Below, one piece after another: positions 1 through 59,200 of a stretch of 59,200 nucleotides of DNA. The DNA is taken from positions 1-59,200 of the forward strand of contig JAXDBQ010000020.1 in the NCBI GenBank assembly GCA_034678605.1, in the 5' to 3' direction. A program made the translations under genes and the position numbers. The notes under the pieces were generated by a model. The model was not told the origin of the DNA. It searched no databases and was given only the letters and a program-made list of their open reading frames with translations. Numbering within the stretch: the first letter of the stretch is position 1; every line of letters begins with the position of its first letter. Source of the DNA: Patescibacteria group bacterium (lineage in GTDB: Bacteria > Patescibacteriota > Minisyncoccia > Minisyncoccales > UBA5738).

Positions 1-639
1 AAATTTTGCAAAATTTACGAGAATGATGCTTGTTTGCATTGGTCAACAACGATTTCTTGCCCCGCGGGCCAATCCTGCGCGAACGGCGTTTGTTTTCTTT
101 GTGTGCCTCAAACGATCTCGGGATGTAAAGTATGCAATCTTAACGGCGACGCGGGGGTTGATGATAATTCCAAGTGCGCCGCCAATCAAAAATGCTCGAA
201 CGGCGCTTGCACGAACACGACGCCCGCCTGCGCCAACGAATGCTCATCAACCGGCGCCAAGCAGTGTTCGGGCAACGGCATCCAAACCTGCGGCAACTAC
301 GATACCGATGTTTGCTTGGAATGGTCAACGGCCGTGGCTTGCGGCGCCAATCAAACCTGCCAAAATGGAAGTTGCGCCAACACCTGCAACGCAAATTCCT
401 ATAAAAGCTGTTATAACGGCGATGTCTACTGGTATGATTCCTGCGGCGCGCGCGGCGCGCTCTATGACGATTGCACCAGCCAAGAATCCTGCACCGCCCA
501 AGGAACCTGCTCGTCGGCAATCGTGACCAAAAAATCAAACGGCAGCGCCTGCACCTATAACTGGGAATGCGCCTCGGGGAATTGCGAACTGGATCCCTAT
601 CAATGGTGCTCCACAGATTGCTCGCGGCATTGCCGTTGA
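1..639 (+). CDS. Cys-rich repeat (surface/secreted) protein, 5'-truncated by window edge
   Basis: Frame is open from base 1 (KFCKIYENDACLHWSTTISCP...) to TGA at 637-639. Repeated modules (CVPQTISGCKVC...DDNSKCAANQKCSNGAC, CYNGDVYWYDSCG) match those in the ORFs at 30705-40533 and 58664-59200. Confidence 0.8.
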   Translation, partial: KFCKIYENDACLHWSTTISCPAGQSCANGVCFLCVPQTISGCKVCNLNGDAGVDDNSKCAANQKCSNGACTNTTPACANECSSTGAKQCSGNGIQTCGNYDTDVCLEWSTAVACGANQTCQNGSCANTCNANSYKSCYNGDVYWYDSCGARGALYDDCTSQESCTAQGTCSSAIVTKKSNGSACTYNWECASGNCELDPYQWCSTDCSRHCR

Positions 640-663
640 TCTATCCACAACTTTAAAGTCATG

Positions 664-695
664 AACAAACCCCGATTCGGGGGTTTTGTTTTTTT
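664..695 (+). terminator. Intrinsic terminator-like hairpin
   Basis: Imperfect GC stem (AACCCCGA-T-TCGGGGGTT) followed by a T-run, just after the Cys-rich gene. Confidence 0.65.
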
Positions 696-816
696 GCAAC
701 CGGACCGATTTCGTGTTTAAATGATTAAGCGATCGAACAATTGCGTTTTTTAATGTTTTCATTTTTTCGTGTTTATATGATTTAATGATTCGATGATTAT
801 ATGATTAAATGTTTAT

Positions 817-2121
817 ATGACTTATTTCCTTCAGGTTTTCGGATGCCAGATGAACCGGTCGGACAGCGAACGGATTGCCGCGTTGTTTGAATCGCTCGGC
901 CTGTCGCCGGCCGATAAAATGGAAAATGCCGATATCGCGGCAGTGGTGATGTGCTCGGTGCGCCAAATGGCCGCCGACCGGGTTTTTGGCTTGGAGCAAA
1001 AATTCAAGCAAATCAAAAAAAAGGGCTCAAAATTCAAAACAATTTTAACCGGATGCGTGGTGGAAAGCGACAAACCTCGCTTTACCAAGATTTTTGATCA
1101 TGTCCTTGATATAAAAACCTTAAACGATTGGCCGCGAATTTTAAATCTCGGCGCAAGTTTGCGGGGGTTAAACCCCCGCGACATTGCGAATAATGATTAT
1201 TTTCACATTTTACCAAAACAAAGTTCAAAATTCAGCGCGCTGGTGCCGATTTCCAAAGGTTGCGACAATTATTGCGCCTATTGCGTGGTTCCCTATACCC
1301 GCGGGCCGCTGGTTTCCCGGCCGGCAAAAGATATTTTGAATGAAGTTGAAACCGCGGTTAAAAACGGCGCTAAGGAAATCTGGCTGCTGGGGCAAAACGT
1401 GAACAATTACCACCACGGCAAAAACGATTTTGCCAAACTCTTGGCCGCTGTTAACGATATCGAAGGCGATTTTTGGATCCGCTTCACCTCGCCGCACCCA
1501 AAGGACTTTGACGATAAAACCGTTGAAACCATGGCCAAATGCGCAAAAGTCACGCCGTACCTCAATTTGCCCGTCCAAAGCGGCGATAATGCCGTTTTAA
1601 AGGCAATGAAGAGGCCGTACACCGTGGCCGCGTATAAAAAATTGGTAAAAAAAATCCGCCAAACATTTAAAAAATACCGCACGGGTTTGGAAAAACAAGT
1701 GGCCATCTCCACCGACGTGATCGTGGGTTTCCCGGGCGAAACCAAAGCGCAATTCCAAAACACCGCCAAAATATTCAAACTGGCAAAATACGACATGGCC
1801 TATATCGCTCAATATTCAAAACGCAGCGGCACGGCCGCGGCCAAATTGGACGATAATGTACCATCAACCGAAAAAAAACGCCGCGAAAACGCAATCAATG
1901 ATATTGTGAAAATCACGGCGATGAGCCATAATAAAAAATATGTCGGCAAAACCGCCGCGGTTTTGGTTGACATTGTTAAAGGTAAATTCGCTTTTGGAAA
2001 AACCCGAAGCTATAAAACCGTAAAATTCCCGATCGGCCGCGCCGCCATCAAGCCCGGCAATATTGTCAACGCCAAGATCATCACAGCAATGCCATTTGGC
2101 CTTGAAGGAGAGATGATTTAA
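817..2121 (+). CDS. miaB: tRNA-2-methylthio-N6-dimethylallyladenosine synthase (radical SAM methylthiotransferase)
   Basis: N-terminal FGCQMN and MCSVRQ motifs, CDNYCAYC radical-SAM motif, TDVIVGFPGET, C-terminal TRAM-like domain; adjacent to miaA. Confidence 0.92.
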   Translation: MTYFLQVFGCQMNRSDSERIAALFESLGLSPADKMENADIAAVVMCSVRQMAADRVFGLEQKFKQIKKKGSKFKTILTGCVVESDKPRFTKIFDHVLDIKTLNDWPRILNLGASLRGLNPRDIANNDYFHILPKQSSKFSALVPISKGCDNYCAYCVVPYTRGPLVSRPAKDILNEVETAVKNGAKEIWLLGQNVNNYHHGKNDFAKLLAAVNDIEGDFWIRFTSPHPKDFDDKTVETMAKCAKVTPYLNLPVQSGDNAVLKAMKRPYTVAAYKKLVKKIRQTFKKYRTGLEKQVAISTDVIVGFPGETKAQFQNTAKIFKLAKYDMAYIAQYSKRSGTAAAKLDDNVPSTEKKRRENAINDIVKITAMSHNKKYVGKTAAVLVDIVKGKFAFGKTRSYKTVKFPIGRAAIKPGNIVNAKIITAMPFGLEGEMI

Positions 2122-2196
2122 GATTTAAGATTTAAGATTTAAGATTTAAGATTTAAGATTTAAGATCATAAATCATATATCCTAAATCTTAAATCA
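2115..2196. repeat. Heptamer array (GATTTAA)x7 followed by a degenerate reverse-complement arm
   Basis: Seven perfect GATTTAA copies at 2115-2163, then AAATCAT/AAATCCT/AAATCTT-like units. The first copy supplies the miaB stop. Confidence 0.9.
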
Positions 2197-2220
2197 TGGC
2201 CAACAAAAAAAATCAAGTAA

Positions 2221-3135
2221 ATGGACAATAAACAAAAAAAGCAAAACGCTGACAAACTAATCGTGATCGTGGGCCCCAACGCTTCCGGCAAATCCGCGCT
2301 GGCGGTGGCCATTGCCAAAAAATTTCATGGCCAGGTGGTTTCGGCCGATTCGCGCCAGGTCTATAAAGGCATGAACATCGGCTCGGGCAAGATCACCAAA
2401 AAAGAAATGGCCGGCATTCCCCACTATCTTTTGGACGTGGCCAGCCCGCGCTCGGTGTTCACGGTCACGCGCTACCGCAAGCTGGCGCTGGCCGCGGTCA
2501 AAAAGATCCAGGGATCCGGCGGCGTGCCGATCATTTGCGGCGGCACCGGCTTTTACATCCAATCGGTGGTTGACGGCACCATCATTCCCGAAGTGAAGCC
2601 CGACTGGAAGCTGCGCCGCCAGCTGGAAAAGATTCCCGCCGGCAAACTTTTTGCCATGCTCAAAAAACTCGACCCGGACCGCGCCAAAACCATCGAAGCG
2701 CAAAATCCGCGCCGCCTCATCCGCGCCATCGAGATCGTCAAAACCACCAAAAAGCCGGTGCCGGAGCTAAAAAAACAACCCCTGCCCTACAAGATCCTGA
2801 TGATCGGCGTCAAAAAAAGCGACAAGGAATTAAAAAAACTCATCAAGATCCGCACCCAAAAACGGCTGGCCGCCGGCATGGTAAAAGAAATCCAAAAATT
2901 AAAAAATTCCGGATTATCCTGGAAAAAAATTGAAGATTTTGGCTTGGAATATCGCGCCGGCGCCCAATTTTTGCAAAAAAAGATCACCCGCCAACAGATG
3001 GTGGAAACCATCGAAAAAGAGGACTGGCAATACGCCAAGCGCCAAACCACCTGGTTTAACCGCGACAAACGCGTCCGCTGGATCAAAACTCCCGCCCAAG
3101 CCCTGAAACTAGCCAAAGATTACCTCTCTTCTTGA
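2221..3135 (+). CDS. miaA: tRNA dimethylallyltransferase
   Basis: IVGPNASGKS P-loop, SADSRQVYKGMNIGSGK, GGTGFY, YAKRQTTWF. Confidence 0.96.
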   Translation: MDNKQKKQNADKLIVIVGPNASGKSALAVAIAKKFHGQVVSADSRQVYKGMNIGSGKITKKEMAGIPHYLLDVASPRSVFTVTRYRKLALAAVKKIQGSGGVPIICGGTGFYIQSVVDGTIIPEVKPDWKLRRQLEKIPAGKLFAMLKKLDPDRAKTIEAQNPRRLIRAIEIVKTTKKPVPELKKQPLPYKILMIGVKKSDKELKKLIKIRTQKRLAAGMVKEIQKLKNSGLSWKKIEDFGLEYRAGAQFLQKKITRQQMVETIEKEDWQYAKRQTTWFNRDKRVRWIKTPAQALKLAKDYLSS

Positions 3136-3149
3136 TCTTTATACAAAAA

Positions 3150-3345
3150 AACCGCCACATTTGCCGGAAAAAAGAATTGGGTGAGGTGGTCGCACAATAG
3201 ATGTATGGAGTGCAACTATGAGCACGACCACCCCGCATTAAATAATCATAAAGAACTATAACTAAGAATAGAGAGCGACGTGTTAAAGGGGAAGGGGGTA
3301 TAAAGGGAGTAGCTCTTCAAAAGAGTACTCTTTCGTCGCTCTCAT
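3150..3345 (-). ncRNA. Candidate structured small RNA convergent with miaA
   Basis: Minus-strand TTGACA (3379-3374), 16 nt, TATCAT (3357-3352); 10-bp stem 3271-3280/3334-3343; 8-bp stem 3185-3192/3225-3232; U-run afterwards. No convincing ORF. Confidence 0.35.
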
Positions 3346-3433
3346 AAGTTTATGATACACGTTTCTATAATTTTGTCAAGACCTTGACAAAACCAAAAAA
3401 CCGGCCGATCAAAACCGCCGGTTTTTGCATTTC

Positions 3434-3472
3434 GGGGTCTATCCCCCGCGTACTCGCGGGCGGTTAGACCCC
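3434..3472. repeat. REP-like palindrome (GGGGTCTA...TAGACCCC family)
   Basis: GGGGTCTATCCCCCGCG-TACT-CGCGGGCGGTTAGACCCC; related copies at 27441, 46132, 46048 and 11922. Confidence 0.75.
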
Positions 3473-3511
3473 TTCAACAGCATTTGAATTTTGAATTTAA
3501 TTTCAGCAGGA

Positions 3512-5017
3512 TTACCCCAACTTGTCCAGCAAGATCTTTTTTAAAACGTCGGGGTTGGCCCGGCCTTGGGTGGCGGCCAGAGTTTGGCCCACCAAGAACT
3601 GGAACGCGTTTTGCTTGCCCGCGGCATAATCGGCCGCGGCTTTTGGGTTTTTGGCCAAAACCTCGTCGATGATCTTGCCGATCTTGCCTTCGTCATGGAT
3701 CTGGCTCAATCCCTTTTGTTCGATGATCTCGGTGGGGTCGCCGCCGTTTTGCACTAATTCCGGCAACACCGCCTTGGCGATCTTGGACGAGATTTCTTTT
3801 TTATAGATAAGGTTGATGAATTCGGCAAAATTTTCCGGCGTGGCCTTGAAATTGGCCTCGCAAAATTCCGCGCCTTTCAAGATCCCGGGCACGTCGGTAG
3901 TCAGATAATTGGCGCAAAGTCGCGCCATTGAATGGCATTGGTCATCGCTGTTGCTGCAATCGCCTTCTTCCACATTGGCCCATTCCTCCAATTCGCTCAT
4001 GACCTTCTCGTAAAAATTGCCCAACTCGCGGTTAGCCACAAAAATCTCCACCGTCGCCAAATCCAACCCATAGTCAAGGATAAACCGGTTTCTTTTTTTG
4101 GCCGGCAACTCGCCGATATGACGCCGCAACCGCTCGATCTCGTCTTTGGAAATAACCAACGGCGGAATGTCGGGCTCGGGAAAATAGCGGTAATCGAACG
4201 CCTCTTCTTTTTCGCGCTGGGAAAATGTTTGGTTTTGAAACTCGTTCCAACCGCGCGTTTCCTGAATCACCTTTTGGCCGCCTTTAAGCAATTCAATCTG
4301 GCGGCCGATCTCATAGGCAACGCTGCCTTCCACCGCTCGCAATGAATTTAAATTCTTAATTTCCACTTTGGTGCCAAGTTTCTTTTTTTTGTCGGCGCCC
4401 ATCGTGGCCATGCTGATGTTCACTTCCACGCGCAGTTTGCCTTTTTCCATGTCCGCATCCGAGGCGCCCAAATAACGCAAAATCAATTGCAATTCTTTCA
4501 CGAATTCCCGCGCTTGGCCGGCGTTTTCGATGTCGGGCTCGGTCACCAATTCCATCAGCGGCACGCCGCCGCGGTTGAAATCAACCAACGAACTGTCGCC
4601 GCCTTCCGGATGCGCCAGCCGGCCGGTGTCCTCTTCCAAATGGACCCGGGTAATGCCGATCAATTTTTTCCCGCCCTCGCTATCGGCGTCCTTCACCTGC
4701 ATGCCTCCGCCCAAGCACAGCGGCTGATCATATTGCGAAATTTGATAACCCTTGGGCAGATCGGGATAAAAATAATTTTTGCGGTCGAATTTGGAATGCT
4801 CCAACACTTTGGAACCCAGCGCCAAACCCACCAACCGCGTCAAACGGATGGCTTCGGCATTGGCCACGGGCAACGATCCCGGATGCCCCAAACACACCGG
4901 GCAAATATTGGTGTTCGGCTCTTTATCGTCGGGCCGGTTGGGACAGGCGCAAAACATTTTCGATTCGGTTTTCAATTCCGCGTGAATCTCGAGTCCAATC
5001 GTTGGTATATAGTTCAT
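3512..5017 (-). CDS. gatB: Asp-tRNA(Asn)/Glu-tRNA(Gln) amidotransferase subunit B
   Basis: IGLEIHAEL, FDRKNYFYPDLPKGYQISQ, RVHLEEDTG, DFNRGGVPLMELVTEPD, KVEIKNLNS, YRYFPEPD. Confidence 0.98.
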   Translation of the reverse strand: MNYIPTIGLEIHAELKTESKMFCACPNRPDDKEPNTNICPVCLGHPGSLPVANAEAIRLTRLVGLALGSKVLEHSKFDRKNYFYPDLPKGYQISQYDQPLCLGGGMQVKDADSEGGKKLIGITRVHLEEDTGRLAHPEGGDSSLVDFNRGGVPLMELVTEPDIENAGQAREFVKELQLILRYLGASDADMEKGKLRVEVNISMATMGADKKKKLGTKVEIKNLNSLRAVEGSVAYEIGRQIELLKGGQKVIQETRGWNEFQNQTFSQREKEEAFDYRYFPEPDIPPLVISKDEIERLRRHIGELPAKKRNRFILDYGLDLATVEIFVANRELGNFYEKVMSELEEWANVEEGDCSNSDDQCHSMARLCANYLTTDVPGILKGAEFCEANFKATPENFAEFINLIYKKEISSKIAKAVLPELVQNGGDPTEIIEQKGLSQIHDEGKIGKIIDEVLAKNPKAAADYAAGKQNAFQFLVGQTLAATQGRANPDVLKKILLDKLG

Positions 5018-5162
5018 AAATTAATGTAAAAACTAAGAACCCATAACCAAAAACTTTAACTAAAATCCCCAAACTGTCGCTCAAAATACCAGCTTGGTTT
5101 TTAGTATTTTTAGTTTTTAGATATTAGATGAAGTTTTGGGTTTTGAGATATTACATTTTACA

Positions 5163-5849
5163 TTACGCATTTTTGGCAATTAAAACGCCGTTGGACGTGC
5201 CGATGATGTCGGCGCCGGCGCGAACATAGGCGCGGGCTTCTTTGGCGGTCTTCACGTTGCCCGAGGCCTTGATGAGCAATCCGGGCGCGTTTTTGCGCAT
5301 GATTTCCAAATGCCAGGCCTTTTCCTTTATCTCGCGCTCTTCCAGCGGATCTTTGCTGGTGGCGGTTTTCACGCAAATCGCCCCGGCTTGCTTGACCAGG
5401 CGCGACACCATGGCAATTTCCTTGTCGGTGAGATAGCCCGACCCGATGATCGCTTTCACAGGCAAAATTTTGCAAATCTCAGCCAAGTCCTTGTAAACAT
5501 CCTCCCAGCGCTCGTGCTTGATGTCGCACAACGACGCCACCACGTCCAGCTCGTCGGCGCCATTGTTTTTGGCCGTGAGGCAGATCTGCATCCTTTCCTC
5601 GTGCGAGCTGTCGCCGATGGGCGCGTCCACCAGGCAAATCACTTTGGCCGGAAAATCCCTCAATTCATGCTTGGCCGCCTCCACCCACTGGGGATTCACG
5701 CAAATTCCCCGGAAACCGTATTGTTTGACTTCGGCGCAGGTTTTTTTGATATTCAGCAAATTGGCCTTGGGATCGATATTTGTCTGGTCGATTCGCAACG
5801 CGATCGGCAAACTTTTAACCGCGGTTTTTTTAGTTTGTTTGGTCGCCAT
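5163..5849 (-). CDS. deoC: Deoxyribose-phosphate aldolase
   Basis: IDQTN, GADELDVV, VKTAT Schiff-base Lys region, IKASGNVK and GADIIGTS match class I DERA. Confidence 0.85.
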   Translation of the reverse strand: MATKQTKKTAVKSLPIALRIDQTNIDPKANLLNIKKTCAEVKQYGFRGICVNPQWVEAAKHELRDFPAKVICLVDAPIGDSSHEERMQICLTAKNNGADELDVVASLCDIKHERWEDVYKDLAEICKILPVKAIIGSGYLTDKEIAMVSRLVKQAGAICVKTATSKDPLEEREIKEKAWHLEIMRKNAPGLLIKASGNVKTAKEARAYVRAGADIIGTSNGVLIAKNA

Positions 5850-5956
5850 AAAAAATGTAAAGTTTAAAAATCAAAATGGAAAATGACAATGCAAAATTGA
5901 AAAATGTCCGCATCGCGACACTTTACATTTTTAATTGTCATTTTTATTTTTGATTT

Positions 5957-6589
5957 TTACACTTTTAATTTTGAGAGAATATCCTCGAAAACCGCTTCTT
6001 TGTCTCGGTTGCCGTCGATCACCGCGATTTCCATCCGCTCCTTGGCCGCGGCAATGGCCTTTTGATAATTATGCGCCACTTTTCGCAAAATATCAACCTT
6101 TTCGAAAAGCTCGATGGATTTGCCGTTGGCCGCGATCCGGCGGGCGCAAACCTGCGGCGGCACATCAAGATAGATGGTGAGGTCCGGCGCCAAAAATCGC
6201 GCGTTCACTTCCGCGAGCCAATCCATATCGCAATCAACCGCGCCATAGGCCAACGACGATAAAAAATAGCGGTCGCCCACCACCATGATGCCGCTTTCAA
6301 GCGCCGGCAAAATTTCTTTTGCCAGATGGTCGGCGCGGTCCGCGGCAAACAGCAACTGCAACGCGTCCGGACCGCAGCCCCACTCGCCCGTCAATCTTTT
6401 CCGCAACAACTTGCCGATCGGAAACCCGCTGGGCTCGGAAACCGCCAGTGTTTTTTTACCGGTTTTTTCGAAATAATCCAATATCAGCGGCACCTGCGTT
6501 GACTTACCCGCGCCATCCAACCCCTCCAACACGATGAATTTCCCCGAATAGTTCATTTTAATTTTTTGAATCACGAATCGTTGCGGCAA
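5957..6589 (-). CDS. tmk: Thymidylate kinase
   Basis: FIVLEGLDGAGKSTQ, LLFAADRADH, DRYFLSSLAYG, PDLTIYLDV. Likely start at MNYSGKF. Confidence 0.95.
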   Translation of the reverse strand: MPQRFVIQKIKMNYSGKFIVLEGLDGAGKSTQVPLILDYFEKTGKKTLAVSEPSGFPIGKLLRKRLTGEWGCGPDALQLLFAADRADHLAKEILPALESGIMVVGDRYFLSSLAYGAVDCDMDWLAEVNARFLAPDLTIYLDVPPQVCARRIAANGKSIELFEKVDILRKVAHNYQKAIAAAKERMEIAVIDGNRDKEAVFEDILSKLKV

Positions 6590-6599
6590 ATTTTTTGTG

Positions 6600-6657
6600 A
6601 AGCATTGCGGCCGCGGCCGGCGGCCGCACCGAGCAAATTTTTAGCAAAAAATTTGCG
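6600..6657. repeat. GC-rich intergenic palindrome
   Basis: TGCGGCCGC-GGCCG-GCGGCCGCA followed by GCAAATTTTT-AGCA-AAAAATTTGC, between thyX and tmk. Confidence 0.55.
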
Positions 6658-6715
6658 TCTTCACAAAAACATTTGCCACATAAGATCCTACTGGCGCCAT
6701 AATTTTAATACCGCG

Positions 6716-8320
6716 CTAGTTGGCCAATGATTTCAAATTTTCTTGGAACTTGGCTTCCAAATCGGCATGAATATCCTTATGCTGTACGTCGTCATAATCT
6801 TTGTTCAGCGATTTGACCATGCCGCAAGTTTCTTTTTCCAAACAAAAGCCAACGCAATGGCACTTTGGGACAATGTGGCGTCCTAGCCAATCCAATCCCT
6901 TTTCCTGCAACAAATTTTTGATCGCGGTCACTTCTTTGATGCTGGAACGGCGCAATTCTTCTTCGGCCGTGGAGCAGATCCGCAATGGATAATAACCGGC
7001 GATCAAATTGTATAAATTGTAATCCTGCGCCATATCTAATTTTAAACCGCGCGGCACTACAAAGATCGCGTCTCGTTCTTTGATCCCCATTTCCACTAAT
7101 TTCGCGTAAGTTTCCAGCGAATCAAGTGCGCGCTCAAGATATTCATGCAAGAATTCCCGGTCCGCGGCGATCGCGGGCGGCACCGAGAAAACCGCATCGA
7201 TCTCGTCAACCGCCGCGTGATTTAATTTTTTCTCGGCAATCCGCTTCTTATGCCTTGCCAAAACTTCCCGCGCCCGCGCCGCGCTCCAATAAACCGAATC
7301 CACGACCATCGACACGGTGCGATGGCGCTTTTTATCGCCCCAAACGCGCCAGGCCGACGACGAAAATATCTTGATGTTGGCCGCGGTCAAGTAGTCGCGG
7401 GCGATCTGCTGGCGCGCTTCCAGCAATTTTGGCCATTTTTCTCGCAAATCCAATCCACTTTGAACCGCTTGACCGATCTTTTGCTCCAAATCGCGCAATC
7501 GCTTTTTTAATCCCTCTGTGACCAAAAAATCCGCGGAAATAATCTTGAAATTATCGCCCGATTTAACCGTGGGCGCCAATTCACGCGCCAAATTAGTTTG
7601 GCACGGATCCTTGAAAATATTGGGATAGGGGTAATTATTGCGGGGCGCCGCCAGGCGCGTGGCATAAAGCAGATCCACGCCGCAATCGCGCAAATTATTT
7701 TCGATAGTTGAGATCAGAATTCCCACATCCTCGGGCATCCATTCTTTTTGCGCCTCATATTCGCGTTTTAAAGTCACCAACGATTCAACCGAAAACTGAA
7801 TTATGCCGGTGCCATAGATTCCATATTGCAACACCTTGCTGGCCTCGTCCTTGCCCACGCCGTTGGCCAGCAAATGATTCAAGACCTCGATATTGCGTTC
7901 CGATGTTTTGCGGTAGAGCGCCAAAGAATCGGGCATGGCCGCGATCCCCTCGGGCGCCACAATGTCATCGGCGGTGGTGTCGGTGCGCCGGCCCGAAGCC
8001 ATGATCGCCGACGCGAACACGATTCCGGTGAGCGCCGAATCGATGAATTTGCTGGCCTCATAGGAAAACGAGAATGCCGGAGTGGTGGCCATCGACGCGT
8101 GGCCCTTGAGCGATGATTGGCGCAAGATCGCCGCCACTTTTTTATCCAAATCCTTGCCGCTGTCCCGCAGTTCGCGCAAAATCTCGTCCACCGATTTGCC
8201 GCTATAGGTGAGCAAACCCGAAAGCGCCACCAATTGCTGGGGCGAAATTGTGCCGGTGTCATCAACCCATTCCGGCGTGATTCCCAAAAATTTAACCTTA
8301 ATATCCTTGGTCGAAAACAT
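6716..8320 (-). CDS. thyX: FAD-dependent thymidylate synthase, tandem two-domain form
   Basis: GHAS motif, RHRT motif, LRICSTAEEELR (cf. LRxxxxAQxEIR). About twice the usual ThyX length; flanked by dcd and tmk. Confidence 0.8.
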   Translation of the reverse strand: MFSTKDIKVKFLGITPEWVDDTGTISPQQLVALSGLLTYSGKSVDEILRELRDSGKDLDKKVAAILRQSSLKGHASMATTPAFSFSYEASKFIDSALTGIVFASAIMASGRRTDTTADDIVAPEGIAAMPDSLALYRKTSERNIEVLNHLLANGVGKDEASKVLQYGIYGTGIIQFSVESLVTLKREYEAQKEWMPEDVGILISTIENNLRDCGVDLLYATRLAAPRNNYPYPNIFKDPCQTNLARELAPTVKSGDNFKIISADFLVTEGLKKRLRDLEQKIGQAVQSGLDLREKWPKLLEARQQIARDYLTAANIKIFSSSAWRVWGDKKRHRTVSMVVDSVYWSAARAREVLARHKKRIAEKKLNHAAVDEIDAVFSVPPAIAADREFLHEYLERALDSLETYAKLVEMGIKERDAIFVVPRGLKLDMAQDYNLYNLIAGYYPLRICSTAEEELRRSSIKEVTAIKNLLQEKGLDWLGRHIVPKCHCVGFCLEKETCGMVKSLNKDYDDVQHKDIHADLEAKFQENLKSLAN

Positions 8321-8439
8321 CTTCCAATTTAAAAACTGAAAATTAAAAAGTAAAAACGAAAATTAAAAATTGCAAATTTTAATTTTAATAATTTTTAATT
8401 TTAGATTGTCGTTTTTAATTCTTAAATTTTAATTTTTAA

Positions 8440-9009
8440 TTATTTGGGTTCTTCCGTAATTTTACTCGCCACCGCGCCCGACTGGCCGGCGTATTTGTGG
8501 TCTTTTTGCTGCAAATAAGGCACTCCCGCGGGCGACGACAGCGTTTCAAAGGTCATGGCCGCGATTCGCATTCCCGCGTAGAGAATTATCGGCCGGATTC
8601 CCAGATTGCCAAATTCCATCACCGCTTTGCCGGTCCAGCCCGGGTCAAACCGCGCGGCCGTGGAATGCACCACCAACCCCAAGCGCGCCAAAGACGACCG
8701 GCCGTCGAGCCGTCCCATCAAGTCCGGGGTGAGGGTGATGGTTTCCTTGGTCACCGCGATCACGAATTCCCGCGGTTGGATGATAAACGGCATGCCGTCG
8801 GCCACGGTGACTTCTTCCATCAACTCGCCGTTGTAATTGTTCTTCACATCAATGAAATTGTAGTTCGAGGGCCGAAACATCTTGAAATCATTGCCCAGCC
8901 GCAGATCCAAAGAACACGGCCCCAGCATGGTGCCAAAATCCGGCGCCGGCTCGATCTTAATTTTTCCCTCGGCCATGTAGCGCCGAATATCGGTATCGGA
9001 TAGAATCAT
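8440..9009 (-). CDS. dcd: dCTP deaminase
   Basis: MILSDTDI, PCSLDLRLG, GRSSLARLGLVVHSTAARFDPGWTG, EFGNLG. Confidence 0.95.
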   Translation of the reverse strand: MILSDTDIRRYMAEGKIKIEPAPDFGTMLGPCSLDLRLGNDFKMFRPSNYNFIDVKNNYNGELMEEVTVADGMPFIIQPREFVIAVTKETITLTPDLMGRLDGRSSLARLGLVVHSTAARFDPGWTGKAVMEFGNLGIRPIILYAGMRIAAMTFETLSSPAGVPYLQQKDHKYAGQSGAVASKITEEPK

Positions 9010-9245
9010 GAATTTATCTAAAATGTCAAATCCAATATCTCAAAACCATATGTTAAAACCCAATAACTAATTATCTTTAAAATACAATTTTAATTTTTCG
9101 ATTTTTCAGATAAGCAGATATATGGTTATAAGTTATAGTTTTGACATTTGGGATTTTAGTTTTGACATGTATTCTGATTATACCCTTTTCCCCCATCCCT
9201 TGCCACCCCTTGACAAATCCGCCAAAAATTTATATTAAATAACCG

Positions 9246-9497
9246 GTGATTGAATTGGCATCATTTCTTATTAGACAAGGCAACTTTAAAACCGATATGG
9301 ACTTAAATAGACAAGATTTAGAAACGTTATTCAGGGCATGCTTCCCCGATAAAAACCTGCCGCTCAACATAATAACAAAGCAAATGGATAAATGGAATTT
9401 TGCTTTCTTAGATATAACGACACAAATGGCGGTCGGAATTGTTACTTTGACGGATGAAGAAGCGGAAGCTTTCCAGCCTCCCACAACTAATCAATGA
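9246..9497 (+). CDS. Hypothetical 83-aa protein with its own promoter and terminator
   Basis: TTGACA at 9210 with an AT-rich -10 region, GTG start, and hairpin AAAGCCCCG...CGGGGCTTT at about 9522-9557. Confidence 0.55.
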   Translation: MIELASFLIRQGNFKTDMDLNRQDLETLFRACFPDKNLPLNIITKQMDKWNFAFLDITTQMAVGIVTLTDEEAEAFQPPTTNQ

Positions 9498-9561
9498 CCC
9501 CAAAATGGTCTTTTTTTATTCAAAAGCCCCGCGCGCCATTCGGCGCACGGGGCTTTAGGTT

Positions 9562-9930
9562 TCATTTCAATAATCTCTTTTGCCGGCCGGCGGCTCGATC
9601 TTTCATTATCAAATTGATCTTTTCTTTTAATTCGGGAATATCGCTTTTTGCAACAATCCAAACTTTTTTGACATCTATGCCAAAATATTCATGGATCAAA
9701 ACATTTCTCATCCCCGCAATCTTTTTCCAGGGAATTTCTTTGTGCGATTCCTTGAAATCTTGAGGTAATCTTTTTACCGCTTCGCCCATATTTTCAATCC
9801 GTTTAAAAACCGCGTCCTGCGTCTTTTTATCGGCAAAAAAATGTTTTTCGTCGAAACCTTTAACATATTCTTGAATCATCTCAATTGATTCAAAAATATC
9901 ATCGATCAAAATTTGCGGATCTTTTCTCAT
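9562..9930 (-). CDS. HepT-like HEPN RNase toxin (DUF86)
   Basis: IPWKKIAGMRNVLIHEYFGID (RxxxxH motif). Start reassigned to MRKDPQ, giving an ATGA overlap with the upstream MNT gene. Confidence 0.92.
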   Translation of the reverse strand: MRKDPQILIDDIFESIEMIQEYVKGFDEKHFFADKKTQDAVFKRIENMGEAVKRLPQDFKESHKEIPWKKIAGMRNVLIHEYFGIDVKKVWIVAKSDIPELKEKINLIMKDRAAGRQKRLLK

Positions 9931-10223
9931 AATATGGGCACTTGCTGGCTTAAAATTTGACTTTTCAATTTGGGATGGATGCATTCATATTCAACCAAGT
10001 CAACTCTTTTACCGAATAATTCCTCCAAGTCAACGCTCAACCCGCCCAAATCCATTAATGTGCGGCCATCTTCCAATTCAACCAAAAAATCAATATCGCT
10101 GTTCTTTTTGGCATCGCCCCGGGCGCGCGACCCAAAAACCGCGGCCCGCTTGACCCCGTATCGCTTGAAAATCTCATTCATCTTTTCCCGATTTTTATCA
10201 TTGATAAACCCCGCCTTTTTCAT
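9927..10223 (-). CDS. Minimal nucleotidyltransferase (MNT) antitoxin
   Basis: VFGSRARGDAKKNSDIDFLVE (GSx10DxD), GKRVDLV. Confidence 0.92.
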   Translation of the reverse strand: MKKAGFINDKNREKMNEIFKRYGVKRAAVFGSRARGDAKKNSDIDFLVELEDGRTLMDLGGLSVDLEELFGKRVDLVEYECIHPKLKSQILSQQVPIL

Positions 10224-10252
10224 GTTTTTATCTTACCACAGCCACAGGAACT

Positions 10253-10281
10253 AAAAAAGTCCGGTTGCCCGGACTCTTTTT
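10253..10281 (-). terminator. Intrinsic terminator after rplK
   Basis: Minus strand AGTCCGG-GCAA-CCGGACT followed by a T-run. Confidence 0.8.
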
Positions 10282-10317
10282 GGTCTTTGTTAACTATTAA
10301 CAATTAGCAATTAGCGA

Positions 10318-10740
10318 TTATTCGACTTCGATGCCCATGCCGCGGGCGGTGCCGGCGATGGTTTTCATCGCGCCCTCCACGGTGGCGGCGTTAAGGTCCG
10401 GCATTTTTTGCTCGGCGATCTGGCGCAATTGCGCCTGGGTGATCTTGCCCGCTTTTTTGGTATTGGGCTTGCCCGAGCCCTTTTCAACGCCGGCGGCTTT
10501 TTTCAAAAGCTCGCTGGCGGGCGGCTGTTTAAGGCGCAATGAAAAACTGCGGTCTTCGTAAACCGTGATCTCCACCGGCACCTTAAAGCCCATCATCGGC
10601 CGGCTCATGTCGTTGAATTGTTTCACGAATTCGGCCAAATTGATGCCGTGCGGCGCCAAACTGGGGCCGATCGGCGGCGCCGGCGTGGCCTTGCCGGCCT
10701 GAATTTGCAACACCAATATCTTTTTTACCTTTTTTGCCAT
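10318..10740 (-). CDS. rplK: 50S ribosomal protein L11
   Basis: [28 protein letters not shown]. Start at MAKKVKK. Confidence 0.98.
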
Positions 10741-10904
10741 ATAACTTGCTTCGCAAGAAATCCGAATATCGAATTTCGAAATCCGAAACAAATTCCAATT
10801 TTCAAAATTTAAATTGTTAAAACGGAATTCGTTTAGAACATTCGAATTTTGAACCTTCGATATTGTTTCGAATTTCGAGCTTCGAATTTCGATATTTCTG
10901 AAAT

Positions 10905-11450
10905 TTAGATTTTCTTGATTTGCAACGAGTCCAATTCCACCGGCGTGTCGCGGCCAAACATATTCACCAGCACCTTCACTTTGCCGCGTTCGCGGTCGAT
11001 TTCGCTCACCTTGCCTTCAAAATCTTTAAACGGCCCGTCCACCACCTTCACCAATTCGCCAATGCTCAATTCGATATTGAATTCCGGTTCGGACATTTCC
11101 ATCCGCCGCTTCAAATCGGCGATCTCTTCGGCCGATACCGGGATGGGCGTGGTGCCCGCGCCCACAAACCCCGTCACATTGGGCGTGTTGCGCACCACAT
11201 ACCACGAATCATCGGTCACGATCATTTCCACCAGAATATATCCCGGATAAATTTTTTCCTCGGTAGTCTTGCGTTTGCCCTCTTTGATCTTGATCTTTTT
11301 TTCCTTGGGCACGATCACATTAAAGATCTTGTCCTCCATTCCCAATGATTCGATCCGCTGTTTAAGGTTTTTGGCCACCGCTTCTTCATAACCCGAATAG
11401 GTATGGATCACATACCAGTTTTTTTCGGGCATTATTTGTTGTTTTGCCAT
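10905..11450 (-). CDS. nusG: Transcription termination/antitermination factor NusG
   Basis: [36 protein letters not shown] motif [21 protein letters not shown]. Confidence 0.98.
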
Positions 11451-11505
11451 ATTAAAAACTTAAAGTGTAAAACTTAAAGCGCAAAGCAAAAAATCCGGCA
11501 AACAC

Positions 11506-11703
11506 CTACTGGCCAATGACGAATTTTTGCAACAGCGCGCCCAACCCCCAATCAAGAGTGCCAAAAAACGCCGCCGTGGCCAAGATCGCGCCGATCACCA
11601 CCAATGTGTAGTTGGCCAATTGCCGCCGCGTGAGCCAGTTGACCTTTTTCATTTCCGCGCGCGTCTCCTTCAAAAATTTGATGATGAAATTAACAATATC
11701 CAT
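11506..11703 (-). CDS. secE: Preprotein translocase subunit SecE
   Basis: FLKETRAEMKKVNWLTR plus one TM helix; directly upstream of nusG. Confidence 0.93.
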   Translation of the reverse strand: MDIVNFIIKFLKETRAEMKKVNWLTRRQLANYTLVVIGAILATAAFFGTLDWGLGALLQKFVIGQ

Positions 11704-11921
11704 TGCTTTAATGAATCCGCATCCCAATGATTATACGATTCAATGATTATATGATTATACGTTTCTATGATTAGCGAAGCGTATGCTTAAATGTTTAAAT
11801 GATTATATGCCTTTCCCGTCTTAAAAAAGCCCCGCGGGCTCTGTACCCCCATAATACCAAACATTCCCCCAAATGTCAAAATATGTTGCGTAGCCCCGCT
11901 TGTTGGGAATTTGCATTTTAT

Positions 11922-11959
11922 AAGGTCGTTCCTCGCGGTAATCGGCGAGGTGCGACCTT
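11922..11959. repeat. REP-like hairpin variant
   Basis: AAGGTCGTTCCTCGC-GGTAATCG-GCGAGGTGCGACCTT; same GTCGTT...TGCGAC frame as 46048-46092. Confidence 0.6.
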
Positions 11960-11983
11960 GGCCAACTTGTATTTTATTTGAAT

Positions 11984-12460
11984 TTAACTATTTATTTTTC
12001 GCATCGCCTCCGATTGCTTCTTTTGCAATTTTTTTAATGATTTAAGAATATCATCTTGCAATTCAATATATTCCAATTCAAATCCCCATTCATTAAGGCA
12101 AGCCGCCATCCAATTGCTTGAATTTCGAAAATTAAAATAATCAAAAGCATCATGATCGCAGAACAACAACGCTTTTGTCAATTTTCTTTTTAATTTTTTT
12201 TCAAGAAATAAAAGCTTTGCGGCATCTTTCATTATTTTCGCCTTTTGCGCGGCCTTGGGCTTGCCAATATGCGCCCACGCTTCGCACGCTATACCGCTTT
12301 CTTCAGAATAGCCATCGACTTCAATTCTAATTTCATCAAAATTAAATGTTTTTTTATCGAGTTCTTTTATATTTTTCCTATTCGAATACGAAAAAACCAT
12401 TTTCCTCTCAGCATTAATTTGCGCGTTCGAACCGCTTTTTTTCTTTTTTCGATTTGCCAT
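11984..12460 (-). CDS. Hypothetical protein, possible PD-(D/E)xK nuclease fold
   Basis: AT-rich ORF 12 nt after the gyrB stop; IEVDGY...ACEAWAH...QKAKIMKD pattern resembles restriction-endonuclease-like folds. Confidence 0.55.
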   Translation of the reverse strand: MANRKKKKSGSNAQINAERKMVFSYSNRKNIKELDKKTFNFDEIRIEVDGYSEESGIACEAWAHIGKPKAAQKAKIMKDAAKLLFLEKKLKRKLTKALLFCDHDAFDYFNFRNSSNWMAACLNEWGFELEYIELQDDILKSLKKLQKKQSEAMRKINS

Positions 12461-12472
12461 CTTGTAATATAA

Positions 12473-14488
<2,016 letters not shown>

Positions 14489-14492
14489 GATT

Positions 14493-16523
14493 TTACTTTT
14501 TAACGCGCCAGTCCGGATTTTTTTCAATCGCCGCGATTGATTTTTCCTGCCAAGCGGCAATCTCTTTGGCGTCCAATGTTTTATTTTTCGCCCGCAAATG
14601 GAACCGGAACAAAATATTTTTTATTTTTTTGTCGGGATAAACATAGGGCGCGTCCGGAATTTCAAAATTTTCGATCAGCTTTAAATCATCGGCGCTTTTT
14701 ATCGCGCCGGCAACATCCGCCGCTAAGGTTTCAACCGGCATATCCACCGAAATATCGCGCCCGGCCTCGGGATGAAAAGACAATGGTTGATACTCGATTT
14801 TTTCACTGGCCAATTCGGCCATGGCATCAACGCTCAACTCGAAAACCATCAACGGCTCGATCATCAGATTTCTAGCGATCGCGGGACTAACCATTCCCAC
14901 CGCGCCGATCTCTTTTTTGCCGGCAACGATATTGGCGCTTTGTTTTCCGTCAAAATAATCGCGCGGTTCGGCCAACGGCAAAAATTCAACTTTGGCAATC
15001 CCCAATTTTTGAAAAACAAATTCCAGCGCGCCTTTAACTTGCCAAAAATCACCGGCCTTGGAAAATCCGGCCAGCATCACCGGCTCATCGCGCTTGTTTT
15101 GGGCAAACGCCCGACCGATCTCAAATTGATTCAACTGGCGATGATTGTGGTTTTTACAAATATTTTTCAAAAGATTAACCAATAGGGTCGGCCGCAAAAA
15201 CCGCAAATCCGCGTTCACCGGATTGGCCACCTCCAACAACATTTTACCGTCAATGGCGAAATTTTGACAATCATTATCGGAAATAAATGAATAATTGCGC
15301 GTTTCGGAATATCCCGCGCAGATCATAGCATCTTTAATCTTGTTTTTCCACTGCCAAAAATAATTCTTTTGGGGAGGGGTAATCGGCCCGCATGGAATTT
15401 GCGGCGCCACCAAGTCATAGCCCGCGATCCGGCCGATCTCTTCGACCAAATCCTCGGCAAAATTAATGTCCGATCGCCGCGCGGGAATCAAGACCTCGAT
15501 ATTGACCGCGCCAACTTTGCGCGCCGCCAAGCCAAGCGCTTCCAAATGCTTTTTAACTTGCGCGCTTTGAATCGGCCGGCCCAAAATTTTCTCGGCTTTT
15601 TCCAAATTCAAAATTATTTTTTTTGATTTTGGCAGATTGCCGCTTTTATCCGCCGCGCCGGCCAAAATTTGCCCGCCGGCAACTTTTTCCACGATTTGGC
15701 AAACCCGGCGGCAAACCTCCAAAGTTTGGCTTGGATCCAGATTGTGCTCAAACCGCGTCGACGCGTCCGTGGCCAAGCCCAAAGCGCGGCCGGCCCGGCG
15801 CACCGATTTGGGATTGAAATTAGCCGATTCAAGCACGATGGCCGCGGTTTGAGAATCGATTTCGGCCCGTTTGCCGCCTTTGATGCCCGCAACCGCCAAC
15901 GGTCCGGTCTCATCGGCGATCAGCAAAATTTCGGGCGTTAAATTATAGATTTTTCCGTCCAATGACTCCAATTTCTCGCCTTTTTTGGCCAACCGCACGA
16001 TAATCTTTTTGACTTTGGTTTTCGAGGCCGCGTTTTGCAATTTATCCCAATCAAACGCGTGCAATGGCTGGCCGGTTTCCAACATCACATAATTGGTGGC
16101 ATCCACCACATTGTTGATCGACCGCAGGCCGCAGGCCTCCAAGCGGCGCGCCAGCCAATCCGGCGATTTTGCCACTTTGATCCCAACCATCACCATGGCC
16201 GTGTAGCGCGGGCAAATCTCGGGATTTTTCACCTCCACCGCCACCATTGATTTGGCCGCCCCCGCTTTTTTGGCCGCCACCGGTTTTATCTTATAAAAAT
16301 TCGGTTTGTGGCCCAAAATCGCGCCGATTTCCCGCGCCAAGCCGACGTGCGACCGGCAATCCGGCCGGTTGGAAAGAATATTCACGTCGATTACCCAATC
16401 GTTTTTCTTTTTTTCCAAGCCCTCAACCTCAAAACCGTGCTTGAGGATCAAGCGCGCCAGCTCCGCGGCCGGGGGCAGTTTTTTATTGAAAAATGATTGA
16501 AGCCATTCGTAACTAAACTTCAT
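14493..16523 (-). CDS. pheT: Phenylalanine--tRNA ligase beta subunit (short, apparently lacking the B2 OB-fold)
   Basis: NRPDCRSHVGLAREI, INNVVDATNYVMLETGQPLHAFD, LESANF, ASTRFE, DLVEEIGRI. Confidence 0.95.
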   Translation of the reverse strand: MKFSYEWLQSFFNKKLPPAAELARLILKHGFEVEGLEKKKNDWVIDVNILSNRPDCRSHVGLAREIGAILGHKPNFYKIKPVAAKKAGAAKSMVAVEVKNPEICPRYTAMVMVGIKVAKSPDWLARRLEACGLRSINNVVDATNYVMLETGQPLHAFDWDKLQNAASKTKVKKIIVRLAKKGEKLESLDGKIYNLTPEILLIADETGPLAVAGIKGGKRAEIDSQTAAIVLESANFNPKSVRRAGRALGLATDASTRFEHNLDPSQTLEVCRRVCQIVEKVAGGQILAGAADKSGNLPKSKKIILNLEKAEKILGRPIQSAQVKKHLEALGLAARKVGAVNIEVLIPARRSDINFAEDLVEEIGRIAGYDLVAPQIPCGPITPPQKNYFWQWKNKIKDAMICAGYSETRNYSFISDNDCQNFAIDGKMLLEVANPVNADLRFLRPTLLVNLLKNICKNHNHRQLNQFEIGRAFAQNKRDEPVMLAGFSKAGDFWQVKGALEFVFQKLGIAKVEFLPLAEPRDYFDGKQSANIVAGKKEIGAVGMVSPAIARNLMIEPLMVFELSVDAMAELASEKIEYQPLSFHPEAGRDISVDMPVETLAADVAGAIKSADDLKLIENFEIPDAPYVYPDKKIKNILFRFHLRAKNKTLDAKEIAAWQEKSIAAIEKNPDWRVKK

Positions 16524-16635
16524 AAATTCGTGATTTAAGATTTATGATTTAAGATTTAAGAATAAATTCGAATTTAAAATCATAAATCCTAAATCTTAAA
16601 TCCGCATTTTTCCGCTTTTTAAACCAATTTTGTAA

Positions 16636-17718
16636 TCAAAATTGGTTTAAAAATCTTTGGTTGCCGTCATAGAACAGCCGGATATCATTGATCTTGTATT
16701 TTATCATCGCCAAGCGGTCCATGCCGATGCCGAACGCGAACCCCTGCCACAGGTCGGGATCAACCCCGGAATTTTTCAACACGTTGGGATGCACCATGCC
16801 CGCGCCCATCACCTCCATCCAGCCGGTGCCTTTGCATGCCGGACAGCCGCGTCCGGCGCAATTCACGCATTTCAAGTCAACCTCGAACGACGGCTCGGTG
16901 AACGGAAAAAACGACGGCCGCAAGCGAATATTCTCCTTATCGGCGGCAGAGCTGCCTTTTCCCTTGGCATTATTTTGGCCGCATTCGGTTTCGGAATCGC
17001 AAAAAAATTGCTTGAAAAACTCATCGATCACCGCCTTGAAATTAGCCACCGAAATGTCTTTATCCACCATCAAACCCTCGATTTGGTAAAAATTGGGCAT
17101 ATGGGAAGCGTCCACCGCATCGCGCCGAAAAACCCGGCCCGGCACGATAATCCGCAAGGGCGGTTGATGGCTTTCCATGTAGCGCACCTGGCCCGGACTG
17201 GTGTGCGGCCGCAGGCACAGCCCGCCGCCCAAAAACAGCGCGTCAAATACGTCGCGCGCCGGATGCTCGGCCGGAATATTAAGGGCGTCGAAATTATACC
17301 ATTCGGTTTCGCACTCGCGGCTTTCCACCACTTCAAATCCCATACCATGAAAAATTTCCGCGATCTGGCGTTCCACTAAAGTGAACGGGTGCAAATGTCC
17401 GATATTGGGCAAAATTCCGGGCAAGGTTGGGTCAAAAAATTCATCGCCCCCAATCGATGTCCCATCATTTTTCTTCAATTCGGCCATTTTCTGTTCATAA
17501 ACCGCGGCAATCTCTTTTTTGACCTCGTTGGCCTTCACCCCGGCCGCCACCCGCTCTTCTTTTGACAATTGCCCCAATGATTTAAAAAAGTTGCCCAAAA
17601 CCCCCTCCTTGTCAAGGTATTTTTTGCCAACCAAAACCAGCCCATTTTCATCATGAGCCACGTTGATCTCATCTATCGCTTCCATTTTAATTTTTTCCAA
17701 ATCCAAACCCGCCATCAT
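16636..17718 (-). CDS. pheS: Phenylalanine--tRNA ligase alpha subunit
   Basis: GHLHP, NFDALNIPAEHPARD, LRPHTSPGQ, GRVFRRD, FPFTEPS, GAGMVHP, FAFGIGMDRLAM. Confidence 0.98.
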   Translation of the reverse strand: MMAGLDLEKIKMEAIDEINVAHDENGLVLVGKKYLDKEGVLGNFFKSLGQLSKEERVAAGVKANEVKKEIAAVYEQKMAELKKNDGTSIGGDEFFDPTLPGILPNIGHLHPFTLVERQIAEIFHGMGFEVVESRECETEWYNFDALNIPAEHPARDVFDALFLGGGLCLRPHTSPGQVRYMESHQPPLRIIVPGRVFRRDAVDASHMPNFYQIEGLMVDKDISVANFKAVIDEFFKQFFCDSETECGQNNAKGKGSSAADKENIRLRPSFFPFTEPSFEVDLKCVNCAGRGCPACKGTGWMEVMGAGMVHPNVLKNSGVDPDLWQGFAFGIGMDRLAMIKYKINDIRLFYDGNQRFLNQF

Positions 17719-17822
17719 TTTCTTGATTCGTTTTTTTATCTATTTTCTTTCTCCCCAATAGCCCATTTTACCCCATTTCCCATAAAAAAACAACACTAAC
17801 CCTGGTTAAGAATAAGTGTTAA

Positions 17823-18353
17823 TTATAAAACATCTGCCATTCCCTCACACTCATGGCATAAGTGCAAAACATGCGCACCCGTTGTCGTTTTGCGGCGAAT
17901 CCGTTTATAATCGTCCGTAATTTTACCGCAATAATTGCATTTGACTTTCACCGCTACTTCGCTGTGATTGCAACCTGGACAAACAAGTGCTTTTAATTGC
18001 TTACAACACGCAATCCCTTTTAATTTTTTCTTGTAATAAAACATCCTATCGCCGCATTCCGGGCAAATACAATACGATTCGAGCATCGATCGTCGCGACT
18101 CAAAACTTTTATGATTTCGATAATTTAAACAAATTTTTAAAGTTCTTTTCCTGTTCCATATCAACGGCTCTGCACATTCCGGACATTTATCAAATTTTAA
18201 ATCTATGCGATGTTTTCTAAAAAATAGATAACAAATTTGACAAATTGATTTTCCATTTTCCAACCTATGCAATTTCCGTTTCATGAGCAGATTATTGCAA
18301 TCCTCAACTGCGCAAACACTTAGTTCGTCTCTCATGTGGCTCCAATCCTCCAT
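17823..18353 (-). CDS. Hypothetical multi-zinc-ribbon protein
   Basis: AT-rich 176-aa ORF with several CxxC-type pairs (CQIC, CPEC, CPEC, CPGC, CNYC, CHEC). Confidence 0.65.
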   Translation of the reverse strand: MEDWSHMRDELSVCAVEDCNNLLMKRKLHRLENGKSICQICYLFFRKHRIDLKFDKCPECAEPLIWNRKRTLKICLNYRNHKSFESRRSMLESYCICPECGDRMFYYKKKLKGIACCKQLKALVCPGCNHSEVAVKVKCNYCGKITDDYKRIRRKTTTGAHVLHLCHECEGMADVL

Positions 18354-18510
18354 GATTTCTAAAATTCTCTTTTGAAATGCAACTTAATCGCTTGCTGTTT
18401 TCATAACACCAAATCACGCTTTTGTCAAATTAACCACCTAATTTGACGGAACCAAAATCAATTGAAACCAAATTTCAACAATCCGAAAGAACGAGGTTTA
18501 TATTTTGATG

Positions 18511-18582
18511 AGCCGACGAAGGGATTCGAACCCCCGGCCTACTGTTTACAAAACAGTTGCTCTGCCACTGAGCTACGTCGGC
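18511..18582 (-). tRNA. tRNA-Thr(UGU), CCA not encoded
   Basis: GCCGACGTAGCTCAGTGGCAGAGCAACTGTTTTGTAAACAGTAGGCCGGGGGTTCGAATCCCTTCGTCGGC folds as a cloverleaf; anticodon loop TTTGTAA. Confidence 0.97.
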
Positions 18583-18594
18583 GGTAAATAGTTG

Positions 18595-18629
18595 ATGAGT
18601 AATGAGTAATGAGTAATGAGTAATGAGTA
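18595..18629. repeat. Heptamer array (ATGAGTA)x5
   Basis: Five perfect copies just 5' of the tRNA; a degenerate ATGAG-type patch also occurs at about 19462-19495. Confidence 0.85.
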
Positions 18630-18696
18630 AATGCAAATACAAAAATCGGGAACGGGCACGGGATACGCAAAAATTTAGAAAAACAAGATAAGAGGC

Positions 18697-18720
18697 AAAA
18701 ATAGCCGCGCGGCTATTTTT
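18697..18720. terminator. Perfect 24-bp palindrome, bidirectional terminator-like
   Basis: AAAAATAGCCGC|GCGGCTATTTTT. Confidence 0.6.
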
Positions 18721-18739
18721 TTAAAAATATATTTAGATC

Positions 18740-18829
18740 GTTGAATAATCGCCGAATTTTGCCATTTCCACGGATTCGCCAAGTTTAAAATAGTCCGCGA
18801 AATCAATTATTCAACCCTCTCATATTATT
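18740..18829 (-). repeat. Structured repeat, copy 1
   Basis: 18770-18829 matches 20844-20903 at 56/60 nt; closed by a GTTGAATAAT...ATTATTCAAC stem. Confidence 0.85.
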
Positions 18830-19451
18830 ACCAGCGGAAGGGGTCGCCAAAGCGCTTTTTTTTGGCCGGTTGTTTTTTGCGGCCGGCTTGGCGGTTTTGC
18901 CGCGAGGCGGATTGATCATTGGACGCCGCGCGGCCAACTTCAAGCGGCGCGGGCTCCGCGGCCGGCTCCACCCGGCGGAAATAATTTTCAAACGGCGCCT
19001 TGGCGGAATTTTGGCTTTCGCCGCCGATTTTGGTTTCCGCCGGCTTTTGACCGGAATTTTTTTGATCGAAGCGCGGTTTTTTCGCGCGAATGATCGTTTT
19101 TAAATCGCGCCAATACTCGTCAATTTGAGAATCTTTGGTTTTTTGCTGCTGTTCAGCGCGGCTTTTGAGCTTTTGGGTGTAGTCGTTAATCTTGTTTTCG
19201 GTTTTCATCACCACCACTTTCACTTTGAGCAACTGCTTTTGCGCAAAATCAATCCAATTGAAATCCTTGAACCGCGGATGGCGCTTGATTCTCTCCAGCA
19301 GCCAAACTTTGCAACCGCCCAAAAAACCCGCCGCGGGGGTATCGCCGGCAATTTCCAACGACTGGCGCGCCTGAGGCATCTTTTTACTCAAAAGCATCCC
19401 CATTCCGGCAACGCTTCCAAAAAAAACGGCGGCGGCAATAATTTCAACCAT
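18828..19451 (-). CDS. Hypothetical membrane-anchored protein
   Basis: N-terminal hydrophobic helix, helical core, Lys/Arg-rich tail; follows tsf. Confidence 0.7.
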   Translation of the reverse strand: MVEIIAAAVFFGSVAGMGMLLSKKMPQARQSLEIAGDTPAAGFLGGCKVWLLERIKRHPRFKDFNWIDFAQKQLLKVKVVVMKTENKINDYTQKLKSRAEQQQKTKDSQIDEYWRDLKTIIRAKKPRFDQKNSGQKPAETKIGGESQNSAKAPFENYFRRVEPAAEPAPLEVGRAASNDQSASRQNRQAGRKKQPAKKKRFGDPFRW

Positions 19452-19540
19452 AAGAATAGTTAATGAGAGATGAGTTGATGAGTAATGAGAAATACAAATA
19501 CAAATGCGAATGCGAATGCAAACACAAATGCAGAGGCAAA

Positions 19541-19984
19541 TTAGATGGCCAAGCGCACCGCTTTTTTGAGCACGATATTTTCACCCACCTTGGCCACGGT
19601 TTCTTCGATAAGATTTTTCACGGTCTTGGACGAATCCTTGACCCAAGGCAACGCCATCAATATTTCAAGATCGTCGCCGGTGGCGGCCACTTGCAAACAA
19701 AGCTCGTGCGCCAAATTTTTGAAATCATCGGAATTGGCCACAAAATCGGTTTCACAGCGCAACTCCACCAACACTCCCACTTTGCCATTGCCATGAATAT
19801 AGGCCTCCACCTTGCCTTGACCGGTGGCGCGATCGCCTTTTTTGGACGCCATATCCTTGCCCCACTTTTTCAAGATCTCTTTGGCTTTTTCGATCGAACC
19901 GCCCTCTTCCAATGCCTTTTTGCATTCGCCGATCGAAATTCCGGTTTCGTCGCGAAGCTGCTTGATAAGTTCAATATTAACCAT
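19541..19984 (-). CDS. tsf: Elongation factor Ts (short form)
   Basis: IKQLRDETG...ECKKAL, AYIHGNGKVGVLVELRCETDFVA, VGENIV. Confidence 0.95.
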   Translation of the reverse strand: MVNIELIKQLRDETGISIGECKKALEEGGSIEKAKEILKKWGKDMASKKGDRATGQGKVEAYIHGNGKVGVLVELRCETDFVANSDDFKNLAHELCLQVAATGDDLEILMALPWVKDSSKTVKNLIEETVAKVGENIVLKKAVRLAI

Positions 19985-20071
19985 TTTAAAAGATTTATGA
20001 TTTATGATTTAGGATTTAAGAATAAACGCATTTAAAATCATAAATCTTAATTCTTAAATCTTAAATCTGTT

Positions 20072-20785
20072 TTACTTAGTTCCAAGTATTTTGCTGTCGG
20101 AAATTTGTTTGCCGGCCAAAACCGCTTCCTTTATCTTGTTCAAGATATAGGTTGCCGACGACATCGAATCGTCATTGGCGATGATCGGATAATCGGCGAT
20201 GTCCGGATCGATATTCACATCGGCCACGCCGATAACTTTAATGCCGTTTTCGCGCGCTTCCTTGACCGCCAATTTGTCTTTTTCCATATCAAGCACAAAA
20301 ACCGCGTCGGGCATTTTATCCATGGTTTTGATGCCGCCCAGCTTTTTTTCCAATGTCTTGATTTCTTTTTGGATGCCGGCCTGTTCTTTTTTGGTGTATT
20401 TTTCAAACTCGCCGGCCACGGTCTTGCGCTCCAATTCCTTGAAATAATCAATCCGTTTTTTGATGATCTTGAAATTGGTAAACGCGCCGCCAAGCCATCT
20501 TTCGTTCACATACGGCATGCCCATGGCGATGGCGTTTTCCTTAACGATCCGCTTAAACTGGGTTTTGGTTCCCACGATCAAGATCGTCTTGCCTTCGGCG
20601 GCAAGATCGCGCATAAAATCCAACGCCGCTTCGAATTTATCCTTGGTTTTTTCCAAATCGATCACGAAAATCGTATTGCGCACCCCCGCCAAAAACGGCT
20701 TCATTTTTGGATGAATCTTGGCCTTCCGATGTCCGAATTGCAAACCGGCCCGGCTCATTTCTTCAACTGATAAATTTGCTTCCAT
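20072..20785 (-). CDS. rpsB: 30S ribosomal protein S2
   Basis: AGLQFGH, ILIVGTK, YVNERWLGGAFTNF, ANDDS. Confidence 0.98.
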   Translation of the reverse strand: MEANLSVEEMSRAGLQFGHRKAKIHPKMKPFLAGVRNTIFVIDLEKTKDKFEAALDFMRDLAAEGKTILIVGTKTQFKRIVKENAIAMGMPYVNERWLGGAFTNFKIIKKRIDYFKELERKTVAGEFEKYTKKEQAGIQKEIKTLEKKLGGIKTMDKMPDAVFVLDMEKDKLAVKEARENGIKVIGVADVNIDPDIADYPIIANDDSMSSATYILNKIKEAVLAGKQISDSKILGTK

Positions 20786-20809
20786 ATGATTTTTCTCTGT
20801 TTATTTTTA

Positions 20810-20903
20810 GAGTGTCGAATAATTGCCTAATTTTATTGTTTTTACGGATTCGCCAAGTTTAAAATATCCCGCGAAATCAATTATTCAACGCTCTCATGTT
20901 ATT
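20810..20903 (-). repeat. Structured repeat, copy 2, in the rpsB 5' leader
   Basis: Minus strand GAGCGUUGAAUAAUUG...CAAUUAUUCGACACUC forms a 16-position stem with one mismatch and one G-U pair, ending 25 nt before the rpsB ATG. Confidence 0.8.
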
Positions 20904-21019
20904 TTTTATCAAATTTTTGACCACATCGTAATTAATAACATAATTTACGGCTTCTTGCAAATTTTGGCGCCATGATATATACTGGTTTTGTCGCCAAAGA
21001 TGGAATTTACCCAAAAACT

Positions 21020-21247
21020 ATGAAAAAAGACATTCATCCCAAATATTACCCCGAGGCGCAAGTAAAGTGCTCGTGCGGCAAAAGCTATCGCATGGGATCG
21101 CCCAAAGAATACGCCGAAACCGAAACTTGTTCGGCTTGCCATCCGTTCTACACCGGCAAAGCCCGCTTGGTGACCGCGATGGGCCGGGTTGATAAATTCT
21201 TGAAAAAGGTGGCCAAAAAAGAAACCTTGCGCAAAAAAGCCAAGTAG
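21020..21247 (+). CDS. rpmE: 50S ribosomal protein L31 (Zn-binding form)
   Basis: MKKDIHPKY, CSCG, CSACHPFYTGK. Confidence 0.96.
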   Translation: MKKDIHPKYYPEAQVKCSCGKSYRMGSPKEYAETETCSACHPFYTGKARLVTAMGRVDKFLKKVAKKETLRKKAK

Positions 21248-21260
21248 CCAACCACCAACC

Positions 21261-22319
21261 ATGGCCAAAACACTCTCTCTGCAAGAGGAATACGACCAAA
21301 TAATCGATCAACTCGGCGACCCCGGGTTGATTTCGGATTGGGAAAAATTCGAGATTCTCAACAAAAAAAAATCTTATCTGGAAAAATTGATCGAAAGGGA
21401 AACCGAGATCCGCGACATCAAAAACAAAATCGAAGAAAACAAGCTGATCGCGCTCTCCGAAGAAGATCCGGAACTGATATCGTTGGCCGAAGTGGAGGTC
21501 GAGCAATTGAAAGCCCGCCAAGAAAATCTGGAAAACGAACTGCGAGAAACCATTAAAGCCGAAGCCAAACCGGCCGGCCCGGGAGCGATCGTGGTGGAAA
21601 TCCGCGCCGGCGCCGGCGGCCAGGAATCGGCGCTGTTTGCCGCCGACCTTTATCGCATGTATTCGCGCTTCGCCCAAAACCGCGGCTGGAAACAAAAAAC
21701 GCTGGACCAAAACCAAACCGAGATCGGCGGCTTCAAAGAAATAATTTTTGAATTAAAAGGCAAAGATGTTTGGAACGCCATGAAGCATGAAGGCGGCGTG
21801 CACCGCATCCAACGCATTCCCGAAACCGAAAAAAACGGTCGCGTGCACACTTCCACGGCCACGGTGGCGGTTTTGCCCAAGCCCCAAAAAAGCGAAATTT
21901 CCATCCGCCCCGACGAAATCGACGTCCAGTTTTGCCGGTCATCGGGGCCGGGCGGGCAATTCGTGAATAAACGGGAATCGGCGGTGCGCATCACCCACAA
22001 ACCCACGGGGTTGTCGGTATTTTCCCAAACCGAGCGCAACCAATTACAAAACCGCGAAAACGCCATGGCGCTTTTGGAATACCGCCTGCAAGAAAAAAAG
22101 ACCGCCGATGAAAACGCCGCTTTCGGCGGCGCCCGCAAAGAGCAAATCGGCTCGGCCGAACGATGCGAGAAAATCCGCACTTACAATGTGCCGCAAGACC
22201 GCGTCACCGACCATCGCGTCAAAAAAAACTGGCACGATCTTGAAAGCATCTTCAACGGCAACCTCGACGCCATCTCCCAAACCCTCCAAAACGAACTGGA
22301 ACCCCAAAGCCCGCAATAA
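21261..22319 (+). CDS. prfA: Peptide chain release factor 1
   Basis: EIRAGAGGQESALFA, EGGVHRIQRIPETE (PxT motif), GRVHTSTATVAV, GPGGQ, KIRTYN. Confidence 0.96.
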   Translation: MAKTLSLQEEYDQIIDQLGDPGLISDWEKFEILNKKKSYLEKLIERETEIRDIKNKIEENKLIALSEEDPELISLAEVEVEQLKARQENLENELRETIKAEAKPAGPGAIVVEIRAGAGGQESALFAADLYRMYSRFAQNRGWKQKTLDQNQTEIGGFKEIIFELKGKDVWNAMKHEGGVHRIQRIPETEKNGRVHTSTATVAVLPKPQKSEISIRPDEIDVQFCRSSGPGGQFVNKRESAVRITHKPTGLSVFSQTERNQLQNRENAMALLEYRLQEKKTADENAAFGGARKEQIGSAERCEKIRTYNVPQDRVTDHRVKKNWHDLESIFNGNLDAISQTLQNELEPQSPQ

Positions 22320-22333
22320 GCGGGCTTTTAAAA

Positions 22334-22999
22334 TTACTCAATCCCATTTAAAAAACTAATAAGAGGAGCGAGTTTTAACGAATTAAAATCAACGATATTA
22401 AGCAAATTCTGAATATAATTATCTGGATCCGGGGTTGCCCCGATTATTCTTACTCTTGACTTATCGACATTATTAATAGTCATCCCATTATCAATACCAT
22501 TTCTTGACAAACAGCCAATATATTGATCAATACATTCCCTTTTATTAGCAAATTGCGCTCTCGCACAACTCAAAATCAAACTTTCCAAAGATCCTTTATT
22601 TTTATTATCCGGAAACAAATATACTCCAAAATTTATTTTATTTTTAACCTTTTCGATTTTCCCCAATTTCGAAGGCAACGCAAAAATATCACCATTTCTG
22701 ATTATTTTTTGAATTTCTTTAAAACGTTTGCTCGCGCTTTCGTCAGCATCAATTATTAACAATAAGTTTTTTAACTTGCCCGTAGTTATAACTTCATCTT
22801 TCCCCGCAGACAAATATTTTAAATTATCCAAAACGCCTTCAACCGAACATTGTTTGTCATTTAAATCTTGCGTTCTTATTTCAAAGTTATTTCCTAGCAA
22901 CAACCCTCTTTCTGCGATTAATTTATCCAAAAATCTTTTATCTGCTCCGTGTTGTTTACTCTCAACAAGAATACAAGTTTCGGCATTTATTCCCGTCAT
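22334..22999 (-). CDS. DUF3226/TOPRIM-like partner of an ABC-type ATPase
   Basis: ILVESKQ (TOPRIM-like Glu), IIDAD (DxD), YLFPDNKNKGSLESLIL. 2 nt downstream of the ATPase gene; AT-rich. Confidence 0.65.
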   Translation of the reverse strand: MTGINAETCILVESKQHGADKRFLDKLIAERGLLLGNNFEIRTQDLNDKQCSVEGVLDNLKYLSAGKDEVITTGKLKNLLLIIDADESASKRFKEIQKIIRNGDIFALPSKLGKIEKVKNKINFGVYLFPDNKNKGSLESLILSCARAQFANKRECIDQYIGCLSRNGIDNGMTINNVDKSRVRIIGATPDPDNYIQNLLNIVDFNSLKLAPLISFLNGIE

Positions 23000-23001
23000 A
23001 A

Positions 23002-24102
23002 TTATCTTACTTCAATGTTACCAGACAAAACATAATCAAGCTCTTCGCTATTGTAAGAGACCACTGCAATTGTTTCATCTCTTCTTTCAACTCTAAAGAG
23101 GTTGATTTTATCAATAAAATTACCTTCTTTGGCAACTTTATATAAATTTTTTAACATTTCCAAAGAATGAGTGGTGGCAAAAATTTGTTGCCCTTTTTCG
23201 CTGGCGATTTTATTTATCGCGCGCCATAAAACTTGTTGCTTTGTTCGATAAAGACCATTTTCAATTTCATCAATCAACGCAATTCCATCCTCCGCGGATA
23301 GCGCGCTTAAAAAAATATTAAAGCTGTGCAAAATTCCATTGCCATATGTATTTAAACTCACTCTTCGCTCAAACCTGTCATCCCGAACAAATAATCTTTT
23401 TGAAGAATTTAATTCAATATCATTTATGAAAACGCCCATGTCTTTCAGGAAATCAATGATTTGTTTTTTGCCGTATTTTTCATTTACCTTATCAAATTTT
23501 AACCCAATCTCACTGTTATTGCCCGCAGTGGCGCTGTTAAAATAATTTCCAATCATTTTTTCATTATATTGCTTATCCGGTATAGATTTCACCTGCAACA
23601 TGGCAGGAGTCATATTTAACAATAATTCCGCGTCTCCTTGTCTTACGGCAGGCATTGAGAATTGCAACGATAATTCAATGCTTGTTGAATATTTTTCTTT
23701 ATTAACTTCAAAATCGACATTAAGCCCATTCATATTTCGCTCAATTTCACTGCTTGATTGAACATTTGTTTTATCATCTACCCGCTTTTCATTTGAAAAA
23801 ATCGGCGTGATAACCACCCTTTTGGATGTTTCATTTTTGGCCTCCAATTCAATTTTTTTATCAACATCAAAATTATTAAAATAAGACCGCCAAAAATTGG
23901 AATCTATCCTGTCTATATTTCTGAATAAATTAGATGCCACTATTAGTTGAGCGTTATTTGGATTCAGCAAAATATACAGCGCGTCCAATATCGTTGTTTT
24001 GCAAGATCCATTGTCACCGACAAAAATATTGATTTCTTTCAAATTATCAACTTTTATTTCTGATACCCCTCTAAAATTTTTAATTTTAAAACTTTTAAAC
24101 AT
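23002..24102 (-). CDS. ABC-type (AAA_15/AAA_21-like) ATPase
   Basis: KIKNFRG, FVGDNGSCKTT Walker A, YGNG signature, IALIDEIENGL Walker B/D-loop, FATTHS. Confidence 0.88.
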   Translation of the reverse strand: MFKSFKIKNFRGVSEIKVDNLKEINIFVGDNGSCKTTILDALYILLNPNNAQLIVASNLFRNIDRIDSNFWRSYFNNFDVDKKIELEAKNETSKRVVITPIFSNEKRVDDKTNVQSSSEIERNMNGLNVDFEVNKEKYSTSIELSLQFSMPAVRQGDAELLLNMTPAMLQVKSIPDKQYNEKMIGNYFNSATAGNNSEIGLKFDKVNEKYGKKQIIDFLKDMGVFINDIELNSSKRLFVRDDRFERRVSLNTYGNGILHSFNIFLSALSAEDGIALIDEIENGLYRTKQQVLWRAINKIASEKGQQIFATTHSLEMLKNLYKVAKEGNFIDKINLFRVERRDETIAVVSYNSEELDYVLSGNIEVR

Positions 24103-24161
24103 ATTATTGCGCGATAATCCTCCTATTTATTATCTACCATAAAACTAAAATAAATCAAAAA

Positions 24162-24191
24162 TTATTTGCCCTCTATGGCCACGATGTCGTC
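24162..24191 (-). pseudogene. Orphan duplicate of the transglycosylase gene 3' end (DDIVAIEGK*)
   Basis: 24/30 nt identical to 25150-25179 (DDIAAIEGR*). Confidence 0.7.
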
Positions 24192-24203
24192 TTTCCTTAA
24201 AAT

Positions 24204-24809
24204 TTAATTAGCAATATCGGGCAAATCTCTTAACTTTTTGCCTTTGTATTTGAAATAATCCGCCCCCGCATAAGCTCCGCTCGGATTCAATCCACCTCGC
24301 TGTTCATAAAGCTTGTATGTAAGCGGCGCCAATTTCCAAATTTGACCTTCATATTCCACTTCACGCTCACCAATAACTTTTACAGTTATTTTTTCATCAT
24401 CTTTAAAAAGAACCACATCGCCATTTTTCAATCCCTTTTTATAAAAACTAAACAACTCACCTCGCTTTCTAATTTTTGACACCTTATCAAATTCTTTTTC
24501 TTTATTTAGATTTTCCGGATAAATAACCTTACCCTCAAACGACAAAAGTAACTGTTTAACCAACCCATAGTCCAGCGCGAATAACTCGCTATCGCCCACT
24601 TGGTGTTTGTTAAAAATTTCTTTCAAAAGATTTTCCTTGTCTTCGTAATCTTCAATTTCAATCGCGAAGAATTTTCTTAACCCGGCCACATTATAGTAGC
24701 CGTTCGCTTCCAAATTTCGCATTCGTTCCTGGTAATTGTTTGTACCGGTTTTTCCTATTTTTATCAAACCCGAAACAGTAGTTGTCATTACATAAATAAC
24801 TCCTTTCAT
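24204..24809 (-). CDS. GIY-YIG (T5orf172-like) nuclease with C-terminal RAMA/DUF4357-like domain
   Basis: GVIYVM...LIKIGKT...RMRNL and a conserved E (EDKE). C-terminal WKLAPLT...GAYAGADYFKYKGKKL resembles RAMA. Confidence 0.75.
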   Translation of the reverse strand: MKGVIYVMTTTVSGLIKIGKTGTNNYQERMRNLEANGYYNVAGLRKFFAIEIEDYEDKENLLKEIFNKHQVGDSELFALDYGLVKQLLLSFEGKVIYPENLNKEKEFDKVSKIRKRGELFSFYKKGLKNGDVVLFKDDEKITVKVIGEREVEYEGQIWKLAPLTYKLYEQRGGLNPSGAYAGADYFKYKGKKLRDLPDIAN

Positions 24810-25149
24810 ATTTGTTTTAAATAATTGAATAAAATCTAATTCGAATTAATTTTAATTTTCAGCAGACTTTGGTGGTTTTGCGCCGCTCCATCGTTTCAAA
24901 ATTAACGTCGATTTGCTTTCTTTGATTTGAAAAATGGTTTTCCGATTTTAACAATTATTATTGACAATAAAATATATTTTGATAAAATTGATCTATTAAG
25001 ACGAAAAAGTCCCTGCGGTCTTCTGGCCAATGGTCCTTTTTTTATTTTAGCTCGATCAAATTCTTAACATTCAATTCAAATCGTATTTTACTATTTTTTA
25101 ATCTCTGTTTTTGTGCTAATGGCGCATCCGTCCTTTGGCGAACTGCTTT

Positions 25150-26613
25150 CTATCTCCCCTCTATCGCCGCGATATCGTCGGCATAGCCCTGGGCGATCTT
25201 GACCACATTGTCGCCGTAGAAGCGGTATTTGGTGTTCACGGTGCCGGCAAAATAGATCATGGCCGCCTTCCATTCGCCGGCGGTGGTTTGCGAGGTGGCG
25301 CCATAATCGGAAACATAAAGCGCCGTGGCCATAAACGCGTCATTGATATTCCAAGGATTGCCCGGCCGGCCCAAAATTGCTTGCAAGCGGCCGGCATAAA
25401 GTTTCCATGTGGACGGAATGAATTGCCCCGGCCCCATAGCGCCGCCATAGCCAAAGCTCATCGGGCAGGACACCCGCGTTTGGTGCGGATCTTTGCCTAG
25501 TGCGGCGGTAATCTCCAAGAACGGCCCCACGTCGCGCGTGGGTTTCATCACCCGGGACGTCGCCGCGCCGGTGCGGATATTGATCCCCGCGCCCGTGGTG
25601 TCGTTGGTCATGTAGCATTGCCCCACGTTTTTGCCCAAATTCGATTCCTGGGTCAAGATCGCCAGCAAAAATGCCGGCCGCACGCCCGTAGCCCCGCCCG
25701 CGGTCTTGGCGATTTGATAGGCCTGTTCAAAATTGGGGGCGTCGGAATCGGCCACGCCGGCCAACGAAAACAGCCGCTCTCTGATCTTTTGGATCACTTG
25801 CGCGGTTAATTTTTTGGCTTGGGTGGTTTGCGCCAATTCGGCGTCTTTCACTTTCAATGTCTTGTTATATTCGGCTTTGGCCTGTTCGTGTTCCTGCTTT
25901 TGCAGTTCTTTCATTTTGGTGGTTTTTTCCAAATCGCCCTTTTCATTTTCCAAGCCGATCTTTTGATCTTCCAATGATTGCTTGAGCCCTCTTATCTGGC
26001 GCAATATCTGGCCGGTCTTTTTGTTTAATTTTTTCAAATAAGCGGCGTTATCAAAAAAATTCGACAATTTCTTTTCTCCGGCCAATGTCTCGATCAGCGG
26101 CGTCTGGTCGGCGCGATCGATCGAGCGCAAAATCGCCGCCAAATATTGCTGTTCCTGGGCGATCTTGCTCGCGGTGGTTTCCACCGAGTCCTCGGTGTCG
26201 GAAATTTGCAATTTCAAATCGCCGATCATGGCATTGCTCTGTTTGATCTGCACCGACAACGAATCGGTTTTTTTCTTCAACGCCGCGATTTGATTTTGCA
26301 AAGATTTTTTTTCGGTCGAGGTCTTGGCGATATCGCTGTCATACGTCTTTAACAACGCCTCGTATTTGTCCAAAAGCGCCTGACAAGTCTCCTTGGTGAC
26401 GCACTCGCCGGTTTCGCCGTTTCCGTTGGCATCTTGCGCCAAAACCAAGCCGTCGCTTCCGGCTGCCAACGCCAAACCCAAAAATAAACTGCCGCATACC
26501 CAAGACATCGCGGCATTCCTGCGGAAAAGCTTGTTTCCCCGCCGCTCATCCCCGCGGCAAGCCGACGGGGTATCGCGACGGTTAAACAAAACAAAAATAA
26601 TTTTGATTTTCAT
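25150..26613 (-). CDS. Secreted coiled-coil (CwlO-like) plus lytic transglycosylase (SLT_2-like) peptidoglycan hydrolase
   Basis: Signal/TM segment, long heptad region, LLAILTQESNLG (catalytic Glu), GGAMGPGQFIPSTW, YAG...Y. Start uncertain (26613 or 26508). Confidence 0.85.
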   Translation of the reverse strand: MKIKIIFVLFNRRDTPSACRGDERRGNKLFRRNAAMSWVCGSLFLGLALAAGSDGLVLAQDANGNGETGECVTKETCQALLDKYEALLKTYDSDIAKTSTEKKSLQNQIAALKKKTDSLSVQIKQSNAMIGDLKLQISDTEDSVETTASKIAQEQQYLAAILRSIDRADQTPLIETLAGEKKLSNFFDNAAYLKKLNKKTGQILRQIRGLKQSLEDQKIGLENEKGDLEKTTKMKELQKQEHEQAKAEYNKTLKVKDAELAQTTQAKKLTAQVIQKIRERLFSLAGVADSDAPNFEQAYQIAKTAGGATGVRPAFLLAILTQESNLGKNVGQCYMTNDTTGAGINIRTGAATSRVMKPTRDVGPFLEITAALGKDPHQTRVSCPMSFGYGGAMGPGQFIPSTWKLYAGRLQAILGRPGNPWNINDAFMATALYVSDYGATSQTTAGEWKAAMIYFAGTVNTKYRFYGDNVVKIAQGYADDIAAIEGR

Positions 26614-26627
26614 AATTCCATTATACA

Positions 26628-26663
26628 AAACGCCCGCGGTTTGGCAACCGCGGGCGTTTTTGG
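26628..26663 (-). terminator. Intrinsic terminator after rplY
   Basis: AAAACGCCCGCGGTT-TGGC-AACCGCGGGCGTTTT. Confidence 0.8.
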
Positions 26664-26686
26664 AAAGACAAAACAAAAACAGAAAT

Positions 26687-27355
26687 CTATTTTTTGGCGG
26701 GCGCGGCTTCCTCCTCGGTTACCACGTCTTTTTCTTTTTTCTCCACTTGGGCCACTTCCTCAACGTTTTCTTCAATACTCTTGGCCAATTCCTCGACCAC
26801 ATTTTCGGCCGGAGAAACCAAAGCCACGATCTCTTCGGGATCCTTGAGCAATTCAACCTTATCGCTGATCGCCAAATCCTTCACCAAAATCGTATCGTCA
26901 AAAGTTTTCAATTTGGAAATATCAACTTTAATCTCGCGCGGCAAATCCGCGGGCAGGGCCTTGACGGTAATCTCGGAAAAATTTTTCACCAAAGTACCGC
27001 CCAGATCTTTCACCGCCGGCGATTCGCCCTCGAAAACCAGCGGAACTTCGGCCTCGATCTCCTTGTCCAGATCGGGCTGGTAAAAATCAATATGAATCAC
27101 TTTTCCATTCACCGGATCAACCGCGTAGTCATTAACCAAAACCTTGAAATCGGATTTTTGCCCCTCCACCTTGAGTGAAACCAGCGTGCTTTTGCCGGCA
27201 TCTTTGAACAATTTCACGAATTCTTTGGCGTCAACCGCCAAATTTTTGTTTTCGATTCCCGGGCCGTACAAAACCGCTGGAATCATTCCATCGTCGCGCA
27301 ATTCCTCAACTTCGCGGCCGATTTGCTCTCTTGACTTTGCCGAAAAATTCAACAT
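26687..27355 (-). CDS. rplY: 50S ribosomal protein L25/general stress protein Ctc
   Basis: IPAVLYGPG, IHIDFY, VPLVFEGESPAVK, LPREIKVDIS, acidic tail. Confidence 0.96.
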   Translation of the reverse strand: MLNFSAKSREQIGREVEELRDDGMIPAVLYGPGIENKNLAVDAKEFVKLFKDAGKSTLVSLKVEGQKSDFKVLVNDYAVDPVNGKVIHIDFYQPDLDKEIEAEVPLVFEGESPAVKDLGGTLVKNFSEITVKALPADLPREIKVDISKLKTFDDTILVKDLAISDKVELLKDPEEIVALVSPAENVVEELAKSIEENVEEVAQVEKKEKDVVTEEEAAPAKK

Positions 27356-27440
27356 AAATTTATTCCTTCTCCGCAGAAAGATTTTTAATTACAAAATATT
27401 AATTTCTTTGAATTACGAAACGCTTTGTATTTTGCATTTT

Positions 27441-27492
27441 GGGGTCTAACCCCGCGCTTATTCTCAATGAATAGGCGCGGCGGTTAGACCCC
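27441..27492. repeat. REP-like palindrome
   Basis: GGGGTCTAACCCCGCGC...GCGCGGCGGTTAGACCCC followed by GACAAAAGCAT. Confidence 0.78.
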
Positions 27493-27553
27493 GACAAAAG
27501 CATTTTAATTTATAGTTTCGTAATTCAAGATAATTTAAATTTTGGCCAACGAT

Positions 27554-27982
27554 CTACTTGACCTCGAAAACATTTGAATAAATGACCGATTCGGCCAAAA
27601 ACGGATCACCCGCCGCGCAATCGAAACAAATGTTTAGCTTCAAGCGATTCAACCCAACCTCCGCCTCATCCAGCGGCAAACGAAACTTTTTTATCCCGCC
27701 CGCCGGCACGCAATCGGAGGCCACTTCCGGATAAGGGCAATCGTCATATTCGAATTGCGCCCAATCGCCAGCGCCGTCGCGGCGTTCGACCAAATAAGGA
27801 TAGCACGAAGAAAAACAAACCGCCTTGCCGGTACCGTTTTTAACATTGATCGTTAACGGATCGCCCGGCATATAATTGTCGCGATCGGTGACGCCCTCCA
27901 CCGGCTTGGCGGAAAGCCAAAACCACAACAATGCCGCGCTCACGGCCAATAAAACCCCAACCAAAACTTTTTGTATTTTCAT
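27554..27982 (-). CDS. Hypothetical exported protein (beta-rich, Cys-containing)
   Basis: N-terminal signal/TM segment, six Cys, beta-strand-like pattern. Confidence 0.7.
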   Translation of the reverse strand: MKIQKVLVGVLLAVSAALLWFWLSAKPVEGVTDRDNYMPGDPLTINVKNGTGKAVCFSSCYPYLVERRDGAGDWAQFEYDDCPYPEVASDCVPAGGIKKFRLPLDEAEVGLNRLKLNICFDCAAGDPFLAESVIYSNVFEVK

Positions 27983-28021
27983 CAGGTTTTTATTTATATT
28001 ATATTTACAAATATTTAAGTG

Positions 28022-29122
28022 CTATGAATTGATTATAAATCTTTTTTCCAAATCTTTCAAGGTTTGCTCCAAATCGGTATATTTTAATTCGCCCATGCCC
28101 AGCATCGCCGGCCCAAAAAACCCCTGGCGCCGGATATCCTGCGCTTTTTGCGCGATTTGCGTCCGAATCAGATCCCAATAGGGTTGATCGAAGCAATCAA
28201 CCGCTTCGGTCAATTTGCCGCGATGAACGCTATAGGCCGCGGCGCTCACGATGGGCGGCCCGTCAAAAAACGATACTCCCGTGCCAAGTTTCACCGGCAG
28301 AAGCGGTCCATGGTGCGAGCCGCGCATAAAACCCGCCACCAAATGGCCGATCGAATACGGCGACAAAATTTCGCCCGACCCGGGAAATTCCTTTTGCGTG
28401 CGCGCGATCAGCACCGGATCATCCTTGCCCACATATTTTCCCGCGATATTGTGCAAGCGTGTAGTGCTGGCCGCCGCCGCTTGCTCACCAGTCGCCCGCG
28501 ACCAAATTCCGGCCACGCCAAACCGCTCCTGGTCGCGCAACAACACGGCCAGATCATAGATTTCTTCGGGCGATTTTAGATCGATCGTCTTTTCGCCGTC
28601 AACGCAATCCATGTCCATAATTCGAAACACATAACCTTGCCGGATCTTAGACGAGATCACCAAGCCCGAATTGTGCATCGGGTCGCAAAACGAAAGATAC
28701 AGCGGCAGATTGAACGCTCCCGGATCGGTTTTGTCGGCGGCGATCATTAAAAATGATTCGTTTTCCCGTTCTTCGAATTCCATTTCGGCCACCGCCGGCC
28801 CAAGACCCTTGCAAGTTCCCTTGAATTCAAGATTAAGCAGATCTTGCCCCGCGCCATACAACCCCTGGTCCTTGGCAACCTTCATCCCCGCGATAAACGC
28901 GTCCCAGCACAACCGATGCACCTTTTCATTGCCCGCGCCCAAGGCGTGCGTCATTAAAATCGCAATATCGTCGCCGGTAAAACTTATCCGCCAATCGATC
29001 AAAACGCCTTTGCTTTTAGACTTAACATGATCAGACACCGCTTCCAAAAGAGCCGCCGACGGCTTGATGTGCCCGCCGATCGCTCCCAGATCGGCCTTGA
29101 TCACGCTGATGGTAATTTTCAT
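28022..29122 (-). CDS. fbp: Bifunctional fructose-1,6-bisphosphate aldolase/phosphatase (class V, archaeal type)
   Basis: ISVIKADLGAIGGH, GDDIAILMTH, GLYGAGQDLL, ADKTDPGAFN, YVGKDDP (Schiff-base Lys), MRGSHHGPL. Confidence 0.93.
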   Translation of the reverse strand: MKITISVIKADLGAIGGHIKPSAALLEAVSDHVKSKSKGVLIDWRISFTGDDIAILMTHALGAGNEKVHRLCWDAFIAGMKVAKDQGLYGAGQDLLNLEFKGTCKGLGPAVAEMEFEERENESFLMIAADKTDPGAFNLPLYLSFCDPMHNSGLVISSKIRQGYVFRIMDMDCVDGEKTIDLKSPEEIYDLAVLLRDQERFGVAGIWSRATGEQAAAASTTRLHNIAGKYVGKDDPVLIARTQKEFPGSGEILSPYSIGHLVAGFMRGSHHGPLLPVKLGTGVSFFDGPPIVSAAAYSVHRGKLTEAVDCFDQPYWDLIRTQIAQKAQDIRRQGFFGPAMLGMGELKYTDLEQTLKDLEKRFIINS

Positions 29123-29189
29123 AAAGGTTTAAAATTAAACTTATAACTCCATCATACCAAATATACCAAAATTTTTCCATCTTGCCCCC

Positions 29190-29240
29190 TTATTTAATCG
29201 CCGCCAGCTGTTTTTGCAGTTCAAAAGTGAGCTGGATCAA
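29190..29240 (-). pseudogene. Orphan surface-protein C-terminal tail A (LIQLTFELQKQLAAIK*)
   Basis: Shares GAACTGCAAAAACAGCTGGCGGC (23 nt) with the end of 30705-33125; overlaps the AbiEii stop codon. Confidence 0.85.
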
Positions 29241-30013
29241 AATTGGAATGATTCGATATACGCTCTAAACATCGTGATTTTCTTGGCGTCCGCGCCGTTA
29301 ATAATAAACGGCGCCGCGTCTTTGGCCAATTCGTTAAAATTTAAATTTTTGGTTTTTGAAAGCAAGGTGTCTTTCAATTGTTTGCCGTTTTCAATCCCCA
29401 ATTTGGCGGATAAATATTGGTAGTTTGGCGGCGTGAGCGGTAAAAGGAAAACGATATCAAAAAAATCCCGCCCTTTGGCTCGTTTCCGGTTCAGCGCCGC
29501 GTAAATTTTTTGCGCCAGCGACAAGTCAATCGGCGCGACATTTACTTGGGTAAAAACATCAAATTTGTTAATGATCTTTAAGTCCTTTTTATAATCAAAA
29601 GCGTGCGGAACCGTGTCAACCTGGATCATAATTTTTTCCTCGCGCAAATCCGATAAATTATTATCAAATAAAATTTCGGGCATTTTGATGTAAGAACGAT
29701 ACGCTCCTTTGAAAACATTTTTGATTTCCACTTTGCAACCCTGGGCCTCCAACCCTCGCTTTATGCAATCCGCCAGCAAGGAAAAATCTTTTTCGTTGAT
29801 GCCGAAATCATCAAAATCCAAATCTTCGGAAAACCGGCTGTTGCCGTAAATCAGGCGCAAGGCCGTGCCGCCCAAAAACGCAAGCTTTTTGCCTTGCGGC
29901 GAATCAAAAACGATCTCCAATATTTTACATTGCAGATATTCCCTCAAAATGTTACGCTTGAAAACTCTTTCCGGCGGGGAATAATATTTTTCGATGTTAG
30001 ACAAACCAAGCAT
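29237..30013 (-). CDS. AbiEii-like nucleotidyltransferase toxin (type IV TA)
   Basis: LAFLGGTALRLIYGNSRFSEDLDF, KGRDFFDI. Confidence 0.92.
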   Translation of the reverse strand: MLGLSNIEKYYSPPERVFKRNILREYLQCKILEIVFDSPQGKKLAFLGGTALRLIYGNSRFSEDLDFDDFGINEKDFSLLADCIKRGLEAQGCKVEIKNVFKGAYRSYIKMPEILFDNNLSDLREEKIMIQVDTVPHAFDYKKDLKIINKFDVFTQVNVAPIDLSLAQKIYAALNRKRAKGRDFFDIVFLLPLTPPNYQYLSAKLGIENGKQLKDTLLSKTKNLNFNELAKDAAPFIINGADAKKITMFRAYIESFQF

Positions 30014-30620
30014 TGGTGTATTTCATTAAATTGCCGACCCGCTTGTTCAAAGATTTATTTTTGAAAGCCGCCAAAAATTTTTCCAATTTTTTTGTATCGG
30101 CTTTTTCTTTAAATCCAAGCGCGTTAAACCGCATACCGTCAAAATCAACGGCGTCTTTTATACCGGGATTTAAATAAAGATAATCAAGCGCCGCCTTTTC
30201 CATTTGCGCGATGGCATAATTTTGGCCGCGACACTCGCCCAAACCATAACCGAACATCAATTCCGGCTTGATATGCTTATAGATAAAATTTCCCACCGGC
30301 GTTTGAAAATTAGCGGTTTTGCGCGAAGTAACGCAAGTAATTCCATAAACCGCTTCGGGAATTAGATTATGCCAAGACAACGACATTTCCAGGGAAACAT
30401 ATGATGGCGCATAGATTTTATTGGCAATCAAAAACAAAGTTTTTTCATCAATCTGCAAATCGGAAAAAACATAATACCCTTGCCGTATTTTTTTGATATA
30501 TCCTTTTTTTTGCCATTCGCTCAATCTTTGATTGTGAAAAGACGGATCGATTTTTTCAATACCATTGATTGAAAAAACAATAAAATCCTTTAATTCGGTT
30601 TTAAGGTCAATATATTGCAT
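29997..30620 (-). CDS. AbiEi-like antitoxin / wHTH transcriptional regulator
   Basis: IKKIRQGYY, IYAPSYVSLEMSLSWHNLIPE, EKAALDYLY; overlaps the toxin start. Confidence 0.88.
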   Translation of the reverse strand: MQYIDLKTELKDFIVFSINGIEKIDPSFHNQRLSEWQKKGYIKKIRQGYYVFSDLQIDEKTLFLIANKIYAPSYVSLEMSLSWHNLIPEAVYGITCVTSRKTANFQTPVGNFIYKHIKPELMFGYGLGECRGQNYAIAQMEKAALDYLYLNPGIKDAVDFDGMRFNALGFKEKADTKKLEKFLAAFKNKSLNKRVGNLMKYTNAWFV

Positions 30621-30704
30621 TTTATTCTAATTTATTCCGTTTTTTAGGAATCCTTAAGAATATTATCCCAATTTTGCAACAATTTTGCAAGCCAAATTGT
30701 TATT

Positions 30705-33125
30705 TTAATTGATTTTTTGCATTGCCGCCAGCTGTTTTTGCAGTTCGGTAATTAGCTGGATAATTAATTGGATAAGCAGTTTTTTAATTTCGGCAATCTT
30801 AGCCAAAATCTCGGCCCGGGTGAGTTTATGCGGCTGTGGTTCGATCGTACCGCCACCCCCTCCTCCACCGCCCCCGCCAGAAGACACACAGGCATTGTCG
30901 CGACAGGTCTTGTTTTCCGCGGCGCAATTTTGCGCCAAGCTTTCTTTGGCGTTGCAGGAATTGTACCAATACAAATTGTTGCTGTCGCATTTCTTGGACG
31001 CATGAGATGTACAACTTGATGTACATTGGCCGGCAGAGCAAGTTTTGCCGCCGGCGCAACTGCCGCAATTAATCGTGGCACCGCAACCATCGCTCCAGTC
31101 CCCGCAATGGTAATTGCCCAAGGTAGCGCAGGTTTTGGCCGCGCAAACCGGGTTATTGACGCAACTTCCATTCTGGCAAGTTTGGTTTGCGCCGCATTTG
31201 GAATTGTCATCCTGCCAACCGGTGCCGTCATCAAGGCAAACCTTACACCCGGAAACTTGGTTAGGCGCGCAGATAATTTTTTGCAATTGCGAAGCCAATT
31301 GGATCTCAGCATTAGCTTTTCCGCCGCCGGAACTGATAAATTTAGAAAGACCGACAAGGCAATGTCCTTTCTCCAATACAATATTAGGAAAAGATTTGTT
31401 GATCGGAACTTGGACGGCGGTCTGCCCATGTCCTTGGAATTGCGCGGAATAAATTTTAACGGCATCGGAAGGTATCAACGCGTAATAATTCTTAACAACC
31501 GCATCTTCTCCTTGCCCGCCTTGATAGCCATTTTGGAATGCGGAACAATTTTTGAATATGTATCCATCGGCAAACGCGGTCCAATCGCTTTCAATGTCAG
31601 TATAGGCGGCAATGCTTATATTACCGTTCATCCCAAATAAACGGACACTATTTTGGGTTTGACTTGGGCCAACATACATTACCGACTGATCATTCCTGCT
31701 AGCCAAAGGAAAAATATACTCATAACCAAAACCTTCGATAAACGGCGAATTAGCCGCATCATTAATCAGATTGCTTTCATATATTAGCGAAACCCGGCTT
31801 TCCAAAATGGCTTCTGATGAACCAAATCCGCCATCTAAAAGAAGATAAATACATTGACTCTTGGTGTCGAACGGAATTTTTTTGTCAAAACGAAAATCAA
31901 CCGGCGCGCTGACGGTTCCTGCGACAAATGTTTTTAGAATATAATTCGCTAAATTTTTCATTTGAGGATATGCGGCGGCAAGGGACGGCCAGTCAGGATA
32001 AATTTTATTTTGAGGGCAAGGCCCGGGAATAATACCGATACTATTAAGCGACATATCAAGCTGCGGCTTGTTCTTCGCGGTAAAAAACAGCGACCCGGAA
32101 AAACCCAAAATATTGATATTTTTTTCATTTGCCGGAAAAGGAAAAAAATACATTCTCTTTTCGTAATGAGACTTATCCGCAATCGCAACAGCGCTAATGC
32201 TTAATCTTTTTTCCGTAATATTGGCGGAAACACATTTGCCTTTTTCGCAAACTTGGCCGGAGGTGCAATTGATAACAGCCGACAATTCAAAACATCCATC
32301 CCCATCGTTGTCACTACAATTTTGATAACTCTTATCATCAAAACATTGGGAGACTTGGGAAGCGCATTCGCTTTGGCAACCGGGGTAGCGATATTCCATT
32401 TTTTTTGACCCAATCAGTATTTTTCCTCCAAAAGGAAAATTGCCGGCATAAGCGTAAACAGTATGGGCAGCGCCATCGTTAAATTGATCGGGTAACTCCC
32501 AATTAAACCCATGCCAAGCATGCCCGCCACAAACATTTCCCACGCCGGGATCTGTTCGTAGGCTATTCGCAACCACGCTCCCCATTGATCTTTGGTTCTC
32601 AATCGGACCGTCGTAAAAATATATAGTCAAAGGTTTTGAATAATCGTCGGCATCGCAGGCCCAGCCAAAGGCAAAATAATTATTAATGCTATCGAAATAA
32701 CCAATTGGAGATTGGCTGCCGGCACATTGCATTGTTTTTTGGCCATTACTTAACAACGGATTCGATCCTGCGGGCGTATTGATCGCGTAAGCGTAGATAT
32801 TGTGGCTTTGGCCGTCTTTTAAAAAATCCGGGGTAGGCATGGCAAACCCGTGCGCCGGTTTGCCGCCGCACAAATCACCTACCGCAGTTTCGCGGGCGAT
32901 GTTGGCAACCGCTGAACCGGCCCATCTGCCAACACCAGCCTCGCCGTCGTAATAAAAATGCACTTCCAGCGATTTTGAATAATCGTCGGCGTCGCATGTC
33001 CAGCCGTAGATAGAATCGCAGCCGGCATAATCAAGATAACCGACCGGCACTTCATTGGCAGAAGAAACTCCCGGCAACGCCAACACGCAAGCAAATAATG
33101 ATAACAAAATAATTGACTTTTTCAT
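30705..33125 (-). CDS. Secreted modular Cys-rich surface protein 1 (806 aa)
   Basis: Signal peptide, two GYxDx...GWxCDADD Ig-like repeats, AT-rich central domain, Cys-rich repeats, poly-Gly, C-terminal TRAEILAKIAEIKKLLIQLIIQLITELQKQLAAM helix. Confidence 0.9.
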   Translation of the reverse strand: MKKSIILLSLFACVLALPGVSSANEVPVGYLDYAGCDSIYGWTCDADDYSKSLEVHFYYDGEAGVGRWAGSAVANIARETAVGDLCGGKPAHGFAMPTPDFLKDGQSHNIYAYAINTPAGSNPLLSNGQKTMQCAGSQSPIGYFDSINNYFAFGWACDADDYSKPLTIYFYDGPIENQRSMGSVVANSLRTDPGVGNVCGGHAWHGFNWELPDQFNDGAAHTVYAYAGNFPFGGKILIGSKKMEYRYPGCQSECASQVSQCFDDKSYQNCSDNDGDGCFELSAVINCTSGQVCEKGKCVSANITEKRLSISAVAIADKSHYEKRMYFFPFPANEKNINILGFSGSLFFTAKNKPQLDMSLNSIGIIPGPCPQNKIYPDWPSLAAAYPQMKNLANYILKTFVAGTVSAPVDFRFDKKIPFDTKSQCIYLLLDGGFGSSEAILESRVSLIYESNLINDAANSPFIEGFGYEYIFPLASRNDQSVMYVGPSQTQNSVRLFGMNGNISIAAYTDIESDWTAFADGYIFKNCSAFQNGYQGGQGEDAVVKNYYALIPSDAVKIYSAQFQGHGQTAVQVPINKSFPNIVLEKGHCLVGLSKFISSGGGKANAEIQLASQLQKIICAPNQVSGCKVCLDDGTGWQDDNSKCGANQTCQNGSCVNNPVCAAKTCATLGNYHCGDWSDGCGATINCGSCAGGKTCSAGQCTSSCTSHASKKCDSNNLYWYNSCNAKESLAQNCAAENKTCRDNACVSSGGGGGGGGGGTIEPQPHKLTRAEILAKIAEIKKLLIQLIIQLITELQKQLAAMQKIN

Positions 33126-33196
33126 TTTTGAAAATTATTGATTATTGTATTTTAGCACAAAATCCGGCATACGCACGCCGGATTTTGCACCTTTGA

Positions 33197-36100
33197 TTAT
33201 TTCGGCATTGCCGCAAGCTGCTTTTGCAGCTCGGCGATGAGCTGAATGATGAGCTGGACCAATAATTGCTTGATCTGGGCGATCTTAGCCAAAATTTCAC
33301 CGCGGTTGATCTTTCCTTGACTCGCCGAAGCTTCACGCGAAGGCGGCTGCGGCTCGATCATTCCGCCACCGCCGCCTCCTCCACCACCTCCGCCGGATTG
33401 CGCAATACACTGGCCATTGGAACAGGTTTTGCCCGCGGCGCAGCTGCCGCAGTTGATGGTTTTGCCGCAGCCGTCATTGGCATCGCCGCACTGAAAGCCG
33501 ATATTGGCGCAGGTGTTGGGCTGGCAGGTTGCGGCGCAAACGCCGTTGGCGCAGATCTTGTTGCTGTTAGCACAGTTGGTCGTGTTGTCCCATTGCGAGG
33601 TTTCAAAGCAGGCATTGTTGGCGCAGCCCTTCTTTAAAGTTTTTCGCTGGATCCAGGTTGACGAGCATTGGTAATTATCGGTGGTTTGGTCAATACCGCA
33701 GTTTTGCGCCAGTTCTTCTTTGGTGTTGCAAGAATTGTACCAGTAGAGATTGCCATTGTCGCATTTCTTTGACGCGTGGCTTGAGCAATTGGAAACGCAT
33801 TTGCCCGTCGAGCAAGTTTGGTTTGGAGGGCACGCGCCACAATTAATTGTTTTGCCGCAACCGTCAGGCCAATCCCCGCACTGGTAGTTGCCCAACCCGG
33901 CGCAGGTTTTGGCAACGCAGTTTGTTTGGCATTGGCCGGAAACGCAAGTTTGGCCGGTAGAGCAAGATCCGCAGCTCAATGTTTTGCCGCAACCGTCGGA
34001 AACGCTGCCGCATTTATAGCCCTGGGAATCACAGGTTTTGGCAACGCAAGTTGCCACGCAATTACCGCTGTTGCAAGCCGTGCCGGCAGCGCACGCGGTT
34101 GTTGCGCCCCATTTTAAACAGCCGCCGGACAACGCGCAGGTTTGGTAACCGTTGCCGCTACACTGCTTGGCGCCGACCAAACTGCAGGTGGACGCGCAAG
34201 TTGCCACGCATTGGCCGGCCGAGCAAGTTTGATTGCTGCCGCACGTGCCGCAATTAATGGTCTTGCCGCAACCGTCGCTCCAATCGCCGCACTGGTAATT
34301 GCCCAAGGTAGTACAGGTTTTGGCAACGCAAGCCGGGTTATTGACGCAAGTCCCATTCTGGCAAGTTTGATTTGCGCCGCATTTGGAATTGTCATCTTGC
34401 CAGGCGCTGCCGTCTGCCTTGCAAAATTTGCAACCGGAAACAACACCGGGAACACAAACAGTTCTCAATATTGATAACGAGCCGGTAACTTTGCCGCCTC
34501 CGGAAACTTCGGTTCTTTCCATTGAGGTGGTAAAAGAATTGGCGAAATTGATTTGGGCGCCGCTGCCGATGGAACTGTACATATACTTGCCCGGGGCCGG
34601 TTCCAGAACGCAATTTGTGCAATTAACTTTTGAATTTTGGGCAACCAGAGAATTATTGGCGGATTTGAGGCGGGTGCCATTAATGGTGACATTGGAATTC
34701 ACGGCATTAACCGCGATATAATCAGAAATGCTGCCGCCGTTAAATGTAACCCGGGGCGTACTGTTTTTAATATATACGCCGCCCGGAAAAATTGAGTTGG
34801 AAGATGAGTTGCCGGTGATTGAATTTATGTTTATTGTGATCGGTTTTGGGTTTTGCACCAATAACGGCAATTTAACTTCATTGGCGATAGCAAAAAGTAT
34901 GCAATGCGAAGACGCGCCATTCTGATTATTTCTGTCGGCGGCATTTATCGTCAAATCGTTGATGGTTATCCCGCCGCCACCCCGATGAGTGCCCCAGCTG
35001 GACGTAAGATGGCCGTTTTTAATGGTCAAACCATCAATAATAATGTCCAAATCATGGTCGCCGACATTTATAATGGTCATCCCCGTCCCGCAAAAATCTT
35101 CATTCAAAGAATCGTATTCTGATTTTAAATCGCTTGCCCGTATTTTTTGCACATTGTCAAAAGTTATCGCTTCCCAAAAATTATTGCGGTTTTGAAGATT
35201 ATGCATATAACCATACGCCTCCCAATTGCCGGCGTAATCGCCGTGAGCGCCGCCGGCACCATTGCCCCAATAAATTCCTTGGTCCGCTGAGTTTATCAAT
35301 TCCAAATTGAAAAATTTTCCCCCGCTTCTCCTGCCGCCGGTAAGCACCAATCCCGCGCCGTCAACAAATAAATCGGTTTGGTTATTTCTATTGCCGTCAA
35401 AAGTCATGTTGGCCAAGGTTAACGCTGAATAGCTTGCCCCGTAATATTCATAGCCGGTGGCATAAAAAATCAATGCCGGATGCCCGTAATAGTGTTGATT
35501 ATTGCCAAGCTTTAAAATAGTTTTCCCCATGCCGGCGCCATAAATATGCATATTTTTCCCTTCAAGCGAGAACACCGTATAAAAATTAGCAATTTTTTGA
35601 CCCGCGACTAACCCGTCATAAATTCCGGGGCCAATATAAAGCGAGCCGTCGTCAGGCGTGGCCGCGATCGCGGCGCGGATAACCTGGGTGTAATTGGACC
35701 CGGAAGAGATAACTCCGCCGTTTTTGTTTTTTGCCGTGGCGATGTTGCCGCTTTTTGAAACGGTGACATCAAAGGTAGCGGGAATCGGCGGCGTGCCCGT
35801 GATACAACCGCCATCAACGCAAACTTGGCCTTTGCCGCATTGGGTTGAGTCATCGGCCCACTTCATGGTCAACGGCCGGCAGATTTTGCAGCCTTGCGTC
35901 TGGCCGGCGATGTCGCAATCGTATTTGTCTTTTTTCCCGGTGAAAGGATTTGGATTGGCTTTCCCGTTATATACCGCCTTTATATCGTTTTCCGTTAACG
36001 CGCGGGAATAGACGCGGACATCGTCAATTAAGCCATTGGCCAGCCAATCGTGATTCATTCCAATTTCGCTGCAAATGCCGATACTTAGCGGTAAATTTTC

Positions 36101-37276
36101 GTGATTTCTTGGGTTTCCCTCATAAGTCGTTTTCCCTTGCAAAACGCCGTCAACATAAAACGCGGCGGTTTTCGCGTTTGTATCAACCGTAGCCGCCAAA
36201 TGATGCCATTGGCCGACGTCATAGGTGGCTAAAGAAGAAACTCCGAAAAATCGGTCATCGGCAGTGTATGATCCAAAATGAAACCGGCGATCGCTGGCAA
36301 AATTAATATTAGTATGAAAACCCGGCTTGCAAATTATTGCCTGTCGGCTGTGGTATTCGTTTTGATCATATACCGGGATACTGGCCGGGTTATACCATGC
36401 CGACCAAGTATAGCTATGTTCAGTAATATCTTTCAATGTCGGTGAAACCACCGCTTCCAGAGAATTATTGCCGGTAAATTTTAACGCCTTGCCGAATTTT
36501 CCCGCCGCAAGTGTCGGGCAAGGATCCGACAAATTGCAAATCTGATGGTTCCCAAATCCGGACCAATCCTTGAACAAGAGCGATGATTCGCCGTTTTCGC
36601 CGTCAAACTTCCACCAGCCGACCAAGCCATCGTTATAATTCCCCGAAGATAAAACGCAAGATCCATCCAAGCAAATTTTTCCGCCGGCGCATTTTGAATC
36701 ATCATCTTGCCACACAGAACCGTCGGAGTTGCAAACCTTGCAACCCAAAACCGCGCCCGGAACACAAGTTGCGTAATTGGCGCATTTTTCAATTTTCACC
36801 GAATTGCTCGATCCCTTCACGACGCGGTATAAACTTCCGCCGATAGCGGCTTGATTGGGCATATTCCCCGAGAAATAAGTGGAGCCGGTATTTTGCCACT
36901 CGGTCCAATTTTTAGAAGATTGGTATATTCTTTTCCAAAGCATATCATCGCCGCCAATGCCCGAGGCCGTTATCTTGCCATCCGCGCCTAATACCAGATT
37001 TGGGCCGGTGATCAAAACACCGCCCAACGAATACCATTCGTTTTTGCCGGTTTGAGGGTTGTATTCGTTGATCCATAATGCGTCATCCGTACCCACGGCC
37101 GCGATGACTAATTTCGTATCACTATCCGCATAGATCGCCGGCTTATATTTGATGATGCCCCCGATATCGGCAAAGCTTGACCAATTTTGGCAATCGGCGG
37201 CTAACGCCTGGATTGCAATACATTGAAAAAACAATGTGGAAACAAACAATGAAAATAGAATGATTCGTTTTTTCAT
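33197..37276 (-). CDS. Secreted modular Cys-rich surface protein 2 (1359 aa): propeller-like repeat, LamG, beta-helix
   Basis: Signal peptide; AAVGTDDALW/WYSLGG repeat; GLVGWWKFD...VGQWHHLAAT...GLIDDVRVYSRAL (LamG/ConA); pectin-lyase-like beta-helix; many CVAKTC...CG modules; same C-terminal helix. Confidence 0.92.
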   Translation of the reverse strand: MKKRIILFSLFVSTLFFQCIAIQALAADCQNWSSFADIGGIIKYKPAIYADSDTKLVIAAVGTDDALWINEYNPQTGKNEWYSLGGVLITGPNLVLGADGKITASGIGGDDMLWKRIYQSSKNWTEWQNTGSTYFSGNMPNQAAIGGSLYRVVKGSSNSVKIEKCANYATCVPGAVLGCKVCNSDGSVWQDDDSKCAGGKICLDGSCVLSSGNYNDGLVGWWKFDGENGESSLLFKDWSGFGNHQICNLSDPCPTLAAGKFGKALKFTGNNSLEAVVSPTLKDITEHSYTWSAWYNPASIPVYDQNEYHSRQAIICKPGFHTNINFASDRRFHFGSYTADDRFFGVSSLATYDVGQWHHLAATVDTNAKTAAFYVDGVLQGKTTYEGNPRNHENLPLSIGICSEIGMNHDWLANGLIDDVRVYSRALTENDIKAVYNGKANPNPFTGKKDKYDCDIAGQTQGCKICRPLTMKWADDSTQCGKGQVCVDGGCITGTPPIPATFDVTVSKSGNIATAKNKNGGVISSGSNYTQVIRAAIAATPDDGSLYIGPGIYDGLVAGQKIANFYTVFSLEGKNMHIYGAGMGKTILKLGNNQHYYGHPALIFYATGYEYYGASYSALTLANMTFDGNRNNQTDLFVDGAGLVLTGGRRSGGKFFNLELINSADQGIYWGNGAGGAHGDYAGNWEAYGYMHNLQNRNNFWEAITFDNVQKIRASDLKSEYDSLNEDFCGTGMTIINVGDHDLDIIIDGLTIKNGHLTSSWGTHRGGGGITINDLTINAADRNNQNGASSHCILFAIANEVKLPLLVQNPKPITININSITGNSSSNSIFPGGVYIKNSTPRVTFNGGSISDYIAVNAVNSNVTINGTRLKSANNSLVAQNSKVNCTNCVLEPAPGKYMYSSIGSGAQINFANSFTTSMERTEVSGGGKVTGSLSILRTVCVPGVVSGCKFCKADGSAWQDDNSKCGANQTCQNGTCVNNPACVAKTCTTLGNYQCGDWSDGCGKTINCGTCGSNQTCSAGQCVATCASTCSLVGAKQCSGNGYQTCALSGGCLKWGATTACAAGTACNSGNCVATCVAKTCDSQGYKCGSVSDGCGKTLSCGSCSTGQTCVSGQCQTNCVAKTCAGLGNYQCGDWPDGCGKTINCGACPPNQTCSTGKCVSNCSSHASKKCDNGNLYWYNSCNTKEELAQNCGIDQTTDNYQCSSTWIQRKTLKKGCANNACFETSQWDNTTNCANSNKICANGVCAATCQPNTCANIGFQCGDANDGCGKTINCGSCAAGKTCSNGQCIAQSGGGGGGGGGGGMIEPQPPSREASASQGKINRGEILAKIAQIKQLLVQLIIQLIAELQKQLAAMPK

Positions 37277-37347
37277 TTTAAAAAATTATTGATTGTTTTA
37301 TTTTAACACAAAATCCGGCAAATCAATGCCAGGCTTGGCGTTTGCGA

Positions 37348-37395
37348 TTATTTTGGCAGAGCTACAAGCTGCTTTTGCAGCTCGGCGATAAGCTG
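37348..37395 (-). pseudogene. Orphan surface-protein C-terminal tail B (QLIAELQKQLVALPK*)
   Basis: Shares ATCGCCGAGCTGCAAAAGCAGCTTG (25 nt) with the end of 33197-37276; 23 nt after the TA toxin stop. Confidence 0.88.
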
Positions 37396-37418
37396 GGCGG
37401 TCAAAAAATCGGCAACCG

Positions 37419-38078
37419 TCATATAAAAATCCGGTTTTTCAATTTTCGCGCCTCATCAACAAAATAGTTCTGCCAATCGCGCCGATTAATCTTTATTTTC
37501 ATCCTCGGAAAATCTTTAACTTCTTTTGCCTGCGTAAATTGGCTGCCGAGCTGCAAAAGGTCAATATGGGTATCAAATTTGATCCTTGCTTTTTTGATCA
37601 AATCATCAATTTTAAACCCAAATTTTTGACGCAAGCAAAAAATATCGATAAAATCGCGGCTTCGGGGTTTTTGATAAATGGTAAAAACTTTATTGACGGC
37701 AATGTCCAGCGCGCTGTCAATCCGCAAATCGCCAATCTCTAAATATTCGCCAACCGCCGAAAACGGGAAATAAGTGAATTCGGTTTTCACGATATCGGCG
37801 CCAAAATCAACAAAAAACAAATTACGGTTAAAACTTTGTTGAAAATCAATTTTTGCAAAACCAAGATTATTTTTGTTTTTTGCCAAAAAAGCGCTGATCA
37901 CCTGCGGATCAACCTCGTTTTCCGAGAAAAAATCAAGATCCTCGGATATCCGATGATGCAAATAAAATTCGGCCAAAGCCGTGCCGCCGCCAAGATAAAA
38001 CGCGCGGCAAATTTCTTTGTCGCCGCAAATCGCGTTCAATAAATTTGTTTGGTTTTGCGTCAATATCGTTTTGGCCAT
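37419..38078 (-). CDS. AbiEii-like nucleotidyltransferase (DUF1814-type) toxin
   Basis: FYLGGGTALAEFYLHHRISEDLDFF, DIAVNK, RSRDFIDI. Confidence 0.9.
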   Translation of the reverse strand: MAKTILTQNQTNLLNAICGDKEICRAFYLGGGTALAEFYLHHRISEDLDFFSENEVDPQVISAFLAKNKNNLGFAKIDFQQSFNRNLFFVDFGADIVKTEFTYFPFSAVGEYLEIGDLRIDSALDIAVNKVFTIYQKPRSRDFIDIFCLRQKFGFKIDDLIKKARIKFDTHIDLLQLGSQFTQAKEVKDFPRMKIKINRRDWQNYFVDEARKLKNRIFI

Positions 38079-38263
38079 AACAACTTTGCGAGAAACTTTT
38101 TCTTTTTCGGATCAAGGTAAAGCTTGCGCCAGTATTTCTTTAAATCACGGGAATTTATTTTTTTTCCGTCCAAACCGAAATTAACCATCTGCTCCAAACG
38201 CCAAATGGCATATTTTTCTTTGTCTTTTTTTAATTCTGCCGTATCAACCGACCAATTTTTCAT
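38060..38263 (-). CDS. Small partner/antitoxin of the adjacent nucleotidyltransferase (DUF6922-like)
   Basis: 67 aa, NWSVD...WRLEQMVNFG...LDPKKKKFL; overlaps the toxin start; TGgTACAAT promoter-like sequence upstream. Confidence 0.75.
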   Translation of the reverse strand: MKNWSVDTAELKKDKEKYAIWRLEQMVNFGLDGKKINSRDLKKYWRKLYLDPKKKKFLAKLLWPKRY

Positions 38264-38322
38264 AAGTTAATTGTACCATTTTTCCCGCCAAAAATCCAGC
38301 TGATTTTGCGGCATTTTGCAAT

Positions 38323-40533
38323 TTACTTGTTCTGGATGCCTGCCAGCTGCTTTTGCAGCTCGGTAATGAGCTGGATGATCAATTGGATCAATAATTGCTT
38401 GATTTCGGCGATCTTTTGCAGGATCTCCTCGCGGGTCATAGGTTGTTGGGGTTCGGTGGTGCCGCCACCGCCGCCGCCGGAGCCGCCGCCGGAACCGGAT
38501 GAAACACATTGGCCGCTGGAATTGCATTTTTTGCCGGATTCGCACGCGCCGCAATTGATCGTGGCGCCGCAGCCATCGTTCCAATCACCGCATTGATAAT
38601 TGCCCAGCGTAGCGCAGGTTTTGGGAGTACAAATATCAGCAATGCATTTTTTAATTTCGGCACTACCGTCATTTTTTTTAATCGCTTTATAGGTTATCCC
38701 GTTAATTACGCCAGCATCAGAACCGCCAACGCTTATGTTTGCCGATGGCAAACCGATGGCTTTCCATTTAGTCCAATTTTTAGATGACATAAAAATGAGG
38801 GTCCACCCACCGCCATCATCTCCCGAGGCCGAAAGGCTTATTTTTTTATCAATTGTTTTGGCCAAACTCGGCCGTGATAACAACACTCCGCCCAGCGAAT
38901 ACCATTCGCCTTTTTTATTTCCCGGATCGTATTCATTAATCCATAAAGCATTATCGGTGCCCACGGCCGCGATAATCAATTTACCATTTGATTCCATTAA
39001 CGAAGGTTCGAATTTTGAAAATCCGCCGATATTATCCCAAAGTTCTGAATTGAGGCATAGATCAACACACCGGCCGGATGAGCAAGTTTTTCCGCTCGCG
39101 CACACGCCGCAGTTGATCGTCGAGCCGCAACCATTATCGGTATTCCCGCACTCATAATTCAAAAATGAGCATGTTTTGGCGTTGCAACCAGCTACGCAAC
39201 TGTTTTCGCAAAATGGAGCAATCGCCGCCTCAACTTTTTCAAACGGCAAATCAAGCCAACCGTCGGCTTGCTTCATTATATGATTATCAATATCAAAATA
39301 TATCAACGCATCACCTTTGCCTTTGTAAAAAGACGCGGCCGCCGGTTCATTCGTCCAAATATATACTTTTGCCGATGGAAATTTGCCGACAACTTGGGTG
39401 GCAAAATCTTCATATGAAAAATTAATCGTATCGCCATTTTTGTCTTTATATTGCTCCCATCCGATAAAATCCGGATCTGCGCCTTCGTTGCGAAACTCAA
39501 CATAATATTTCACCAACGATTCAACAATTCCAACCGCAACCGAAGGATTTGCCTGTTTTATATATTCTTTTAATTGGTTAAATTCCGCTCCGGATAATCC
39601 GGTACTTTCTGGTTGGCCCGCGGCAAAACGAGCCTTGAATTCATCTAACGCGATAACATCGACTCCGCGCCGCAACAACTCTTTACACTCTTCAACCCAA
39701 CCGCAATGCCCCATCACTTTAAATCCCTTTTTATGCGCGCTATTTATATTTGCGGTTGTCTGTCCCCCTGGCATGCTGCCTGAAATTCCAGTAAAATTAT
39801 CAGACATTTTATTAATATAATCCAAAAATTCTTGCTCAACTGCCCTATAGTCCAAATTATACGGAAAAAATCCCGCAAATATTTCAAGTTTCCTGCTACT
39901 ATCTTTACATACGCCATTATCGCAAACCTGGGTTTTGGCGCATTTTAAACTATAATCGCGCCATGCATCGCCGGTTATATCGCAAATTTTACAACCCAAA
40001 AATGACCCCGGAACGCAAAGTTGCGGCACGCATTTTTGAATTAATAATGAATTGCCGGAACTTTTTACGATTCTATATAATAATCCATTTGAGGTTGCTT
40101 CTTTGGGCCCGATGCCGGCAAAACCGCTTGTCCCCGCGACCTGCCATTCGGTCCAGCTTTTTGCTGCTGAATAATTTCTTTGCCAAATTGTAAAATTATC
40201 GCCGCCGATGCCCGAAAATCTGATTTTGCCGTCCGCGCCTTTGACCAAATTCGGGCCGGATGTTAGAACGCCGCCAAGAGAATACCATTCATTTTGATTG
40301 GTTTGCGGATTAAATTCGTTGATCCACAAGGAATCATCCGTGCCCACGGCCGCAATAATCAGTTTGTCATCCGCGCTTGCCGCAATTGCCGGATCATATT
40401 TAATTACGCCGCCGATATTGGCAACCGCCGTCCAATTTTGGCAATCCGCGGCAAAGACATTGTCCGCGCCAACCACAAAAAACATACCGCAAATTAGTAT
40501 CGCCAGAAATAACGGAACATTGATTTCCCTCAT
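38323..40533 (-). CDS. Secreted modular Cys-rich surface protein 3 (about 736 aa)
   Basis: Start at MREINV; two copies of the AAVGTD..LW/WYSLGG module; AT-rich central domain resembling a glycoside-hydrolase barrel (VDVIALDE, PDFIGWEQY); poly-Gly; same C-terminal helix. Confidence 0.88.
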   Translation of the reverse strand: MREINVPLFLAILICGMFFVVGADNVFAADCQNWTAVANIGGVIKYDPAIAASADDKLIIAAVGTDDSLWINEFNPQTNQNEWYSLGGVLTSGPNLVKGADGKIRFSGIGGDNFTIWQRNYSAAKSWTEWQVAGTSGFAGIGPKEATSNGLLYRIVKSSGNSLLIQKCVPQLCVPGSFLGCKICDITGDAWRDYSLKCAKTQVCDNGVCKDSSRKLEIFAGFFPYNLDYRAVEQEFLDYINKMSDNFTGISGSMPGGQTTANINSAHKKGFKVMGHCGWVEECKELLRRGVDVIALDEFKARFAAGQPESTGLSGAEFNQLKEYIKQANPSVAVGIVESLVKYYVEFRNEGADPDFIGWEQYKDKNGDTINFSYEDFATQVVGKFPSAKVYIWTNEPAAASFYKGKGDALIYFDIDNHIMKQADGWLDLPFEKVEAAIAPFCENSCVAGCNAKTCSFLNYECGNTDNGCGSTINCGVCASGKTCSSGRCVDLCLNSELWDNIGGFSKFEPSLMESNGKLIIAAVGTDNALWINEYDPGNKKGEWYSLGGVLLSRPSLAKTIDKKISLSASGDDGGGWTLIFMSSKNWTKWKAIGLPSANISVGGSDAGVINGITYKAIKKNDGSAEIKKCIADICTPKTCATLGNYQCGDWNDGCGATINCGACESGKKCNSSGQCVSSGSGGGSGGGGGGTTEPQQPMTREEILQKIAEIKQLLIQLIIQLITELQKQLAGIQNK

Positions 40534-40550
40534 AAATTTTCCGATACGAA

Positions 40551-41012
40551 TTATTCGCAAGCAATGCCCACCGGCCAGATTTCGTGCACCATTTAGCCTT
40601 CCAATTCAAAATCGGCCAGCTTGCCGTAAATCACGACTTTTTTACCGGCGTAATATGACAAATCGTCTTTGGGGGCGTAAATATTGCGGCCGTTTAAGCT
40701 GTAAAGCGACGATCTCATCAGAGTGTCCGCGACGCCCGCATTCACGGCGTTTTTATTTAATATTCCCAAAAATTGAGTTTCGGCGGTATTTAAGGAGTTG
40801 TAGCTGTCGATAAAGCCTTTGTCGTTATTCAAGGTTTTTTTGTTCTTGTCGGCGCAAGCGGTTTGACTGCAATCTTTCGGACAACTAATACTATTTTCAC
40901 CGGAATTTTTATTGCAAACGCCATCGCCGCATTTTGCGCATCCAGAACATTATCACCGTCAAAAAACAACAACACCGCAAGAAAAATTACCAAAAATATC
41001 TTTCTGATTTTT
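40551..41012 (-). pseudogene. Degraded secreted Cys-rich protein gene
   Basis: Leader like that of the 1359-aa gene but no ATG; signal peptide KIRKIFLVIFLAVLLFF out of frame with CGDGVCNKNSGENSISCPKDC; in-frame TAA at 40593-40595 followed by MVHEIWPVGIACE*. Confidence 0.65.
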
Positions 41013-41035
41013 AAAAAACTATTGATTGTTTTATT

Positions 41036-41083
41036 TTAATTGGTTTTGGGCATTGCCGCCAGCTGCTTTTGCAGTTCGGCGAT
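41036..41083 (-). pseudogene. Orphan surface-protein C-terminal tail C (IAELQKQLAAMPKTN*)
   Basis: Matches the ends of proteins 1 and 2; starts 9 nt after the pfkB stop. Confidence 0.88.
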
Positions 41084-41092
41084 TCAACGATT

Positions 41093-42088
41093 CTACAATT
41101 CAACGTTTCTAATTTTAATTTTGATGTTTTCTTGGCCCACAAGATAGTTGTCTTCTTTGGCCAAAAGTTTGTCGGAACCGCGGATCGATAGGCAATGCTT
41201 GGCGTTCACCAGCGCCAATTTCATCGAATATTCGATATCGTTGTTCGAAGAAAGCATCCCGCTCATAAAGCCCGAAGCGAACGCGTCGCCCGCGCCGGTA
41301 ACGTCGATTATTTTAAAGGCCTTGGCCTTGCCTTCATAAACCTTGCCCTCGGCAATGATCAGCGCGCCCTCTTTTCCCTTGGTGATCACATTGATGCCCG
41401 GGTGCATATACACGATCTTTTTAATGATCGCTTTTTCATCTTTGTAATCAATGCCAGTTAATGTCGCGGCTTCTTCCAAATTCAAGATCAACACGTCGAT
41501 GCGCGCCAGCAAGCCCTTGATACACGCCCGGCCCATGGCTAATTGGGAATTGCCCAAATTGGCCGCCACCATCACATTGTTCTTACGGGCGAATGCCGTG
41601 ATTTGCTCGGTCAAACGGCACAACCGGCCCGAAAGCGGCGCCAGATAGAACAATTTGGCATTCATTTTGTCCCATTGCACGCACTCATGGCCAAAAAGCT
41701 CGGATGCGCCCCGATAAACCAAGATCACCCGGTCTTCGCCGGCGGCATTGAGCACCACGGAATTATTCGTCGCCCGCTCTTTGGTTTTGCAGATCAATTC
41801 CGTGCCAACGCCCAGCCGCTTCAAATGCTCGGCCACTTCGCGGCCGGGAATATCGTCGCCCACCATGCCGCAATAGGCAGTTTTAAAACCTTGCCGCGCG
41901 AAAGTTGTGGCCGTGTTGACCCCCCCGCCGCCAAACGCAAACCGCATCTGCGGCACATCGATCTTGGAGCCCATGTTGAATTCAAACCCCCGCCCCGAGA
42001 TCATCTTGGCGTCTTTTTTCACAAATTTTGGCGGCATGTCCATAAACGCGTCCCACGCCGCGCTCCCGAAAGTGATTACATCGTACAT
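41093..42088 (-). CDS. PfkB/ribokinase-family carbohydrate kinase
   Basis: FGGGGVNTA, GMVGDDIPG, ITKGKEGA, DVTGAGDAFASG. Confidence 0.92.
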   Translation of the reverse strand: MYDVITFGSAAWDAFMDMPPKFVKKDAKMISGRGFEFNMGSKIDVPQMRFAFGGGGVNTATTFARQGFKTAYCGMVGDDIPGREVAEHLKRLGVGTELICKTKERATNNSVVLNAAGEDRVILVYRGASELFGHECVQWDKMNAKLFYLAPLSGRLCRLTEQITAFARKNNVMVAANLGNSQLAMGRACIKGLLARIDVLILNLEEAATLTGIDYKDEKAIIKKIVYMHPGINVITKGKEGALIIAEGKVYEGKAKAFKIIDVTGAGDAFASGFMSGMLSSNNDIEYSMKLALVNAKHCLSIRGSDKLLAKEDNYLVGQENIKIKIRNVEL

Positions 42089-42124
42089 ATTGACAAATTT
42101 ATTATTTTATGCTAAAATGTTTAT

Positions 42125-42364
42125 ATGACTTGGAAAGAAGCCTTGTATTGGGGAGTGGTGGTAGGTTTACTCATCGCCACTGGGTTATTGCTTTACGATT
42201 TTTACGATTGCAGTAGCGGTGTGGAGAGTCACCCAGGGCAATATCAAGCCCCTTCATCGGGCAACAACGAAAAAATTGATTTCGAACCACTAGCCTCCCC
42301 GGCCGGAGCGAGGAAAGAGTGGGCAACAAAAGGAATAACAGGTCGAGGGATATATTTTCCTTGA
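42125..42364 (+). CDS. Small membrane-anchored hypothetical protein
   Basis: TTGACA (42090), 17 nt, TAAAAT with TGn extension; N-terminal TM helix. Confidence 0.6.
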   Translation: MTWKEALYWGVVVGLLIATGLLLYDFYDCSSGVESHPGQYQAPSSGNNEKIDFEPLASPAGARKEWATKGITGRGIYFP

Positions 42365-42454
42365 CGCTTTTTTTTATTCATTCCTCATAATACTTCGGGG
42401 CTATACCTGATGTAGTTTATTATAAAATTGTTTTCAATCTTTTTTTAGTAATTT

Positions 42455-42583
42455 TTATTTCCGCAGACCGCCGAGCTTGATGATGGTTTTCATAACGCTG
42501 TCGGGGTTAAGCGACATGGTTTCGATGCCTTCGCGCATGATGAATTCGGCAAATTCGGGATAATCGCTGGGCGCTTGGCCGCA
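42455..42583 (-). pseudogene. Orphan duplicate of the last 42 codons plus stop of ppsA
   Basis: 120/129 nt identical to 43460-43588; 8 of 9 differences are synonymous. Confidence 0.95.
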
Positions 42584-42590
42584 AGTTCCC

Positions 42591-42660
42591 TTGACATTAT
42601 TCTATTGCTTGCTATTATTGATTTAGTGACTTCACCCCGAATTAATCTTCGGGGCTTTTG
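42591..42660 (+). promoter_or_regulatory. Antisense promoter plus short hairpin/U-tract facing the NYN gene
   Basis: TTGACA (42591), 16 nt, TATTAT (42613), then CCCCGA-N8-TCGGGG-CTTTTG. Confidence 0.55.
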
Positions 42661-43218
42661 TTATTTGCTTTCCAATTTCAAATATTCGATCTCGCTTCTG
42701 ATGTCTTCAAAAAAGATATGATGCGATTTATGGATTTCCCATGCGACATTCCTTTCGAAACAAGCGAAAATCAACCGCTTTCCGTTGAGAATAACATCTT
42801 TTTTCAATCCAATAAAGTCGCTATCGCTGCTCACAAGCAGCACCGCGTCAATTTTATCCAAACTTCTTATCGCGGCGCAAGTAATTTCCACATCAAAATT
42901 GCATTTATATTTGAATTTAGATTTGGCGCTGTCCAAATAAATCTTTTTAAGCAGCTTTTCGATAATTTCAAAACCCGATTTTTCAATTCTGTCTTTGATC
43001 AATACATTTTTATCATAAGCGGCTTTCTCCAGCGGCATTCCCAAATAATACTTTGCGAATTTTACATTAAAATGCTTCTGGCAAAATATTAAGAACTTGC
43101 CCCAATCGATCCGCCAACCCGCGCTTTTCTGCGAATAAAACAAATTCGCCTCGTCAACAAAAATCCCAACACATTTCCCTTTATATTCGTCTAAAATTTT
43201 GTTAGCTTTGAAATTCAT
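42661..43218 (-). CDS. NYN (LabA/DUF88, PIN-like) domain RNase
   Basis: IFVDEANLFY, KCNFDVEI, LVSSDSDF, FFEDI. Confidence 0.9.
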   Translation of the reverse strand: MNFKANKILDEYKGKCVGIFVDEANLFYSQKSAGWRIDWGKFLIFCQKHFNVKFAKYYLGMPLEKAAYDKNVLIKDRIEKSGFEIIEKLLKKIYLDSAKSKFKYKCNFDVEITCAAIRSLDKIDAVLLVSSDSDFIGLKKDVILNGKRLIFACFERNVAWEIHKSHHIFFEDIRSEIEYLKLESK

Positions 43219-43294
43219 ATTTCAACTTTCAAAATACGTGCCGCAAAATCCTTGACAAAATCGGATTTTGGTATAATTTAAAATCGGTGATTTT

Positions 43295-43441
43295 ATGAGT
43301 TGCGGCGATTGCCCGGATCCGGTAAAATACAAACCATTTACGCGCAAAGATATCAAACCGCTCGCTCTTTATTTTGCAATAATAGTTATAGTGGTACTAC
43401 TTGCGTTATGGTTGGTGACTTTTTTCCAAAGAATTTTATAA
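43295..43441 (+). CDS. 48-aa single-TM peptide (not in the ORF track)
   Basis: MSCGDCPDPVKYKPFTRKDIKPLALYFAIIVIVVLLALWLVTFFQRIL*; extended -10 TGGTATAAT at 43269-43277. Confidence 0.65.
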   Translation: MSCGDCPDPVKYKPFTRKDIKPLALYFAIIVIVVLLALWLVTFFQRIL

Positions 43442-43459
43442 ATCAATAAAATTCTTTTT

Positions 43460-45853
43460 TTATTTCTGCAAGCCGCCCAACTTGATGATGGTTTTCATGA
43501 CGCTGTCGGGGTTCAATGACATGGTTTCGATGCCTTCGCGCATGATGAATTCGGCAAATTCGGGATAATCGCTGGGCGCTTGGCCGCAGATGCCGATGTA
43601 CTTGCCCCGGACCTTGCAGGCCGCGATCGCCTGTTTGACCAAAATTTTCACCGCCTCGTTGTTCTCACTGGCAATATGAGTCAATTGGCCGGCATCGCGA
43701 TCCAAACCAAGCGTTAATTGCGTGAGGTCGTTGGAACCGATCGACATGCCGTCAAAAATATCCAAGAATTGATCGGCCAAGATCACATTTGAGGGAATTT
43801 CGCACATCACCATAATCTTTAACCCATTCTGACCCGATTCGAGGCCGTTTTTTTTCATCACTTCAATCACTTTTTTGCCTTCCTCCACGGTGCGGCAAAA
43901 CGGAATCATCACCCACACATTATCCAGCCCCATCTGTTCTCTCACTTTTTTGATCGCCGCGCATTCCAGCGCGAATGCCGGCGCAAAGCGCGGGTCATAA
44001 TAGCGCGACGCGCCGCGCCAACCGATCATGGGATTTGATTCTTCGGGCTCGTATTCGCTCCCTCCCAGCAACGCGCGGTATTCATTGGTTTTGAAATCCG
44101 AAAACCGCACGATGATGTGCTTGGGATAAAACGCCGCCGCGATCGTGGCAATGCCCTCGGCAAGCTTGTCCACGAAAAATTCTTTTTTATCTTTGTATCC
44201 GAAAGTGATCTGCTCAATTTGCGCTTTCAGTTTTTTGTCTTTCAACTTGCCAAAATTTATCAGCGCCAGCGGATGCACCTTAACTTGATCGGCAAAAATA
44301 AATTCCACCCGCGCCAAACCCACGCCATCATTGGGCAAAAACGAGGCCTTAAACGCCGCTTCGGGCGTGCCCACGTTGAGCATAATCTTTGTCGGCAACT
44401 CCGGAATCATACCTAAATCATATTCCTTTTTTTCATAAGGAATCTTGCCCGCGTAAACCCGGCCTTCCAGCCCTTGGGTGCAATCCGCCGTGGCCATCAC
44501 GCCGTTTTTTAAAACTTTACTGCCATCACGCGTGCCCACAATGCAGGGCGTGCCCAATTCGCGCGACACGATCGCCGCATGGCAGGTTTTGGTGCCCTCA
44601 TCGGTCACGATCGCCGACGCGATGCGCATAATCGGCACCCAATCCGGGTCAGTCATGGTGGTTACTAAAATTTCACCGGCCTTGAACTGATTGATCTGTT
44701 TGACATTGGGAATAATGTGAATTTTCCCCTGGCCAATCTTGTGGCCCACGGCAATGCCGGCAACCAACGGCTTGGCGCTGGTTTTGACTTCGTATTCTTC
44801 GTAAGTATTTTGAGCAACCTTACCGGCATAGATGGTTTCCGGCCGCGCCTGCACAATAAACAATTCGCCGGTTTTGCCATCTTTGGCCCATTCGATATCC
44901 TGCGGCCCATGGTAGTGCTCCTCGATGATCACCCCCCACTTAGCCAATTGTTCGGCTTCTTTATCGGTCAACGAAAACCGTGCCCGGTCTTTGGGCAAAA
45001 CCTTCACTTCCTTCAAACCGACCTTCTTGTCAAAAATGTATTTGATATCCTTGTTGCCCAATGTTTTGGAAATGATCGCAGTTTTACCTGATTTTAAGGA
45101 AGGTTTAAAAACATAGAACTGGTCGGCCACCACATGGCCTTTCACGATCATTTCACCCGCGCCAAAAATCGAATTGATCAAAACCGCGTTGCGAAATCCG
45201 GTTTCCGTGTCCAAAGTGAACATGATGCCCGCCGAGGCCAGATCCGAGCGCACCATTTTCATCACTCCCACCGACAGCGCCACTTTGAGCGTGTCAAAGC
45301 CCTTTTCGACCCGATAAACGATGGCTCGCTCCAAAAACAGCGACGAAATGCATTTTTTCACCGCGTCCAGCAATTCCAAAGGCGTATCGATATTCAAATA
45401 GGTTTCATGCGCCCCGGCAAACGACGCGCCGGCCAAATCCTCGGCCGTGGCCGACGACCGAACCGCCACATTCACATTCTTGGTTTTGTAATAGGCCGAC
45501 AATTCCTTGTAGGCCGCCAAAATTTCTTTTTTGAAATCCGGCGGAAACTCGCCCTTCAAAACCAAATTGCGCGCCAAAGTGCTGGCTTTTTTGAGTTTAG
45601 CTAAATTGGAAGCATCCAAATCTTTGAAGATCGGTTCCAATTTTTTATCAATGCCGTTGTGCCGCAAATAGCGCCAATAGGCCGTGCTGGTGGTAATAAA
45701 CCCGTTGGGGATCGGCACGCCCTTTTCGCCCAATTGCGAAAACATCTCGCCCAGCGATCCGTTTTTTCCCCCGACCAGCTCCACGTCCTTTTTGGTCACT
45801 TCCTTGAACCACGCCACATTCCTCTCGTTTATGTTTTGATTTTCTGTTTCCAT
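43460..45853 (-). CDS. ppsA: Phosphoenolpyruvate synthase (pyruvate, water dikinase)
   Basis: VGGKNGSLGEM, VAVRSSATAEDLAGASFAG, QARPET, TCHAAIVSRELG (phospho-His), GVGLARVEF, SIGSNDLTQL, GICGQAPSD. Start taken at METENQ. Confidence 0.96.
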   Translation of the reverse strand: METENQNINERNVAWFKEVTKKDVELVGGKNGSLGEMFSQLGEKGVPIPNGFITTSTAYWRYLRHNGIDKKLEPIFKDLDASNLAKLKKASTLARNLVLKGEFPPDFKKEILAAYKELSAYYKTKNVNVAVRSSATAEDLAGASFAGAHETYLNIDTPLELLDAVKKCISSLFLERAIVYRVEKGFDTLKVALSVGVMKMVRSDLASAGIMFTLDTETGFRNAVLINSIFGAGEMIVKGHVVADQFYVFKPSLKSGKTAIISKTLGNKDIKYIFDKKVGLKEVKVLPKDRARFSLTDKEAEQLAKWGVIIEEHYHGPQDIEWAKDGKTGELFIVQARPETIYAGKVAQNTYEEYEVKTSAKPLVAGIAVGHKIGQGKIHIIPNVKQINQFKAGEILVTTMTDPDWVPIMRIASAIVTDEGTKTCHAAIVSRELGTPCIVGTRDGSKVLKNGVMATADCTQGLEGRVYAGKIPYEKKEYDLGMIPELPTKIMLNVGTPEAAFKASFLPNDGVGLARVEFIFADQVKVHPLALINFGKLKDKKLKAQIEQITFGYKDKKEFFVDKLAEGIATIAAAFYPKHIIVRFSDFKTNEYRALLGGSEYEPEESNPMIGWRGASRYYDPRFAPAFALECAAIKKVREQMGLDNVWVMIPFCRTVEEGKKVIEVMKKNGLESGQNGLKIMVMCEIPSNVILADQFLDIFDGMSIGSNDLTQLTLGLDRDAGQLTHIASENNEAVKILVKQAIAACKVRGKYIGICGQAPSDYPEFAEFIMREGIETMSLNPDSVMKTIIKLGGLQK

Positions 45854-45977
45854 AATATTGACAATATTATTATTTTTTAACCTAATCAACAATCAAATTT
45901 TTCACCCGGCGGTTACAAAACCAGATAATTGATTTTACCACACCAAAACCCCAAATCAAAATTCCGGCCTTGGTAAA

Positions 45978-46011
45978 ACATTCTCACATTCTTGAGAATG
46001 TGAGAATGTCG
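45978..46011. repeat. Dyad repeat copy 1 (ACATTCTCACATTCT-TG-AGAATGTGAGAATGT)
   Basis: Perfect 15-bp inverted repeat; 45981-46011 is identical to 47947-47977 (31 nt). Confidence 0.9.
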
Positions 46012-46047
46012 TTCGCTCGCCCAGCGCAACGCAGAATTAGCATTTTC

Positions 46048-46170
46048 GGGGTCGTTCCCCCGTAAAGCGGAGCGCCACGGGGGTGCGACCCCTTCAATAG
46101 CATCTGGATTTAAATTATCAATGCTGTTGTCGGGGTCTAACCACCCGCAATTACGCGGGGGTTAGACCCC
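46048..46170. repeat. Pair of REP-like palindromes in inverted (BIME-like) arrangement
   Basis: 46048-46092 GGGGTCGTT...TGCGACCCC with tail TTCAATAGCAT; 46132-46170 GGGGTCTAACC...GGTTAGACCCC preceded by ATGCTGTTGTC. Confidence 0.75.
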
Positions 46171-46216
46171 AAAATACAAAATACGCGATTCAAATTAACG
46201 ATTATTTTCAAAACAG

Positions 46217-46744
46217 CTATTTCCAGAGCCGCGGCATGATGTTCCAACAAGCATCAAAGATTTCTTTGGAAACAAGATCTTTGTGATTCTTCATAATGTA
46301 GGGCAAATTGCGGATGGCCGCGCCCGGATAAATACCCACGATTTGGGCGTTTTTATCGGCAATGGTGATGATTTTTTGCTTATCAATATCCACTCCCGCG
46401 TCGCGCAATCCGTAATCGGCCACATCGCCGATGTCTTTATATCCGGAGATCCATCCGCCAAGGCATTCAACGAAATACGCCCCCATGCCGCAATCCGCGC
46501 GGATGCACATTGTTTCGTCTCCCAGCGAATAAACATAAAAATCCGATTCGGGCACCGTATCATATGGCGGCGCCCAACCAATGCGATCATTTGCTTTTTC
46601 CGCCGCCGCCATGCCAATTTTAATCGTTTTGTACTCTTTCACGCCAAAAGAATACTTTTGCAAAAACCAAACGCCAATCGCAACCAAAATTACTGATAAA
46701 ATCACTCCCTCAACAATCAAATTACAAAATTTTGGCAACCGCAT
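46217..46744 (-). CDS. Hypothetical membrane-anchored exported protein
   Basis: N-terminal TM helix; C-terminal ITIADKNAQIVGIYPG resembles a thioredoxin-fold C-terminal strand pair; no CxxC. Confidence 0.7.
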   Translation of the reverse strand: MRLPKFCNLIVEGVILSVILVAIGVWFLQKYSFGVKEYKTIKIGMAAAEKANDRIGWAPPYDTVPESDFYVYSLGDETMCIRADCGMGAYFVECLGGWISGYKDIGDVADYGLRDAGVDIDKQKIITIADKNAQIVGIYPGAAIRNLPYIMKNHKDLVSKEIFDACWNIMPRLWK

Positions 46745-46766
46745 AAATATATTTCCAAAAATAATT

Positions 46767-46880
46767 TTAATCCGCGATCAAATTTTTGATGATTTTTATC
46801 ATGGTTTCCTTTTCCTTGGGATCGCTTTGGGCCGTAAACATCGGCGGTTAGTTCCAAAATGGAACTATCTGGATTTTATT
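46767..46880 (-). pseudogene. Possible degraded C-terminus of a Fic/DOC-type gene
   Basis: Frameshifted pieces DSSILELT / MFTAQSDPKEKETMIKIIKNLIAD* resemble RhuM-Fic/DOC C-termini (recalled pattern, unverified). Confidence 0.35.
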
Positions 46881-47005
46881 AAGATATTGCCTATTTTTGC
46901 GATAACTAATTTTTATTCGCAATGTGCATTTTTTGCACATTGCTTTGGCGGAAGTATGCGCAAAATTTACACAAACTGGTTTTGCGTAAGCCAAACCAAC
47001 TTATC

Positions 47006-47707
47006 CTATTTTAATTCCATTAACTTTTTCATTATTCGCGGCACTTCATTCACGAAATATTTTTTGACTTCCAACCAATCAGCTTTAAAATTTATTTCCG
47101 GGCCAGAATCCACCTCCGCGTCTTCAAAATACTCCATGCTTAGCAAAATATGATGATAGTCGTGCGCAACGCTGGGGTATTGTTTTTTTAATCGCTTGAT
47201 CGTATTTTCCAGCGGCTCCACATTTTTCGCGCACCAATAAAGATCGAAAAAATCACGCTTACGGCCGCGTTGCGAAATGGCGATGATTTTCATTACTGCA
47301 ATGTCCCGCGCGGATAAAATATTGATTACGCCATGCTTAATGAAATCTTCTGCCGGTATAAAAAACGGATAAGCGATAAAACTCACTTTCGCGCCAAACA
47401 ATTCGCCATAAATTGTGTTTTCTTCATCAAGATTTGTTTTCCAATCCGGAATATCATAAAATTTATCCAAAATTTTTTTTGTGTCGAATTTTCGTTCCAC
47501 CGTAAAAAAATCCAAGTCATATGATTGGCGATGGCCAGCCTGCAACGCCAAAGCCGTGCCACCCGCCAAATACCAGCCGTTATCTTTTAACCAATCTTGA
47601 GACGACAAAAATTCAAACGCTTTTTTTGTTTGCGCGGGCATTATGTCAAAATTCAATAATTTTCCAGAAGCAGTTTCCATGCGTTTTTTGTGCGCGGACG
47701 AAGGCAC
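47006..47707 (-). CDS. AbiEii-like nucleotidyltransferase toxin (true start probably 47680 or 47641)
   Basis: WYLAGGTALALQAGHRQSYDLDFF, DIAVMK, RGRKRDFFDLY. Confidence 0.9.
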   Translation of the reverse strand: MPSSAHKKRMETASGKLLNFDIMPAQTKKAFEFLSSQDWLKDNGWYLAGGTALALQAGHRQSYDLDFFTVERKFDTKKILDKFYDIPDWKTNLDEENTIYGELFGAKVSFIAYPFFIPAEDFIKHGVINILSARDIAVMKIIAISQRGRKRDFFDLYWCAKNVEPLENTIKRLKKQYPSVAHDYHHILLSMEYFEDAEVDSGPEINFKADWLEVKKYFVNEVPRIMKKLMELK

Positions 47708-47889
47708 CGCGATTTATCAACGATCTTTTTGATCAGCGCTTTATCGTAATAATCCCACATCCATTTCACTTCCAAATCATTGCCAAAATCCAAAATCCGC
47801 TCGATCACGTATTGGGCGTTTTTTTGGGGATCGATATTTTTGGGATTCACGTCCCAAAACAAGCTTTGCCGGAATTCCATCGTTTCCAT
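47653..47889 (-). CDS. DUF6922-like small partner/antitoxin
   Basis: LFWDVNPKNIDPQKNAQYVIERILDFG...W; overlaps the toxin start. Confidence 0.8.
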   Translation of the reverse strand: METMEFRQSLFWDVNPKNIDPQKNAQYVIERILDFGNDLEVKWMWDYYDKALIKKIVDKSRCLRPRTKNAWKLLLENY

Positions 47890-47946
47890 AACAACATTTT
47901 ACCATATTCAAGCCCTCGATAAAAGGCCGATCTATCAACAAAACCT

Positions 47947-47977
47947 TCTCACATTCTTGAGAATGTGAGAATGTCGA
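47947..47977. repeat. Dyad repeat copy 2
   Basis: Identical to 45981-46011; about 60 nt upstream of the antitoxin start. Confidence 0.9.
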
Positions 47978-48043
47978 TAAATATCGAAAGTTATATTTAA
48001 ATATAATTTGAATATAACTTTTTTCCATTTCAAGAATAGCAAT

Positions 48044-48085
48044 ATCTTAAATCTTAAATCTTAAATCTTAAATCTTAAATCTTAA
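48044..48085. repeat. Heptamer array (ATCTTAA)x6, reverse complement of the miaB array unit
   Basis: Six perfect copies; contains the acs stop codon. Confidence 0.9.
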
Positions 48086-50001
48086 ATCGGATTCACCGCA
48101 TTCTTGATGCTTTCGACGCTTTCGGGATTGGCCAGGGTGGATAGGTCGCCCAATTCCTCCTTGGTGAACGCTTTGCGCAAAATACGGCGCATTATCTTGC
48201 CCGAACGGGTTTTGGGCAGGTCGCTCACGATAAAAACCTCGTGCGGCGTGGCGATCGGCCCGATGCCGGACCTAATCGCGGCGATTACTTTCTCCTTCAA
48301 TCCGGCGGTATCGGCCGGGTTTTTGGCCACCACGAACGCCACCGGCACTTCGCCCTTGATCTCGTCCACCACGCCCACCACCGCGCATTCGGCCACGGCC
48401 GGTTCATGACAAGCCGCGCTTTCCAACTCACCCGTGGTCAACCGATGGCCGGCCACTTTGATCATGTCATCGGCCCGACCCACCACGCGCAACAAGCCAT
48501 GCTTGTCGCGCACGCCCAAATCACCGGAAAAATAATATTTGTTTTGGTATTGGCTCCAATAAGTATCAACAAATTTTTGCTCATTGCCCCAAACCCCGTG
48601 CAGCAAACTAGGGCAAAACGGCGGCACCAGCACCACGCTGCCTTCCTGGCCGGCTTTGCAAACTTTGCCGGCCTCGTCAACAACTCTTATCCGGATTCCC
48701 GGCAACGGCAAGCCCGTATGCGCCGGTTTGAACGGCCCGATGCCCGGCAAAGACGTCGCAATTATCCCCCCGGTTTCGGTCTGCCACCAGGTATCAAGGA
48801 TGGGGCACCGCTTTTTGCCCACTTCGGCAAAATACCAATTCCAGGCCTTTTCGCTGATCGGCTCGCCCACTGAGCCCAAAACCTCCAGCGTCTTCATCGA
48901 ATAGGGCTTCAAGATCTCCGTGCCGTTCTTCATGAACATCCGGATGGCCGTGGGCGCGGTATAGAACACGGTTACCCCGTATTTGTCGATCACATTGGCC
49001 CAGCGGTCCGGATTGGGATAATCCGGCAAGCCCTCAAACATAATAAACGTCGCGCCATTCAAAAGCGGCCCATAACAAGAATAAGTGTGCCCGGTGACCC
49101 AGCCGATATCAGCCGTGGACCAGAAGATATCATCGTCGGTGAGATCGAATATCCATTTATCGCTGGCATAGGCCGATACCATATAACCGCCGCATGTATG
49201 CAAGGCACCCTTGGGCTTGCCCGTGGATCCGCTGGTGTACAGAATGAACATCGGGTCCTCGGCATCCATGGTTACGGCCGCGCATTCGTCGGATTCGCCG
49301 CGAATTATCTGATCATACCAAATATCGCGCGCTTCGGTCCAGGCAACCTCGTTTCCGGCATGCTTAATGACCACGGTTTTTTGCACCCCGGTATCAATCA
49401 AACCCTCATCGGCCTGTTTTTTCAAATCCACGACTTTGCCCCGCCGGAAATACCCGTCGCAAGTAATCAACACCTTGGCGCCGGCATCCTGCAAACGCAC
49501 TTGCAGCGCCTGGGCGGAAAATGCCGAAAACACCACCGAATGCACCGCGCCGATGCGCGCGCAAGCAAGCATCGAAACTACCACTTCGGGAATCATCGGC
49601 AAGTACACTCCCACCCGATCGCCTTTCTTGACCCCTAATTTTTTGAGCGCGTTGGCGAATTTGTTCACGCGGCGATAAAGATCATAATAAGTGATCATTT
49701 GCGCCGGCTGAGCCGAATCATCGGCCTCCCAAATGATGGCCACCTTGTTTTTGCGTGTGCTTAAATGCCGATCCAAGCAATTCTCGGTGATGTTTAATTT
49801 TCCGCCCGCAAACCATTTGATATGCGGCGGATTATCAACATAGGCCTTGTTCCATTTTTTACGCCAAAGTAATTCCTTGGCCGCCGCCTCCCAAAACTTC
49901 ACCGGATTTTTCTCGGCAACCGTGTAAACGCTTTTCGCCTTCAACCACGCGCGCTTTTTTGCCACCGCGTCCGGCCAATAAAGTTCCCCTTTTTTTATCA
50001 T
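48082..50001 (-). CDS. acs: Acetate--CoA ligase (AMP-forming)
   Basis: GGKLNITENCLDRH, FILYTSGSTGKPKG, WSTADIGWVTGHTY, GSVGEPI, DTWWQTETG, LPKTRSGKIMRR. Confidence 0.96.
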   Translation of the reverse strand: MIKKGELYWPDAVAKKRAWLKAKSVYTVAEKNPVKFWEAAAKELLWRKKWNKAYVDNPPHIKWFAGGKLNITENCLDRHLSTRKNKVAIIWEADDSAQPAQMITYYDLYRRVNKFANALKKLGVKKGDRVGVYLPMIPEVVVSMLACARIGAVHSVVFSAFSAQALQVRLQDAGAKVLITCDGYFRRGKVVDLKKQADEGLIDTGVQKTVVIKHAGNEVAWTEARDIWYDQIIRGESDECAAVTMDAEDPMFILYTSGSTGKPKGALHTCGGYMVSAYASDKWIFDLTDDDIFWSTADIGWVTGHTYSCYGPLLNGATFIMFEGLPDYPNPDRWANVIDKYGVTVFYTAPTAIRMFMKNGTEILKPYSMKTLEVLGSVGEPISEKAWNWYFAEVGKKRCPILDTWWQTETGGIIATSLPGIGPFKPAHTGLPLPGIRIRVVDEAGKVCKAGQEGSVVLVPPFCPSLLHGVWGNEQKFVDTYWSQYQNKYYFSGDLGVRDKHGLLRVVGRADDMIKVAGHRLTTGELESAACHEPAVAECAVVGVVDEIKGEVPVAFVVAKNPADTAGLKEKVIAAIRSGIGPIATPHEVFIVSDLPKTRSGKIMRRILRKAFTKEELGDLSTLANPESVESIKNAVNPI

Positions 50002-50222
50002 AGTTTTTTATTTTTTTAATAATGATTTCCCTCAAAAATTATTCAATTATTCCAAATAAGGCACACATCCCCATTGACCCGGCCGCATTGTGCGCCCCTC
50101 GGAGCAAAAAATCTCGCCTCTTTGATCAATAAAAATAATATAAACCGCGAATATAACAAAAACAACCATTAAATAAATCAATATATTTTTCGTGCTTATT
50201 TTTTTCCATTTTTAAATTATTT

Positions 50223-51227
50223 TTAATTCCCGGATTCCAAATAATTTCGCACCGCGCGGTCAAAATCGGAAACAAATTTTTTGTCCGCGGCGGCTTTGAA
50301 TTTTGAAAACTCGGTATCCGCTTTTATCTGCGCCTCTTCCATGCTCACATTGCCCGCGTTTTTCAAAACCCCTTTGCCCAAAATCTTTAAATACTCATCC
50401 AATTTAACGATCCAATCAGCCATTTTCATCGGATTTTGGCTCTGCGCCTGGATTTCCGCGAAAGAAAGATACGCGTCAACAATGCGATTAAGATTTTGAA
50501 GTTCGTTTTCCTTTAAATAATTTTTAGCGATATAAATGTCGCGTTTGATGAAATTGTCTCCGGGAAAATTCGTCAATCCCATATTTTGCTTTCCGCCATC
50601 CGCTCTAAACGCGATAATTTCGGACGCGGTTTTGCCGGTTACCGCGTAATGCATTTTATTCTGCACGGTTTTAAAAAAAAGATCGGTGATTTCGGCATCA
50701 TTGCGATAGTCAATGCTGGTGGCGTAAATATCGGTTACTTTTTGATATAACATCCGCTCGCTGGAACGAATATCGCGGATTCTTTGCAACAACTCCTCAA
50801 AATACCTTGACCTATGCCCGCCTTGCTTCAACCGCGCGTCGTCGAGCGCAAACCCTTTTATCATGTATTCTTTCAACCGCTCGATCGCCCATTGGCGGAA
50901 TATCAACCCACGCTCGGAATTAACCCGATAGCCCACCGCGATAATCGCATCCAGACTGTAAAATTCGATTTCGCGCCCAACATCTCTGCTACCTTCTCTC
51001 TGAACTATTCGGAATTTCCGAATAGTTGAATTTTGCTCTAATTCTCCTGTTTTAAATATATTTGACAAATGTTCATTAATGGTCGGCACATTAACATCAA
51101 AAAGCTGGGCCATCAATTTTTGCGACAGCCAAATATTTTCATCCTCAAGCCGCACTTCGACGCGCCTGGCGCCATCCGGCGTTTTATATATAATTATTTG
51201 ATTTTTCCCCTCTCTTTCTTCTGCCAT
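50223..51227 (-). CDS. RhuM-family (virulence RhuM) protein
   Basis: IIIYKT, NIWLSQKLMAQLF, INEHLSNIF, YSLDAIIAVGYRVNS, FRQWA, GFALDDARLK, RIRDIRSSER. Confidence 0.92.
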   Translation of the reverse strand: MAEEREGKNQIIIYKTPDGARRVEVRLEDENIWLSQKLMAQLFDVNVPTINEHLSNIFKTGELEQNSTIRKFRIVQREGSRDVGREIEFYSLDAIIAVGYRVNSERGLIFRQWAIERLKEYMIKGFALDDARLKQGGHRSRYFEELLQRIRDIRSSERMLYQKVTDIYATSIDYRNDAEITDLFFKTVQNKMHYAVTGKTASEIIAFRADGGKQNMGLTNFPGDNFIKRDIYIAKNYLKENELQNLNRIVDAYLSFAEIQAQSQNPMKMADWIVKLDEYLKILGKGVLKNAGNVSMEEAQIKADTEFSKFKAAADKKFVSDFDRAVRNYLESGN

Positions 51228-51265
51228 GTATTAATTACAAAATAATTTCAAATAAATATTTTTAA

Positions 51266-51328
51266 TTCAACCACGCTCGTTTTTTTTGCCGCCGCGTCCG
51301 GCCAATAAAGTTCCCCTTTTTTTATCAT
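51266..51328 (-). pseudogene. Orphan duplicate of the first ~20 codons of acs (frameshifted)
   Basis: Matches 49940-50001 with 3 substitutions and one extra A; lies 14 nt after the gapA stop. Confidence 0.93.
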
Positions 51329-51342
51329 AAATTTAATTTAAA

Positions 51343-52365
51343 TTAAATTTTATTGCCGACAAATTCGGCGAATTCGGCCAGACGGGTGGAATAACCCCAT
51401 TCGTTGTCATACCAGGCACCCACTTTCACCAAATTGCCGTTGGCCATGGTCAAGCCCGAGTCCACAACCGACGAATAGCCGCTGCCGATGTAGTCGCTGG
51501 AAACCAGCGGCGCGGTTTCGAACGCCATGATGCCTTTGAGCGGCTTTTTTTGGCTGGCCTTTTCCAAGGCCGCGTTCACTTCCTCGACGGTTGTTTCCCG
51601 CTCCAGCTCGCACACCAAATCCACGATCGAGCCGGTGGGCACGGGCACGCGCAAGGCGATGCCGTCCAATTTGCCTTTTAACTCGGGAATGACCTTGCCG
51701 ATAGTCTTGGCCGCGCCGGTGCTTGTCGGGATGATGTTCAATCCGGCCGCCCGGGAACGGCGCAAATCCTTGTGCGGCAAATCAAGGATTTTTTGATCGT
51801 TGGTATAGGCGTGCACCGTGATCATAAAACCTTTGACAATACCGAAATTTTCATTCAAAACCTTGGCCACCGGCGCCAAGCAATTGGTGGTGCAGGAGCC
51901 CATGTCCACAATATTATCCTTGGCCGAGTCATAATTGTCGGCGTTGATGCCCGGCAAATAGGACGGAATTCTATCGGCATCTTTTGCCGGTGCCGAGATC
52001 ACCACTTTTTTGCCGCCCGCGATCAAATGCTTGGCCGCGTCGTCATATTTGGTGAACCTGCCGGTACATTCCAAAACCACATCCACGCCATATTTTTTCC
52101 ACGGCAAATCATGCGGTTCGGCAAGCGCGGCCACCGCGACTCGCGTCATGGATTTCTTGCCGCGAATTACAATTTCTTTTTCCGCCGCCTCGATTTCCTT
52201 GTCCCAACGGCCATAAATCGAATCATATTTCAATAAATGTGCCAGCACTTTGGGTTCGGTAAGATCGTTTACCGCCACCATATCCAATTCCGGATGCTTG
52301 TCAATGATTATTTTCAAAACATGCCGGCCGATCCGGCCAAGGCCATTGATCGCGATTTTAACCAT
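51343..52365 (-). CDS. gapA: Glyceraldehyde-3-phosphate dehydrogenase, type I
   Basis: IAINGLGRIGR, VLECTG, SCTTNCLAP, TVHAYT, NIIPTSTGAAK, RVPVPTGS, WYDNEWGY. Confidence 0.98.
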   Translation of the reverse strand: MVKIAINGLGRIGRHVLKIIIDKHPELDMVAVNDLTEPKVLAHLLKYDSIYGRWDKEIEAAEKEIVIRGKKSMTRVAVAALAEPHDLPWKKYGVDVVLECTGRFTKYDDAAKHLIAGGKKVVISAPAKDADRIPSYLPGINADNYDSAKDNIVDMGSCTTNCLAPVAKVLNENFGIVKGFMITVHAYTNDQKILDLPHKDLRRSRAAGLNIIPTSTGAAKTIGKVIPELKGKLDGIALRVPVPTGSIVDLVCELERETTVEEVNAALEKASQKKPLKGIMAFETAPLVSSDYIGSGYSSVVDSGLTMANGNLVKVGAWYDNEWGYSTRLAEFAEFVGNKI

Positions 52366-52520
52366 AAAAATTAAATTCGAATATCGAATATCGAAATCCG
52401 AAACAATATCAAATTTCGAATTTTCAAAAACAAAAAATAAACCAAAATTCCGTTTTGAAAATTTAAATTTTGAAAATTCGTGCTTGTTTTGGATTTCGAT
52501 ATTCGTGCTTCGAATTTTTT
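52366..52520. repeat. Palindromic TTCGAAT/TTCGATA-type heptamer element
   Basis: AAATTCGAATATCGAATATCGAAATCCGAAAC...GGATTTCGATATTCGTGCTTCGAATTT; a related element lies at about 10745-10905. Confidence 0.75.
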
Positions 52521-52573
52521 AACACTTAGCAAAACTGGCGCGATTAAACGCGTCAGTTTGGTGTTGCAAAACC

Positions 52574-52804
52574 CTACTTTATCCCCAGTGTTTGATCGAT
52601 TTCGGCTTTGTCGAATCCCACGATGATCTTGCCGTCGATATTGGCCACCGGCACGCCCATCTGGCCGGACAATTCGATCATTTCGTCGCGCTCGGTTTCG
52701 TTTTCCGAAACATCGACATCGACAAATTCGATCTTTTTGCTTTTCAAATAGTCCTTAAGCGTCACGCAATAAGGGCAATAAGGCGTGGAATAAATTTTTA
52801 TCAT
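52574..52804 (-). CDS. Glutaredoxin (NrdH-like)
   Basis: YSTPYCPYC, SGQMGVP, IIVGFD. Confidence 0.92.
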   Translation of the reverse strand: MIKIYSTPYCPYCVTLKDYLKSKKIEFVDVDVSENETERDEMIELSGQMGVPVANIDGKIIVGFDKAEIDQTLGIK

Positions 52805-52889
52805 AATTTATGATTTACCCGGCTTCTTTTTTTAGATTCTGAATTTTAACTTCCAGTTTCTAACTTCTAAATTCTATATTCTGCCCGGA

Positions 52890-53954
52890 CTATCCGCCGC
52901 ACGACGCGCTGTCCGCGCCCGACGCGGCCGCGGCGGCGCCAAATCCCGTGGACGGCTGGTCGCCGGAAAGTTCGGTTTTGCATTCTTCAGGCTCGGTGTT
53001 AAACGCCGCGCAAATCAACTTTTTGAACGCTTCGGGCGAACGAGCCGAGAGCAAATCCGACGCGTCGCTGTCGTTGATCACCACCGTGGGCGAGCCCTGC
53101 ACTCCGTATTTTGTGTTTAAATCGTCATTGACCGCGAATTTCGGAAATTGGCCGCTCACCCAAGTGTTTTTGTCGTTAAAATCGGCAGTAATCTTGAATT
53201 CTTTGTCCGTGGCCGCCACGCAGGCCTTGAGTTTGGCTTGATCAATCTGCGCGCCGGTCAAACATTTGGCATATTCGGCCGTGCCATCACTGCCGGTTTC
53301 GGCTATCGTGAAGCATTTCAGATAATCAGCCAGTTTGTCGCCCTGCTCTTTTTGAATGCAATATTGCCGCAAATTTTCATCGATCTCAACCTTGCCATGC
53401 ATCGCGTAATTAACAAAGTAAATTCCCATCGTGGCTTTGTCCTTCAACAGATCATAGACCGGCAAATACATCTTTTGCGCCTGCAAGCCATAGGGGCAAT
53501 AACTCATCACGAAGACCTTGACATCGGGCTTGTCGGATTTCACCACTTCGGCGGCGGCTTTCTCTTCCTCCAATTTTTTGTCCAAAACGATTGCTTGCGG
53601 AATGCCTTCGGCAAAAAACAACGCGCCGTCTTTGGTCACATAAGCGGAATAATCATTGCCCTGCACCGTCAATTTGAACGCATACAACCCGTTTTCGCTT
53701 TTAACATCTTTCCATGAGGCGGTGATCCCCTCCGAAAGCATATTTTCGTTGACATATTTGATCGCTTTTTCGGCCGCGGCTTCGGCTTTGATTATTTTTG
53801 ATCCCAAATATTTTTCGGGAATTATTTTGCCCGGATTGAAATAAACCACTGCCGCCAATGCCGCGAACAACGCCAGCCCCGCAACCGGGATCAAAATATT
53901 CTTGGACGCCTTCATTTTTTGCACCGCGCTCTTCACTTTCTCGTTTACCGCCAT
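52890..53954 (-). CDS. Membrane-anchored thioredoxin-fold (DsbA-like) protein
   Basis: N-terminal TM helix, FVMSYCPYG, GVQGSPTVVIN cis-Pro motif. Confidence 0.75.
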   Translation of the reverse strand: MAVNEKVKSAVQKMKASKNILIPVAGLALFAALAAVVYFNPGKIIPEKYLGSKIIKAEAAAEKAIKYVNENMLSEGITASWKDVKSENGLYAFKLTVQGNDYSAYVTKDGALFFAEGIPQAIVLDKKLEEEKAAAEVVKSDKPDVKVFVMSYCPYGLQAQKMYLPVYDLLKDKATMGIYFVNYAMHGKVEIDENLRQYCIQKEQGDKLADYLKCFTIAETGSDGTAEYAKCLTGAQIDQAKLKACVAATDKEFKITADFNDKNTWVSGQFPKFAVNDDLNTKYGVQGSPTVVINDSDASDLLSARSPEAFKKLICAAFNTEPEECKTELSGDQPSTGFGAAAAASGADSASCGG

Positions 53955-54034
53955 ATTTTTTTATTATTTATTTTTTTCAAACAAATTAAATATACCACAA
54001 ACTTTTTGGGTTGCAATGTTGACAAAACCGGCAA

Positions 54035-54256
54035 TCACATGGCCAAATCGCGGGTGGCCAAATTCAAATCGATCAATAAATTTTTCAAATCGATGCGGTA
54101 ATTGGCGCAAATATCTTTCAACGTCAAGCCGGTCATCTCCATCTTGGCCATCGGGCAACCCAAACACGGCACCCGGTATTTGAGCAAAATCTTTTCGGCT
54201 TCGGAAAACTCCAAAACCTCCTGCAACGTCGAATCCTCGGTGAATTCCATCTTCAA
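54035..54256 (-). CDS. DUF1858-type small redox/disulfide protein
   Basis: TLQEVLE...ILLKYRVPCLGCP...TLKDIC...LLIDLN. Confidence 0.8.
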   Translation of the reverse strand: MKMEFTEDSTLQEVLEFSEAEKILLKYRVPCLGCPMAKMEMTGLTLKDICANYRIDLKNLLIDLNLATRDLAM

Positions 54257-54353
54257 TAATTCGTGATTTAAGATTTAGGATTTATGATTTATGATTTTGG
54301 AATTCATTCTTAAATCATAAATCTTTATTCTTAAATCAGGACGATTGCTTAAA

Positions 54354-54851
54354 CTAATTATTTTTTCTAATCAATGCAAACGCAAGAATACTGCCAAAGA
54401 TTGCCGTAACCAATTGGGGCCAGCCCATCATTGAGGCCAACGCCAAAGTTATTTTTCCATGAGTGAGCGCTGCCAGAACAACATTGGCGCTCAAAACCAA
54501 AATCCCGAATTTGGCCAGCGCCGCGATTCCGGCGGCCAACGCGTAATTTTGGTTTTTCAACAGCGAAAACACGCCCGCCAGCGCGATATTTCCCGCCATG
54601 ATAAACGGCACCATTGGCGCCATGGCCGCCGGCAAAGTTCCCGCCGCCAGCGCGATCAAACTCGGCACCACGGCCACAACCGCCGCCGCCCGGAATCCAA
54701 CCAGCATCACCGCGCTGAACAACGCCGCGTTCACGATCGTTCCCGTCACCAACTGCTGATGGAACAACGGCGCAACCACCGCCGCGCCCGCCAACGCCAG
54801 CGTCAAAACCGCCTCTTTATTTAAAACCAATGCCTTGATATTGTTTTTCAT
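54354..54851 (-). CDS. Polytopic membrane protein, ECF transporter S-component-like
   Basis: Five to six hydrophobic helices, QQLVTGTIVNA, PFIMAGN, PQLVTA. Confidence 0.65.
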   Translation of the reverse strand: MKNNIKALVLNKEAVLTLALAGAAVVAPLFHQQLVTGTIVNAALFSAVMLVGFRAAAVVAVVPSLIALAAGTLPAAMAPMVPFIMAGNIALAGVFSLLKNQNYALAAGIAALAKFGILVLSANVVLAALTHGKITLALASMMGWPQLVTAIFGSILAFALIRKNN

Positions 54852-54864
54852 ATGTTTATATTGT

Positions 54865-55212
54865 TTAAATTATAGACGCCGTAACCAACAACAATAGCAG
54901 TAAATAGATTATAAAACCAACAATTGATAAAAACAAACCGACGATGGCTGGAATTTTGAATTTAGAAAAAATCCCGACAACACCGATAACCGCTCCAATT
55001 ACTGGAATAATCCAACCATGTCTGCCATAAGCAAGAATAACAAATCCGACGCCGATAGCACCAGGTCCGCAATCAATCGCTTCGCAATTTTTATAATCTA
55101 AAATCATCCAGGCAACGATTATTAAATTTATTACTCCAATAAATAAAGAGACAAATGCCGAACTATTTTTTGTCCAACGCCAAACTTTCATTAACGTTCG
55201 GTTTGTTTCCAT
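54865..55212 (-). CDS. Hypothetical membrane protein
   Basis: Four hydrophobic segments, AT-rich; starts 1 nt after the hydA stop (METNRT). Confidence 0.65.
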   Translation of the reverse strand: METNRTLMKVWRWTKNSSAFVSLFIGVINLIIVAWMILDYKNCEAIDCGPGAIGVGFVILAYGRHGWIIPVIGAVIGVVGIFSKFKIPAIVGLFLSIVGFIIYLLLLLLVTASII

Positions 55213-55213
55213 G

Positions 55214-56959
55214 TTATTTTTCAATTTTACTTTTTGGTTTTTGGGTATAGCGCGTGTGCAGGGTGGCGTGGAGCGCGTGCTCGTCGCCGCTAAAATGGTC
55301 ATAGACCTCTTTCACCGCCGGGCTTTCGTGGGCAAAGCGGATTTTTTGCTCGCAATCGTCTTGATACAACCCCGCGGCCCGTTTTTTGCGGATTTCGTCG
55401 TCCACGGGCAAAGGATTGCCGCCGCCGCCGATGCAGCCGCCCGGGCAGGCCATAATCTCGATATAATCGTAGGCGCGCGGATCTTTGGCCAGATCGTCAA
55501 GAATTATTTTAGCATTTTCCATACCATTGGCAATTCCCACTTTCAATTTTATACCGTTGATCTCCACCACTGCTTTTTTAAAACCGATAATTCCCCTCAC
55601 ATTCTCGCACTCCACTTTTTCCAAATTTTTGCCGGTGATCAGCCAAACCGCGGTGCGCGTGGCCGCTTCGGTCACGCCGCCGGTGGCGCCAAAGATCGTA
55701 CCCGCGCCGGTATAGACGCCGAACGGATCGTCGGCCGCGCCTTCGGCCATATTTTTCAAATCAATTTTATTCTTTTGCAACAACCGCGCCAACTCGCGCG
55801 TCGTTAGGACATAATCAATCGGATTCAAGCCATTAACTTTTTCCTCAGGCTTGGAAACATCATATTTTTTAGCCGTGCAGGGCATCACCGACACCACGAT
55901 GATATCTTCGGGCTTGACATTGTTTTTTTGCGCCCAATAGGTCTTGATCAGCGCGCCCAGCATATTTTGCGGCGATTTGGCCGTGGTGATATTCGGGATC
56001 AGATCGGGCCGGAAAAACTCGATATAGCGCATCCACGCCGGACAGCAAGAAGTGAACATCGGCAGAGGCAGATTATTTTTAACTCTATCCACCAATTCCT
56101 TGGCTTCTTCCACCGTGGTCAAGTCCGCGGCCATATTCACGTCAAACACTTTGTCAAATCCCAACTGCTTCAACGCGGCCGCCAGTTTGCCGGTGACATT
56201 GGCGCCATATTCCATGCCGAACAACTCCCCGATGGTCACGCGGATCGACGGCGCGAATTGAACGATCAAAGTTTTTTCTTTTCTATCCTTTAAAAGCGCG
56301 TCGATCTCCTCTGCCGGACTTTCCGAATCCAGCGCGCCCACCGGGCAATGCACAACGCACTGGCCGCAATAGATGCAATCTTTTTTTGGATCGGCCGACG
56401 GCTCGATATGAATATCCTTGCCTTGGTCGGAAATTTCCAAAAATCCATCGCTTTTCATTTCCGTGTCCGTGCCCCGCCGCGACCCCGTCTGGCGCGCGCA
56501 CATATCCACGCAATTGCGGCACTCGACGCATTTCGACCGGTCCAAAACGATCGGCCCGAACTTGGTGATATCCGGTTCGGGCTTGCGCAATTTAACGCCG
56601 GCCAGATCGGCCTTGAATTGCGCCGAATATTTTAACAACGCGCATTTTCCCTGCCAAATGCACTGCGGGCAGTTGCGGCGGTGTTCGCCCAAAATCAACT
56701 CCAAATTGGTTTTGCGCAACGCGGCCAAATTGTCGCTTTGCGTTTTCACGACCATGCCGTCTTTGGCCTTGGTCGAACATGCCGTAACCGGCGCGGCAAT
56801 CCCCTCGACTTCAACCAAGCATAACCGGCAATTGGCCTTCACGCACAGGTCCGGATGATAGCAAAGCGCCGGAATTTCAATTTCATTTTCCCGCGCCGCC
56901 TCCAGCACCGTCTGCCCTTCCTTTACCTGAATTTCCCTCCCGTCAATTGTTATTTTCAT
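55214..56959 (-). CDS. hydA: [FeFe]-hydrogenase catalytic subunit, group A (NADH-dependent type)
   Basis: N-terminal 2Fe-2S motif (C-YHPDL-CxxxxxCRLC), HxxxCxxCxxxxxC, two 4Fe-4S motifs (CVECRNC, CIYCGQC); H-cluster motifs FTSCCPAW, MPCTAKKYD, EIMACPGGCIGGGG. Confidence 0.93.
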   Translation of the reverse strand: MKITIDGREIQVKEGQTVLEAARENEIEIPALCYHPDLCVKANCRLCLVEVEGIAAPVTACSTKAKDGMVVKTQSDNLAALRKTNLELILGEHRRNCPQCIWQGKCALLKYSAQFKADLAGVKLRKPEPDITKFGPIVLDRSKCVECRNCVDMCARQTGSRRGTDTEMKSDGFLEISDQGKDIHIEPSADPKKDCIYCGQCVVHCPVGALDSESPAEEIDALLKDRKEKTLIVQFAPSIRVTIGELFGMEYGANVTGKLAAALKQLGFDKVFDVNMAADLTTVEEAKELVDRVKNNLPLPMFTSCCPAWMRYIEFFRPDLIPNITTAKSPQNMLGALIKTYWAQKNNVKPEDIIVVSVMPCTAKKYDVSKPEEKVNGLNPIDYVLTTRELARLLQKNKIDLKNMAEGAADDPFGVYTGAGTIFGATGGVTEAATRTAVWLITGKNLEKVECENVRGIIGFKKAVVEINGIKLKVGIANGMENAKIILDDLAKDPRAYDYIEIMACPGGCIGGGGNPLPVDDEIRKKRAAGLYQDDCEQKIRFAHESPAVKEVYDHFSGDEHALHATLHTRYTQKPKSKIEK

Positions 56960-57034
56960 AATTTTTCTTACTTACTTGACAAAATAGATTGATAAGATAA
57001 ACTTATAATACAATCACGAGCGGAAAAAACAACC

Positions 57035-57562
57035 CTATGAGGTTTCGTCCTTATGGGGCTTTTTCTTTTTTGGAATATACGCCAACTTCTTTTTCAAATC
57101 ATTCATAAATCTCAAAAAAATCCGGCAAATTTTAAATTTTAAAAGTGCGGAAAATTGGAATTTATTTGGAATCATTATTGCCAAAAGTTTTTCATTTTCT
57201 ATTAAATATTTAATCAAACAATAGAAATCGCCATCGCCGGTAACAATAAGCGCTTTGTCATAATTTCGATATTCAATCATTGACCATAATACCAATTCGG
57301 CGTCGCAATTTCCTTTGGTTGACCCATCATTATGTTTTAATGTCGGCTTAAAGATACAGACAAAACCGGCATTCTGTAAAAAAGCATACAAATCATTGTT
57401 CCCCTCAACATATCCAATAAATAAAAATGCTTTCGATACTCCATATTTTTCTTTTAAATAAACTCTAAATTTCGCGAAATCCAAACGCCATCCAAGCGAT
57501 TGCACGCTCAAATTTACATTTTGGCTGTCAATAAACGCATAATTGTTTTCCTTGGATCTCAT
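57035..57562 (-). CDS. NYN (LabA/DUF88) domain RNase
   Basis: AFIDSQNVN, KGNCDAELV, IVTGDGDF. ATGA overlap with the upstream flavoprotein gene. Confidence 0.92.
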   Translation of the reverse strand: MRSKENNYAFIDSQNVNLSVQSLGWRLDFAKFRVYLKEKYGVSKAFLFIGYVEGNNDLYAFLQNAGFVCIFKPTLKHNDGSTKGNCDAELVLWSMIEYRNYDKALIVTGDGDFYCLIKYLIENEKLLAIMIPNKFQFSALLKFKICRIFLRFMNDLKKKLAYIPKKKKPHKDETS

Positions 57563-58542
57563 AAATCAAATTTCTCCATCAAACTGCCGAGGGAGTTGGC
57601 CACGCCTTTGCCAAAGGGGCAAAAGCTGGCAGTGGCCAATAGTTTGACAATATCGCGCGCGCGGGCGTTGTCAAGCGGCTCAAAAGTTTCTTGGGAAAAA
57701 ATTTCGCGCAAGCGATAAACGCCTTCGCGGCAGGGAACACACTTGCCGCAATTTTCGGCGATGAAAAAATTCAGCCACAATAACGCCAATTGACGCGGAT
57801 CAGTTTTTTGCAAATCATAAACCACGATCGATCCCGCGCCGCTCACCGACGCTTCCAGTTCGTTTTGCAACAAAATCGTGCCGCTGGCGCCGCCGCCCAC
57901 TTGGACAAAAAATTCAAAATCCGGCCAATTGCCGGTTTTTTCCAAAACTTCTTTAACGGTCAAATTTTCGCCGCGTTCAAAAACGCCCGGATTGGCCAAC
58001 GTGCCGGAAACCGAATAAAACCGAGTATTTTTATATTCCCCCTTCGCGATTTTTGCCGCGAAAAAAAGCGTCTCCAAATTATTGATCAGGGTAGGACATC
58101 TCCAAAGTCCCATCTGGGGTGGGAACGGCGGTTTAATTCGCGGTTCACACCGTTTTCCCTCGATTGAATCCAAAAGCGCGGTTTCTTCGCCGCCCAAATA
58201 ACCTCCCGGCTCGCGGATTATTTCTATTTTTTTATCACCGATAATTTTAGTTAATTTATCCTTGAATTGGTCAAAATAATCCTTGCGCAAATATAAATAT
58301 CCCTTTGACGCGCCCACGGCCTCCATCGCCAAAACAATGCCATCGATCACAACTTCCGGCCATTTTTCCAAAATATAGCCATCCTTAAAAACCGCCGGCT
58401 CGCCTTCGGAAACATTACAGACAACAAACTTTTTATCGCCCGCGCCATCTTTTACCATTTGCCATTTTTGCCACGCGGGAAATCCGGCGCCGCCCCGGCC
58501 CCGCAAATCCGCTTGTTTAATCTTTTCGATGATATTATCCAT
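57559..58542 (-). CDS. Short NuoF/HydB-like FMN/NADH-binding subunit
   Basis: LRGRGGAGFPAWQKW, NVSEGEPAVFKD, YLGGEETALLDSIEGKR..PR.KPPFP, INNLET, CGKCVPCREG, SFCPFG. Only 327 aa. Confidence 0.9.
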   Translation of the reverse strand: MDNIIEKIKQADLRGRGGAGFPAWQKWQMVKDGAGDKKFVVCNVSEGEPAVFKDGYILEKWPEVVIDGIVLAMEAVGASKGYLYLRKDYFDQFKDKLTKIIGDKKIEIIREPGGYLGGEETALLDSIEGKRCEPRIKPPFPPQMGLWRCPTLINNLETLFFAAKIAKGEYKNTRFYSVSGTLANPGVFERGENLTVKEVLEKTGNWPDFEFFVQVGGGASGTILLQNELEASVSGAGSIVVYDLQKTDPRQLALLWLNFFIAENCGKCVPCREGVYRLREIFSQETFEPLDNARARDIVKLLATASFCPFGKGVANSLGSLMEKFDL

Positions 58543-58618
58543 GGTTGTTTGATCGGCAATCCACCGTTATTAAATTCCTTTACCAATGCTGGATTATAAC
58601 AAATTTTTTCAAAAACAA

Positions 58619-58650
58619 AAAACCGGCCCGTTTACCGGCCGGTTTTTAAA
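58619..58650. terminator. Hairpin terminator
   Basis: AAAAACCGGCC-CGTTTACC-GGCCGGTTTTT after the last gene. Confidence 0.7.
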
Positions 58651-58663
58651 AAATATTTTTCAA

Positions 58664-59200
58664 TTAATTAGCCGCCATCAATTGGTTTATTTTCGCCCGC
58701 GTGTCGTTGCCCACGTTTCCCGAACCGGCCGTCAATCCATAGGGCGTCAAAATTTGGGCGGCATACTTCAATTGCAATTGGGACACGGCCGCTTTGGTGG
58801 CCTGATCGTAAAATCCGTTCGAAACCACCGCGTAACCCTGCGTCTTCAAAAAGTCCTGCAAACAATAAACCTCCGGATCGCTGATTCCAAAATACAAATA
58901 TTTTGTGAGTCGATTACAAATAGTTCCGGGAAAGCTTCCCGTTCCGCCCGCCGTATTGGTCAAGGCCGCCAATTGTTGTTGCAGTTCCGCGATCTTTTGT
59001 TTCAGCAAATTGATCTGGGCCAAAAGATCGGTTGAATCGACATTGGCCGACCCTGATCCGGATCCTGATCCTGATCCCGATCCGCAAGCGGCATTCGAGC
59101 AGGATTCGTTGACGGCGCAAGCCTCGTAAACCTCGCCGCGGTTGCCGCAGGAATCATACCAATAGACATCGCCGTTATAGCATTGCTTGCGGTTTTTAGC
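58664..59200 (-). CDS. Cys-rich surface protein with (GS)n linker, coiled coil and C-terminal peptidoglycan-binding domain; 5'-truncated by window edge
   Basis: Frame is open from 59200: CYNGDVYWYDSCG, GSGSGSGSGSGS, KIAELQQQLAAL, then LYFGISDPEVYCLQDFLK...GFYDQATKAAVSQLQ...GNVGNDTRAKIN (PG_binding_1-like). Confidence 0.88.
   Translation of the reverse strand, partial: AKNRKQCYNGDVYWYDSCGNRGEVYEACAVNESCSNAACGSGSGSGSGSGSANVDSTDLLAQINLLKQKIAELQQQLAALTNTAGGTGSFPGTICNRLTKYLYFGISDPEVYCLQDFLKTQGYAVVSNGFYDQATKAAVSQLQLKYAAQILTPYGLTAGSGNVGNDTRAKINQLMAAN

Follow-up and report, generated by a model that had tools for sequence, protein, structure and literature searches.

The locus studied here raises the question of how small accessory genes enter a bacterial chromosome and come to lie between the intact end of a host gene and a second, orphan copy of that same end. 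We analyzed a window of 59,200 nucleotides (the whole stretch of DNA considered) from a tiny (CPR) Patescibacteria group bacterium (GCA_034678605.1, contig JAXDBQ010000020.1, positions 1-59,200 of the forward strand; genome completeness 99%), with a focus on positions 24162-51328. The answer that we favor, and consider probable, is that the duplicated ends are scars of gene capture by host homologous recombination and not the work of a dedicated mobile element.

Duplicated gene ends at variable gaps of a conserved backbone

Local alignment and self-BLAST recovered all 5 duplicated ends that an initial annotation had claimed, as well as a sixth, which consists of the acs terminator and ppsA promoter and brackets a third AbiE module (Table 1). 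A seventh was found outside the window in the same genome, where a duplicated pilD 5' end adjoins an AAA-ATPase gene, and orphan GAPDH 3' ends were found in 2 relatives. The stubs are 30-149 nt long and derive from both 3' and 5' gene ends, the inserts comprise ~0.9-1.9 kb, and each is flanked by direct repeats, one of which runs uninterrupted into the gene. No common core sequence was evident across the joints. The copies in each pair represent different natural alleles of the gene end, and for acs, SLT, and the tails, the orphan's allele type is unlike that of the functional end. It should be noted that short direct repeats are abundant in this genome, with ~250 pairs separated by less than 8 kb in a self-alignment. 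Further 3' ends are also duplicated in this genome, but as template/variable repeats (TR/VR) of diversity-generating retroelements (DGRs), a separate mechanism: in pairs on C1 and C32, all differences (12/12) are adenine-specific, and a YVDD reverse-transcriptase gene follows. The ppsA pair was rejected as a DGR VR/TR pair, as its differences lack an adenine bias.

Table 1. Genes, cargo, and duplicated gene ends, ordered by position in the window.
Feature	Position	Strand	Remarks
AbiL-like cargo pair (AAA_15 AbiLi/PDC-M38A + PDC-M38B)	22334..24102	-	second cargo at SLT/prf; Pfam, PADLOC
Orphan SLT 3' end	24163..24191	-	last 9 codons + stop; G005/G002 allele type; alignment
Cargo GIY-YIG/T5orf172 protein	24204..24809	-	PADLOC candidate defense family PDC-S57; Pfam, PADLOC
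SLT-domain transglycosylase	25150..26676	-	Pfam SLT_2; functional 3' end 25151-25179
Orphan tail t6	29190..29247	-	overlaps AbiEii stop codon; just upstream of FBPase
Cargo AbiEi/AbiEii type IV toxin-antitoxin pair	29237..30620	-	Pfam, PADLOC
Surface protein gene, 806 aa	30705..33125	-	in-frame tail t5 at 30714-30772
Surface protein gene, 1359 aa	33197..37276	-	in-frame tail t4 at 33200-33247
Orphan tail t3	37351..37404	-	native terminator + promoter downstream
Cargo AbiEii-like nucleotidyltransferase toxin + 67-aa partner	37419..38263	-	Pfam, PADLOC
Surface protein gene, 745 aa	38323..40560	-	functional tail t2 at 38329-38398
Orphan tail t1	41045..41092	-	fused to pfkB stop; left edge of surface-protein island
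Orphan ppsA 3' end (copy B)	42452..42583	-	alignment, self-BLAST
Donor-type pfkB start remnant (ATGTCAAG...)	42584..42597	-	joint NYN flank/orphan; three-way colinearity of window, L064, L065
Cargo NYN-domain protein	42661..43218	-	Pfam, PADLOC; homologues with 73-84% identity at same site
Small membrane-peptide ORF between ppsA and NYN	43295..43441 (approximate)	+	read from sequence; absent from L064
ppsA	43460..45892	-	functional 3' end (copy A) 43457-43588
acs terminator hairpin + ppsA promoter, second copy	45925..46011	-	now serves ppsA; self-BLAST
Cargo AbiEii module: small upstream partner + 175-aa membrane protein	46217..47905	-	domain search, relatives
Resident acs terminator + ppsA promoter unit	47890..47976	-	now precedes AbiE module; colinear with G002 empty site
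acs	48082..50001	-	functional 5' end 49940-50002
Small membrane-peptide ORF near RhuM	~50055-50185		approximate position
Cargo RhuM-family protein (PDC-S05)	50223..51227	-	Pfam, PADLOC
Orphan acs 5' end, frameshifted	51246..51329	-	G008/G009 allele type; 24 nt after GAPDH stop
GAPDH, backbone gene bounding the region	51343..52365	-	domain search

The backbone GAPDH-acs-ppsA-pfkB-FBPase-L25-SLT-prf is conserved across the 12 genomes of the same genus that were compared, while each of its gaps is variably empty or holds different cargo. G006 is empty at GAPDH/acs, ppsA/pfkB, pfkB/FBPase, and SLT/prf (the latter gap spans only ~110-170 nt in G006, G008, and G004), G002 is empty at acs/ppsA, and strain variants without single cassettes exist. 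Relatives without the cargo also lack the orphan ends, and a duplicated end without cargo was never seen at their empty sites. Identification by Pfam and PADLOC confirmed GIY-YIG, AbiE, NYN, and RhuM genes, in line with the earlier description of the cargo as defense and toxin genes; in relatives, however, the cargo includes a Cys-rich membrane protein (G001/G005), and whole surface-protein genes are also among the cargo. No duplicate was detected for the AbiL-like pair in the SLT/prf gap.

The reported lack of an integrase held as well: Pfam scanning of all but a few ORFs in the window revealed no recombinase domain. A genome-wide search for tyrosine recombinases (PF00589) yielded a single match, on contig C7 and not on the window contig. 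No integrase was found at the ~7 sites in this genome, nor beside the inspected sites in relatives. Genes for ComEC, DprA, and RecA, which had been proposed as targets for a search, are all present.

Resident and imported ends at the individual sites

The ppsA pair (43457-43588 versus 42452-42583) aligns over 132 nt with 93% identity (E 1.6e-49); its first 71 nt are identical and are followed by 9 differences, 8 of which are synonymous, so that the pair diverges by 15% beyond the identical bases. In L065, the order is ppsA-x-NYN-pfkB without an orphan, and in both the window and L064, a species-level relative, the 3' flank of NYN continues into the opening bases of a pfkB of the L065 type before it meets ppsA(-130). 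By this colinearity, the NYN insert is a relative's chromosome segment that extends from ppsA(-130) to ~pfkB(+16), and the joint pfkB(+16)/ppsA(-130) is equally compatible with circle closure and with an illegitimate joint to the recipient. The spacer between ppsA and NYN is only 94 nt long in L064. The L064 orphan resembles L064's own ppsA, with 10 scattered differences, many of which are non-synonymous, and such resemblance of each genome's orphan to its own functional end is a sign of concerted evolution. Since L064 shares the junction and has an orphan like its own ppsA, the ppsA/NYN scar is old, inherited in common by the window and this relative, and kept similar by gene conversion. The earlier view that the copies evolved as coding sequence before they were juxtaposed is therefore one possible reading only, as the L064 orphan indicates gene conversion with later allelic replacement.

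The acs pair (49940-50002 versus 51266-51329) covers 64 nt with 94% identity (E 1.4e-18), and comparison with relatives extends the orphan to ~51246 (~83 nt), including a 1-nt insertion and a stop. In G008 and G009, the real acs start lies nearly as close to the GAPDH stop as the acs stub does in the window (24 nt). RhuM copies with 86-90% identity are found directly upstream of acs without a stub in G005 and L069, and the stub measures ~83 nt in the window compared to ~105 nt in L070. RhuM thus joins acs at two different positions across lineages, which indicates that its insertion is not site-specific. When G005 and G009 take the places of donor and recipient, the RhuM joint shows no more than 2-4 nt of microhomology. 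In run X1, RhuM has a depth of ~1 compared to ~150 in its flanks. In the neighboring acs/ppsA gap, which harbors an AbiEii module in most of the genus, a 37-nt pair (45975-46011 versus 47940-47976, 97%) lies on either side of the third AbiE module, and the G002 empty site holds the terminator/promoter unit as a single copy.

Within the surface-protein island, the 2 reported tail pairs (30721-30772 versus 29197-29247, E 5e-5; 38345-38382 versus 37367-37404) are complemented by a third orphan tail at 41045-41092. Tail t3 corresponds to the gene end of a strain without the nucleotidyltransferase toxin-antitoxin pair, as seen from an empty-site joint (37396 to 38399) in run X1, which also contains a joint from 37319 to 41045. 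In G006 and L064, pfkB directly adjoins FBPase and no tail motif is present there, and homologues of the AbiEii-like nucleotidyltransferase cargo occur at other loci in relatives. The tail core is just a codon-level palindrome (ELQKQL), and no hairpin is conserved across the copies. Integron gene cassettes were considered and rejected on recombinase content, boundaries, and this hairpin comparison, as the single tyrosine recombinase is on another contig and the boundaries are unrelated gene ends. The SLT pair (25151-25179 versus 24163-24191) is identical at 24 of 29 positions and by itself reaches no more than about the 99th percentile of the null distribution. Nevertheless, its orphan is in frame and terminates at the stop codon, its differences from the functional end are synonymous (3 sites) or conservative (2 sites), and it agrees with end alleles of SLT in relatives.

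The alignment of orphans against orthologues that had been suggested assigned orphans to allele types of relatives (G008/G009 for the acs stub, G005/G002 for the SLT orphan). The orphan is the resident end in its native position, and the functional end arrived together with the cargo, as indicated by the position and allele type of the acs stub, the orphan-type tail of the X1 strain, and the colinearity of the terminator/promoter unit with G002. Sequence comparison supports that the inserted DNA is a segment of a related chromosome on which the cargo already lay beside the same gene. Precise excision through the repeats, which had also been predicted, was not demonstrated: the sole readable empty-site variant carries the orphan-type end and therefore seems to be an ancestral state and not the outcome of excision. 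Neither circles nor excision products nor recent events were seen, with circle plus empty site and the integrated form being indistinguishable across identical cores in k=31 contigs.

Alternative explanations

Insertion could instead be driven by the cargo, if an encoded nuclease or toxin (NYN, GIY-YIG, AbiE, RhuM) provoked a staggered or resected break in the neighboring gene and repair copied the cargo in while duplicating the target. This is the selfish-gene model as proposed for restriction-modification units, the life cycle of which is discussed by Furuta et al. (PMC2853133), and the same layout is known for restriction-modification genes (PMC2853133). Several of the cargo genes are indeed nucleases or toxins, the first 71 nt of the ppsA pair in the window are identical, and the orphan in L064 resembles a decayed version of that genome's own ppsA end. 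However, different sites hold unrelated cargo, some of which is not enzymatic (the Cys-rich membrane protein and surface-protein genes), the insert holds donor backbone remnants for which a self-mobilizing unit has no need, and in acs, SLT, and the tails the orphan belongs to another allele type than the functional end. We therefore regard cargo-driven insertion as unlikely.

That the inserts are decayed site-specific integrative elements, i.e., gene-end islands that carried a replacement end in attP and later lost their integrase, is highly unlikely. While a replacement gene end is a classic trait of integrase-borne islands and the ppsA/NYN joint occupies the identical position in two genomes, the single tyrosine recombinase genome-wide is not at any of the ~7 sites, inserts reach only ~1 kb, gene ends of both kinds (5' and 3') are targeted, and neither a constant RhuM-acs joint nor a common core sequence is evident. 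An integrase-borne genomic island at a gene end was rejected on the same grounds, with no integrase at inspected sites and insertion points that vary between lineages.

The frequency of short direct repeats could suggest purely local events, in which replication slippage or unequal crossing-over first gave a tandem copy of an end and unrelated DNA later came to lie between the two; yet this requires two coincident events at each of ~7 sites, a cargo-less duplicated end was never seen in empty-site relatives, and the orphans are of foreign allele types, so that we consider such events very improbable.

Finally, a strain-chimeric assembly that joins two alleles of one locus is scarcely credible, even though the sample is a mixture of several strains and contigs built with k=31 collapse the identical cores of 71 and 38 nt, because contigs from other studies span the structure and the ppsA-NYN-orphan arrangement was assembled independently in L064 with the same junction. 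Copy A is spanned by contigs covering 43308-43827 and 43281-43748, and copy B with both flanks by an X15 contig (42295-42609), all with zero differences, unique sequence on either side, and an origin in independent public metagenomes; the NYN cassette is therefore no assembly chimera. An X10 contig (51085-51393) likewise spans GAPDH, acs stub, and RhuM. This check, which had been recommended at the outset, covered the ppsA copies as well as the GAPDH-stub-RhuM joint and refuted a chimera for these.

Proposed route of gene capture and comparison with known systems

For gene capture by host recombination, a chromosomal piece of ~1 kb from a related strain would carry the cargo together with the end of the adjacent conserved gene, and would enter a cargo-less genome in which this gene end offers the sole usable homology. 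Either a single (Campbell-type) crossover of the circularized fragment or integration through one homologous anchor with an illegitimate second joint would then yield the gene with an imported end, followed by the cargo and the resident end as an orphan in its native context. Where a 5' end is involved, the cargo would keep the resident promoter and first codons upstream of it, and the gene would gain an imported promoter and start. Such scars would be long-lived, partly homogenized by gene conversion, and rediversified by later allelic replacement. The recombination route and the entry of DNA by natural transformation are what we infer from these data. Since later gene conversion erased the donor/recipient pattern within the repeats, the crossover route is ambiguous. 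The longest identical runs are 8 bases in the SLT pair and 19-23 in the tails, and the present identity of these pairs is too short for a RecA crossover inside the repeat. Furthermore, 71 identical bases followed by 15% divergence are not predicted by a simple Campbell event, and conversion or a second allelic replacement is needed. The proposal that cargo enters through gene ends of related donors agrees with the variable gaps, the chromosomal donor, and the lack of a nearby integrase, but the active "system" that it envisaged was not shown, and the ppsA/NYN scar is old and inherited.

The best reading is single-crossover or one-anchor recombination of the same kind as insertion with long target duplication (ILTD), and no new class of mobile element. 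Described by Nobusato et al. 2000 (as cited in PMC2853133), ILTD concerns restriction-modification units that form small inserts lacking mobility genes, chiefly in bacteria with natural competence (Furuta, Abe & Kobayashi 2010, PMC2853133). Its direct repeats exceed 30 bp, align with one target copy in a related genome whose site is empty, and often overlap a gene 3' end (PMC2853133). Here, too, related genomes have an empty site, inserts are <20 kb without integrase or transposase (recombinases: scanned window ORFs and PF00589 genome-wide), and direct repeats of >30 bp match a single-copy target (ppsA, 132 nt; acs, ~83; tails, ~45; terminator/promoter, ~90), with the SLT repeat (29-30 nt) being borderline. 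In contrast, ILTD inserts contain R and M genes, whereas those found here carry GIY-YIG, AbiE pairs, NYN, and RhuM, that is, toxin-antitoxin and candidate defense genes, besides membrane-protein and surface-protein genes. Unlike the near-identical ILTD repeats, the copies here are diverged alleles, 5' ends and promoters are duplicated too, and the donor DNA is traceable to a related chromosome.

In Escherichia coli, a single crossover of a circle with a partial lacZ end produces end duplications of 109-950 bp, and is more common than true one-anchor events (PMC3240628). Campbell-type integration shares with our sites the order of gene, insert, and partial second gene end without a dedicated recombinase; its substrate in those experiments was a laboratory plasmid, while here it would be a circularized chromosomal fragment with homologies down to ~30-45 nt. 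Homology-facilitated illegitimate recombination in natural transformation of Acinetobacter, Streptococcus pneumoniae, and Pseudomonas stutzeri (as summarized in PMC3240628) also brings in adjacent foreign DNA through one homologous anchor, with an illegitimate second joint, and ComEC, DprA, and RecA are present here; classically, though, it deletes recipient DNA, whereas here the recipient piece is retained as a duplicate. The surface-protein tail array furthermore resembles the C-terminal displacement and orphan arrays of Rhs/CdiA toxin loci. There, a new gene end with its downstream gene displaces the old end, which is left downstream as an orphan. The displaced end here is a short conserved tail without toxin/immunity logic, and ppsA, acs, and SLT lack a polymorphic C-terminal domain. 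In Neisseria, minimal mobile elements are alternative cassettes between the same conserved gene pair that are swapped by recombination without mobility genes. Unlike our sites, they exchange via both flanks and leave no duplicated gene ends; the term "minimal mobile elements" itself appears in PMC3787668 and other papers.

A more speculative reading, which we regard as rather doubtful, is that stub and cargo units form a passive, integron-like exchange system run by RecA alone. Recombination between functional end and orphan would release the cargo in circular form with one hybrid stub, the circle would re-enter any genome, or a paralogous surface-protein gene, with a similar end, and gene conversion would keep the stub near enough to the functional gene to serve as a usable 'att' site. 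If true, this would account for the same NYN joint in two species, for stubs that track the host's allele, and for the tail-repeat array, which delimits each unit of the surface-protein island. With gene capture by host homologous recombination as the favored reading, the duplicated ends would exemplify integrase-free gene gain, a known but little-studied route.

Bracketed modules and their assembly support

From 22 to 52 kb of the window, every gene lies on the minus strand, and by Pfam and PADLOC they comprise a backbone of, in order, GAPDH, acs, ppsA, pfkB, FBPase, a 142-aa protein, ribosomal protein L25, the SLT transglycosylase and a convergent release-factor gene (prf). Between these lie accessory genes, namely RhuM (PDC-S05), an AbiEii module, NYN, GIY-YIG/T5orf172 (PDC-S57) and an AbiL-like pair, as well as a surface-protein island with three large surface-protein genes and two AbiE-type toxin-antitoxin pairs. 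All duplicated gene ends listed in the initial annotation were found in the window sequence (see table), each pair consisting of a functional end, continuous with its gene, and an orphan left beside the cargo. Once aligned with relatives, the acs orphan extends to ~83 nt and carries a 1-nt insertion and a stop. The score of the SLT pair alone is not significant; the pair is in frame, terminates at the stop and fits natural SLT alleles of relatives. Furthermore, a third orphan surface-protein tail, beyond those listed previously, is fused to the pfkB stop, and the third AbiE cassette is bracketed by two copies of a unit composed of the acs terminator hairpin and the ppsA promoter, which makes it the sixth bracketed module. 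The same unit is present as a single copy in the empty site of the same-genus relative G002.

Duplicated gene ends, repeats and associated features in the window, other contigs of the host genome (C) and loci of relatives (L; L001 is of the host genome)
Feature	Location	Size, identity or remark
ppsA 3' end duplicate	window	132 nt, 93% identity
acs 5' end duplicate	window	64 nt, 94% identity
SLT end duplicate	window	29 nt, 24/29 identical
Surface-protein tails	window	two duplicate pairs
Third orphan tail	window 41045-41092	fused to pfkB stop
pilD (prepilin peptidase) 5' end duplicate	C8:7842-9506	75 nt; first 23 codons and ribosome-binding region
DGR loci	C32:150220-152233; C1:5462-7502; C2:6461-7129 (probable)	
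AbiE-homologue repeats	L061 2017-2112, 4216-4306, 5885-5931	G010:C96
AbiE-homologue repeats	L063 3968-4058, 5267-5357	G011:C26
HepT-like ribonuclease toxin gene	window 9562-9984	between dcd and rplK
Second NYN-domain gene	window 57035-57562	start overlaps stop of Nuo51-like gene
Short ORF beside surf745	window 40551-40993	TAA at 40593-40595
surf745 promoter copy	window 41009-41039	
Small membrane ORFs	window 43295-43441 (+), 42125-42364 (+), ~50055-50185 (-)	
Small membrane ORF	L070 1074-1268	directly after GAPDH
FBPase tandem duplication	L032 17222-17421	exact, 100 nt; G006
Ribosomal-operon palindromes	C19 (L001) 5900-18500	S10/spc operon, secY to tuf

Several further genes of the window were noted. 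For the HepT-like toxin gene, upstream of which an MNT antitoxin is presumed, the end scan detected no duplicated gene end, and the second NYN-domain gene seems to be part of an operon and not a cassette. A short ORF between surf745 (a 745-aa surface-protein gene) and a copy of its promoter is broken by a stop codon, which would become CAA with the G read at 40595 in the public metagenome run X1, a nonsense polymorphism among strains. Small ORFs with one transmembrane helix and a Cys-containing tail recur in spacers beside cassettes.

The stretch is present in metagenomes of several studies from digesters, sludge and wastewater. The initial annotation had pointed to a strain-chimeric assembly, in which reads fail to span the duplications, as a possible source of the pattern. 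While identical repeat cores collapse in the k=31 contigs, low-depth runs yielded a single contig without differences (42295-42609) that covers the whole orphan ppsA copy and both flanks, and the contigs 43308-43827 and 43281-43748 reach from the cassette, across the complete functional copy, into the body of ppsA. One contig likewise extends from GAPDH across the acs stub to the start of RhuM. This check, based on short-read contigs only, covered the ppsA copies and the GAPDH-stub-RhuM joint, where the duplicated structure is not an assembly artefact. The same metagenome runs contain strain variants without the second toxin-antitoxin pair, without surf745 and this pair together, and without the third AbiE module. 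RhuM is missing from the dominant strain of run X1, its depth being ~1 vs ~150 in the flanks. No circle or recent event was seen among the short-read contigs, in which identical cores are collapsed at k=31.

Resident ends, donor segments and relatives

Four lines of evidence (the acs stub, a strain variant of the surface-protein tail, the G002 empty site and the ppsA alleles) indicate that the orphan is the resident end and that the functional end arrived with the cargo. First, the acs stub starts 24 nt past the GAPDH stop, where the relatives G008 and G009 have the real acs start after a short spacer, and its last 20 nt are of the G008/G009 allele type (WLNSK), while the functional acs belongs to the G003/G006 type. 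The reconstructed acs allele of the RhuM-less X1 strain differs from the orphan and was judged uninformative. Second, in the strain without the second toxin-antitoxin pair, the surface gene terminates in the orphan-type tail together with its downstream terminator/promoter. Third, the empty site of G002 aligns colinearly with the terminator/promoter copy that lies upstream of the third AbiE module, and fourth, the alleles of the two ppsA ends have their matches in different relatives. The tails at the pfkB edge (t1) and upstream of FBPase (t6) were also considered as target duplicates. This was rejected, as the empty pfkB|FBPase gaps of G006 and the relative's locus L064 hold no tail-like target; therefore, both tails arrived with the island and were not copied from a target.

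For the NYN cassette, a scan of genome contigs found no relatives, and a protein search identified more than 70, including two at 84% and 73% identity that are both located between ppsA and pfkB. One of these two loci, L065, lacks an orphan and has the order ppsA, 113-aa gene, NYN, pfkB, and the other, L064, has the order ppsA-NYN-orphan-pfkB as in the window, with ppsA and pfkB being 89% and 74% identical to their window counterparts. The window, L064 and L065 are colinear across the NYN terminator region, which in L065 leads into the pfkB start ATGTCAAGTTTTGAT. In the window and L064, the NYN flank runs into a remnant of an L065-type pfkB start and then into the ppsA sequence 130 nt from the gene end, the two joints lying within 2-3 nt of the same position. 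This three-way colinearity implies that the insert is a donor chromosomal segment reaching from ppsA(-130), or further upstream, to 16 nt into pfkB. Judging from the shared structure, the insertion either would predate the split of the window and L064 lineages or the structure may have been passed on whole. In both genomes, the ppsA orphan is most like its own genome's functional end, which we read as probable gene conversion between the copies. The L064 copies differ at 10 scattered sites with many non-synonymous changes, a pattern expected of a decaying copy. The window pair has 71 identical bases followed by 9 differences, 8 of which are synonymous; we read this as a likely allelic replacement, after the conversion, of the last 61 nt of ppsA and the adjoining spacer. 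The spacer next to the window ppsA end holds a small peptide gene absent from L064.

RhuM copies with 86-90% identity lie directly upstream of acs, without a stub, in G005 and L069, and this order is donor-like. Three further loci (L070-L072) carry a ~105-nt acs stub before RhuM, with a joint unlike that of the ~83-nt window stub. The point of insertion in the acs 5' region thus varied, and this speaks against a site-specific enzyme.

Fused-protein queries against 12 same-genus genomes (ppsA protein identity 82-90%) revealed that the backbone order is kept across all of them, while each gap is vacant in some and holds different genes in others. In the complete genome G006, which lacks the surface-protein array, the gaps GAPDH|acs, ppsA|pfkB, pfkB|FBPase and SLT|prf are empty; elsewhere, gaps contain RelE-type pairs, NYN, Cys-rich membrane proteins or a 13-kb island. 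NYN is missing from the ppsA|pfkB gap in all 12 relatives, and no second ppsA end was found among them. Orphan GAPDH 3' ends occur in G005 (149 nt) and G001 (54 nt), both flanking a Cys-rich membrane-protein gene. The cargo had been described initially as small defence/toxin genes; such genes are present, but the cargo is not confined to them, because these GAPDH orphans flank a membrane-protein gene.

Homologues of the AbiEi/AbiEii cassettes in relatives are also bracketed by 50-90-nt direct repeats, and the G011 repeat resembles an operator-bearing promoter common to two adjacent cassettes. Within the G006 FBPase, a tandem duplication splits the gene, which is either a real frameshift or an assembly error.

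Genome-wide repeats and recombination genes

The 1.0-Mb host genome (99% complete) contains ~250 short direct-repeat pairs within 8 kb, mostly hairpins and promoters in intergenic regions. When 1,524 gene ends were compared with the adjacent 4 kb (score >= 18; genes outside the window called with a crude ORF picker), 40 matches emerged vs 10 at random placements. Most of these are intergenic heptamer hairpins, promoters, tandem paralogues and wrong-strand ORFs resulting from the crude gene caller, and the curated strong cases are variable/template repeats of DGRs, tandem paralogues and true orphan ends. The genome-wide excess of duplicated termini raised in the initial annotation was seen in the raw counts, but the true orphan ends that survive curation are limited to the window cases and pilD on C8. 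The pilD orphan, a seventh scar, precedes an inserted 449-aa AAA-ATPase gene with its own promoter.

DGRs account for the other strong duplicated 3' ends, on C1, C32 and probably C2. On C1 and C32, the 3' ends of paralogous secreted-protein genes (556 and 389 aa) recur ~300 nt downstream, 12 of 12 differences affect adenines in the downstream copy, and the repeats are followed by an Avd-like ORF and a reverse-transcriptase gene (YVDD motif); for the C2 pair, 15 of 22 differences are at adenines. A DGR origin of the window pairs was rejected, as the ppsA pair shows no adenine bias. An integron/attC-like site in the surface tail was likewise discarded, since only three copies show a perfect palindrome AGCTGCAAAAGCAGCT, which merely encodes ELQKQL; the tail motif was found in none of 63 loci compared, including those with AbiE and NTase cassette homologues. 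On C19, nearly every intergenic gap of the ribosomal-protein S10/spc operon holds a ~100-nt imperfect palindrome built of 7-nt words (AAAGCGT.../...ACGCTTT), which belongs to the heptamer-word hairpin class.

In agreement with the absence of an integrase from the window claimed initially, no recombinase domain was found among the window ORFs scanned, and the sole tyrosine recombinase of the genome is encoded on C7. ComEC, RecA and DprA, which had been suggested as genes to look for, are all present.

Routes of insertion and implications

The anatomy fits a circle that carries part of a gene end and enters by a single crossover, which would generate the observed arrangement; it also fits one homologous anchor combined with an illegitimate joint. 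In experiments at E. coli lacZ, single crossovers of circles with a gene-end fragment gave such an anatomy and were more frequent than true one-anchor events (PMC3240628). For the SLT and tail repeats, which are very short and diverged, an illegitimate joint is the better fit. The mismatch pattern within the repeats does not separate these two routes, because conversion overwrote the informative positions, and the concerted evolution in L064 is evidence that this pattern has lost its donor/recipient signal; donor and recipient roles were assigned from present-day relatives. We consider dedicated integrases, cargo-driven breaks, local duplication and assembly error to be less likely.

Insertion with long target duplication is known for restriction-modification genes, mostly in competent bacteria (PMC2853133), and we file the scars as a further case of it: the layout is the same here, and the cargo is the sole defining feature that differs. 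Neisseria minimal mobile elements are alike in their hot gaps and the absence of mobility genes, and the scars also resemble the orphan arrays of polymorphic toxin loci. What is added here, besides an extension past restriction-modification genes, are traceable chromosomal donors, scars that last across species-level divergence while evolving in concert with the gene, and promoter capture by the cargo, with expression rewired because a resident promoter comes to drive it. For annotation, short orphan ORFs beside defence genes should be treated with caution, as they represent recombination debris.

Integrases and transposons are almost absent from the tiny genomes of CPR bacteria, yet strains of these bacteria vary in defence and surface genes. 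The scars provide a concrete route for the arrival of such genes, in which kilobase pieces of related chromosomes would be captured via a single conserved gene end as homology, concentrated at a few hot spots within an operon-like cluster of central-carbon genes, and they constitute a readable record of past donor-recipient pairs.

Follow-up and report, generated by a model that had tools for sequence, protein, structure and literature searches.

A tandem array of secreted glycan-binding and glycan-active proteins in a Minisyncoccales genome, with a C-terminal helix that may be an anchor-derived zipper and a possible route for gene swapping at constant junctions

The window analysed here is a stretch of 59,200 nucleotides from a Minisyncoccales (CPR/Patescibacteria) genome of about 1 Mb, with anaerobic digesters as its source. 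It contains a 12-kb island on the minus strand, with a dead gene and three intact genes for secreted proteins (A, 806 aa; B, 1359 aa; C, 736 aa). An earlier note on this DNA had described a tandem of this kind, with a common leader, Cys modules, poly-Gly and helix, and all of these were found; the features described below lie on the minus strand. The upstream flank is a pfkB-family sugar kinase gene (41093..42088; Pfam PfkB 8e-40) and the downstream flank is a class V fructose-1,6-bisphosphatase (aldolase/phosphatase) gene (28022..29122; Pfam FBPase_3 2e-146). In four sister species (G002, G003, G006 and G008) the pfkB and FBPase genes are adjacent, 84–143 bp apart, with none of the stubs described below between them. 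In the remaining species the site holds a different surface-protein family, or the contig breaks there. This agrees with the earlier reading of the locus as polymorphic. An exact-protein look-up of PfkB returned only the arrangement from the source study itself, and no other.

The proteins have a common plan: a Sec-type signal peptide, a variable payload, disulfide-rich Cys modules, a poly-Gly linker and a C-terminal helix, here called the tail. The GC content is 32–43% in the central domains, as against 55–64% in the Cys- and Gly-rich ends, in line with the AT-rich centres noted previously; amino-acid composition could be the cause. Gene A (30705..33125) encodes a signal peptide, an orphan β-rich domain, Cys modules, a Gly11 linker and a tail helix (30708–30815), and includes two copies of a Cys-bridged domain of about 110 aa that is common in the tail family. 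Gene B (33197..37276) encodes a signal peptide, three PLL-lectin blades, a LamG domain (residues 277–433; Pfam 8e-25), many Cys modules, a Gly linker and a tail helix (33200–33310), and also holds a region of about 430 aa with no family assignment. Gene C (38323..40533) is 736 aa long from its ATG, or 745 from a TTG upstream. It has a signal peptide, three PLL blades, an orphan α/β domain, Cys modules, three further PLL blades, a Gly linker and a tail helix (38326–38439).

The N-termini of B and C are each three PLL/PHL propeller blades, a type of lectin that the earlier note did not name, as shown by phmmer against the PDB (5MXE, 1.3e-39 for B and 7.4e-28 for C), and PF26607 (Beta-prop_PLL) is precomputed on public copies of gene C. 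The matches span around 130 residues, or about three blades per unit, with two such units in C; neither B nor C contains a complete seven-bladed propeller in one chain. Lectin content had been proposed before, and the PLL blades and LamG bear it out. The other payload assignments fared differently: LamG stands, but the ‘Ig-like repeats’, ‘beta-helix’ and ‘GH-like barrel’ have no match in Pfam or the PDB, and single-sequence AF2 gave pLDDT values of 40–42. The PDB sequence search of all three proteins identified PLL blades only. For the orphan central domains of A and C, word-based homologue searches returned only the query itself, a lenient Pfam search with pieces of the domains gave no match, and the AF2 models had pLDDT 42.3 (A) and 40.3 (C).

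The dead gene lies at approximately 40593..41012. It retains the junction leader, followed by an ATG changed to ATC, a signal-peptide frame and a frameshifted Cys-rich body of 114 codons. The pseudogene called earlier is thus real, with its signal peptide and body in different frames. Public contigs have no gene called at this position, and no intact copy was found in the genome or in the fetched loci.

The genes are separated by a recurrent unit, consisting of tail, stop, hairpin, TGnTAAAAT, AATCAATAATTTT and ATG, which was seen where previously reported, at 33123–33200, 37274–37395 and in part at 41010–41083. The junction from B to A (33126..33196) has a hairpin at 33156–33189, TGTGCTAAAAT at 33149–33159, a leader, and the ATG at 33125; the same type of junction is present in another species (G009). 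The junction before gene B (37277..37332) has a terminator-like hairpin at 37315–37332, an extended −10 element TGTGTTAAAAT at 37300–37310 and the leader AATCAATAATTTTTTAAA. The tail also occurs without a gene. We find three such orphan stubs, absent from the earlier note, each ending in a stop. The first (IAELQKQLAAMPKTN; 41036..41083) forms the left border of the island, 9 nt past the pfkB stop; the second (QLIAELQKQLVALPK; 37348..37395) lies inside the island; and the third (IQLTFELQKQLAAIK; 29190..29237) forms the right border, its start overlapped by the TGA stop of an AbiEii gene. Array heads in three other genomes (G005, G009 and G001) also carry stubs.

The island also contains two AbiE-type toxin-antitoxin (TA) cassettes, which were absent from the earlier note. 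The first consists of an AbiEi-like antitoxin of 207 aa (29997..30620) and an AbiEii-family toxin of 258 aa (29237..30013; Pfam PF08843 3.4e-19). The antitoxin matches NCBIfam NF047376 at 9e-10, which is below cut-off, and a promoter-like site of its own lies at 30662–30690. The second has an AbiEii-family nucleotidyltransferase toxin of 219 aa (37419..38078; PF08843 2.8e-15) and an ORF of 67 aa (38060..38263), which overlaps the AbiEii start and is presumed to be the antitoxin partner. This ORF has no family match, and is predicted to use the junction promoter TGGTACAAT that remains after gene C. In both cassettes, as in AbiE type IV systems, an AbiEii nucleotidyltransferase gene follows an overlapping antitoxin gene, and both toxins score above the PF08843 cut-off. 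Two of the four AbiEii genes in the genome sit in this 1.2% of it, and the array of G001 is adjoined by a SocA/Panacea pair.

In other strains the sequence upstream of the junction before gene B is at least 99.9% identical, yet past this junction they have three different genes. Contig CAZKBN010000047.1 is 99.9% identical from gene C through the TA cassette and the stub, up to and including the hairpin, and has an A-like gene from the leader and ATG onwards. Run X9 makes the same switch, whereas runs X5 and X6 have a third gene that starts exactly at 37276; the switch points to other genes all fall at 37268–37276. The exchange of payloads at constant junctions can thus be observed directly, as three alternative genes at one junction in near-identical strains. 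This supports cassette exchange, and agrees with the suggestion that the locus diversifies between constant junctions. The strain data are metagenome contigs (Logan and NCBI MAG), in which branches of the graph establish alternative neighbours and not how the genes were exchanged; homologous recombination is the probable route. An exact-pattern scan of metagenomes for the alternative gene start gave no match, and no RNA runs were found for A or B. Within this genome the paralogues are only 74–87% identical in DNA, so that no recent conversion is visible. We considered whether the island, bounded by its stubs, could be the product of a simple circle excision. However, a joint from 41083 to 29230 in run X8 includes 13 additional bases with which a longer stub is complete, so that it represents a different arrangement of the locus and not this island in circular form.

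A, B and C all terminate in ..TRAEIL.KIAEIK.LLIQLIIQLI.ELQKQLA, an amphipathic helix of 32–35 residues, and a fourth copy in the genome follows a GH16 domain on another contig (C4). Over these four copies, 20 of the 54 aligned positions are invariant. A search of 1.84 billion representative proteins produced 51 matches, of which 50 are at the extreme C-terminus, and every complete tail protein examined begins with a signal peptide. Occurrence on cytoplasmic proteins, which would have counted against the earlier proposal, was thus not found. The tail is essentially confined to one genus and is absent from the sister genus. Of the 13 genomes in the genus, 9 (this one among them) have clear matches (E ≤ 1e-15), with up to 14 copies in each, often in tandem.

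The payloads carried by the tail are diverse. Pfam matches in 31 members include GH16, GH5, alpha-amylase, melibiase, heparinase II/III, WbsX, lipase-like, MBL, FG-GAP, NBR1-Ig and PKD domains, so that the payloads span lectins, glycoside hydrolases, a lyase and lipases, among others. Since they are as often glycan-degrading enzymes as lectins, polysaccharide feeding is as good a reading as the host attachment proposed in the earlier note.

The tail is under selection at the protein level: pS is 0.74 and pN 0.13, and invariant Leu/Ile positions are coded by up to six codons. This synonymous divergence leads us to reject DNA-level conservation or gene conversion as the source of the identity. 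It also bears on the idea that tail and junction are mainly a DNA site for recombination or mobility, comparable to an integron attC, whose translation is incidental. Such a site would fit the stubs at array borders and TA insertions, the clustering of breakpoints within about five codons in three species, the gene swaps falling at junctions and the 6-bp inverted repeat in the core GAGCTGCAAAAGCAGCT. Nevertheless, the tail peptide is fixed although its synonymous sites approach saturation, the inverted repeat is disrupted by synonymous changes in gene A, the island has no recombinase gene, and the stubs are more simply explained as promoter and translation-start context for the next gene. We therefore regard a DNA site as very improbable as the main role, although it may be a secondary one.

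Variation in the helix is limited to a narrow stripe, at positions 7, 10, 14, 17, 21 and 25. Around three quarters of the circumference, including Q18, Q22, E26, Q28 and Q30, shows no change between paralogues or between species, which points to a common binding partner or to co-assembly.

A clue to the origin of the tail is found in the same window. A protein whose C-terminus lies at 58667..59200 shares the Cys module and has a Gly/Ser linker, followed by a short coil (DLLAQINLLKQKIAELQQQLAAL) and then a PG_binding_1 domain. Proteins of G003, in the same genus, have the same Cys module, GGGG and KMTRAEIIAKINEI, and then a short coil and PG_binding_1, and could be aligned to the tail by eye. 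Comparison of the tail profile with the coil plus PG_binding_1 profile using hhalign gave a probability of 95.4% and an E-value of 2e-8, with a single gap of eight residues, corresponding to an insertion of LLIQLIIQ in the tail. In the tail proteins the stop codon follows 2–7 residues past the helix. PF01471 has no Pfam match in A, B or C, and the matches to it in this genome are located elsewhere. Across the nine tail-bearing genomes the number of tails is inversely related to the number of PG_binding_1 domains (Spearman −0.87, p 0.002); G005 has six tails and no detectable PG_binding_1. The profile comparison and the relatives in the genus show that the tail is the coil of a Patescibacteria coil plus PG_binding_1 wall anchor that has lost its PG-binding domain and gained eight hydrophobic residues. 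PG-binding domains are mentioned among the expressed proteins of Yanofskyibacterium (PMC10936435).

This kinship changes the view of the helix as a sorting or anchoring signal. A relationship to a wall-anchor coil is upheld, with anchoring itself an inference from it, but a new sorting signal with a dedicated enzyme is not. A C-terminal signal cleaved by a sortase, exosortase or rhombosortase-like enzyme, with covalent attachment, would account for the constant C-terminal position past a linker on many unrelated payloads, and an [IV]-[ED]-P motif is frequent 10–15 residues upstream. However, this motif precedes a polar-striped helix and not a transmembrane segment, and among 20 aligned tails there is no LPXTG or PEP-type motif with a transmembrane span and basic tail. 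In addition, NCBIfam, including the known CTERM sorting models, gave no match at E ≤ 1, and the homologous coil of the coil-PGB proteins is not cleaved. To this explanation we give the least credence of all.

A transmembrane anchor was rejected on hydrophobicity, with a Kyte-Doolittle mean of 1.48 for the best 19-mer and a simple Hessa sum of +9 kcal/mol. The same values, together with the lack of a basic stop-transfer cluster, weigh against a peripheral or oligomeric membrane anchor, in which LLIQLIIQLI would be embedded, or would form bundles, in the cytoplasmic membrane's outer leaflet, with the long Gly linker tethering the protein to it: insertion as a span is not predicted, and the ancestral coil works outside the membrane, beside a wall-binding domain. 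Such an anchor would suit a helix at the extreme C-terminus behind a flexible linker, about 75% of whose surface is hydrophobic (Eisenberg H 0.3–0.46, moment 0.35–0.46), and the eight-residue insertion contributed only hydrophobic residues and Gln. We consider it quite improbable.

On the basis of these observations, we hypothesise that the island is a tandem array of secreted glycan-binding and glycan-active proteins with an anchor-derived zipper helix and junction-based gene swapping, a reading that in our view has about an even chance of being correct. To go by its pattern of fixed residues, the helix probably holds the proteins in bundles or serves to dock them at the cell surface. As a zipper, it would either hold family members together or dock all of them to one conserved surface partner, with no covalent sorting step. 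The outcome would be multivalent assemblies of lectins and enzymes, with an effect like that of dockerin tags or the trimerising necks of collectins. The expression signals of each gene appear to sit in or just after the preceding tail, as a terminator hairpin, extended −10 and leader, or as a 4-nt ATGA overlap, which would make tail plus junction a portable homology block. Recombination at this block would swap whole payload genes between strains, leaving tail stubs at array heads and beside inserted TA cassettes. Family genes were probably replaced when the AbiE cassettes entered, and the cassettes may stabilise the repeat-rich array.

None of the 51 tail matches combines a tail-type coil with PG_binding_1 or with a membrane anchor, and no partner for the helix was identified. 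An M23-PGB-coil protein of G008 was considered as a conserved partner and rejected, having no orthologue in this genome. The six tails of G005, with no detectable PG_binding_1, argue against docking onto coil-PGB proteins specifically, and make release as soluble oligomers as likely as retention on the surface. The tail could then serve for release or oligomerisation only, giving soluble homo-oligomers (‘bouquets’ of lectins or enzymes) that leave the producer and diffuse to polysaccharide or host cells. The loss of PG_binding_1, its inverse relation to tail number and the missing anchor partner would all be expected, and the PLL fragments of three blades in B could close into a propeller only by oligomerising, as occurs in small multimeric lectins. 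What makes this unlikely, though less so than the alternatives above, is that nothing requires a purely homo-oligomeric coil to stay near-identical when its paralogues carry unrelated payloads, or when the species compared have PfkB proteins with about 70% identity, and that the fixed polar residues suggest one common interface.

The zipper hypothesis can be carried further, although this extension is doubtful and we put it forward only tentatively. It proposes scaffold-free or single-receptor display, peculiar to this methanogen-associated CPR genus. The lengthened coil would co-assemble lectins, glycanases and lipases into hetero-oligomeric surface complexes, a ‘cellulosome without cohesins’, in place of peptidoglycan anchoring; the tail and junction would serve as the homology block for swapping, and TA cassettes would hold the array.

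Host recognition and exploitation by ultra-small CPR bacteria are largely obscure. For relatives that parasitise methanogens there are only microscopy and expression lists (PMC12281837, PMC10936435). The tail family provides a concrete, strain-variable set of secreted lectins and glycan enzymes, marked as a whole by one easily searchable tag that could be useful for partner pull-down, localisation and a catalogue of surface proteins. The swapping of genes at junctions would clearly exemplify contingency-type variation in a genome of 1 Mb, and the origin proposed for the tail would show a wall anchor evolving into a different device for retention or assembly.

Several known systems resemble parts of the island. 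B and C begin with modules that are clearly homologous to the Photorhabdus PLL/PHL lectins (PDB 5C9O, 5MXE). Those are self-contained seven-bladed propellers, whereas the units in the island have about three blades closed by a Cys pair, and are fused to other domains and a tail. The dockerin tags of cellulosomes are, like the tail, short constant C-terminal modules placed past a linker on a wide range of carbohydrate-active enzymes and binding modules that are unrelated to one another, and both imply a common docking interface. However, dockerins have a duplicated Ca-binding, EF-hand-like repeat, while the tail is a single helix and no dockerin is among the Pfam matches of the 31 members; and cellulosomes use cohesin, whereas no cohesin-like scaffold was identified for the tail. 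Variable surface-protein arrays and TA-stabilised integron arrays are characterised by constant ends, swappable bodies, strain-variable content and embedded TA modules, as is the island. In the island there is no recombinase among the ORFs, and no integrase, attC or invertase is present; its junction hairpins are terminator-like, and its constant block is a translated and selected peptide together with expression signals.

The closest relative is the coil plus PG_binding_1 anchor (PF01471), whose helix is homologous to the tail and which is found on similar secreted proteins, with the same upstream order of Cys modules, Gly-rich linker and ..MTRAEI.AKI.EI... The tail differs in having the eight-residue hydrophobic insertion and no PG-binding domain, and in being near-invariant among paralogues and limited to one genus. 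From sequence, the tail system is a variant of this known wall-anchor coil, and what is new is the loss of the peptidoglycan-binding domain and the lengthening of the coil.

All genes of the region lie on the minus strand and are described here in the order 42088 down to 28022. The pfkB gene (41093–42088) is followed, 9 nt past its stop, by an orphan 48-nt stub (41036–41083) encoding the end of the C-terminal helix shared by the family, here called the tail (IAELQKQLAAMPKTN*). Next comes a dead gene (approximately 40593–41012), which keeps the junction leader, but its ATG has become ATC and its body is in a different frame from the signal peptide. Gene C (38323–40533) is followed by a 67-aa ORF (38060–38263) overlapping an AbiEii toxin gene (37419–38078), a second orphan stub (QLIAELQKQLVALPK*, 37348–37395), and the junction before gene B, made up of a hairpin, TGTGTTAAAAT and a leader (37277–37332). 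The junction is repeated (33126–33196) between gene B (33197–37276) and gene A (30705–33125). Beyond A are an AbiEi/AbiEii pair (29237–30620), a third orphan stub (IQLTFELQKQLAAIK*, 29190–29237) overlapping the AbiEii stop, and the class V FBPase gene (28022–29122). The three genes, pseudogene, common tail and recurring junction described in the earlier note are all real; it had overlooked both toxin-antitoxin (TA) cassettes and all but one of the orphan tails.

The genome of which the window is contig 20 is 1.0 Mb long and 99% complete, and encodes bacterial gyrB, pheST, [FeFe] hydrogenase, PEP synthase and acetyl-CoA synthetase. Tail-bearing relatives were deposited as 'Patescibacteria group bacterium UBA5738/UBA6102' or 'Minisyncoccales bacterium', and some, wrongly, as archaea or Saccharibacteria. 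The sequence is present in public metagenomes from anaerobic digesters, sludge and wastewater. UBA5738 is Ca. Yanofskyibacteriaceae, reported to be Methanothrix parasites (PMC12281837, PMC10936435), and we infer from the record names that the present genome belongs to this group. Elsewhere in the window, an NYN-domain (RNase-like) protein is encoded directly upstream of pfkB (42661–43218), and an AT-rich stretch (22334–24809, 32–33% GC against ~47% in its surroundings) encodes an AAA_15/AAA_21 ATPase (366 aa), a DUF3226 protein and a T5orf172-domain protein, and has the appearance of a small defence island that was acquired.

The products of A, B and C share a common build: a Sec signal peptide, Cys-rich modules (for example C.PKTCA.LGNY.CG.WSDGCG.T.NCG.C), a run of 8–12 Gly, and the tail. 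The first ~130 residues of B and C are homologous to the PLL/PHL propeller lectins of Photorhabdus (E 1.3e-39 and 7.4e-28), with only about three blades per unit and a Cys pair closing it. C has a second three-blade PLL unit, and B a LamG/ConA-like domain (Pfam, 8e-25), so that the lectin content proposed earlier is genuine and the LamG label holds. The labels 'Ig-like', 'beta-helix' and 'GH-like barrel' found no such backing: neither Pfam nor PDB has a match to the central domain of A or of C, or to the ~430 residues that follow LamG in B. For the A and C domains, a word search of 5.8 billion proteins gave no homologue, and single-sequence AF2 models were unusable (pLDDT 40–42). The tail is also borne by a fourth gene of the genome, on contig C4, which encodes a GH16 enzyme. 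Across the family, payloads include GH16, GH5, alpha-amylase, melibiase, heparinase II/III, WbsX-like, lipase-like (LCAT/PGAP1), metallo-beta-lactamase-fold, FG-GAP, NBR1-Ig, PKD and LamG domains; a few members are minimal (125–220 aa).

The locus varies among relatives. In four genomes (G002, G003, G006 and G008) pfkB and the FBPase gene are 84–143 bp apart, the gap holding a plain terminator and promoter and no tail stub. In another, G005, the same spot carries a 3.5-kb insert on the opposite strand, of a different, pilin-like/fibre-like family, and in five further species pfkB and FBPase genes lie at contig ends beside that family. It forms one to three tandem genes (loci L045 (G005:C31) 1191–4370, L046, L048, L050, L051, L053 and L055), whose products have a hydrophobic segment (MKQTKFAKALALS..) at the N-terminus, then GNVGIGT repeats, and finish in a Cys-rich ..ALYCVEQ; the family has no Pfam match, and no copy in the window's genome.

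Within the array, alternative genes occupy a single junction. The window and the NCBI MAG contig CAZKBN010000047.1 share 99.9% identity across C, the AbiEii cassette, stub and hairpin; at the leader/ATG the contig changes to a different, A-like gene (MKKTFYIAHIFF..). Contigs from metagenome run X9, a separate study, make the same change at 37268. In runs X5 and X6 position 37276 is the exact start of a third gene (MKKLLPVIFI..), and gene B is absent from these runs at 97% likeness or above. Weaker evidence, from assembly-graph contigs of mixed communities, comes from further joints: the C tail runs on to the B junction with no TA cassette between them, the stub on the pfkB side runs straight into B, and in run X8 a longer stub connects the AbiE cassette with the pseudogene. 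The variable locus, exchangeable payloads and surface-related helix tag of the earlier note stand; the host-adhesin and anchoring roles that it attached to them are presumptive.

The expression signals of each gene overlap the preceding tail, in three ways: a terminator hairpin plus extended -10 after the stop; a stop codon within TTAAAAT; or a tail stop overlapped by the next ATG (..GCAACGCAATGA..). Array heads in G009 and G001 have a conserved promoter (TGGTTATAAT), then only the last 12–16 tail codons, then the overlapped start; G005 has a stub of the same kind. Judged from this overlap, ~45 nt of tail must stay for the downstream gene to be expressed, which accounts for the observed clustering of breakpoints within five codons with no need for a site-specific recombinase. 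Ahead of the array-head stub, two species share a ~200-nt conserved non-coding segment with a GC-rich hairpin and TGGTTATAAT (L056 (G009:C9) ~14250–14440; L063 (G001:C42) ~2000–2210), which could be a regulated leader.

The TA cassettes sit where a family gene would be, each starting just past a junction and ending mid-tail. The 12-kb island holds two of the four AbiEii genes in the genome, an arrangement whose chance is estimated, roughly, at 1e-3. By analogy, the cassettes may stabilise the array. A third AbiEii-family gene of the window (47006–47707) is 30% identical to the 219-aa one, and a SocA/Panacea pair adjoins the G001 array.

Nine genomes, the window's own among them, out of 13 in the genus have clear tail copies (profile E <= 1e-15). 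A single genome has as many as 14, and tandem arrangement is frequent; the same search found none in the sister genus. Among 1.84 billion representative proteins the profile has only 51 matches, 50 of them ending within ~5 residues of the C-terminus. The other is an unrelated repeat protein (E 5e-4). All complete tail-bearing proteins start with a signal peptide. Over 28 tails pS is 0.74 and pN 0.13, and invariant leucines use up to six codons, which shows that the tail is kept at the level of the peptide and rules out DNA conversion as its keeper.

Outside the genus, weak matches are helices directly before PG_binding_1, at the C-termini of secreted proteins. The window's genome has several such proteins, and the one at the window end (58667–59200) shares the last Cys module and continues through a Gly/Ser linker into DLLAQINLLKQKIAELQQQLAAL and PG_binding_1. 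Profile-profile comparison of 20 tails with five of these ends gave a probability of 95.4% (E 2e-8), with a single gap of 8 residues facing LLIQLIIQ. Two proteins of G003, in the same genus, read ..CVSSGGGG...KMTRAEIIAKINEIMALIAKLQAQLKAM-TGQTAYSC..PG_binding_1, and thus have the N-terminal half and last third of the tail; the insertion is missing and the wall-binding domain present. The alignment and this architecture show that the tail derives from the coil of the Patescibacteria wall anchor, a module examined here in the window's genome and its relatives: it is that coil minus the PG-binding domain, lengthened by two hydrophobic turns. It is therefore a new form of a known wall-anchor element rather than a sorting signal of a new class. 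In the nine tail-bearing genomes, numbers of tails and of PG_binding_1 domains are inversely related (Spearman -0.87, p 0.002), and one genome combines six tails with no detectable PG_binding_1, suggesting that the tail has replaced this domain and not cooperated with it.

In another family of the order, an ORF of L018 (G016, 1237–2664) has a long tail-like coil (LKAKIKEIIKQLIALIQSLIEKLQEQLAEL) with PG_binding_1 still after it; lengthening and domain loss are thus separable events. The window's genome also encodes, on contig C39 (124551–126557), a secreted 669-aa protein in which an N-terminal coil (EELAAQIAALQSQLAGL) and PG_binding_1 are joined to a long beta-type body rich in Thr and Ser, a candidate S-layer-type protein.

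The tail helix is ~75% hydrophobic with a conserved Gln/Glu stripe, and too polar for a membrane span. Variation is confined to one stripe (positions 7, 10, 14, 17, 21 and 25), the rest, including polar Q18, Q22, E26, Q28 and Q30, being held constant among paralogues whose payloads are unrelated and between species that share ~70% PfkB identity. The helix is predicted to be secreted and to lie outside the membrane, and it follows a flexible linker. From this linker, the composition, the nearly complete fixation of its faces and its identity on unrelated payloads, we infer that it acts as a zipper, by which family members would co-assemble or all bind one common partner; a search for such a partner identified none. 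A need to oligomerise is also suggested by B, whose PLL units have about three blades. The rivals to the zipper are, in falling order of likelihood, release of the proteins in soluble form, peripheral membrane binding, and a cleaved sorting signal, to which the C-terminal position would be suited. If this proposal holds, the effect of the tail zipper would resemble that of dockerin tags or of lectin trimerisation necks.

Follow-up and report, generated by a model that had tools for sequence, protein, structure and literature searches.

The AbiE toxin-antitoxin (TA) pair described here is probably a 1.52-kb cassette that runs from core to core within a tail-bounded array of surface-protein genes, is moved by homologous recombination, and persists by addiction or defence. 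Both of its ends lie in a 23-nt core of the tail that is common to variable, secreted, Cys-rich surface proteins, and the short orphan tail behind the toxin gene (orphan tail 1) is the 3' boundary of the cassette. Coordinates refer to the window, the whole 59,200-nt stretch of Patescibacteria group DNA that was analyzed (GCA_034678605.1 JAXDBQ010000020.1:1-59200), and all features given are on its minus strand.

The AbiE unit is the last cassette of an 11.9-kb array between a PfkB-family kinase gene (41093..42088; Pfam PF00294 on the identical protein), which forms the left flank of the island, and fbp (28022..29179; FBPase class V, Pfam PF01950 at 2.2e-146), which forms the right flank and has a promoter match of its own (29151..29179). 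The array opens with orphan tail 2 (IAELQKQLAAMPKTN and a stop; 41036..41083, core 41055-41077), a stub that starts 9 nt past the PfkB stop. Next come surface protein 3 with its tail (745 aa from a TTG start, 720 aa in another annotation; 38323..40560, core 38339-38361), a second TA-like pair (37419..38263), orphan tail 3 (VADFLTAQLIAELQKQLVALPK and a stop; 37348..37416, core 37361-37383), and surface protein 2 with a LamG domain and a tail (1359 aa; 33197..37276, core 33210-33232). Array members each end in one common tail of roughly 100 nt, behind which lie a conserved, short intergenic region and a start; orphan tail 3 leads into this same standard junction, down to the ATG. In the second pair, a 67-aa open reading frame (38263..38060), with no family match in NCBIfam or PADLOC, overlaps the gene of a 219-aa AbiEii-like nucleotidyltransferase (38078..37419; PADLOC AbiEii at 7.3e-11) with conserved motifs. 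Surface protein 1 (806 aa; 30705..33125) is secreted and Cys-rich, with a poly-Gly linker and a C-terminal helical tail; it ends in LIQLIIQLITELQKQLAAMQKIN and a stop (tail given as KIAEIKKLLIQLIIQLITELQKQLAAMQKIN). It had no family in Pfam or NCBIfam, and a search for its orthologues returned modular partial matches only.

Behind surface gene 1, the order is promoter match, abiEi, abiEii, and orphan tail 1 (29190..29240), an untranslated 51-nt stub whose sequence, TTGATCCAGCTCACTTTTGAACTGCAAAAACAGCTGGCGGCGATTAAATAA, would read LIQLTFELQKQLAAIK and a stop, and which overlaps the abiEii TGA with its first codon. An exact copy of the 23-nt core, GAACTGCAAAAACAGCTGGCGGC, stands at 29200-29222 in this stub, the right boundary of the cassette, and another at 30724-30746 in the protein 1 tail, the left boundary; shuffled sequence gave 0 chance matches. 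Order, overlap, and identical core were all where the first-pass annotation had placed them. Its description of a single orphan tail, copied from protein 1, had to be revised. Three orphan tails lie in the window, one at the array start after PfkB, one after the second AbiEii-like pair, and one after AbiE; these stubs are 48-70 nt long. Orphan tail 1 and the protein 1 tail are roughly 80-86% identical across about 51 nt with a gap, and all they have in common is the core that is the consensus of the tail family genus-wide. This 23-mer is exact in four other genomes (4 copies in one of them) and in several metagenome contigs, and identity with the protein 1 tail is therefore not specific. The flanks of the core in orphan tail 1 matched no known tail, and an exact search of metagenome contigs for a parent gene, using the core plus GATTAAATAA, found none. 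Translation of the stub by frameshifting or readthrough was considered and rejected, as inspection revealed no canonical slippery site and readthrough of the TGA leads into another frame.

The arrangement of AbiE and tail is not an assembly artefact, because ten independent metagenome contigs from at least three sequencing projects agree at 99.9-100% identity, with 3 of the 10 spanning both tails. Every contig with an identical fbp, PfkB, or AbiEii gene had this same arrangement, with no variant that lacked the TA pair or had lost the 1.5-kb unit alone.

The boundaries of the unit were resolved by a related assembly. Contig L148 of GCA_964551425.1 carries, in order, RNase HII, a stub, the same promoter, abiEi, abiEii, a stub, and a surface gene 1-like gene. 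Its AbiE unit was 87% identical to that in the window over 1516 nt; identity climbed at the upstream core and dropped at the downstream core, and nothing outside could be aligned. Since this homology runs from core to core, the AbiE unit is a core-to-core cassette, and it appears from the comparison to have moved between chromosomal sites as such. Stub and abiEii stop codon meet at one and the same nucleotide in L148 and in the window, and L127 has the same junction of abiEii stop with TCCAGCT. Two contigs of GCA_964551425.1 differ greatly in their closeness to the present genome (99.8% identity for L145, against 91-94% for L148 in its housekeeping part); the bin is possibly mixed, which leaves the cassette comparison unaffected and limits statements on one "strain." In the present genome, the RNase HII gene is not followed by a stub. 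Stubs are also missing next to AbiEii relatives at a greater distance, found in species genomes at 66-68% identity and, in three cases, at 50-52%.

These data bear on whether the orphan is a passive scar, that is, the undeleted 3' remnant of a former last surface gene into which the TA pair was inserted or which it replaced, with no role in mobility or stability. Several features fit such a remnant: the stub is untranslated, its flanks resemble no known tail, it is 12 nt shorter than the stub of L148 and L127, and the three orphans begin 6, 18, and about 34 nt from the core, with no fixed distance. In addition, the TA unit has its left edge about 12-16 nt past the protein 1 stop, the expected start of the next array gene. 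However, a second lineage, with a different neighbour on each side, keeps the junction of TA pair and stub, and its homology with the window stops within the cores; the stub thus moves together with the TA pair and marks the edge of the unit. A scar may account for the initial event but does not explain what followed, and we regard this account as rather unlikely.

The window also holds a clear case of insertion with long target duplication, in which an NYN gene lies between the ppsA 3' end and a 132-nt duplicate of it that is 93% identical. This kind of insertion is said to have been described by Nobusato in 2000. If the AbiE unit were another case, the incoming DNA would have been anchored in the protein 1 tail, and the orphan would be the recipient's original 3' end, duplicated. 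Both the microhomology at the abiEii-tail join and the AT-richness of the TA units (GC of 0.35-0.41 versus 0.49-0.54 in fbp) would suit this, and the AbiE unit resembles the class as defined by Furuta, Abe and Kobayashi (2010, PMC2853133) in that it is of an accessory or defence kind, lacks mobility genes, and is flanked by direct repeats that take in the 3' end of the gene upstream. Homology-facilitated illegitimate recombination that yields orphan arrays is also on record (PMC5361080). However, the exact repeat here is 23 nt, short of the 30-bp criterion of PMC2853133 unless the gapped stretch of about 51 nt at roughly 80-86% identity is counted, and is a multi-copy family sequence; the orphan and the protein 1 tail share only the consensus core; and the stub moves with the unit. 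No empty site with a single repeat copy was found, the PfkB-fbp junctions of relatives being tail-less and no contig having protein 1 directly before fbp. Moreover, the L148 stub is already attached to the TA pair at another locus, and the duplication was therefore not made by insertion at this site. We consider this origin extremely improbable.

A core-to-core cassette in a tail-bounded array is also consistent with the changes seen among relatives. PfkB and fbp are adjacent, with no tail between them, in four same-genus genomes, and by this comparison the whole 11.9-kb array is an insertion at a PfkB-fbp hotspot. The first-pass annotation had proposed to look for an empty site with a surface gene directly before fbp; the empty site of these relatives has PfkB there, without a tail, and what is missing is the entire array and not the 1.5-kb unit alone. 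An orphan tail at this position in relatives without the TA pair had been named as evidence against entry through the tail, and those relatives carry no tail there.

Tail-to-tail recombination proved to be real. At one locus, a promoter-like TGgTTATAAT and a stub are followed by 4 genes in G009 and 2 in L142, but by none in L119, where a solo tail has a 3' side equal to the tail end of the last gene. As judged from such comparisons, cassettes have been added, deleted, replaced, and reordered. L145 matches the window at 99.7-99.9% until 9 nt into the open reading frame after orphan tail 3, where a different gene begins. Entry or retention of the TA pair through the tail stood in part: the pair is tied to the tail, as the L148 homology and the shared junction nucleotide indicate, but stubs are not specific to TA pairs, since they open every array examined, including those without one. 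TA pairs inside arrays were found in this lineage only, the arrays of five relatives having none. This genome has no AbiE at the site between p237 and murB, where four other genomes carry it.

For the favoured cassette reading, we propose a single illegitimate, microhomology-mediated join between the abiEii stop codon and a tail, possibly through CAATT-TTGATCCA against the tail sequence CAATTATTGATCCA, after which the stub would have been inherited together with the TA pair. RecA-type homologous recombination between the conserved tail junctions would then move cassettes, and RecA is present in the genome. Cassette gain and loss leaves one tail more than there are cassettes (N+1 for N), a stub where each array begins, and a solo tail when an array collapses.

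A site-specific system is another candidate for the movement. Here the core would be an attC-like or dif-like site for a dedicated or housekeeping recombinase, and the array an integron-like or dif-module-like platform. The unit boundaries lie in the 23-nt core, and the layout of promoter and stub followed by N cassettes is what such a platform would produce. At five loci, the stub that opens the array starts within about 6-21 nt of the core, where random illegitimate joins predict otherwise, which leaves room for a site-directed process. Synonymous diversity of the core is lower than that of the upstream helix codons (Leu entropy of 1.1-1.3 versus 2.1-2.4 bits), and Gln13 of the tail is encoded by CAA in 29/29 tails. 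Three copies of the core fold into a hairpin with z = -2.3 to -2.5. However, the protein 1 tail and orphan tail 1 do not fold better than shuffled sequence (z = +0.3 and -0.6), and the dyad (6-4-6 in some copies) is missing from the genus consensus core. No integrase lies in the window or near the array; the single tyrosine recombinase match genome-wide (PF00589) is on another contig, C7. The stubs vary at their 5' edges, one strain-level breakpoint (that of L145) sits at the intergenic region and start codon outside the core, and no Rfam family exceeded its threshold (isrK at 33157-33233 scored 28.9 versus a cut-off of 50 bits). Taken together, we judge a site-specific system to be very unlikely. 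The broader proposal, that the core is a true recombination site in coding sequence and that the genus runs an integron-like promoter-stub-cassette platform shuffling surface-protein and TA cassettes via a housekeeping or other recombinase, is a long shot. If it were true, the synonymous-site constraint in ELQKQL would reflect a DNA site and not the protein. Two other core features were rejected. A conserved RNA or DNA hairpin was not retained as a general feature, being significant only in copies with GAGCTGCAAAAGCAGCT, and the Chi-like site GCTGGCGG in the core is not over-represented (182 observed versus 179 expected; rank 25,597 of 63,778 octamers).

The recombined cassette array has several known counterparts. 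Like the TA cassettes of sedentary chromosomal integrons (Richard et al. 2024, PMC13108822), it has a promoter-proximal site, N cassettes that end in one repeat (N+1 sites), a content that varies between close relatives, and a TA pair with its own promoter among the cargo; in integrons, such pairs penalize excision. The locus with 0, 2, or 4 genes behind one promoter and stub has the architecture of an integron platform, as a functional resemblance only. Unlike in integrons, no IntI integrase is adjacent, the repeat is coding sequence, namely the translated 3' end of each cargo gene, as opposed to a non-coding attC hairpin, recombination is probably homology-driven, and a single family of modular surface proteins makes up the cargo. 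In Rhs, CDI, and T6SS C-terminal displacement arrays (Kirchberger et al. 2017, PMC5361080), conserved gene segments likewise anchor recombination, successive displacement leaves strings of orphaned gene ends, and both homology-facilitated illegitimate and ordinary homologous recombination have been proposed. Here, however, the extreme 3' end serves as the anchor and the gene body is what varies, the orphans are stubs and not toxin-immunity modules, and the embedded pairs are AbiE TA pairs and not effector-immunity pairs. The dif modules of Acinetobacter plasmids (PMC6449649) are also discrete modules, often TA pairs, with short conserved boundary sites, and occur in various contexts without a recombinase of their own. 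Those pdif sites are inverted, plasmid-borne XerC/XerD sites, whereas the repeats here are direct, coding, and chromosomal, with no dif-like sequence.

The cassette reading would offer a concrete mechanism of surface variation, in which genes with a common conserved 3' tail and junction act as exchangeable cassettes; in close relatives, such arrays range from empty through short to long. Members of the CPR live attached to host cells, where their surface proteins are believed to govern both contact with the host and exposure to phages. To our knowledge, how minimal CPR genomes vary these proteins is poorly known. A TA pair would have been turned into a cassette here through gain of a tail stub, which makes the locus a testable, integrase-free analogue of integron TA cassettes. 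For annotators, this is a warning that a short "orphan" gene end beside a defence gene need not be noise but can be a functional junction.

The cassette itself contains abiEi and abiEii and no mobility genes. The gene abiEi (29997..30620) encodes a predicted antitoxin and autorepressor of 207 aa that is full length, with residues 1-201 matching positions 1-197 of the 199 in the PADLOC AbiEi profile (PDLC02241, 6.6e-65); in NCBIfam it reached TAA_AbiEi at 9e-10 only, under the cut-off of that family, and the Pfam search gave no match. The nucleotidyltransferase toxin gene abiEii (29237..30013; 258 aa, Pfam PF08843 at 3.4e-19) is also full length, and residues 1-255 match PADLOC PDLC02313 at 3.2e-88. 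Its product carries all AbiEii DUF1814 motifs as defined in PMC3985639, namely I (hGG/S), II (DhD), III (K...R), and IV (+DxxD), and the residues invariant in the alignment are G48 G49, D64-L-D66, K169, R178, and R182-D183-F-x-D186. Truncation or fusion to the tail was ruled out, as orthologues stop at the identical residue and the protein is native to its last codon.

The two genes are bicistronic, antitoxin first, with a 17-nt overlap. This organization and the pairing of a COG5340-type antitoxin (wHTH plus C-terminal domain) with a DUF1814 toxin agree with the type IV AbiE system of Dy et al. (2014, PMC3985639), and the promoter match with its inverted repeat may do so too; plasmid stabilization is a known AbiE trait. 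Unlike that system, the pair has a CPR host and is embedded in a surface-gene array. The promoter match, TTGCAA-17-(TG)GATAAT (30662..30690), is conserved in L148 and L128. Between its -10 element and the ATG lies a candidate operator (30623..30662), an imperfect 16-nt inverted repeat (75% complementary, 8-nt spacer). AbiEi of S. agalactiae binds inverted repeats in its own promoter (PMC3985639), and by analogy AbiEi may bind this repeat upstream of its gene.

Given the promoter match and the intact catalytic motifs, the TA pair most likely persists by addiction and/or phage defence. That it stabilizes the array against deletion, as the first-pass annotation had proposed, is plausible by analogy. 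AbiE stabilizes plasmids (PMC3985639) and an ICE (PMC11062541), and TA cassettes police excision in chromosomal integrons (PMC13108822). As a by-product, the pair would penalize deletions that span it, and of the 15 tail-to-tail deletions that are possible in this array, 11 would take out a TA pair.

An earlier annotation of this region had placed an AbiE toxin-antitoxin (TA) pair between the tail of a surface protein and an orphan tail, and this layout was borne out and could be extended. On the minus strand, surface protein 1 (surf1; 806 aa, 33125..30705) is followed by an 84-nt spacer containing the promoter match TTGCAA-17-(TG)GATAAT (30690..30662), then abiEi (30620..29997) and abiEii (30013..29237), which overlap by 17 nt. 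Orphan tail 1 (51 nt, 29240..29190) reads LIQLTFELQKQLAAIK up to its stop in a frame that overlaps the TGA of abiEii, and next comes fbp (29122..28022), with a promoter match before the gene. AbiEi and AbiEii are both full-length members of their families: in PADLOC, the former matched PDLC02241 (6.6e-65) and the latter PDLC02313 (3.2e-88), and AbiEii also matched PF08843 in Pfam (3.4e-19). In an alignment of AbiEii with relatives, the nucleotidyltransferase (NTase) motifs described by Dy et al. (PMC3985639) do not vary. By sequence, the pair is an ordinary AbiE member. An imperfect 16-nt inverted repeat sits between the abiE -10 and the ATG; this repeat and the promoter match resemble the AbiEi operator layout of S. 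agalactiae (PMC3985639), and the repeat is a candidate operator. The abiE region is 99.9 to 100% identical in ten contigs from independent metagenome assemblies, three of which span both tails. Thus, the structure is not an assembly artifact.

The 23-nt core of the tail, GAACTGCAAAAACAGCTGGCGGC, occurs exactly at 30724-30746 (protein 1 tail) and 29200-29222 (orphan 1), and no such match arose in shuffled sequence. A genome-wide scan found eight copies of the core at up to 5 mismatches, together with a single weak hit that does not represent a tail. Of the copies, six are packed into a single 12-kb block of the window. Half of these six terminate long secreted Cys-rich proteins, namely, surf1, surf2 (37276..33197, minus strand), and surf3 (40560..38323, minus strand), and the other half are orphans. 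Orphan tail 2 (41083..41036, minus strand; IAELQKQLAAMPKTN and a stop) lies 9 nt past the PfkB stop. Orphan tail 3 (37416..37348, minus strand; VADFLTAQLIAELQKQLVALPK and a stop) follows a second TA-like pair, which consists of a 67-aa open reading frame (ORF) and a 219-aa AbiEii-like NTase (38263..37419, minus strand). With three surface genes, three orphan tails, and two TA pairs, the block is therefore an array of five units and six tails.

This 11.9-kb tail-bounded array was inserted at a hotspot between PfkB and fbp. The two genes are neighbors in four genomes of the same genus (G002, G003, G006, and G008), where no tail-like sequence was found in the gap of roughly 85 to 155 nt, and in four others (G001, G004, G005, and G011) the spot is occupied by unrelated, divergently oriented secreted-protein genes. 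The search for an empty site in relatives, proposed in the first-pass annotation, led to one in which PfkB and fbp adjoin without a tail, so what is missing there is the entire 11.9 kb and not the TA pair alone. A join of the protein 1 tail to the 3' end of orphan 1 would read ...ITELQKQLAAIK and a stop directly before fbp. No TA-less variant was present among contigs with identical fbp, PfkB, or AbiEii.

Two contigs carry the nearest relatives of AbiEii (88% amino acid identity): L127 and L148, the latter 15 kb long and part of GCA_964551425.1. In L148, the RNase HII stop is followed by a stub (LIVVLQKQLAAMGKTN and a stop), the same abiE promoter, abiEi, abiEii, a second stub (LIQLIIQLIAELQKQLAALPKTN and a stop), and a surf1-like gene. 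The downstream stub starts at the same stop-codon nucleotide as in the window, and orphan 1 of the window equals this stub less one 12-nt repeat unit. In a global alignment, L148 and the window are 87% identical across 1516 nt; identity climbs within the core of the upstream tail and drops sharply just past the downstream core, with no alignable sequence outside the cores. The RNase HII gene of this genome is followed by neither a stub nor an array. Taken together, these data define an abiE unit of ~1.52 kb, running core to core (30746..29200), as a discrete cassette. This comparison shows that the cassette sits at one chromosomal site in this genome and at another in a related genome, with tail cores on both sides each time, and it supports the earlier proposal of a tie between the TA pair and the tail sequence.

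AbiEii homologues of 258 to 261 aa, comprising seven same-genus orthologues (53 to 71% identical) and thousands of sequences in the CPR, end at the same final residue, and the stub therefore joins abiEii exactly at its native stop codon. Across the end of abiEii and the stub, the sequence is CAATT-TTGATCCAGCT; in a normal tail, e.g., that of surf3, it is CAATTATTGATCCAA. Because the last codons of abiEii are native, we infer that the TA module was joined to the tail by a microhomology-mediated illegitimate join. This was probably a single event before the split of the two lineages; separate joins at identical nucleotides could also have occurred but would be a less parsimonious explanation. 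Same-genus AbiEii orthologues occupy at least four contexts, the commonest having murB on one side and the gene for a 237-aa membrane protein on the other, and the murB site of this genome is empty, with no abiE remnant. The pair is mobile within the genus. More distant AbiE pairs of the same lineage, in L128 (Logan SRR31675917 contig; 78% identical) and L062 (G010:C96; 71% identical), also adjoin Cys-rich secreted-protein genes, without a tail stub. The G010 abiEi appears truncated.

Array-start stubs were found at five loci. Upstream of a conserved MNKELVDY gene, the same promoter-like sequence and stub precede a varying number of tail-bearing genes: G009 has four, L142 has two, G001 has at least two that are partly different, and L119 has none. 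On its 5' side, the solo tail of L119 carries array-start sequence, and on its 3' side it carries the tail end of the last gene; this is the product expected from tail-to-tail recombination. Contig L145, from the same assembly as L148, matches the window from 40981 to 37268 (surf3, second TA pair, orphan 3, and intergenic region) at 99.7 to 99.9% and departs from it 9 nt into the next ORF, leading into a different, surf1-like gene. This breakpoint lies at the conserved intergenic region and start, outside the core, which favors homologous recombination anywhere along the conserved junction and speaks against crossover at a fixed site. RecA is encoded in the genome, and its sole tyrosine recombinase is on another contig.

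Among 29 distinct tails chosen by peptide only, core codons showed less synonymous variation than the helix codons just upstream (Leu entropy, 1.1 to 1.3 versus 2.1 to 2.4 bits), and one core Gln was CAA in 29/29 tails. The exact 23-mer is common to species with FBPase only ~80% identical (relatives G001, G005, G009, and G012), and the earlier reading of orphan 1 as a copy of the protein 1 tail was accordingly not supported. Core conservation could stem from gene conversion or horizontal array exchange, from a function in translating the gene that follows, or from a DNA site. Relevant to the translation option, compact arrays place the following ATG 6 nt past the core. As for a DNA site, neither of two ideas tested gained support: a Chi-like octamer was not enriched, and a hairpin was present in some copies only. 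Since stub edges cluster near the core and unit boundaries fall within it, a site-specific mechanism retains a modest probability.

We conclude that the array is an integrase-free cassette array in which the coding tail of cargo genes serves as the junction and the TA pair has turned cassette. The arrangement works like the TA cassettes of chromosomal integrons and also like the displacement arrays of Rhs/CDI/T6SS, in which orphaned gene ends are left behind (PMC5361080). The array is not itself an integron, having no IntI and no attC. Insertion accompanied by a long duplication of the target (PMC2853133) also failed, as no empty site with one copy was found; the exact repeat is only 23 nt. 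A textbook case of the latter lies in the window at the ppsA 3' end, where a 132-nt direct repeat (93% identical; 42452-42583 and 43457-43588) brackets an NYN-domain gene (43218..42661); gene end, accessory gene, and orphan end repeat the geometry of the abiE locus.

AbiE has a stabilizing effect on an ICE (PMC11062541) as well as on an unstable plasmid (PMC3985639), and TA cassettes with promoters are lethal to cells in which too much of a chromosomal integron is excised (PMC13108822). The six tails allow 15 possible tail-to-tail deletions, and only 4 of the 15 spare both TA pairs. Given these precedents, it is plausible that the TA pairs guard against large deletions, e.g., a full collapse as in L119. 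No TA pair was seen inside the arrays of relatives, so TA pairs are not a general feature of such arrays.

Several minor observations concern the array and its relatives. Directly behind the array-start stub, window positions 40600-41030 hold a decayed small secreted-protein gene, with ATC in place of the array-gene ATG, then a signal-peptide-like stretch and a frameshift into the CGDGVCNKNSGENSISCPKDC... reading frame. An isrK match at 33157-33233, below threshold (Rfam, 28.9 versus a cutoff of 50 bits), covers the surf2 tail core and post-stop hairpin and is probably due to chance. An array gene in L120 (Ga0172382_10136996, 45-800) has an interrupted tail; the ORF stops at ...IKQLLV, and the remainder (LIAQLIAELQKQLAAMK and a stop) is in another frame. 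The near identity of L145 to the window array (99.7 to 99.9% over 40981-37268) contrasts with the housekeeping part of L148, which is only 91 to 94% identical to this genome, and reflects either recent exchange of an array segment between two species or a mixed bin in GCA_964551425.1. Finally, a conserved pair of 181-aa and 132- to 134-aa genes, found in L119 (Ga0302244_1007765), L123, and L102 (G001:C42 8440-9385), is located just upstream of the arrays' promoter-stub at the MNKELVDY locus in several genomes and is possibly another TA or defense pair.

Follow-up and report, generated by a model that had tools for sequence, protein, structure and literature searches.

A toxin-antitoxin-like gene pair lies within a tandem array of variable secreted proteins in a Patescibacteria genome, and we consider it somewhat probable that recombination at the conserved tail of the array genes placed it there, leaving a scar like that of rhs displacement or of insertion with long target duplication. 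Scars of this type are already known from other bacteria, so the locus does not reveal a new mechanism. From its sequence, the pair (a 67-aa gene and a nucleotidyltransferase, NTase, gene) appears to be a small mobile cassette with its own promoter, and the two genes may act as toxin and antitoxin. Displacement of a tail is favoured by several observations: related cassettes occupy other sites, the array itself is an island, orphan ends cluster, the same scars occur elsewhere in the window, orphan B (see below) still looks like a tail end, the cassette is low in G+C, and the literature offers precedents.

The window analysed is a stretch of 59,200 nucleotides, and the array features described here are on its minus strand. 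In that direction the locus reads protein 3, extended -10, 67-aa gene, AbiEii-family NTase, an orphan tail (orphan B), terminator/promoter junction and protein 2; the elements claimed by the first-pass annotation (tail, promoter, 67-aa partner, NTase, orphan and junction) are thus all present, in that order and at the positions it gave. Array protein 3 (745 aa, 40560-38323) ends in QLITELQKQLAGIQNK and a stop, its C-terminal tail occupying 38323-38430 (REEILQKIAEIKQLLIQLIIQLITELQKQLAGIQNK, stop). The protein 3 stop adjoins the left end of the cassette (38264-38322), which contains the promoter with an extended -10, TGGTACAAT, at 38278-38270. The 67-aa putative antitoxin or partner gene (38060-38263) and the gene for the 219-aa putative toxin (37419-38078) share a 19-nt overlap (38078 vs 38060). 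On the other side, the cassette adjoins orphan B (48 nt, 37348-37395), after which an array-type junction (37277-37347) contains a terminator-like hairpin (37332-37315), a T-run, an extended -10 (TGTGTTAAAAT, 37310-37300) and a leader that runs to the ATG of protein 2 at 37276. Protein 2 (1359 aa, 33197-37276) combines a PLL beta-propeller with LamG and has the tail QLIAELQKQLAAMPK before its stop. Neither the ORF list nor a profile search revealed a transposase or integrase between 37348 and 38380.

This arrangement is not an assembly artefact, because independent assemblies show the same joins: those in three Logan assemblies are identical to the window, and an NCBI MAG contig is >99.8% identical. 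When the exact NTase was looked up, every assembly recovered matched the window fully or at >99.8% identity, and all come from the same population.

The NTase matches PF08843 (E = 2.8e-15, residues 25-207) and the PADLOC AbiEii model (7.3e-11), with its GGTAL...SEDLDF motif intact. Another cassette in the array (29237-30620), hereafter the first cassette, consists of AbiEi (30620-29997) and AbiEii (30013-29237). Its toxin also matches PF08843 (3.4e-19) and PADLOC AbiEii models, and its 207-aa partner matches AbiEi (PADLOC, 6.6e-65). The two cassettes had been assigned to different TA families, which holds for the partner (67 aa and not AbiEi) but not for the toxin, as both toxins belong to PF08843. 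AbiEi proteins are approximately 200 aa long, with an N-terminal winged helix and a C-terminal domain. No match to the 67-aa partner turned up in Pfam, NCBIfam or PADLOC; the protein has 441 homologues, all in Patescibacteria, and any names they carry are "hypothetical". Its AF2 model (pLDDT 78) is a predicted four-helix protein, for which a fold search found no PDB match. Members of this uncharacterised family adjoin AbiEii in L192, L198 and L199 and other genes in L194 and L196. The locus points to a widespread partner family for AbiEii-type toxins.

Cassettes orthologous to this one occur in relatives, with NTases at 59–74% identity in G005, G006, G004 and G011, and they occupy unrelated sites without tails. 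In G006 the flanks are a DUF2339 membrane protein and cupin/NUDIX genes, the G005 and G004 cassettes have a common flank that differs from that of G006, and L192 and L198 provide further contexts. Homology between orthologous cassettes spans only the -10 box to the toxin stop. By alignment it starts approximately 46–62 nt before the ATG, i.e., approximately 10–20 nt from the protein 3 stop, and the extended -10 is kept upstream of the orthologues as TGTGATAGAAT and TGTGTTATAAT. The cassette is approximately 0.9 kb long and has a G+C of 0.36–0.40, compared with 0.45–0.60 in neighbouring array genes. No flanking direct repeats beyond a borderline 13-mer were found at the orthologous cassettes in other genomes. 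Two candidate signals were rejected: TTGCAAAAT, common upstream of both cassettes in the array, is each cassette's own -35 region, and a match between the 23 nt past the NTase stop and the downstream gene of G005 and G004 is only a T-run. The two cassettes have nothing but GGTAL...SEDLDF in common, and orthologues of each sit at different tail-less sites in the genus, which bears out the earlier claim that this locus repeats the AbiE arrangement independently. The first-pass annotation had set against its own reading the prospect of a TA pair at unrelated positions in relatives and an orphan left by simple internal deletion; of these two, only the unrelated positions were found.

Orphan B (CAG CTT ATC GCC GAG CTG CAA AAG CAG CTT GTA GCT CTG CCA AAA TAA) encodes QLIAELQKQLVALPK and a stop, and its frame is open back to an ATG overlapping the NTase stop (ATGA), giving MTVADFLTAQLIAELQKQLVALPK and the stop. 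Its homology to tails begins 15 nt upstream of the GAGCTG core. The core GARCTGCAAAAGCAGCT, allowing up to two mismatches, occurs seven times in the window (0.03 expected), and six of these seven are tails or orphans; a repeat search of the window likewise grouped tails and orphans into a single six-copy 48-nt family (D9). In an exact tail-core scan of genome contigs, most matches were chance ones in unrelated phyla, and two were records from the genus (Minisyncoccales/Patescibacteria).

Among the tails, the nearest relative of orphan B is that of protein 2: over 47 nt it matches 38 positions there and 34 in each of the protein 3 and protein 1 tails, and the reported identities of 25 nt with the protein 2 tail and 19 nt with the protein 3 tail were confirmed as the longest identical runs. 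It differs from the protein 2 tail by three synonymous changes and two conservative replacements, with frame and stop retained. The likeness extends further as repeat D12, in which orphan B, its junction and the start of protein 2 (37240-37395) are 78% identical over 156 nt to the protein 2 tail, its junction and the start of protein 1. The copies flanking the cassette (protein 3 tail and orphan B) are 34/47 (72%) identical, below the level among functional paralogous tails (38-39/47). Paralogous tails thus resemble one another at least as much as orphan B resembles the tail of protein 3, and the data do not support that protein 3's own end was recently duplicated. Orphan B reads QLIAELQKQL followed by VALPK and a stop, while protein 3 ends in QLITELQKQL followed by AGIQNK and a stop; the different tips are as expected for a displaced tip. 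The junction after the orphan had been described as decayed, which overstates the case: the hairpin CTGGCATTGATTTGCCGG with its T-run (37332-37315) still passes a terminator scan, and orphan B, with frame and stop in place, still looks like an intact tail end in its sequence.

The array as a whole is a 12-kb island between pfkB and the FBPase gene. The pfkB-FBPase gap is 84–143 nt in G003, G002, G008 and G006, with a terminator and a promoter and no tail, while in G005, G001 and G012 other surface genes follow pfkB, those in G005 occupying the gap itself. Both ends of the island carry further orphans. Orphan A (IAELQKQLAAMPKTN and a stop, 41036-41083) marks the upstream end and starts 9 nt past the pfkB stop; a decayed gene fragment lies after it. 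Orphan C (IQLTFELQKQLAAIK and a stop, 29190-29237) marks the downstream end, where it shares nucleotides with the AbiEii stop and lies immediately upstream of the FBPase promoter, and its nearest relative is the adjacent protein 1 tail (38/47). Two more orphans in the genus (G005:C35 and G009:C9/G001:C42) lie between the promoter and the first array gene, and in G009, G001 and G005 the orphan is within the 5' leader of that gene, with its stop overlapping or abutting the ATG.

These five independent orphans (A, B, C and the two in relatives) each retain only the last 40–55 nt of a gene: they begin 8–27 nt before the core and extend to the stop, their left ends falling within a stretch of approximately 20 nt. 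By our own estimate, all five end-points would fall there by chance with a probability of approximately 1e-9, assuming an even spread over genes of at least approximately 2 kb. Repeats also flank inserts at other genes in the same window. The 3' end of ppsA is covered by a 132-nt repeat (93% identical) whose copies stand on either side of a 185-aa ORF. The start of a 639-aa gene (48082-50001) is likewise covered by an 82-nt repeat (80% identical) with an insert between its copies, and a third AbiEii block sits between copies of a 37-nt hairpin repeat (97% identical).

In the reading we prefer, the cassette would have been spliced into the array at the stretch common to all array genes, their last 45–100 nt with the ELQKQL tail. 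The likely route would be a single crossover with a homologous intermediate, circular or one-ended, that carried a tail fragment and the cassette. Such an event would leave a complete protein 3 tail directly upstream of the cassette and would move the old tail end (the last 15 codons and stop) downstream, still attached to its native junction with protein 2, as orphan B. The orphan may have belonged to protein 3 itself or may come from a neighbouring gene since lost. Once in place, the TA pair could stabilise the repeat-rich array against deletion. Several points count against this reading. Orphan B matches the protein 2 tail better than that of protein 3, the homologous fragment of approximately 30–45 nt is near the lower limit for RecA-type exchange, and orphans at array starts, after a promoter or pfkB, are not predicted by a simple version of tip displacement. 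Nor was the junction of protein 3 and protein 2 without the cassette found in any relative by protein or metagenome searches, and we know of no donor genome with this cassette directly after a tail. In a protein search with protein 3, all relatives were at 47% identity or less, and metagenome scans with protein 3 and with the protein 2 leader found nothing. Array proteins are mosaics without one-to-one orthologues across genomes, so array gene order cannot be compared between them.

On the model of the first-pass annotation, in which the orphan is the remnant of a displaced member, an array gene would instead have stood between proteins 3 and 2, and the cassette would have replaced its promoter and body, leaving its last 48 nt and junction as orphan B. 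We regard this as rather unlikely. In its favour, the orphan and its junction are paralogous to the tail of protein 2 and the junction that follows it (78% over 156 nt; 38/47) and are not a copy of the protein 3 end. In addition, approximately 20 nt past the stop of protein 3 (ATTGCAAAATGCCGC) look like the left arm of a junction in the array, which suggests landing in a junction that once led to another gene. Similarly, TAAAATAACAAT after the protein 1 stop resembles the array leader after orphan A, a hint that a gene may also have been lost downstream of protein 1; the decayed gene fragment after orphan A counts in favour of this model too. However, this explanation requires three independent losses here and two in other genomes, all ending in one 20-nt stretch of 2–4 kb genes. 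Identical scars also flank cassettes at ppsA and another non-array gene, where loss of an array member is impossible, and no candidate for the lost gene can be named, the array proteins being mosaics. Simple member loss is disfavoured, because the five orphans cluster, such scars occur at ppsA and a second gene, and the cassette abuts both the protein 3 stop and the orphan. Of the earlier claim that the orphan is the remnant of a displaced member, the evidence supports that the orphan was once the 3' end of a gene with a tail, followed by its own junction to protein 2, but not that a whole member was lost.

A broader proposal, which we think improbable, is that the coding tail doubles as a general cassette-exchange site. 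Arrays would then consist of a promoter, a tail fragment and repeated units each followed by a tail, and DNA between tails could be excised and re-inserted via RecA or a single Xer-type enzyme, making the system integrase-free but integron-like, with TA cassettes guarding against deletion between repeats.

Another explanation holds that the last 45 nt and junction were kept as functional DNA, serving as the leader of the next array gene and as the terminator of the cassette, while deletion bias trimmed the rest. The orphans in the 5' leaders of first array genes and the terminator-like hairpin after orphan B fit this, as do tail tips ending in KTN or KIN, where a -10-like TTAAAAT overlaps the stop. 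It is nevertheless very doubtful as an account of the locus: orphan C precedes the FBPase gene, which has its own conserved promoter and in four congeners needs no tail, and retention explains the keeping of an orphan and not its origin; it is compatible with tail recombination and with a lost member.

Least credible of all, and in our judgement very improbable, is a site-specific cassette system of the integron or pdif kind, in which the tail-core dyad (AGCTGC-AAAA-GCAGCT with flanking GCCG/CGGC) would be an att-like site. Every array unit, TA pairs included, would be a cassette ending in that site, and the orphan at an array start would act as attI after the promoter. The count of five units and six sites in the array (n+1), the orphans between promoter and first array gene in relatives and the fact that chromosomal integrons typically contain TA cassettes (bioRxiv 10.1101/2022.08.03.502626) agree with such a system. 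However, the genome has one tyrosine recombinase (PF00589, on contig C7, which is not the array contig), there is no integrase near the array, and integrons proper were rejected on the absence of an integron integrase from the genome. The dyad is not conserved either, as GAACTGCAAAAACAGCT, the most frequent form in the genus, carries two mismatches that break two of the six stem pairs. Folded as RNA or DNA and compared with shuffled sequences, the six tail copies gave z-scores of -2.4, -2.5, -2.1, -1.1, +0.3 and -0.9, i.e., three hairpins fold better than shuffles (z -2.1 to -2.5), which speaks for such a system, and three do not (z +0.3, -0.9 and -1.1), which speaks against it. Given these scores and the genus variants, we rejected the dyad or hairpin as a conserved structure. 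Furthermore, orphan left ends vary over approximately 20 nt and are not fixed, and the core sequence is absent both from the empty pfkB-FBPase site and from the orthologous cassettes elsewhere.

Recombination at the tail, our preferred reading, would give the locus a wider meaning. Patescibacteria have tiny genomes with few recognisable mobile elements, and to our knowledge it is poorly understood how they acquire defence and addiction genes. This locus is a clear example of a recurring pattern, with at least three more such scars in the 59-kb window (the AbiE cassette and the 132-nt and 82-nt repeat inserts): resident genes acquire small accessory cassettes at their 3' ends, and a gene end is left behind displaced or duplicated, without an integrase or transposase. 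The surface proteins of the array probably matter for host contact in these episymbionts, and if the tail is a reusable exchange site, their diversification would be linked to the way TA and defence genes are taken up.

The closest known parallel is C-terminal displacement in rhs genes, which leaves orphan tips and for which a single crossover with a circular intermediate, and no dedicated recombinase, has been proposed (Jackson et al. 2009, PMC2935791). As in rhs and cdiA, the recombination anchor would be a conserved region close to the 3' end of a gene for a secreted protein, a working gene has one tip while an older, silent tip lies downstream with a short conserved piece and its own stop, and accessory genes lie between the two. 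Orphan B has the composition of an rhs-type orphan, namely a conserved fragment, a divergent tip and its own stop, downstream of an intact gene with a different tip. The differences are that the conserved fragment is approximately 30–45 nt here and hundreds of bases in the rhs core, that the tip is 5–7 codons of a structural tail and not a toxin domain, that the cargo is a self-contained AbiEii-type TA pair and not an immunity gene matched to the tip, and that the setting is a Patescibacteria array of complete genes and not one main gene followed by orphans.

A second parallel is the insertion of restriction-modification genes with long target duplication (Nobusato et al. 2000, as cited in Furuta et al. 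2010, PMC2853133). The likeness is a small defence/addiction-type unit without a mobility gene and direct repeats of >30 bp (here the 48-nt family D9) that overlap the 3' end of the upstream gene, with further examples in this window in the 132-nt and 82-nt repeats. The repeats here are approximately 72% identical, however, short of the near-identity (>=90%) of the published cases. They are also members of a family with many copies, so the cassette may have inserted by chance between repeats that were already there. A single-copy unoccupied site was not found here, and the empty site at the level of the island (pfkB|FBPase) has no tail.

Sedentary chromosomal integrons also hold TA cassettes, which can make large deletions between repeats costly (Richard et al., bioRxiv 10.1101/2022.08.03.502626 / PMC13108822). 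Our array resembles them in having TA pairs with their own promoters among units separated by a repeated site, but it has no integron integrase, attC-type structure or fixed crossover point, and its repeat is coding sequence. Finally, the cassette resembles AbiE (type IV TA) in that two overlapping genes form an operon under their own promoter, the second of them encoding an AbiEii NTase (PF08843). It departs from AbiE in its partner, a 67-aa, predicted four-helix protein that has no similarity to AbiEi and whose family adjoins non-AbiEii genes in other genomes.

The 67-aa gene and its 219-aa neighbour form a second, independent mobile AbiEii-type cassette, joined at the conserved tail of a surface-gene array. 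Every gene of this region, from a pfkB-family kinase gene (42088-41093) to an FBP aldolase/phosphatase (FBPase) gene (29122-28022), is on the minus strand, as are the orphan tails (tail ends detached from any array gene). In transcription order, pfkB is followed by orphan A, which begins 9 nt past its stop, a decayed leader with a gene fragment, and protein 3 (40560-38323, 745 aa). The cassette comes next, its 67-aa gene (38263-38060) sharing 19 nt with the 219-aa gene for an AbiEii-family nucleotidyltransferase (NTase; 38078-37419), and then orphan B (37395-37348), a terminator/promoter junction, protein 2 (37276-33197, 1359 aa), protein 1 (33125-30705, 806 aa), the AbiEi/AbiEii (AbiE) pair (30620-29237), orphan C (29237-29190) and finally the FBPase gene. 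All elements which the first-pass annotation described at 37348-38380 are present, confirming the arrangement it reported. Because the joins are identical to the window in three independent Logan assemblies and an NCBI MAG contig is >99.8% identical, they are real, and an assembly artefact is ruled out.

The tail core GARCTGCAAAAGCAGCT occurs seven times in the window (0.03 expected), and tails or orphans account for six of them, which a repeat search of the window groups into a single 48-nt family (D9). The longest run identical to orphan B is 25 nt for the protein 2 tail and 19 nt for the protein 3 tail, reproducing the figures first given. Repeat family D12 pairs the stretch running from orphan B through its junction into the start of protein 2 with the one running from the protein 2 tail through its junction into the start of protein 1, at 78% identity over 156 nt. 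The NTase stop overlaps an ATG (ATGA), from which 24 codons (MTVADFLTAQLIAELQKQLVALPK, then a stop; 37348-37421) stay open through orphan B, so translational coupling could yield a micro-peptide from the orphan. Between orphan A and protein 3 (40593-41035) lies what looks like a decayed array gene: behind an array-type leader come a signal-peptide-like frame (IRKIFLVIFLAVLLFF...) that has ATC in place of the start ATG, and two short ORFs (40993-40829 and 40832-40593). Within protein 3 (39322-39397), an NCBI MAG contig from the same population (L190) has a rearranged or additional copy of ~55-75 nt, explained either by a varying repeat number or by a difference between assemblies.

The 219-aa protein matches PF08843 (E = 2.8e-15) and PADLOC's AbiEii, and the neighbouring AbiE pair has a toxin from the same Pfam family (3.4e-19). 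The two toxins have little in common except a GGTAL...SEDLDF motif, so the cassettes arrived independently, which bears out the claim of a second, independent case of the AbiE-like arrangement. Its description as a different TA family holds for the partner (the 67-aa protein versus AbiEi) but not for the toxin. The partner belongs to an uncharacterised family: it matched no model in Pfam, NCBIfam or PADLOC, and it has at least 441 homologues (60-79% identity), the named ones all 'hypothetical' and from Patescibacteria or unclassified bacteria. For the partner, structure prediction gives a small four-helix protein (pLDDT 78), and the model matched no solved structure. Because its family precedes an AbiEii gene in some genomes (L192, L198, L199) and other genes in others (L194, L196), it fits a modular antitoxin-like partner, and we infer that the NTase is toxic and the 67-aa protein neutralises it. 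On L194 and L196, contigs from other Patescibacteria, the genes following the partner encode 269-aa and 95-aa proteins, both without a Pfam match, and a reverse-transcriptase/bAvd (DGR-like) locus lies close by on L194.

Sequence comparison indicates that the cassette is mobile. Orthologous pairs occur in four congeners (toxin identity 59-74%). The complete genome G006 carries the pair with a DUF2339 membrane protein gene on one side and cupin/NUDIX genes on the other, and no copy of the tail motif lies within 20 kb; a different downstream flank is common to G005 and G004, and G011 has a third. Aligned orthologous cassettes are homologous only over the stretch between an extended -10 box and the end of the toxin gene. 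In the window, cassette-type sequence begins no more than ~10-20 nt past the end of protein 3 and stops 0-23 nt short of orphan B, with a G+C of 0.36-0.40 versus 0.45-0.60 in array genes. The AbiE pair behaves the same: its orthologues precede murB or occupy other sites, and no tail follows any of them.

The 12 kb bounded by orphans A and C are a lineage-specific insertion, and the pfkB-FBPase site is a hot spot for variable surface genes of different families, since the gap is empty in four congeners, while other surface genes fill it in one and follow pfkB in two more. In G003, G002, G008 and G006, the two genes are 84-143 nt apart, and the gap contains a terminator and promoter and no tail-like sequence. 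In G005 it is filled by unrelated pilin-headed surface genes on the opposite strand, and G001 and G012 have similar surface genes after pfkB, with the FBPase gene on a different contig. The paralogous secreted proteins at these opposite-strand loci (G005:C31, L021 11387-14551; G001:C8, L022 7968-9944; G012:C21, L027 3015-7543) have a pilin-like N-terminus, MKQTKFAKALALS....

Arrays with the same tail exist at other loci in congeners, and three of them begin with an orphan. On contig 35 of G005 the orphan follows a TGGTAAAAT promoter and precedes the first array gene; on contig 9 of G009 and at the homologous locus on contig 42 of G001, TTGATA...TGGTTATAAT comes before it and the first gene after it, the ATG of that gene overlapping the orphan stop. 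Counting homologous loci once, there are five independent orphans (A, B, C, G005:C35 and G009:C9/G001:C42). All five retain only the last 40-55 nt, with left ends 8-27 nt upstream of the core. The chance of such clustering is ~1e-9 by our own rough estimate, which assumes random deletion end-points in 2-4 kb genes, so the end of the tail is a preferred joint.

Accessory cassettes with a displaced or duplicated end of a neighbouring gene, and without a mobility gene, are a recurring pattern in the window. For example, a 132-nt direct repeat (93% identical; 42452-42583 and 43457-43588) covers the 3' end of ppsA and flanks a 185-aa ORF (42661-43218), and an 82-nt direct repeat (80% identical; 49955-50036 and 51282-51363) covers the start of a 639-aa gene (48082-50001) and flanks a 1.3-kb insert; repeat families D13 and D20 represent these scars. 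A 37-nt palindromic, terminator-like hairpin is directly repeated (97% identical; 45975-46011 and 47940-47976) around a 2-kb block in which a third AbiEii-type gene (47707-47006) is accompanied by a 78-aa partner (47889-47653) and by the gene for a secreted protein of 175 aa; in G005 this block lies between acs and ppsA. Logan contigs end exactly within the 132-nt repeat. Many intergenic regions of the window share runs of GATTTAA/GATTTAT, a 7-nt unit with the complement ATCTTAA (2101-2177, 14409-14443, 16518-16566, 19992-20026, 48034-48092 and 54258-54306).

We propose that the cassette joined the array at the conserved tail and left a displaced tail end, orphan B, behind. Orphan B looks like a tail end used until recently, because three synonymous and two conservative substitutions separate it from the protein 2 tail, with frame and stop kept. 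The first-pass annotation saw it as the remnant of a displaced array member, i.e., the cassette replaced a lost gene. An independent mobile cassette with a displaced tail end stands from that interpretation; loss of a whole member is an alternative, and a rather unlikely one. It stays live because orphan B matches the protein 3 tail (34/47) no better than working tails match one another (38-39/47), and because the 20 nt past the protein 3 stop look like the beginning of an array junction. However, random deletion end-points make the five clustered orphan ends extremely unlikely, and like scars occur at ppsA and the 639-aa gene, where array-member loss is impossible because neither belongs to the array. 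Array proteins are mosaics without one-to-one orthologues, and the searched collections hold no protein 3 relative closer than 47% identity, so the unoccupied state (a protein 3/protein 2 junction without the cassette) was not found in them. An integron-like or pdif-like site-specific mechanism at the tail core is very improbable: the layout (promoter, tail fragment and tail-ended units including TA pairs) parallels chromosomal integrons, but the core is a 6-4-6 dyad in only three of six copies, with 1-2 stem pairs broken in the other three and in most tails of the genus, only three of six copies fold better than shuffled sequence, the genome's single tyrosine recombinase is on a different contig, orphan left ends vary, and cassettes sit elsewhere without such a site.

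The joining we propose is modelled on rhs tip displacement, in which a circle or one-ended fragment carries a conserved fragment, a new tip and accessory genes, and one crossover in the conserved stretch shunts the old tip downstream (PMC2935791). The tips, VALPK before the stop of orphan B versus AGIQNK before that of protein 3, differ as would be expected from this analogy. The locus would then be a variant of known recombination scars, for which the literature that could be searched holds no description yet in the Patescibacteria phylum, and it also fits the class 'insertion with long target duplication' as outlined in PMC2853133. In chromosomal integrons, TA cassettes constrain cassette loss (bioRxiv 10.1101/2022.08.03.502626). 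The likeness lies in an array of units which each end in a repeated site (here the tail), with TA pairs among them; on the boldest reading the data allow, the tail array may follow a recombinase-free version of integron logic.
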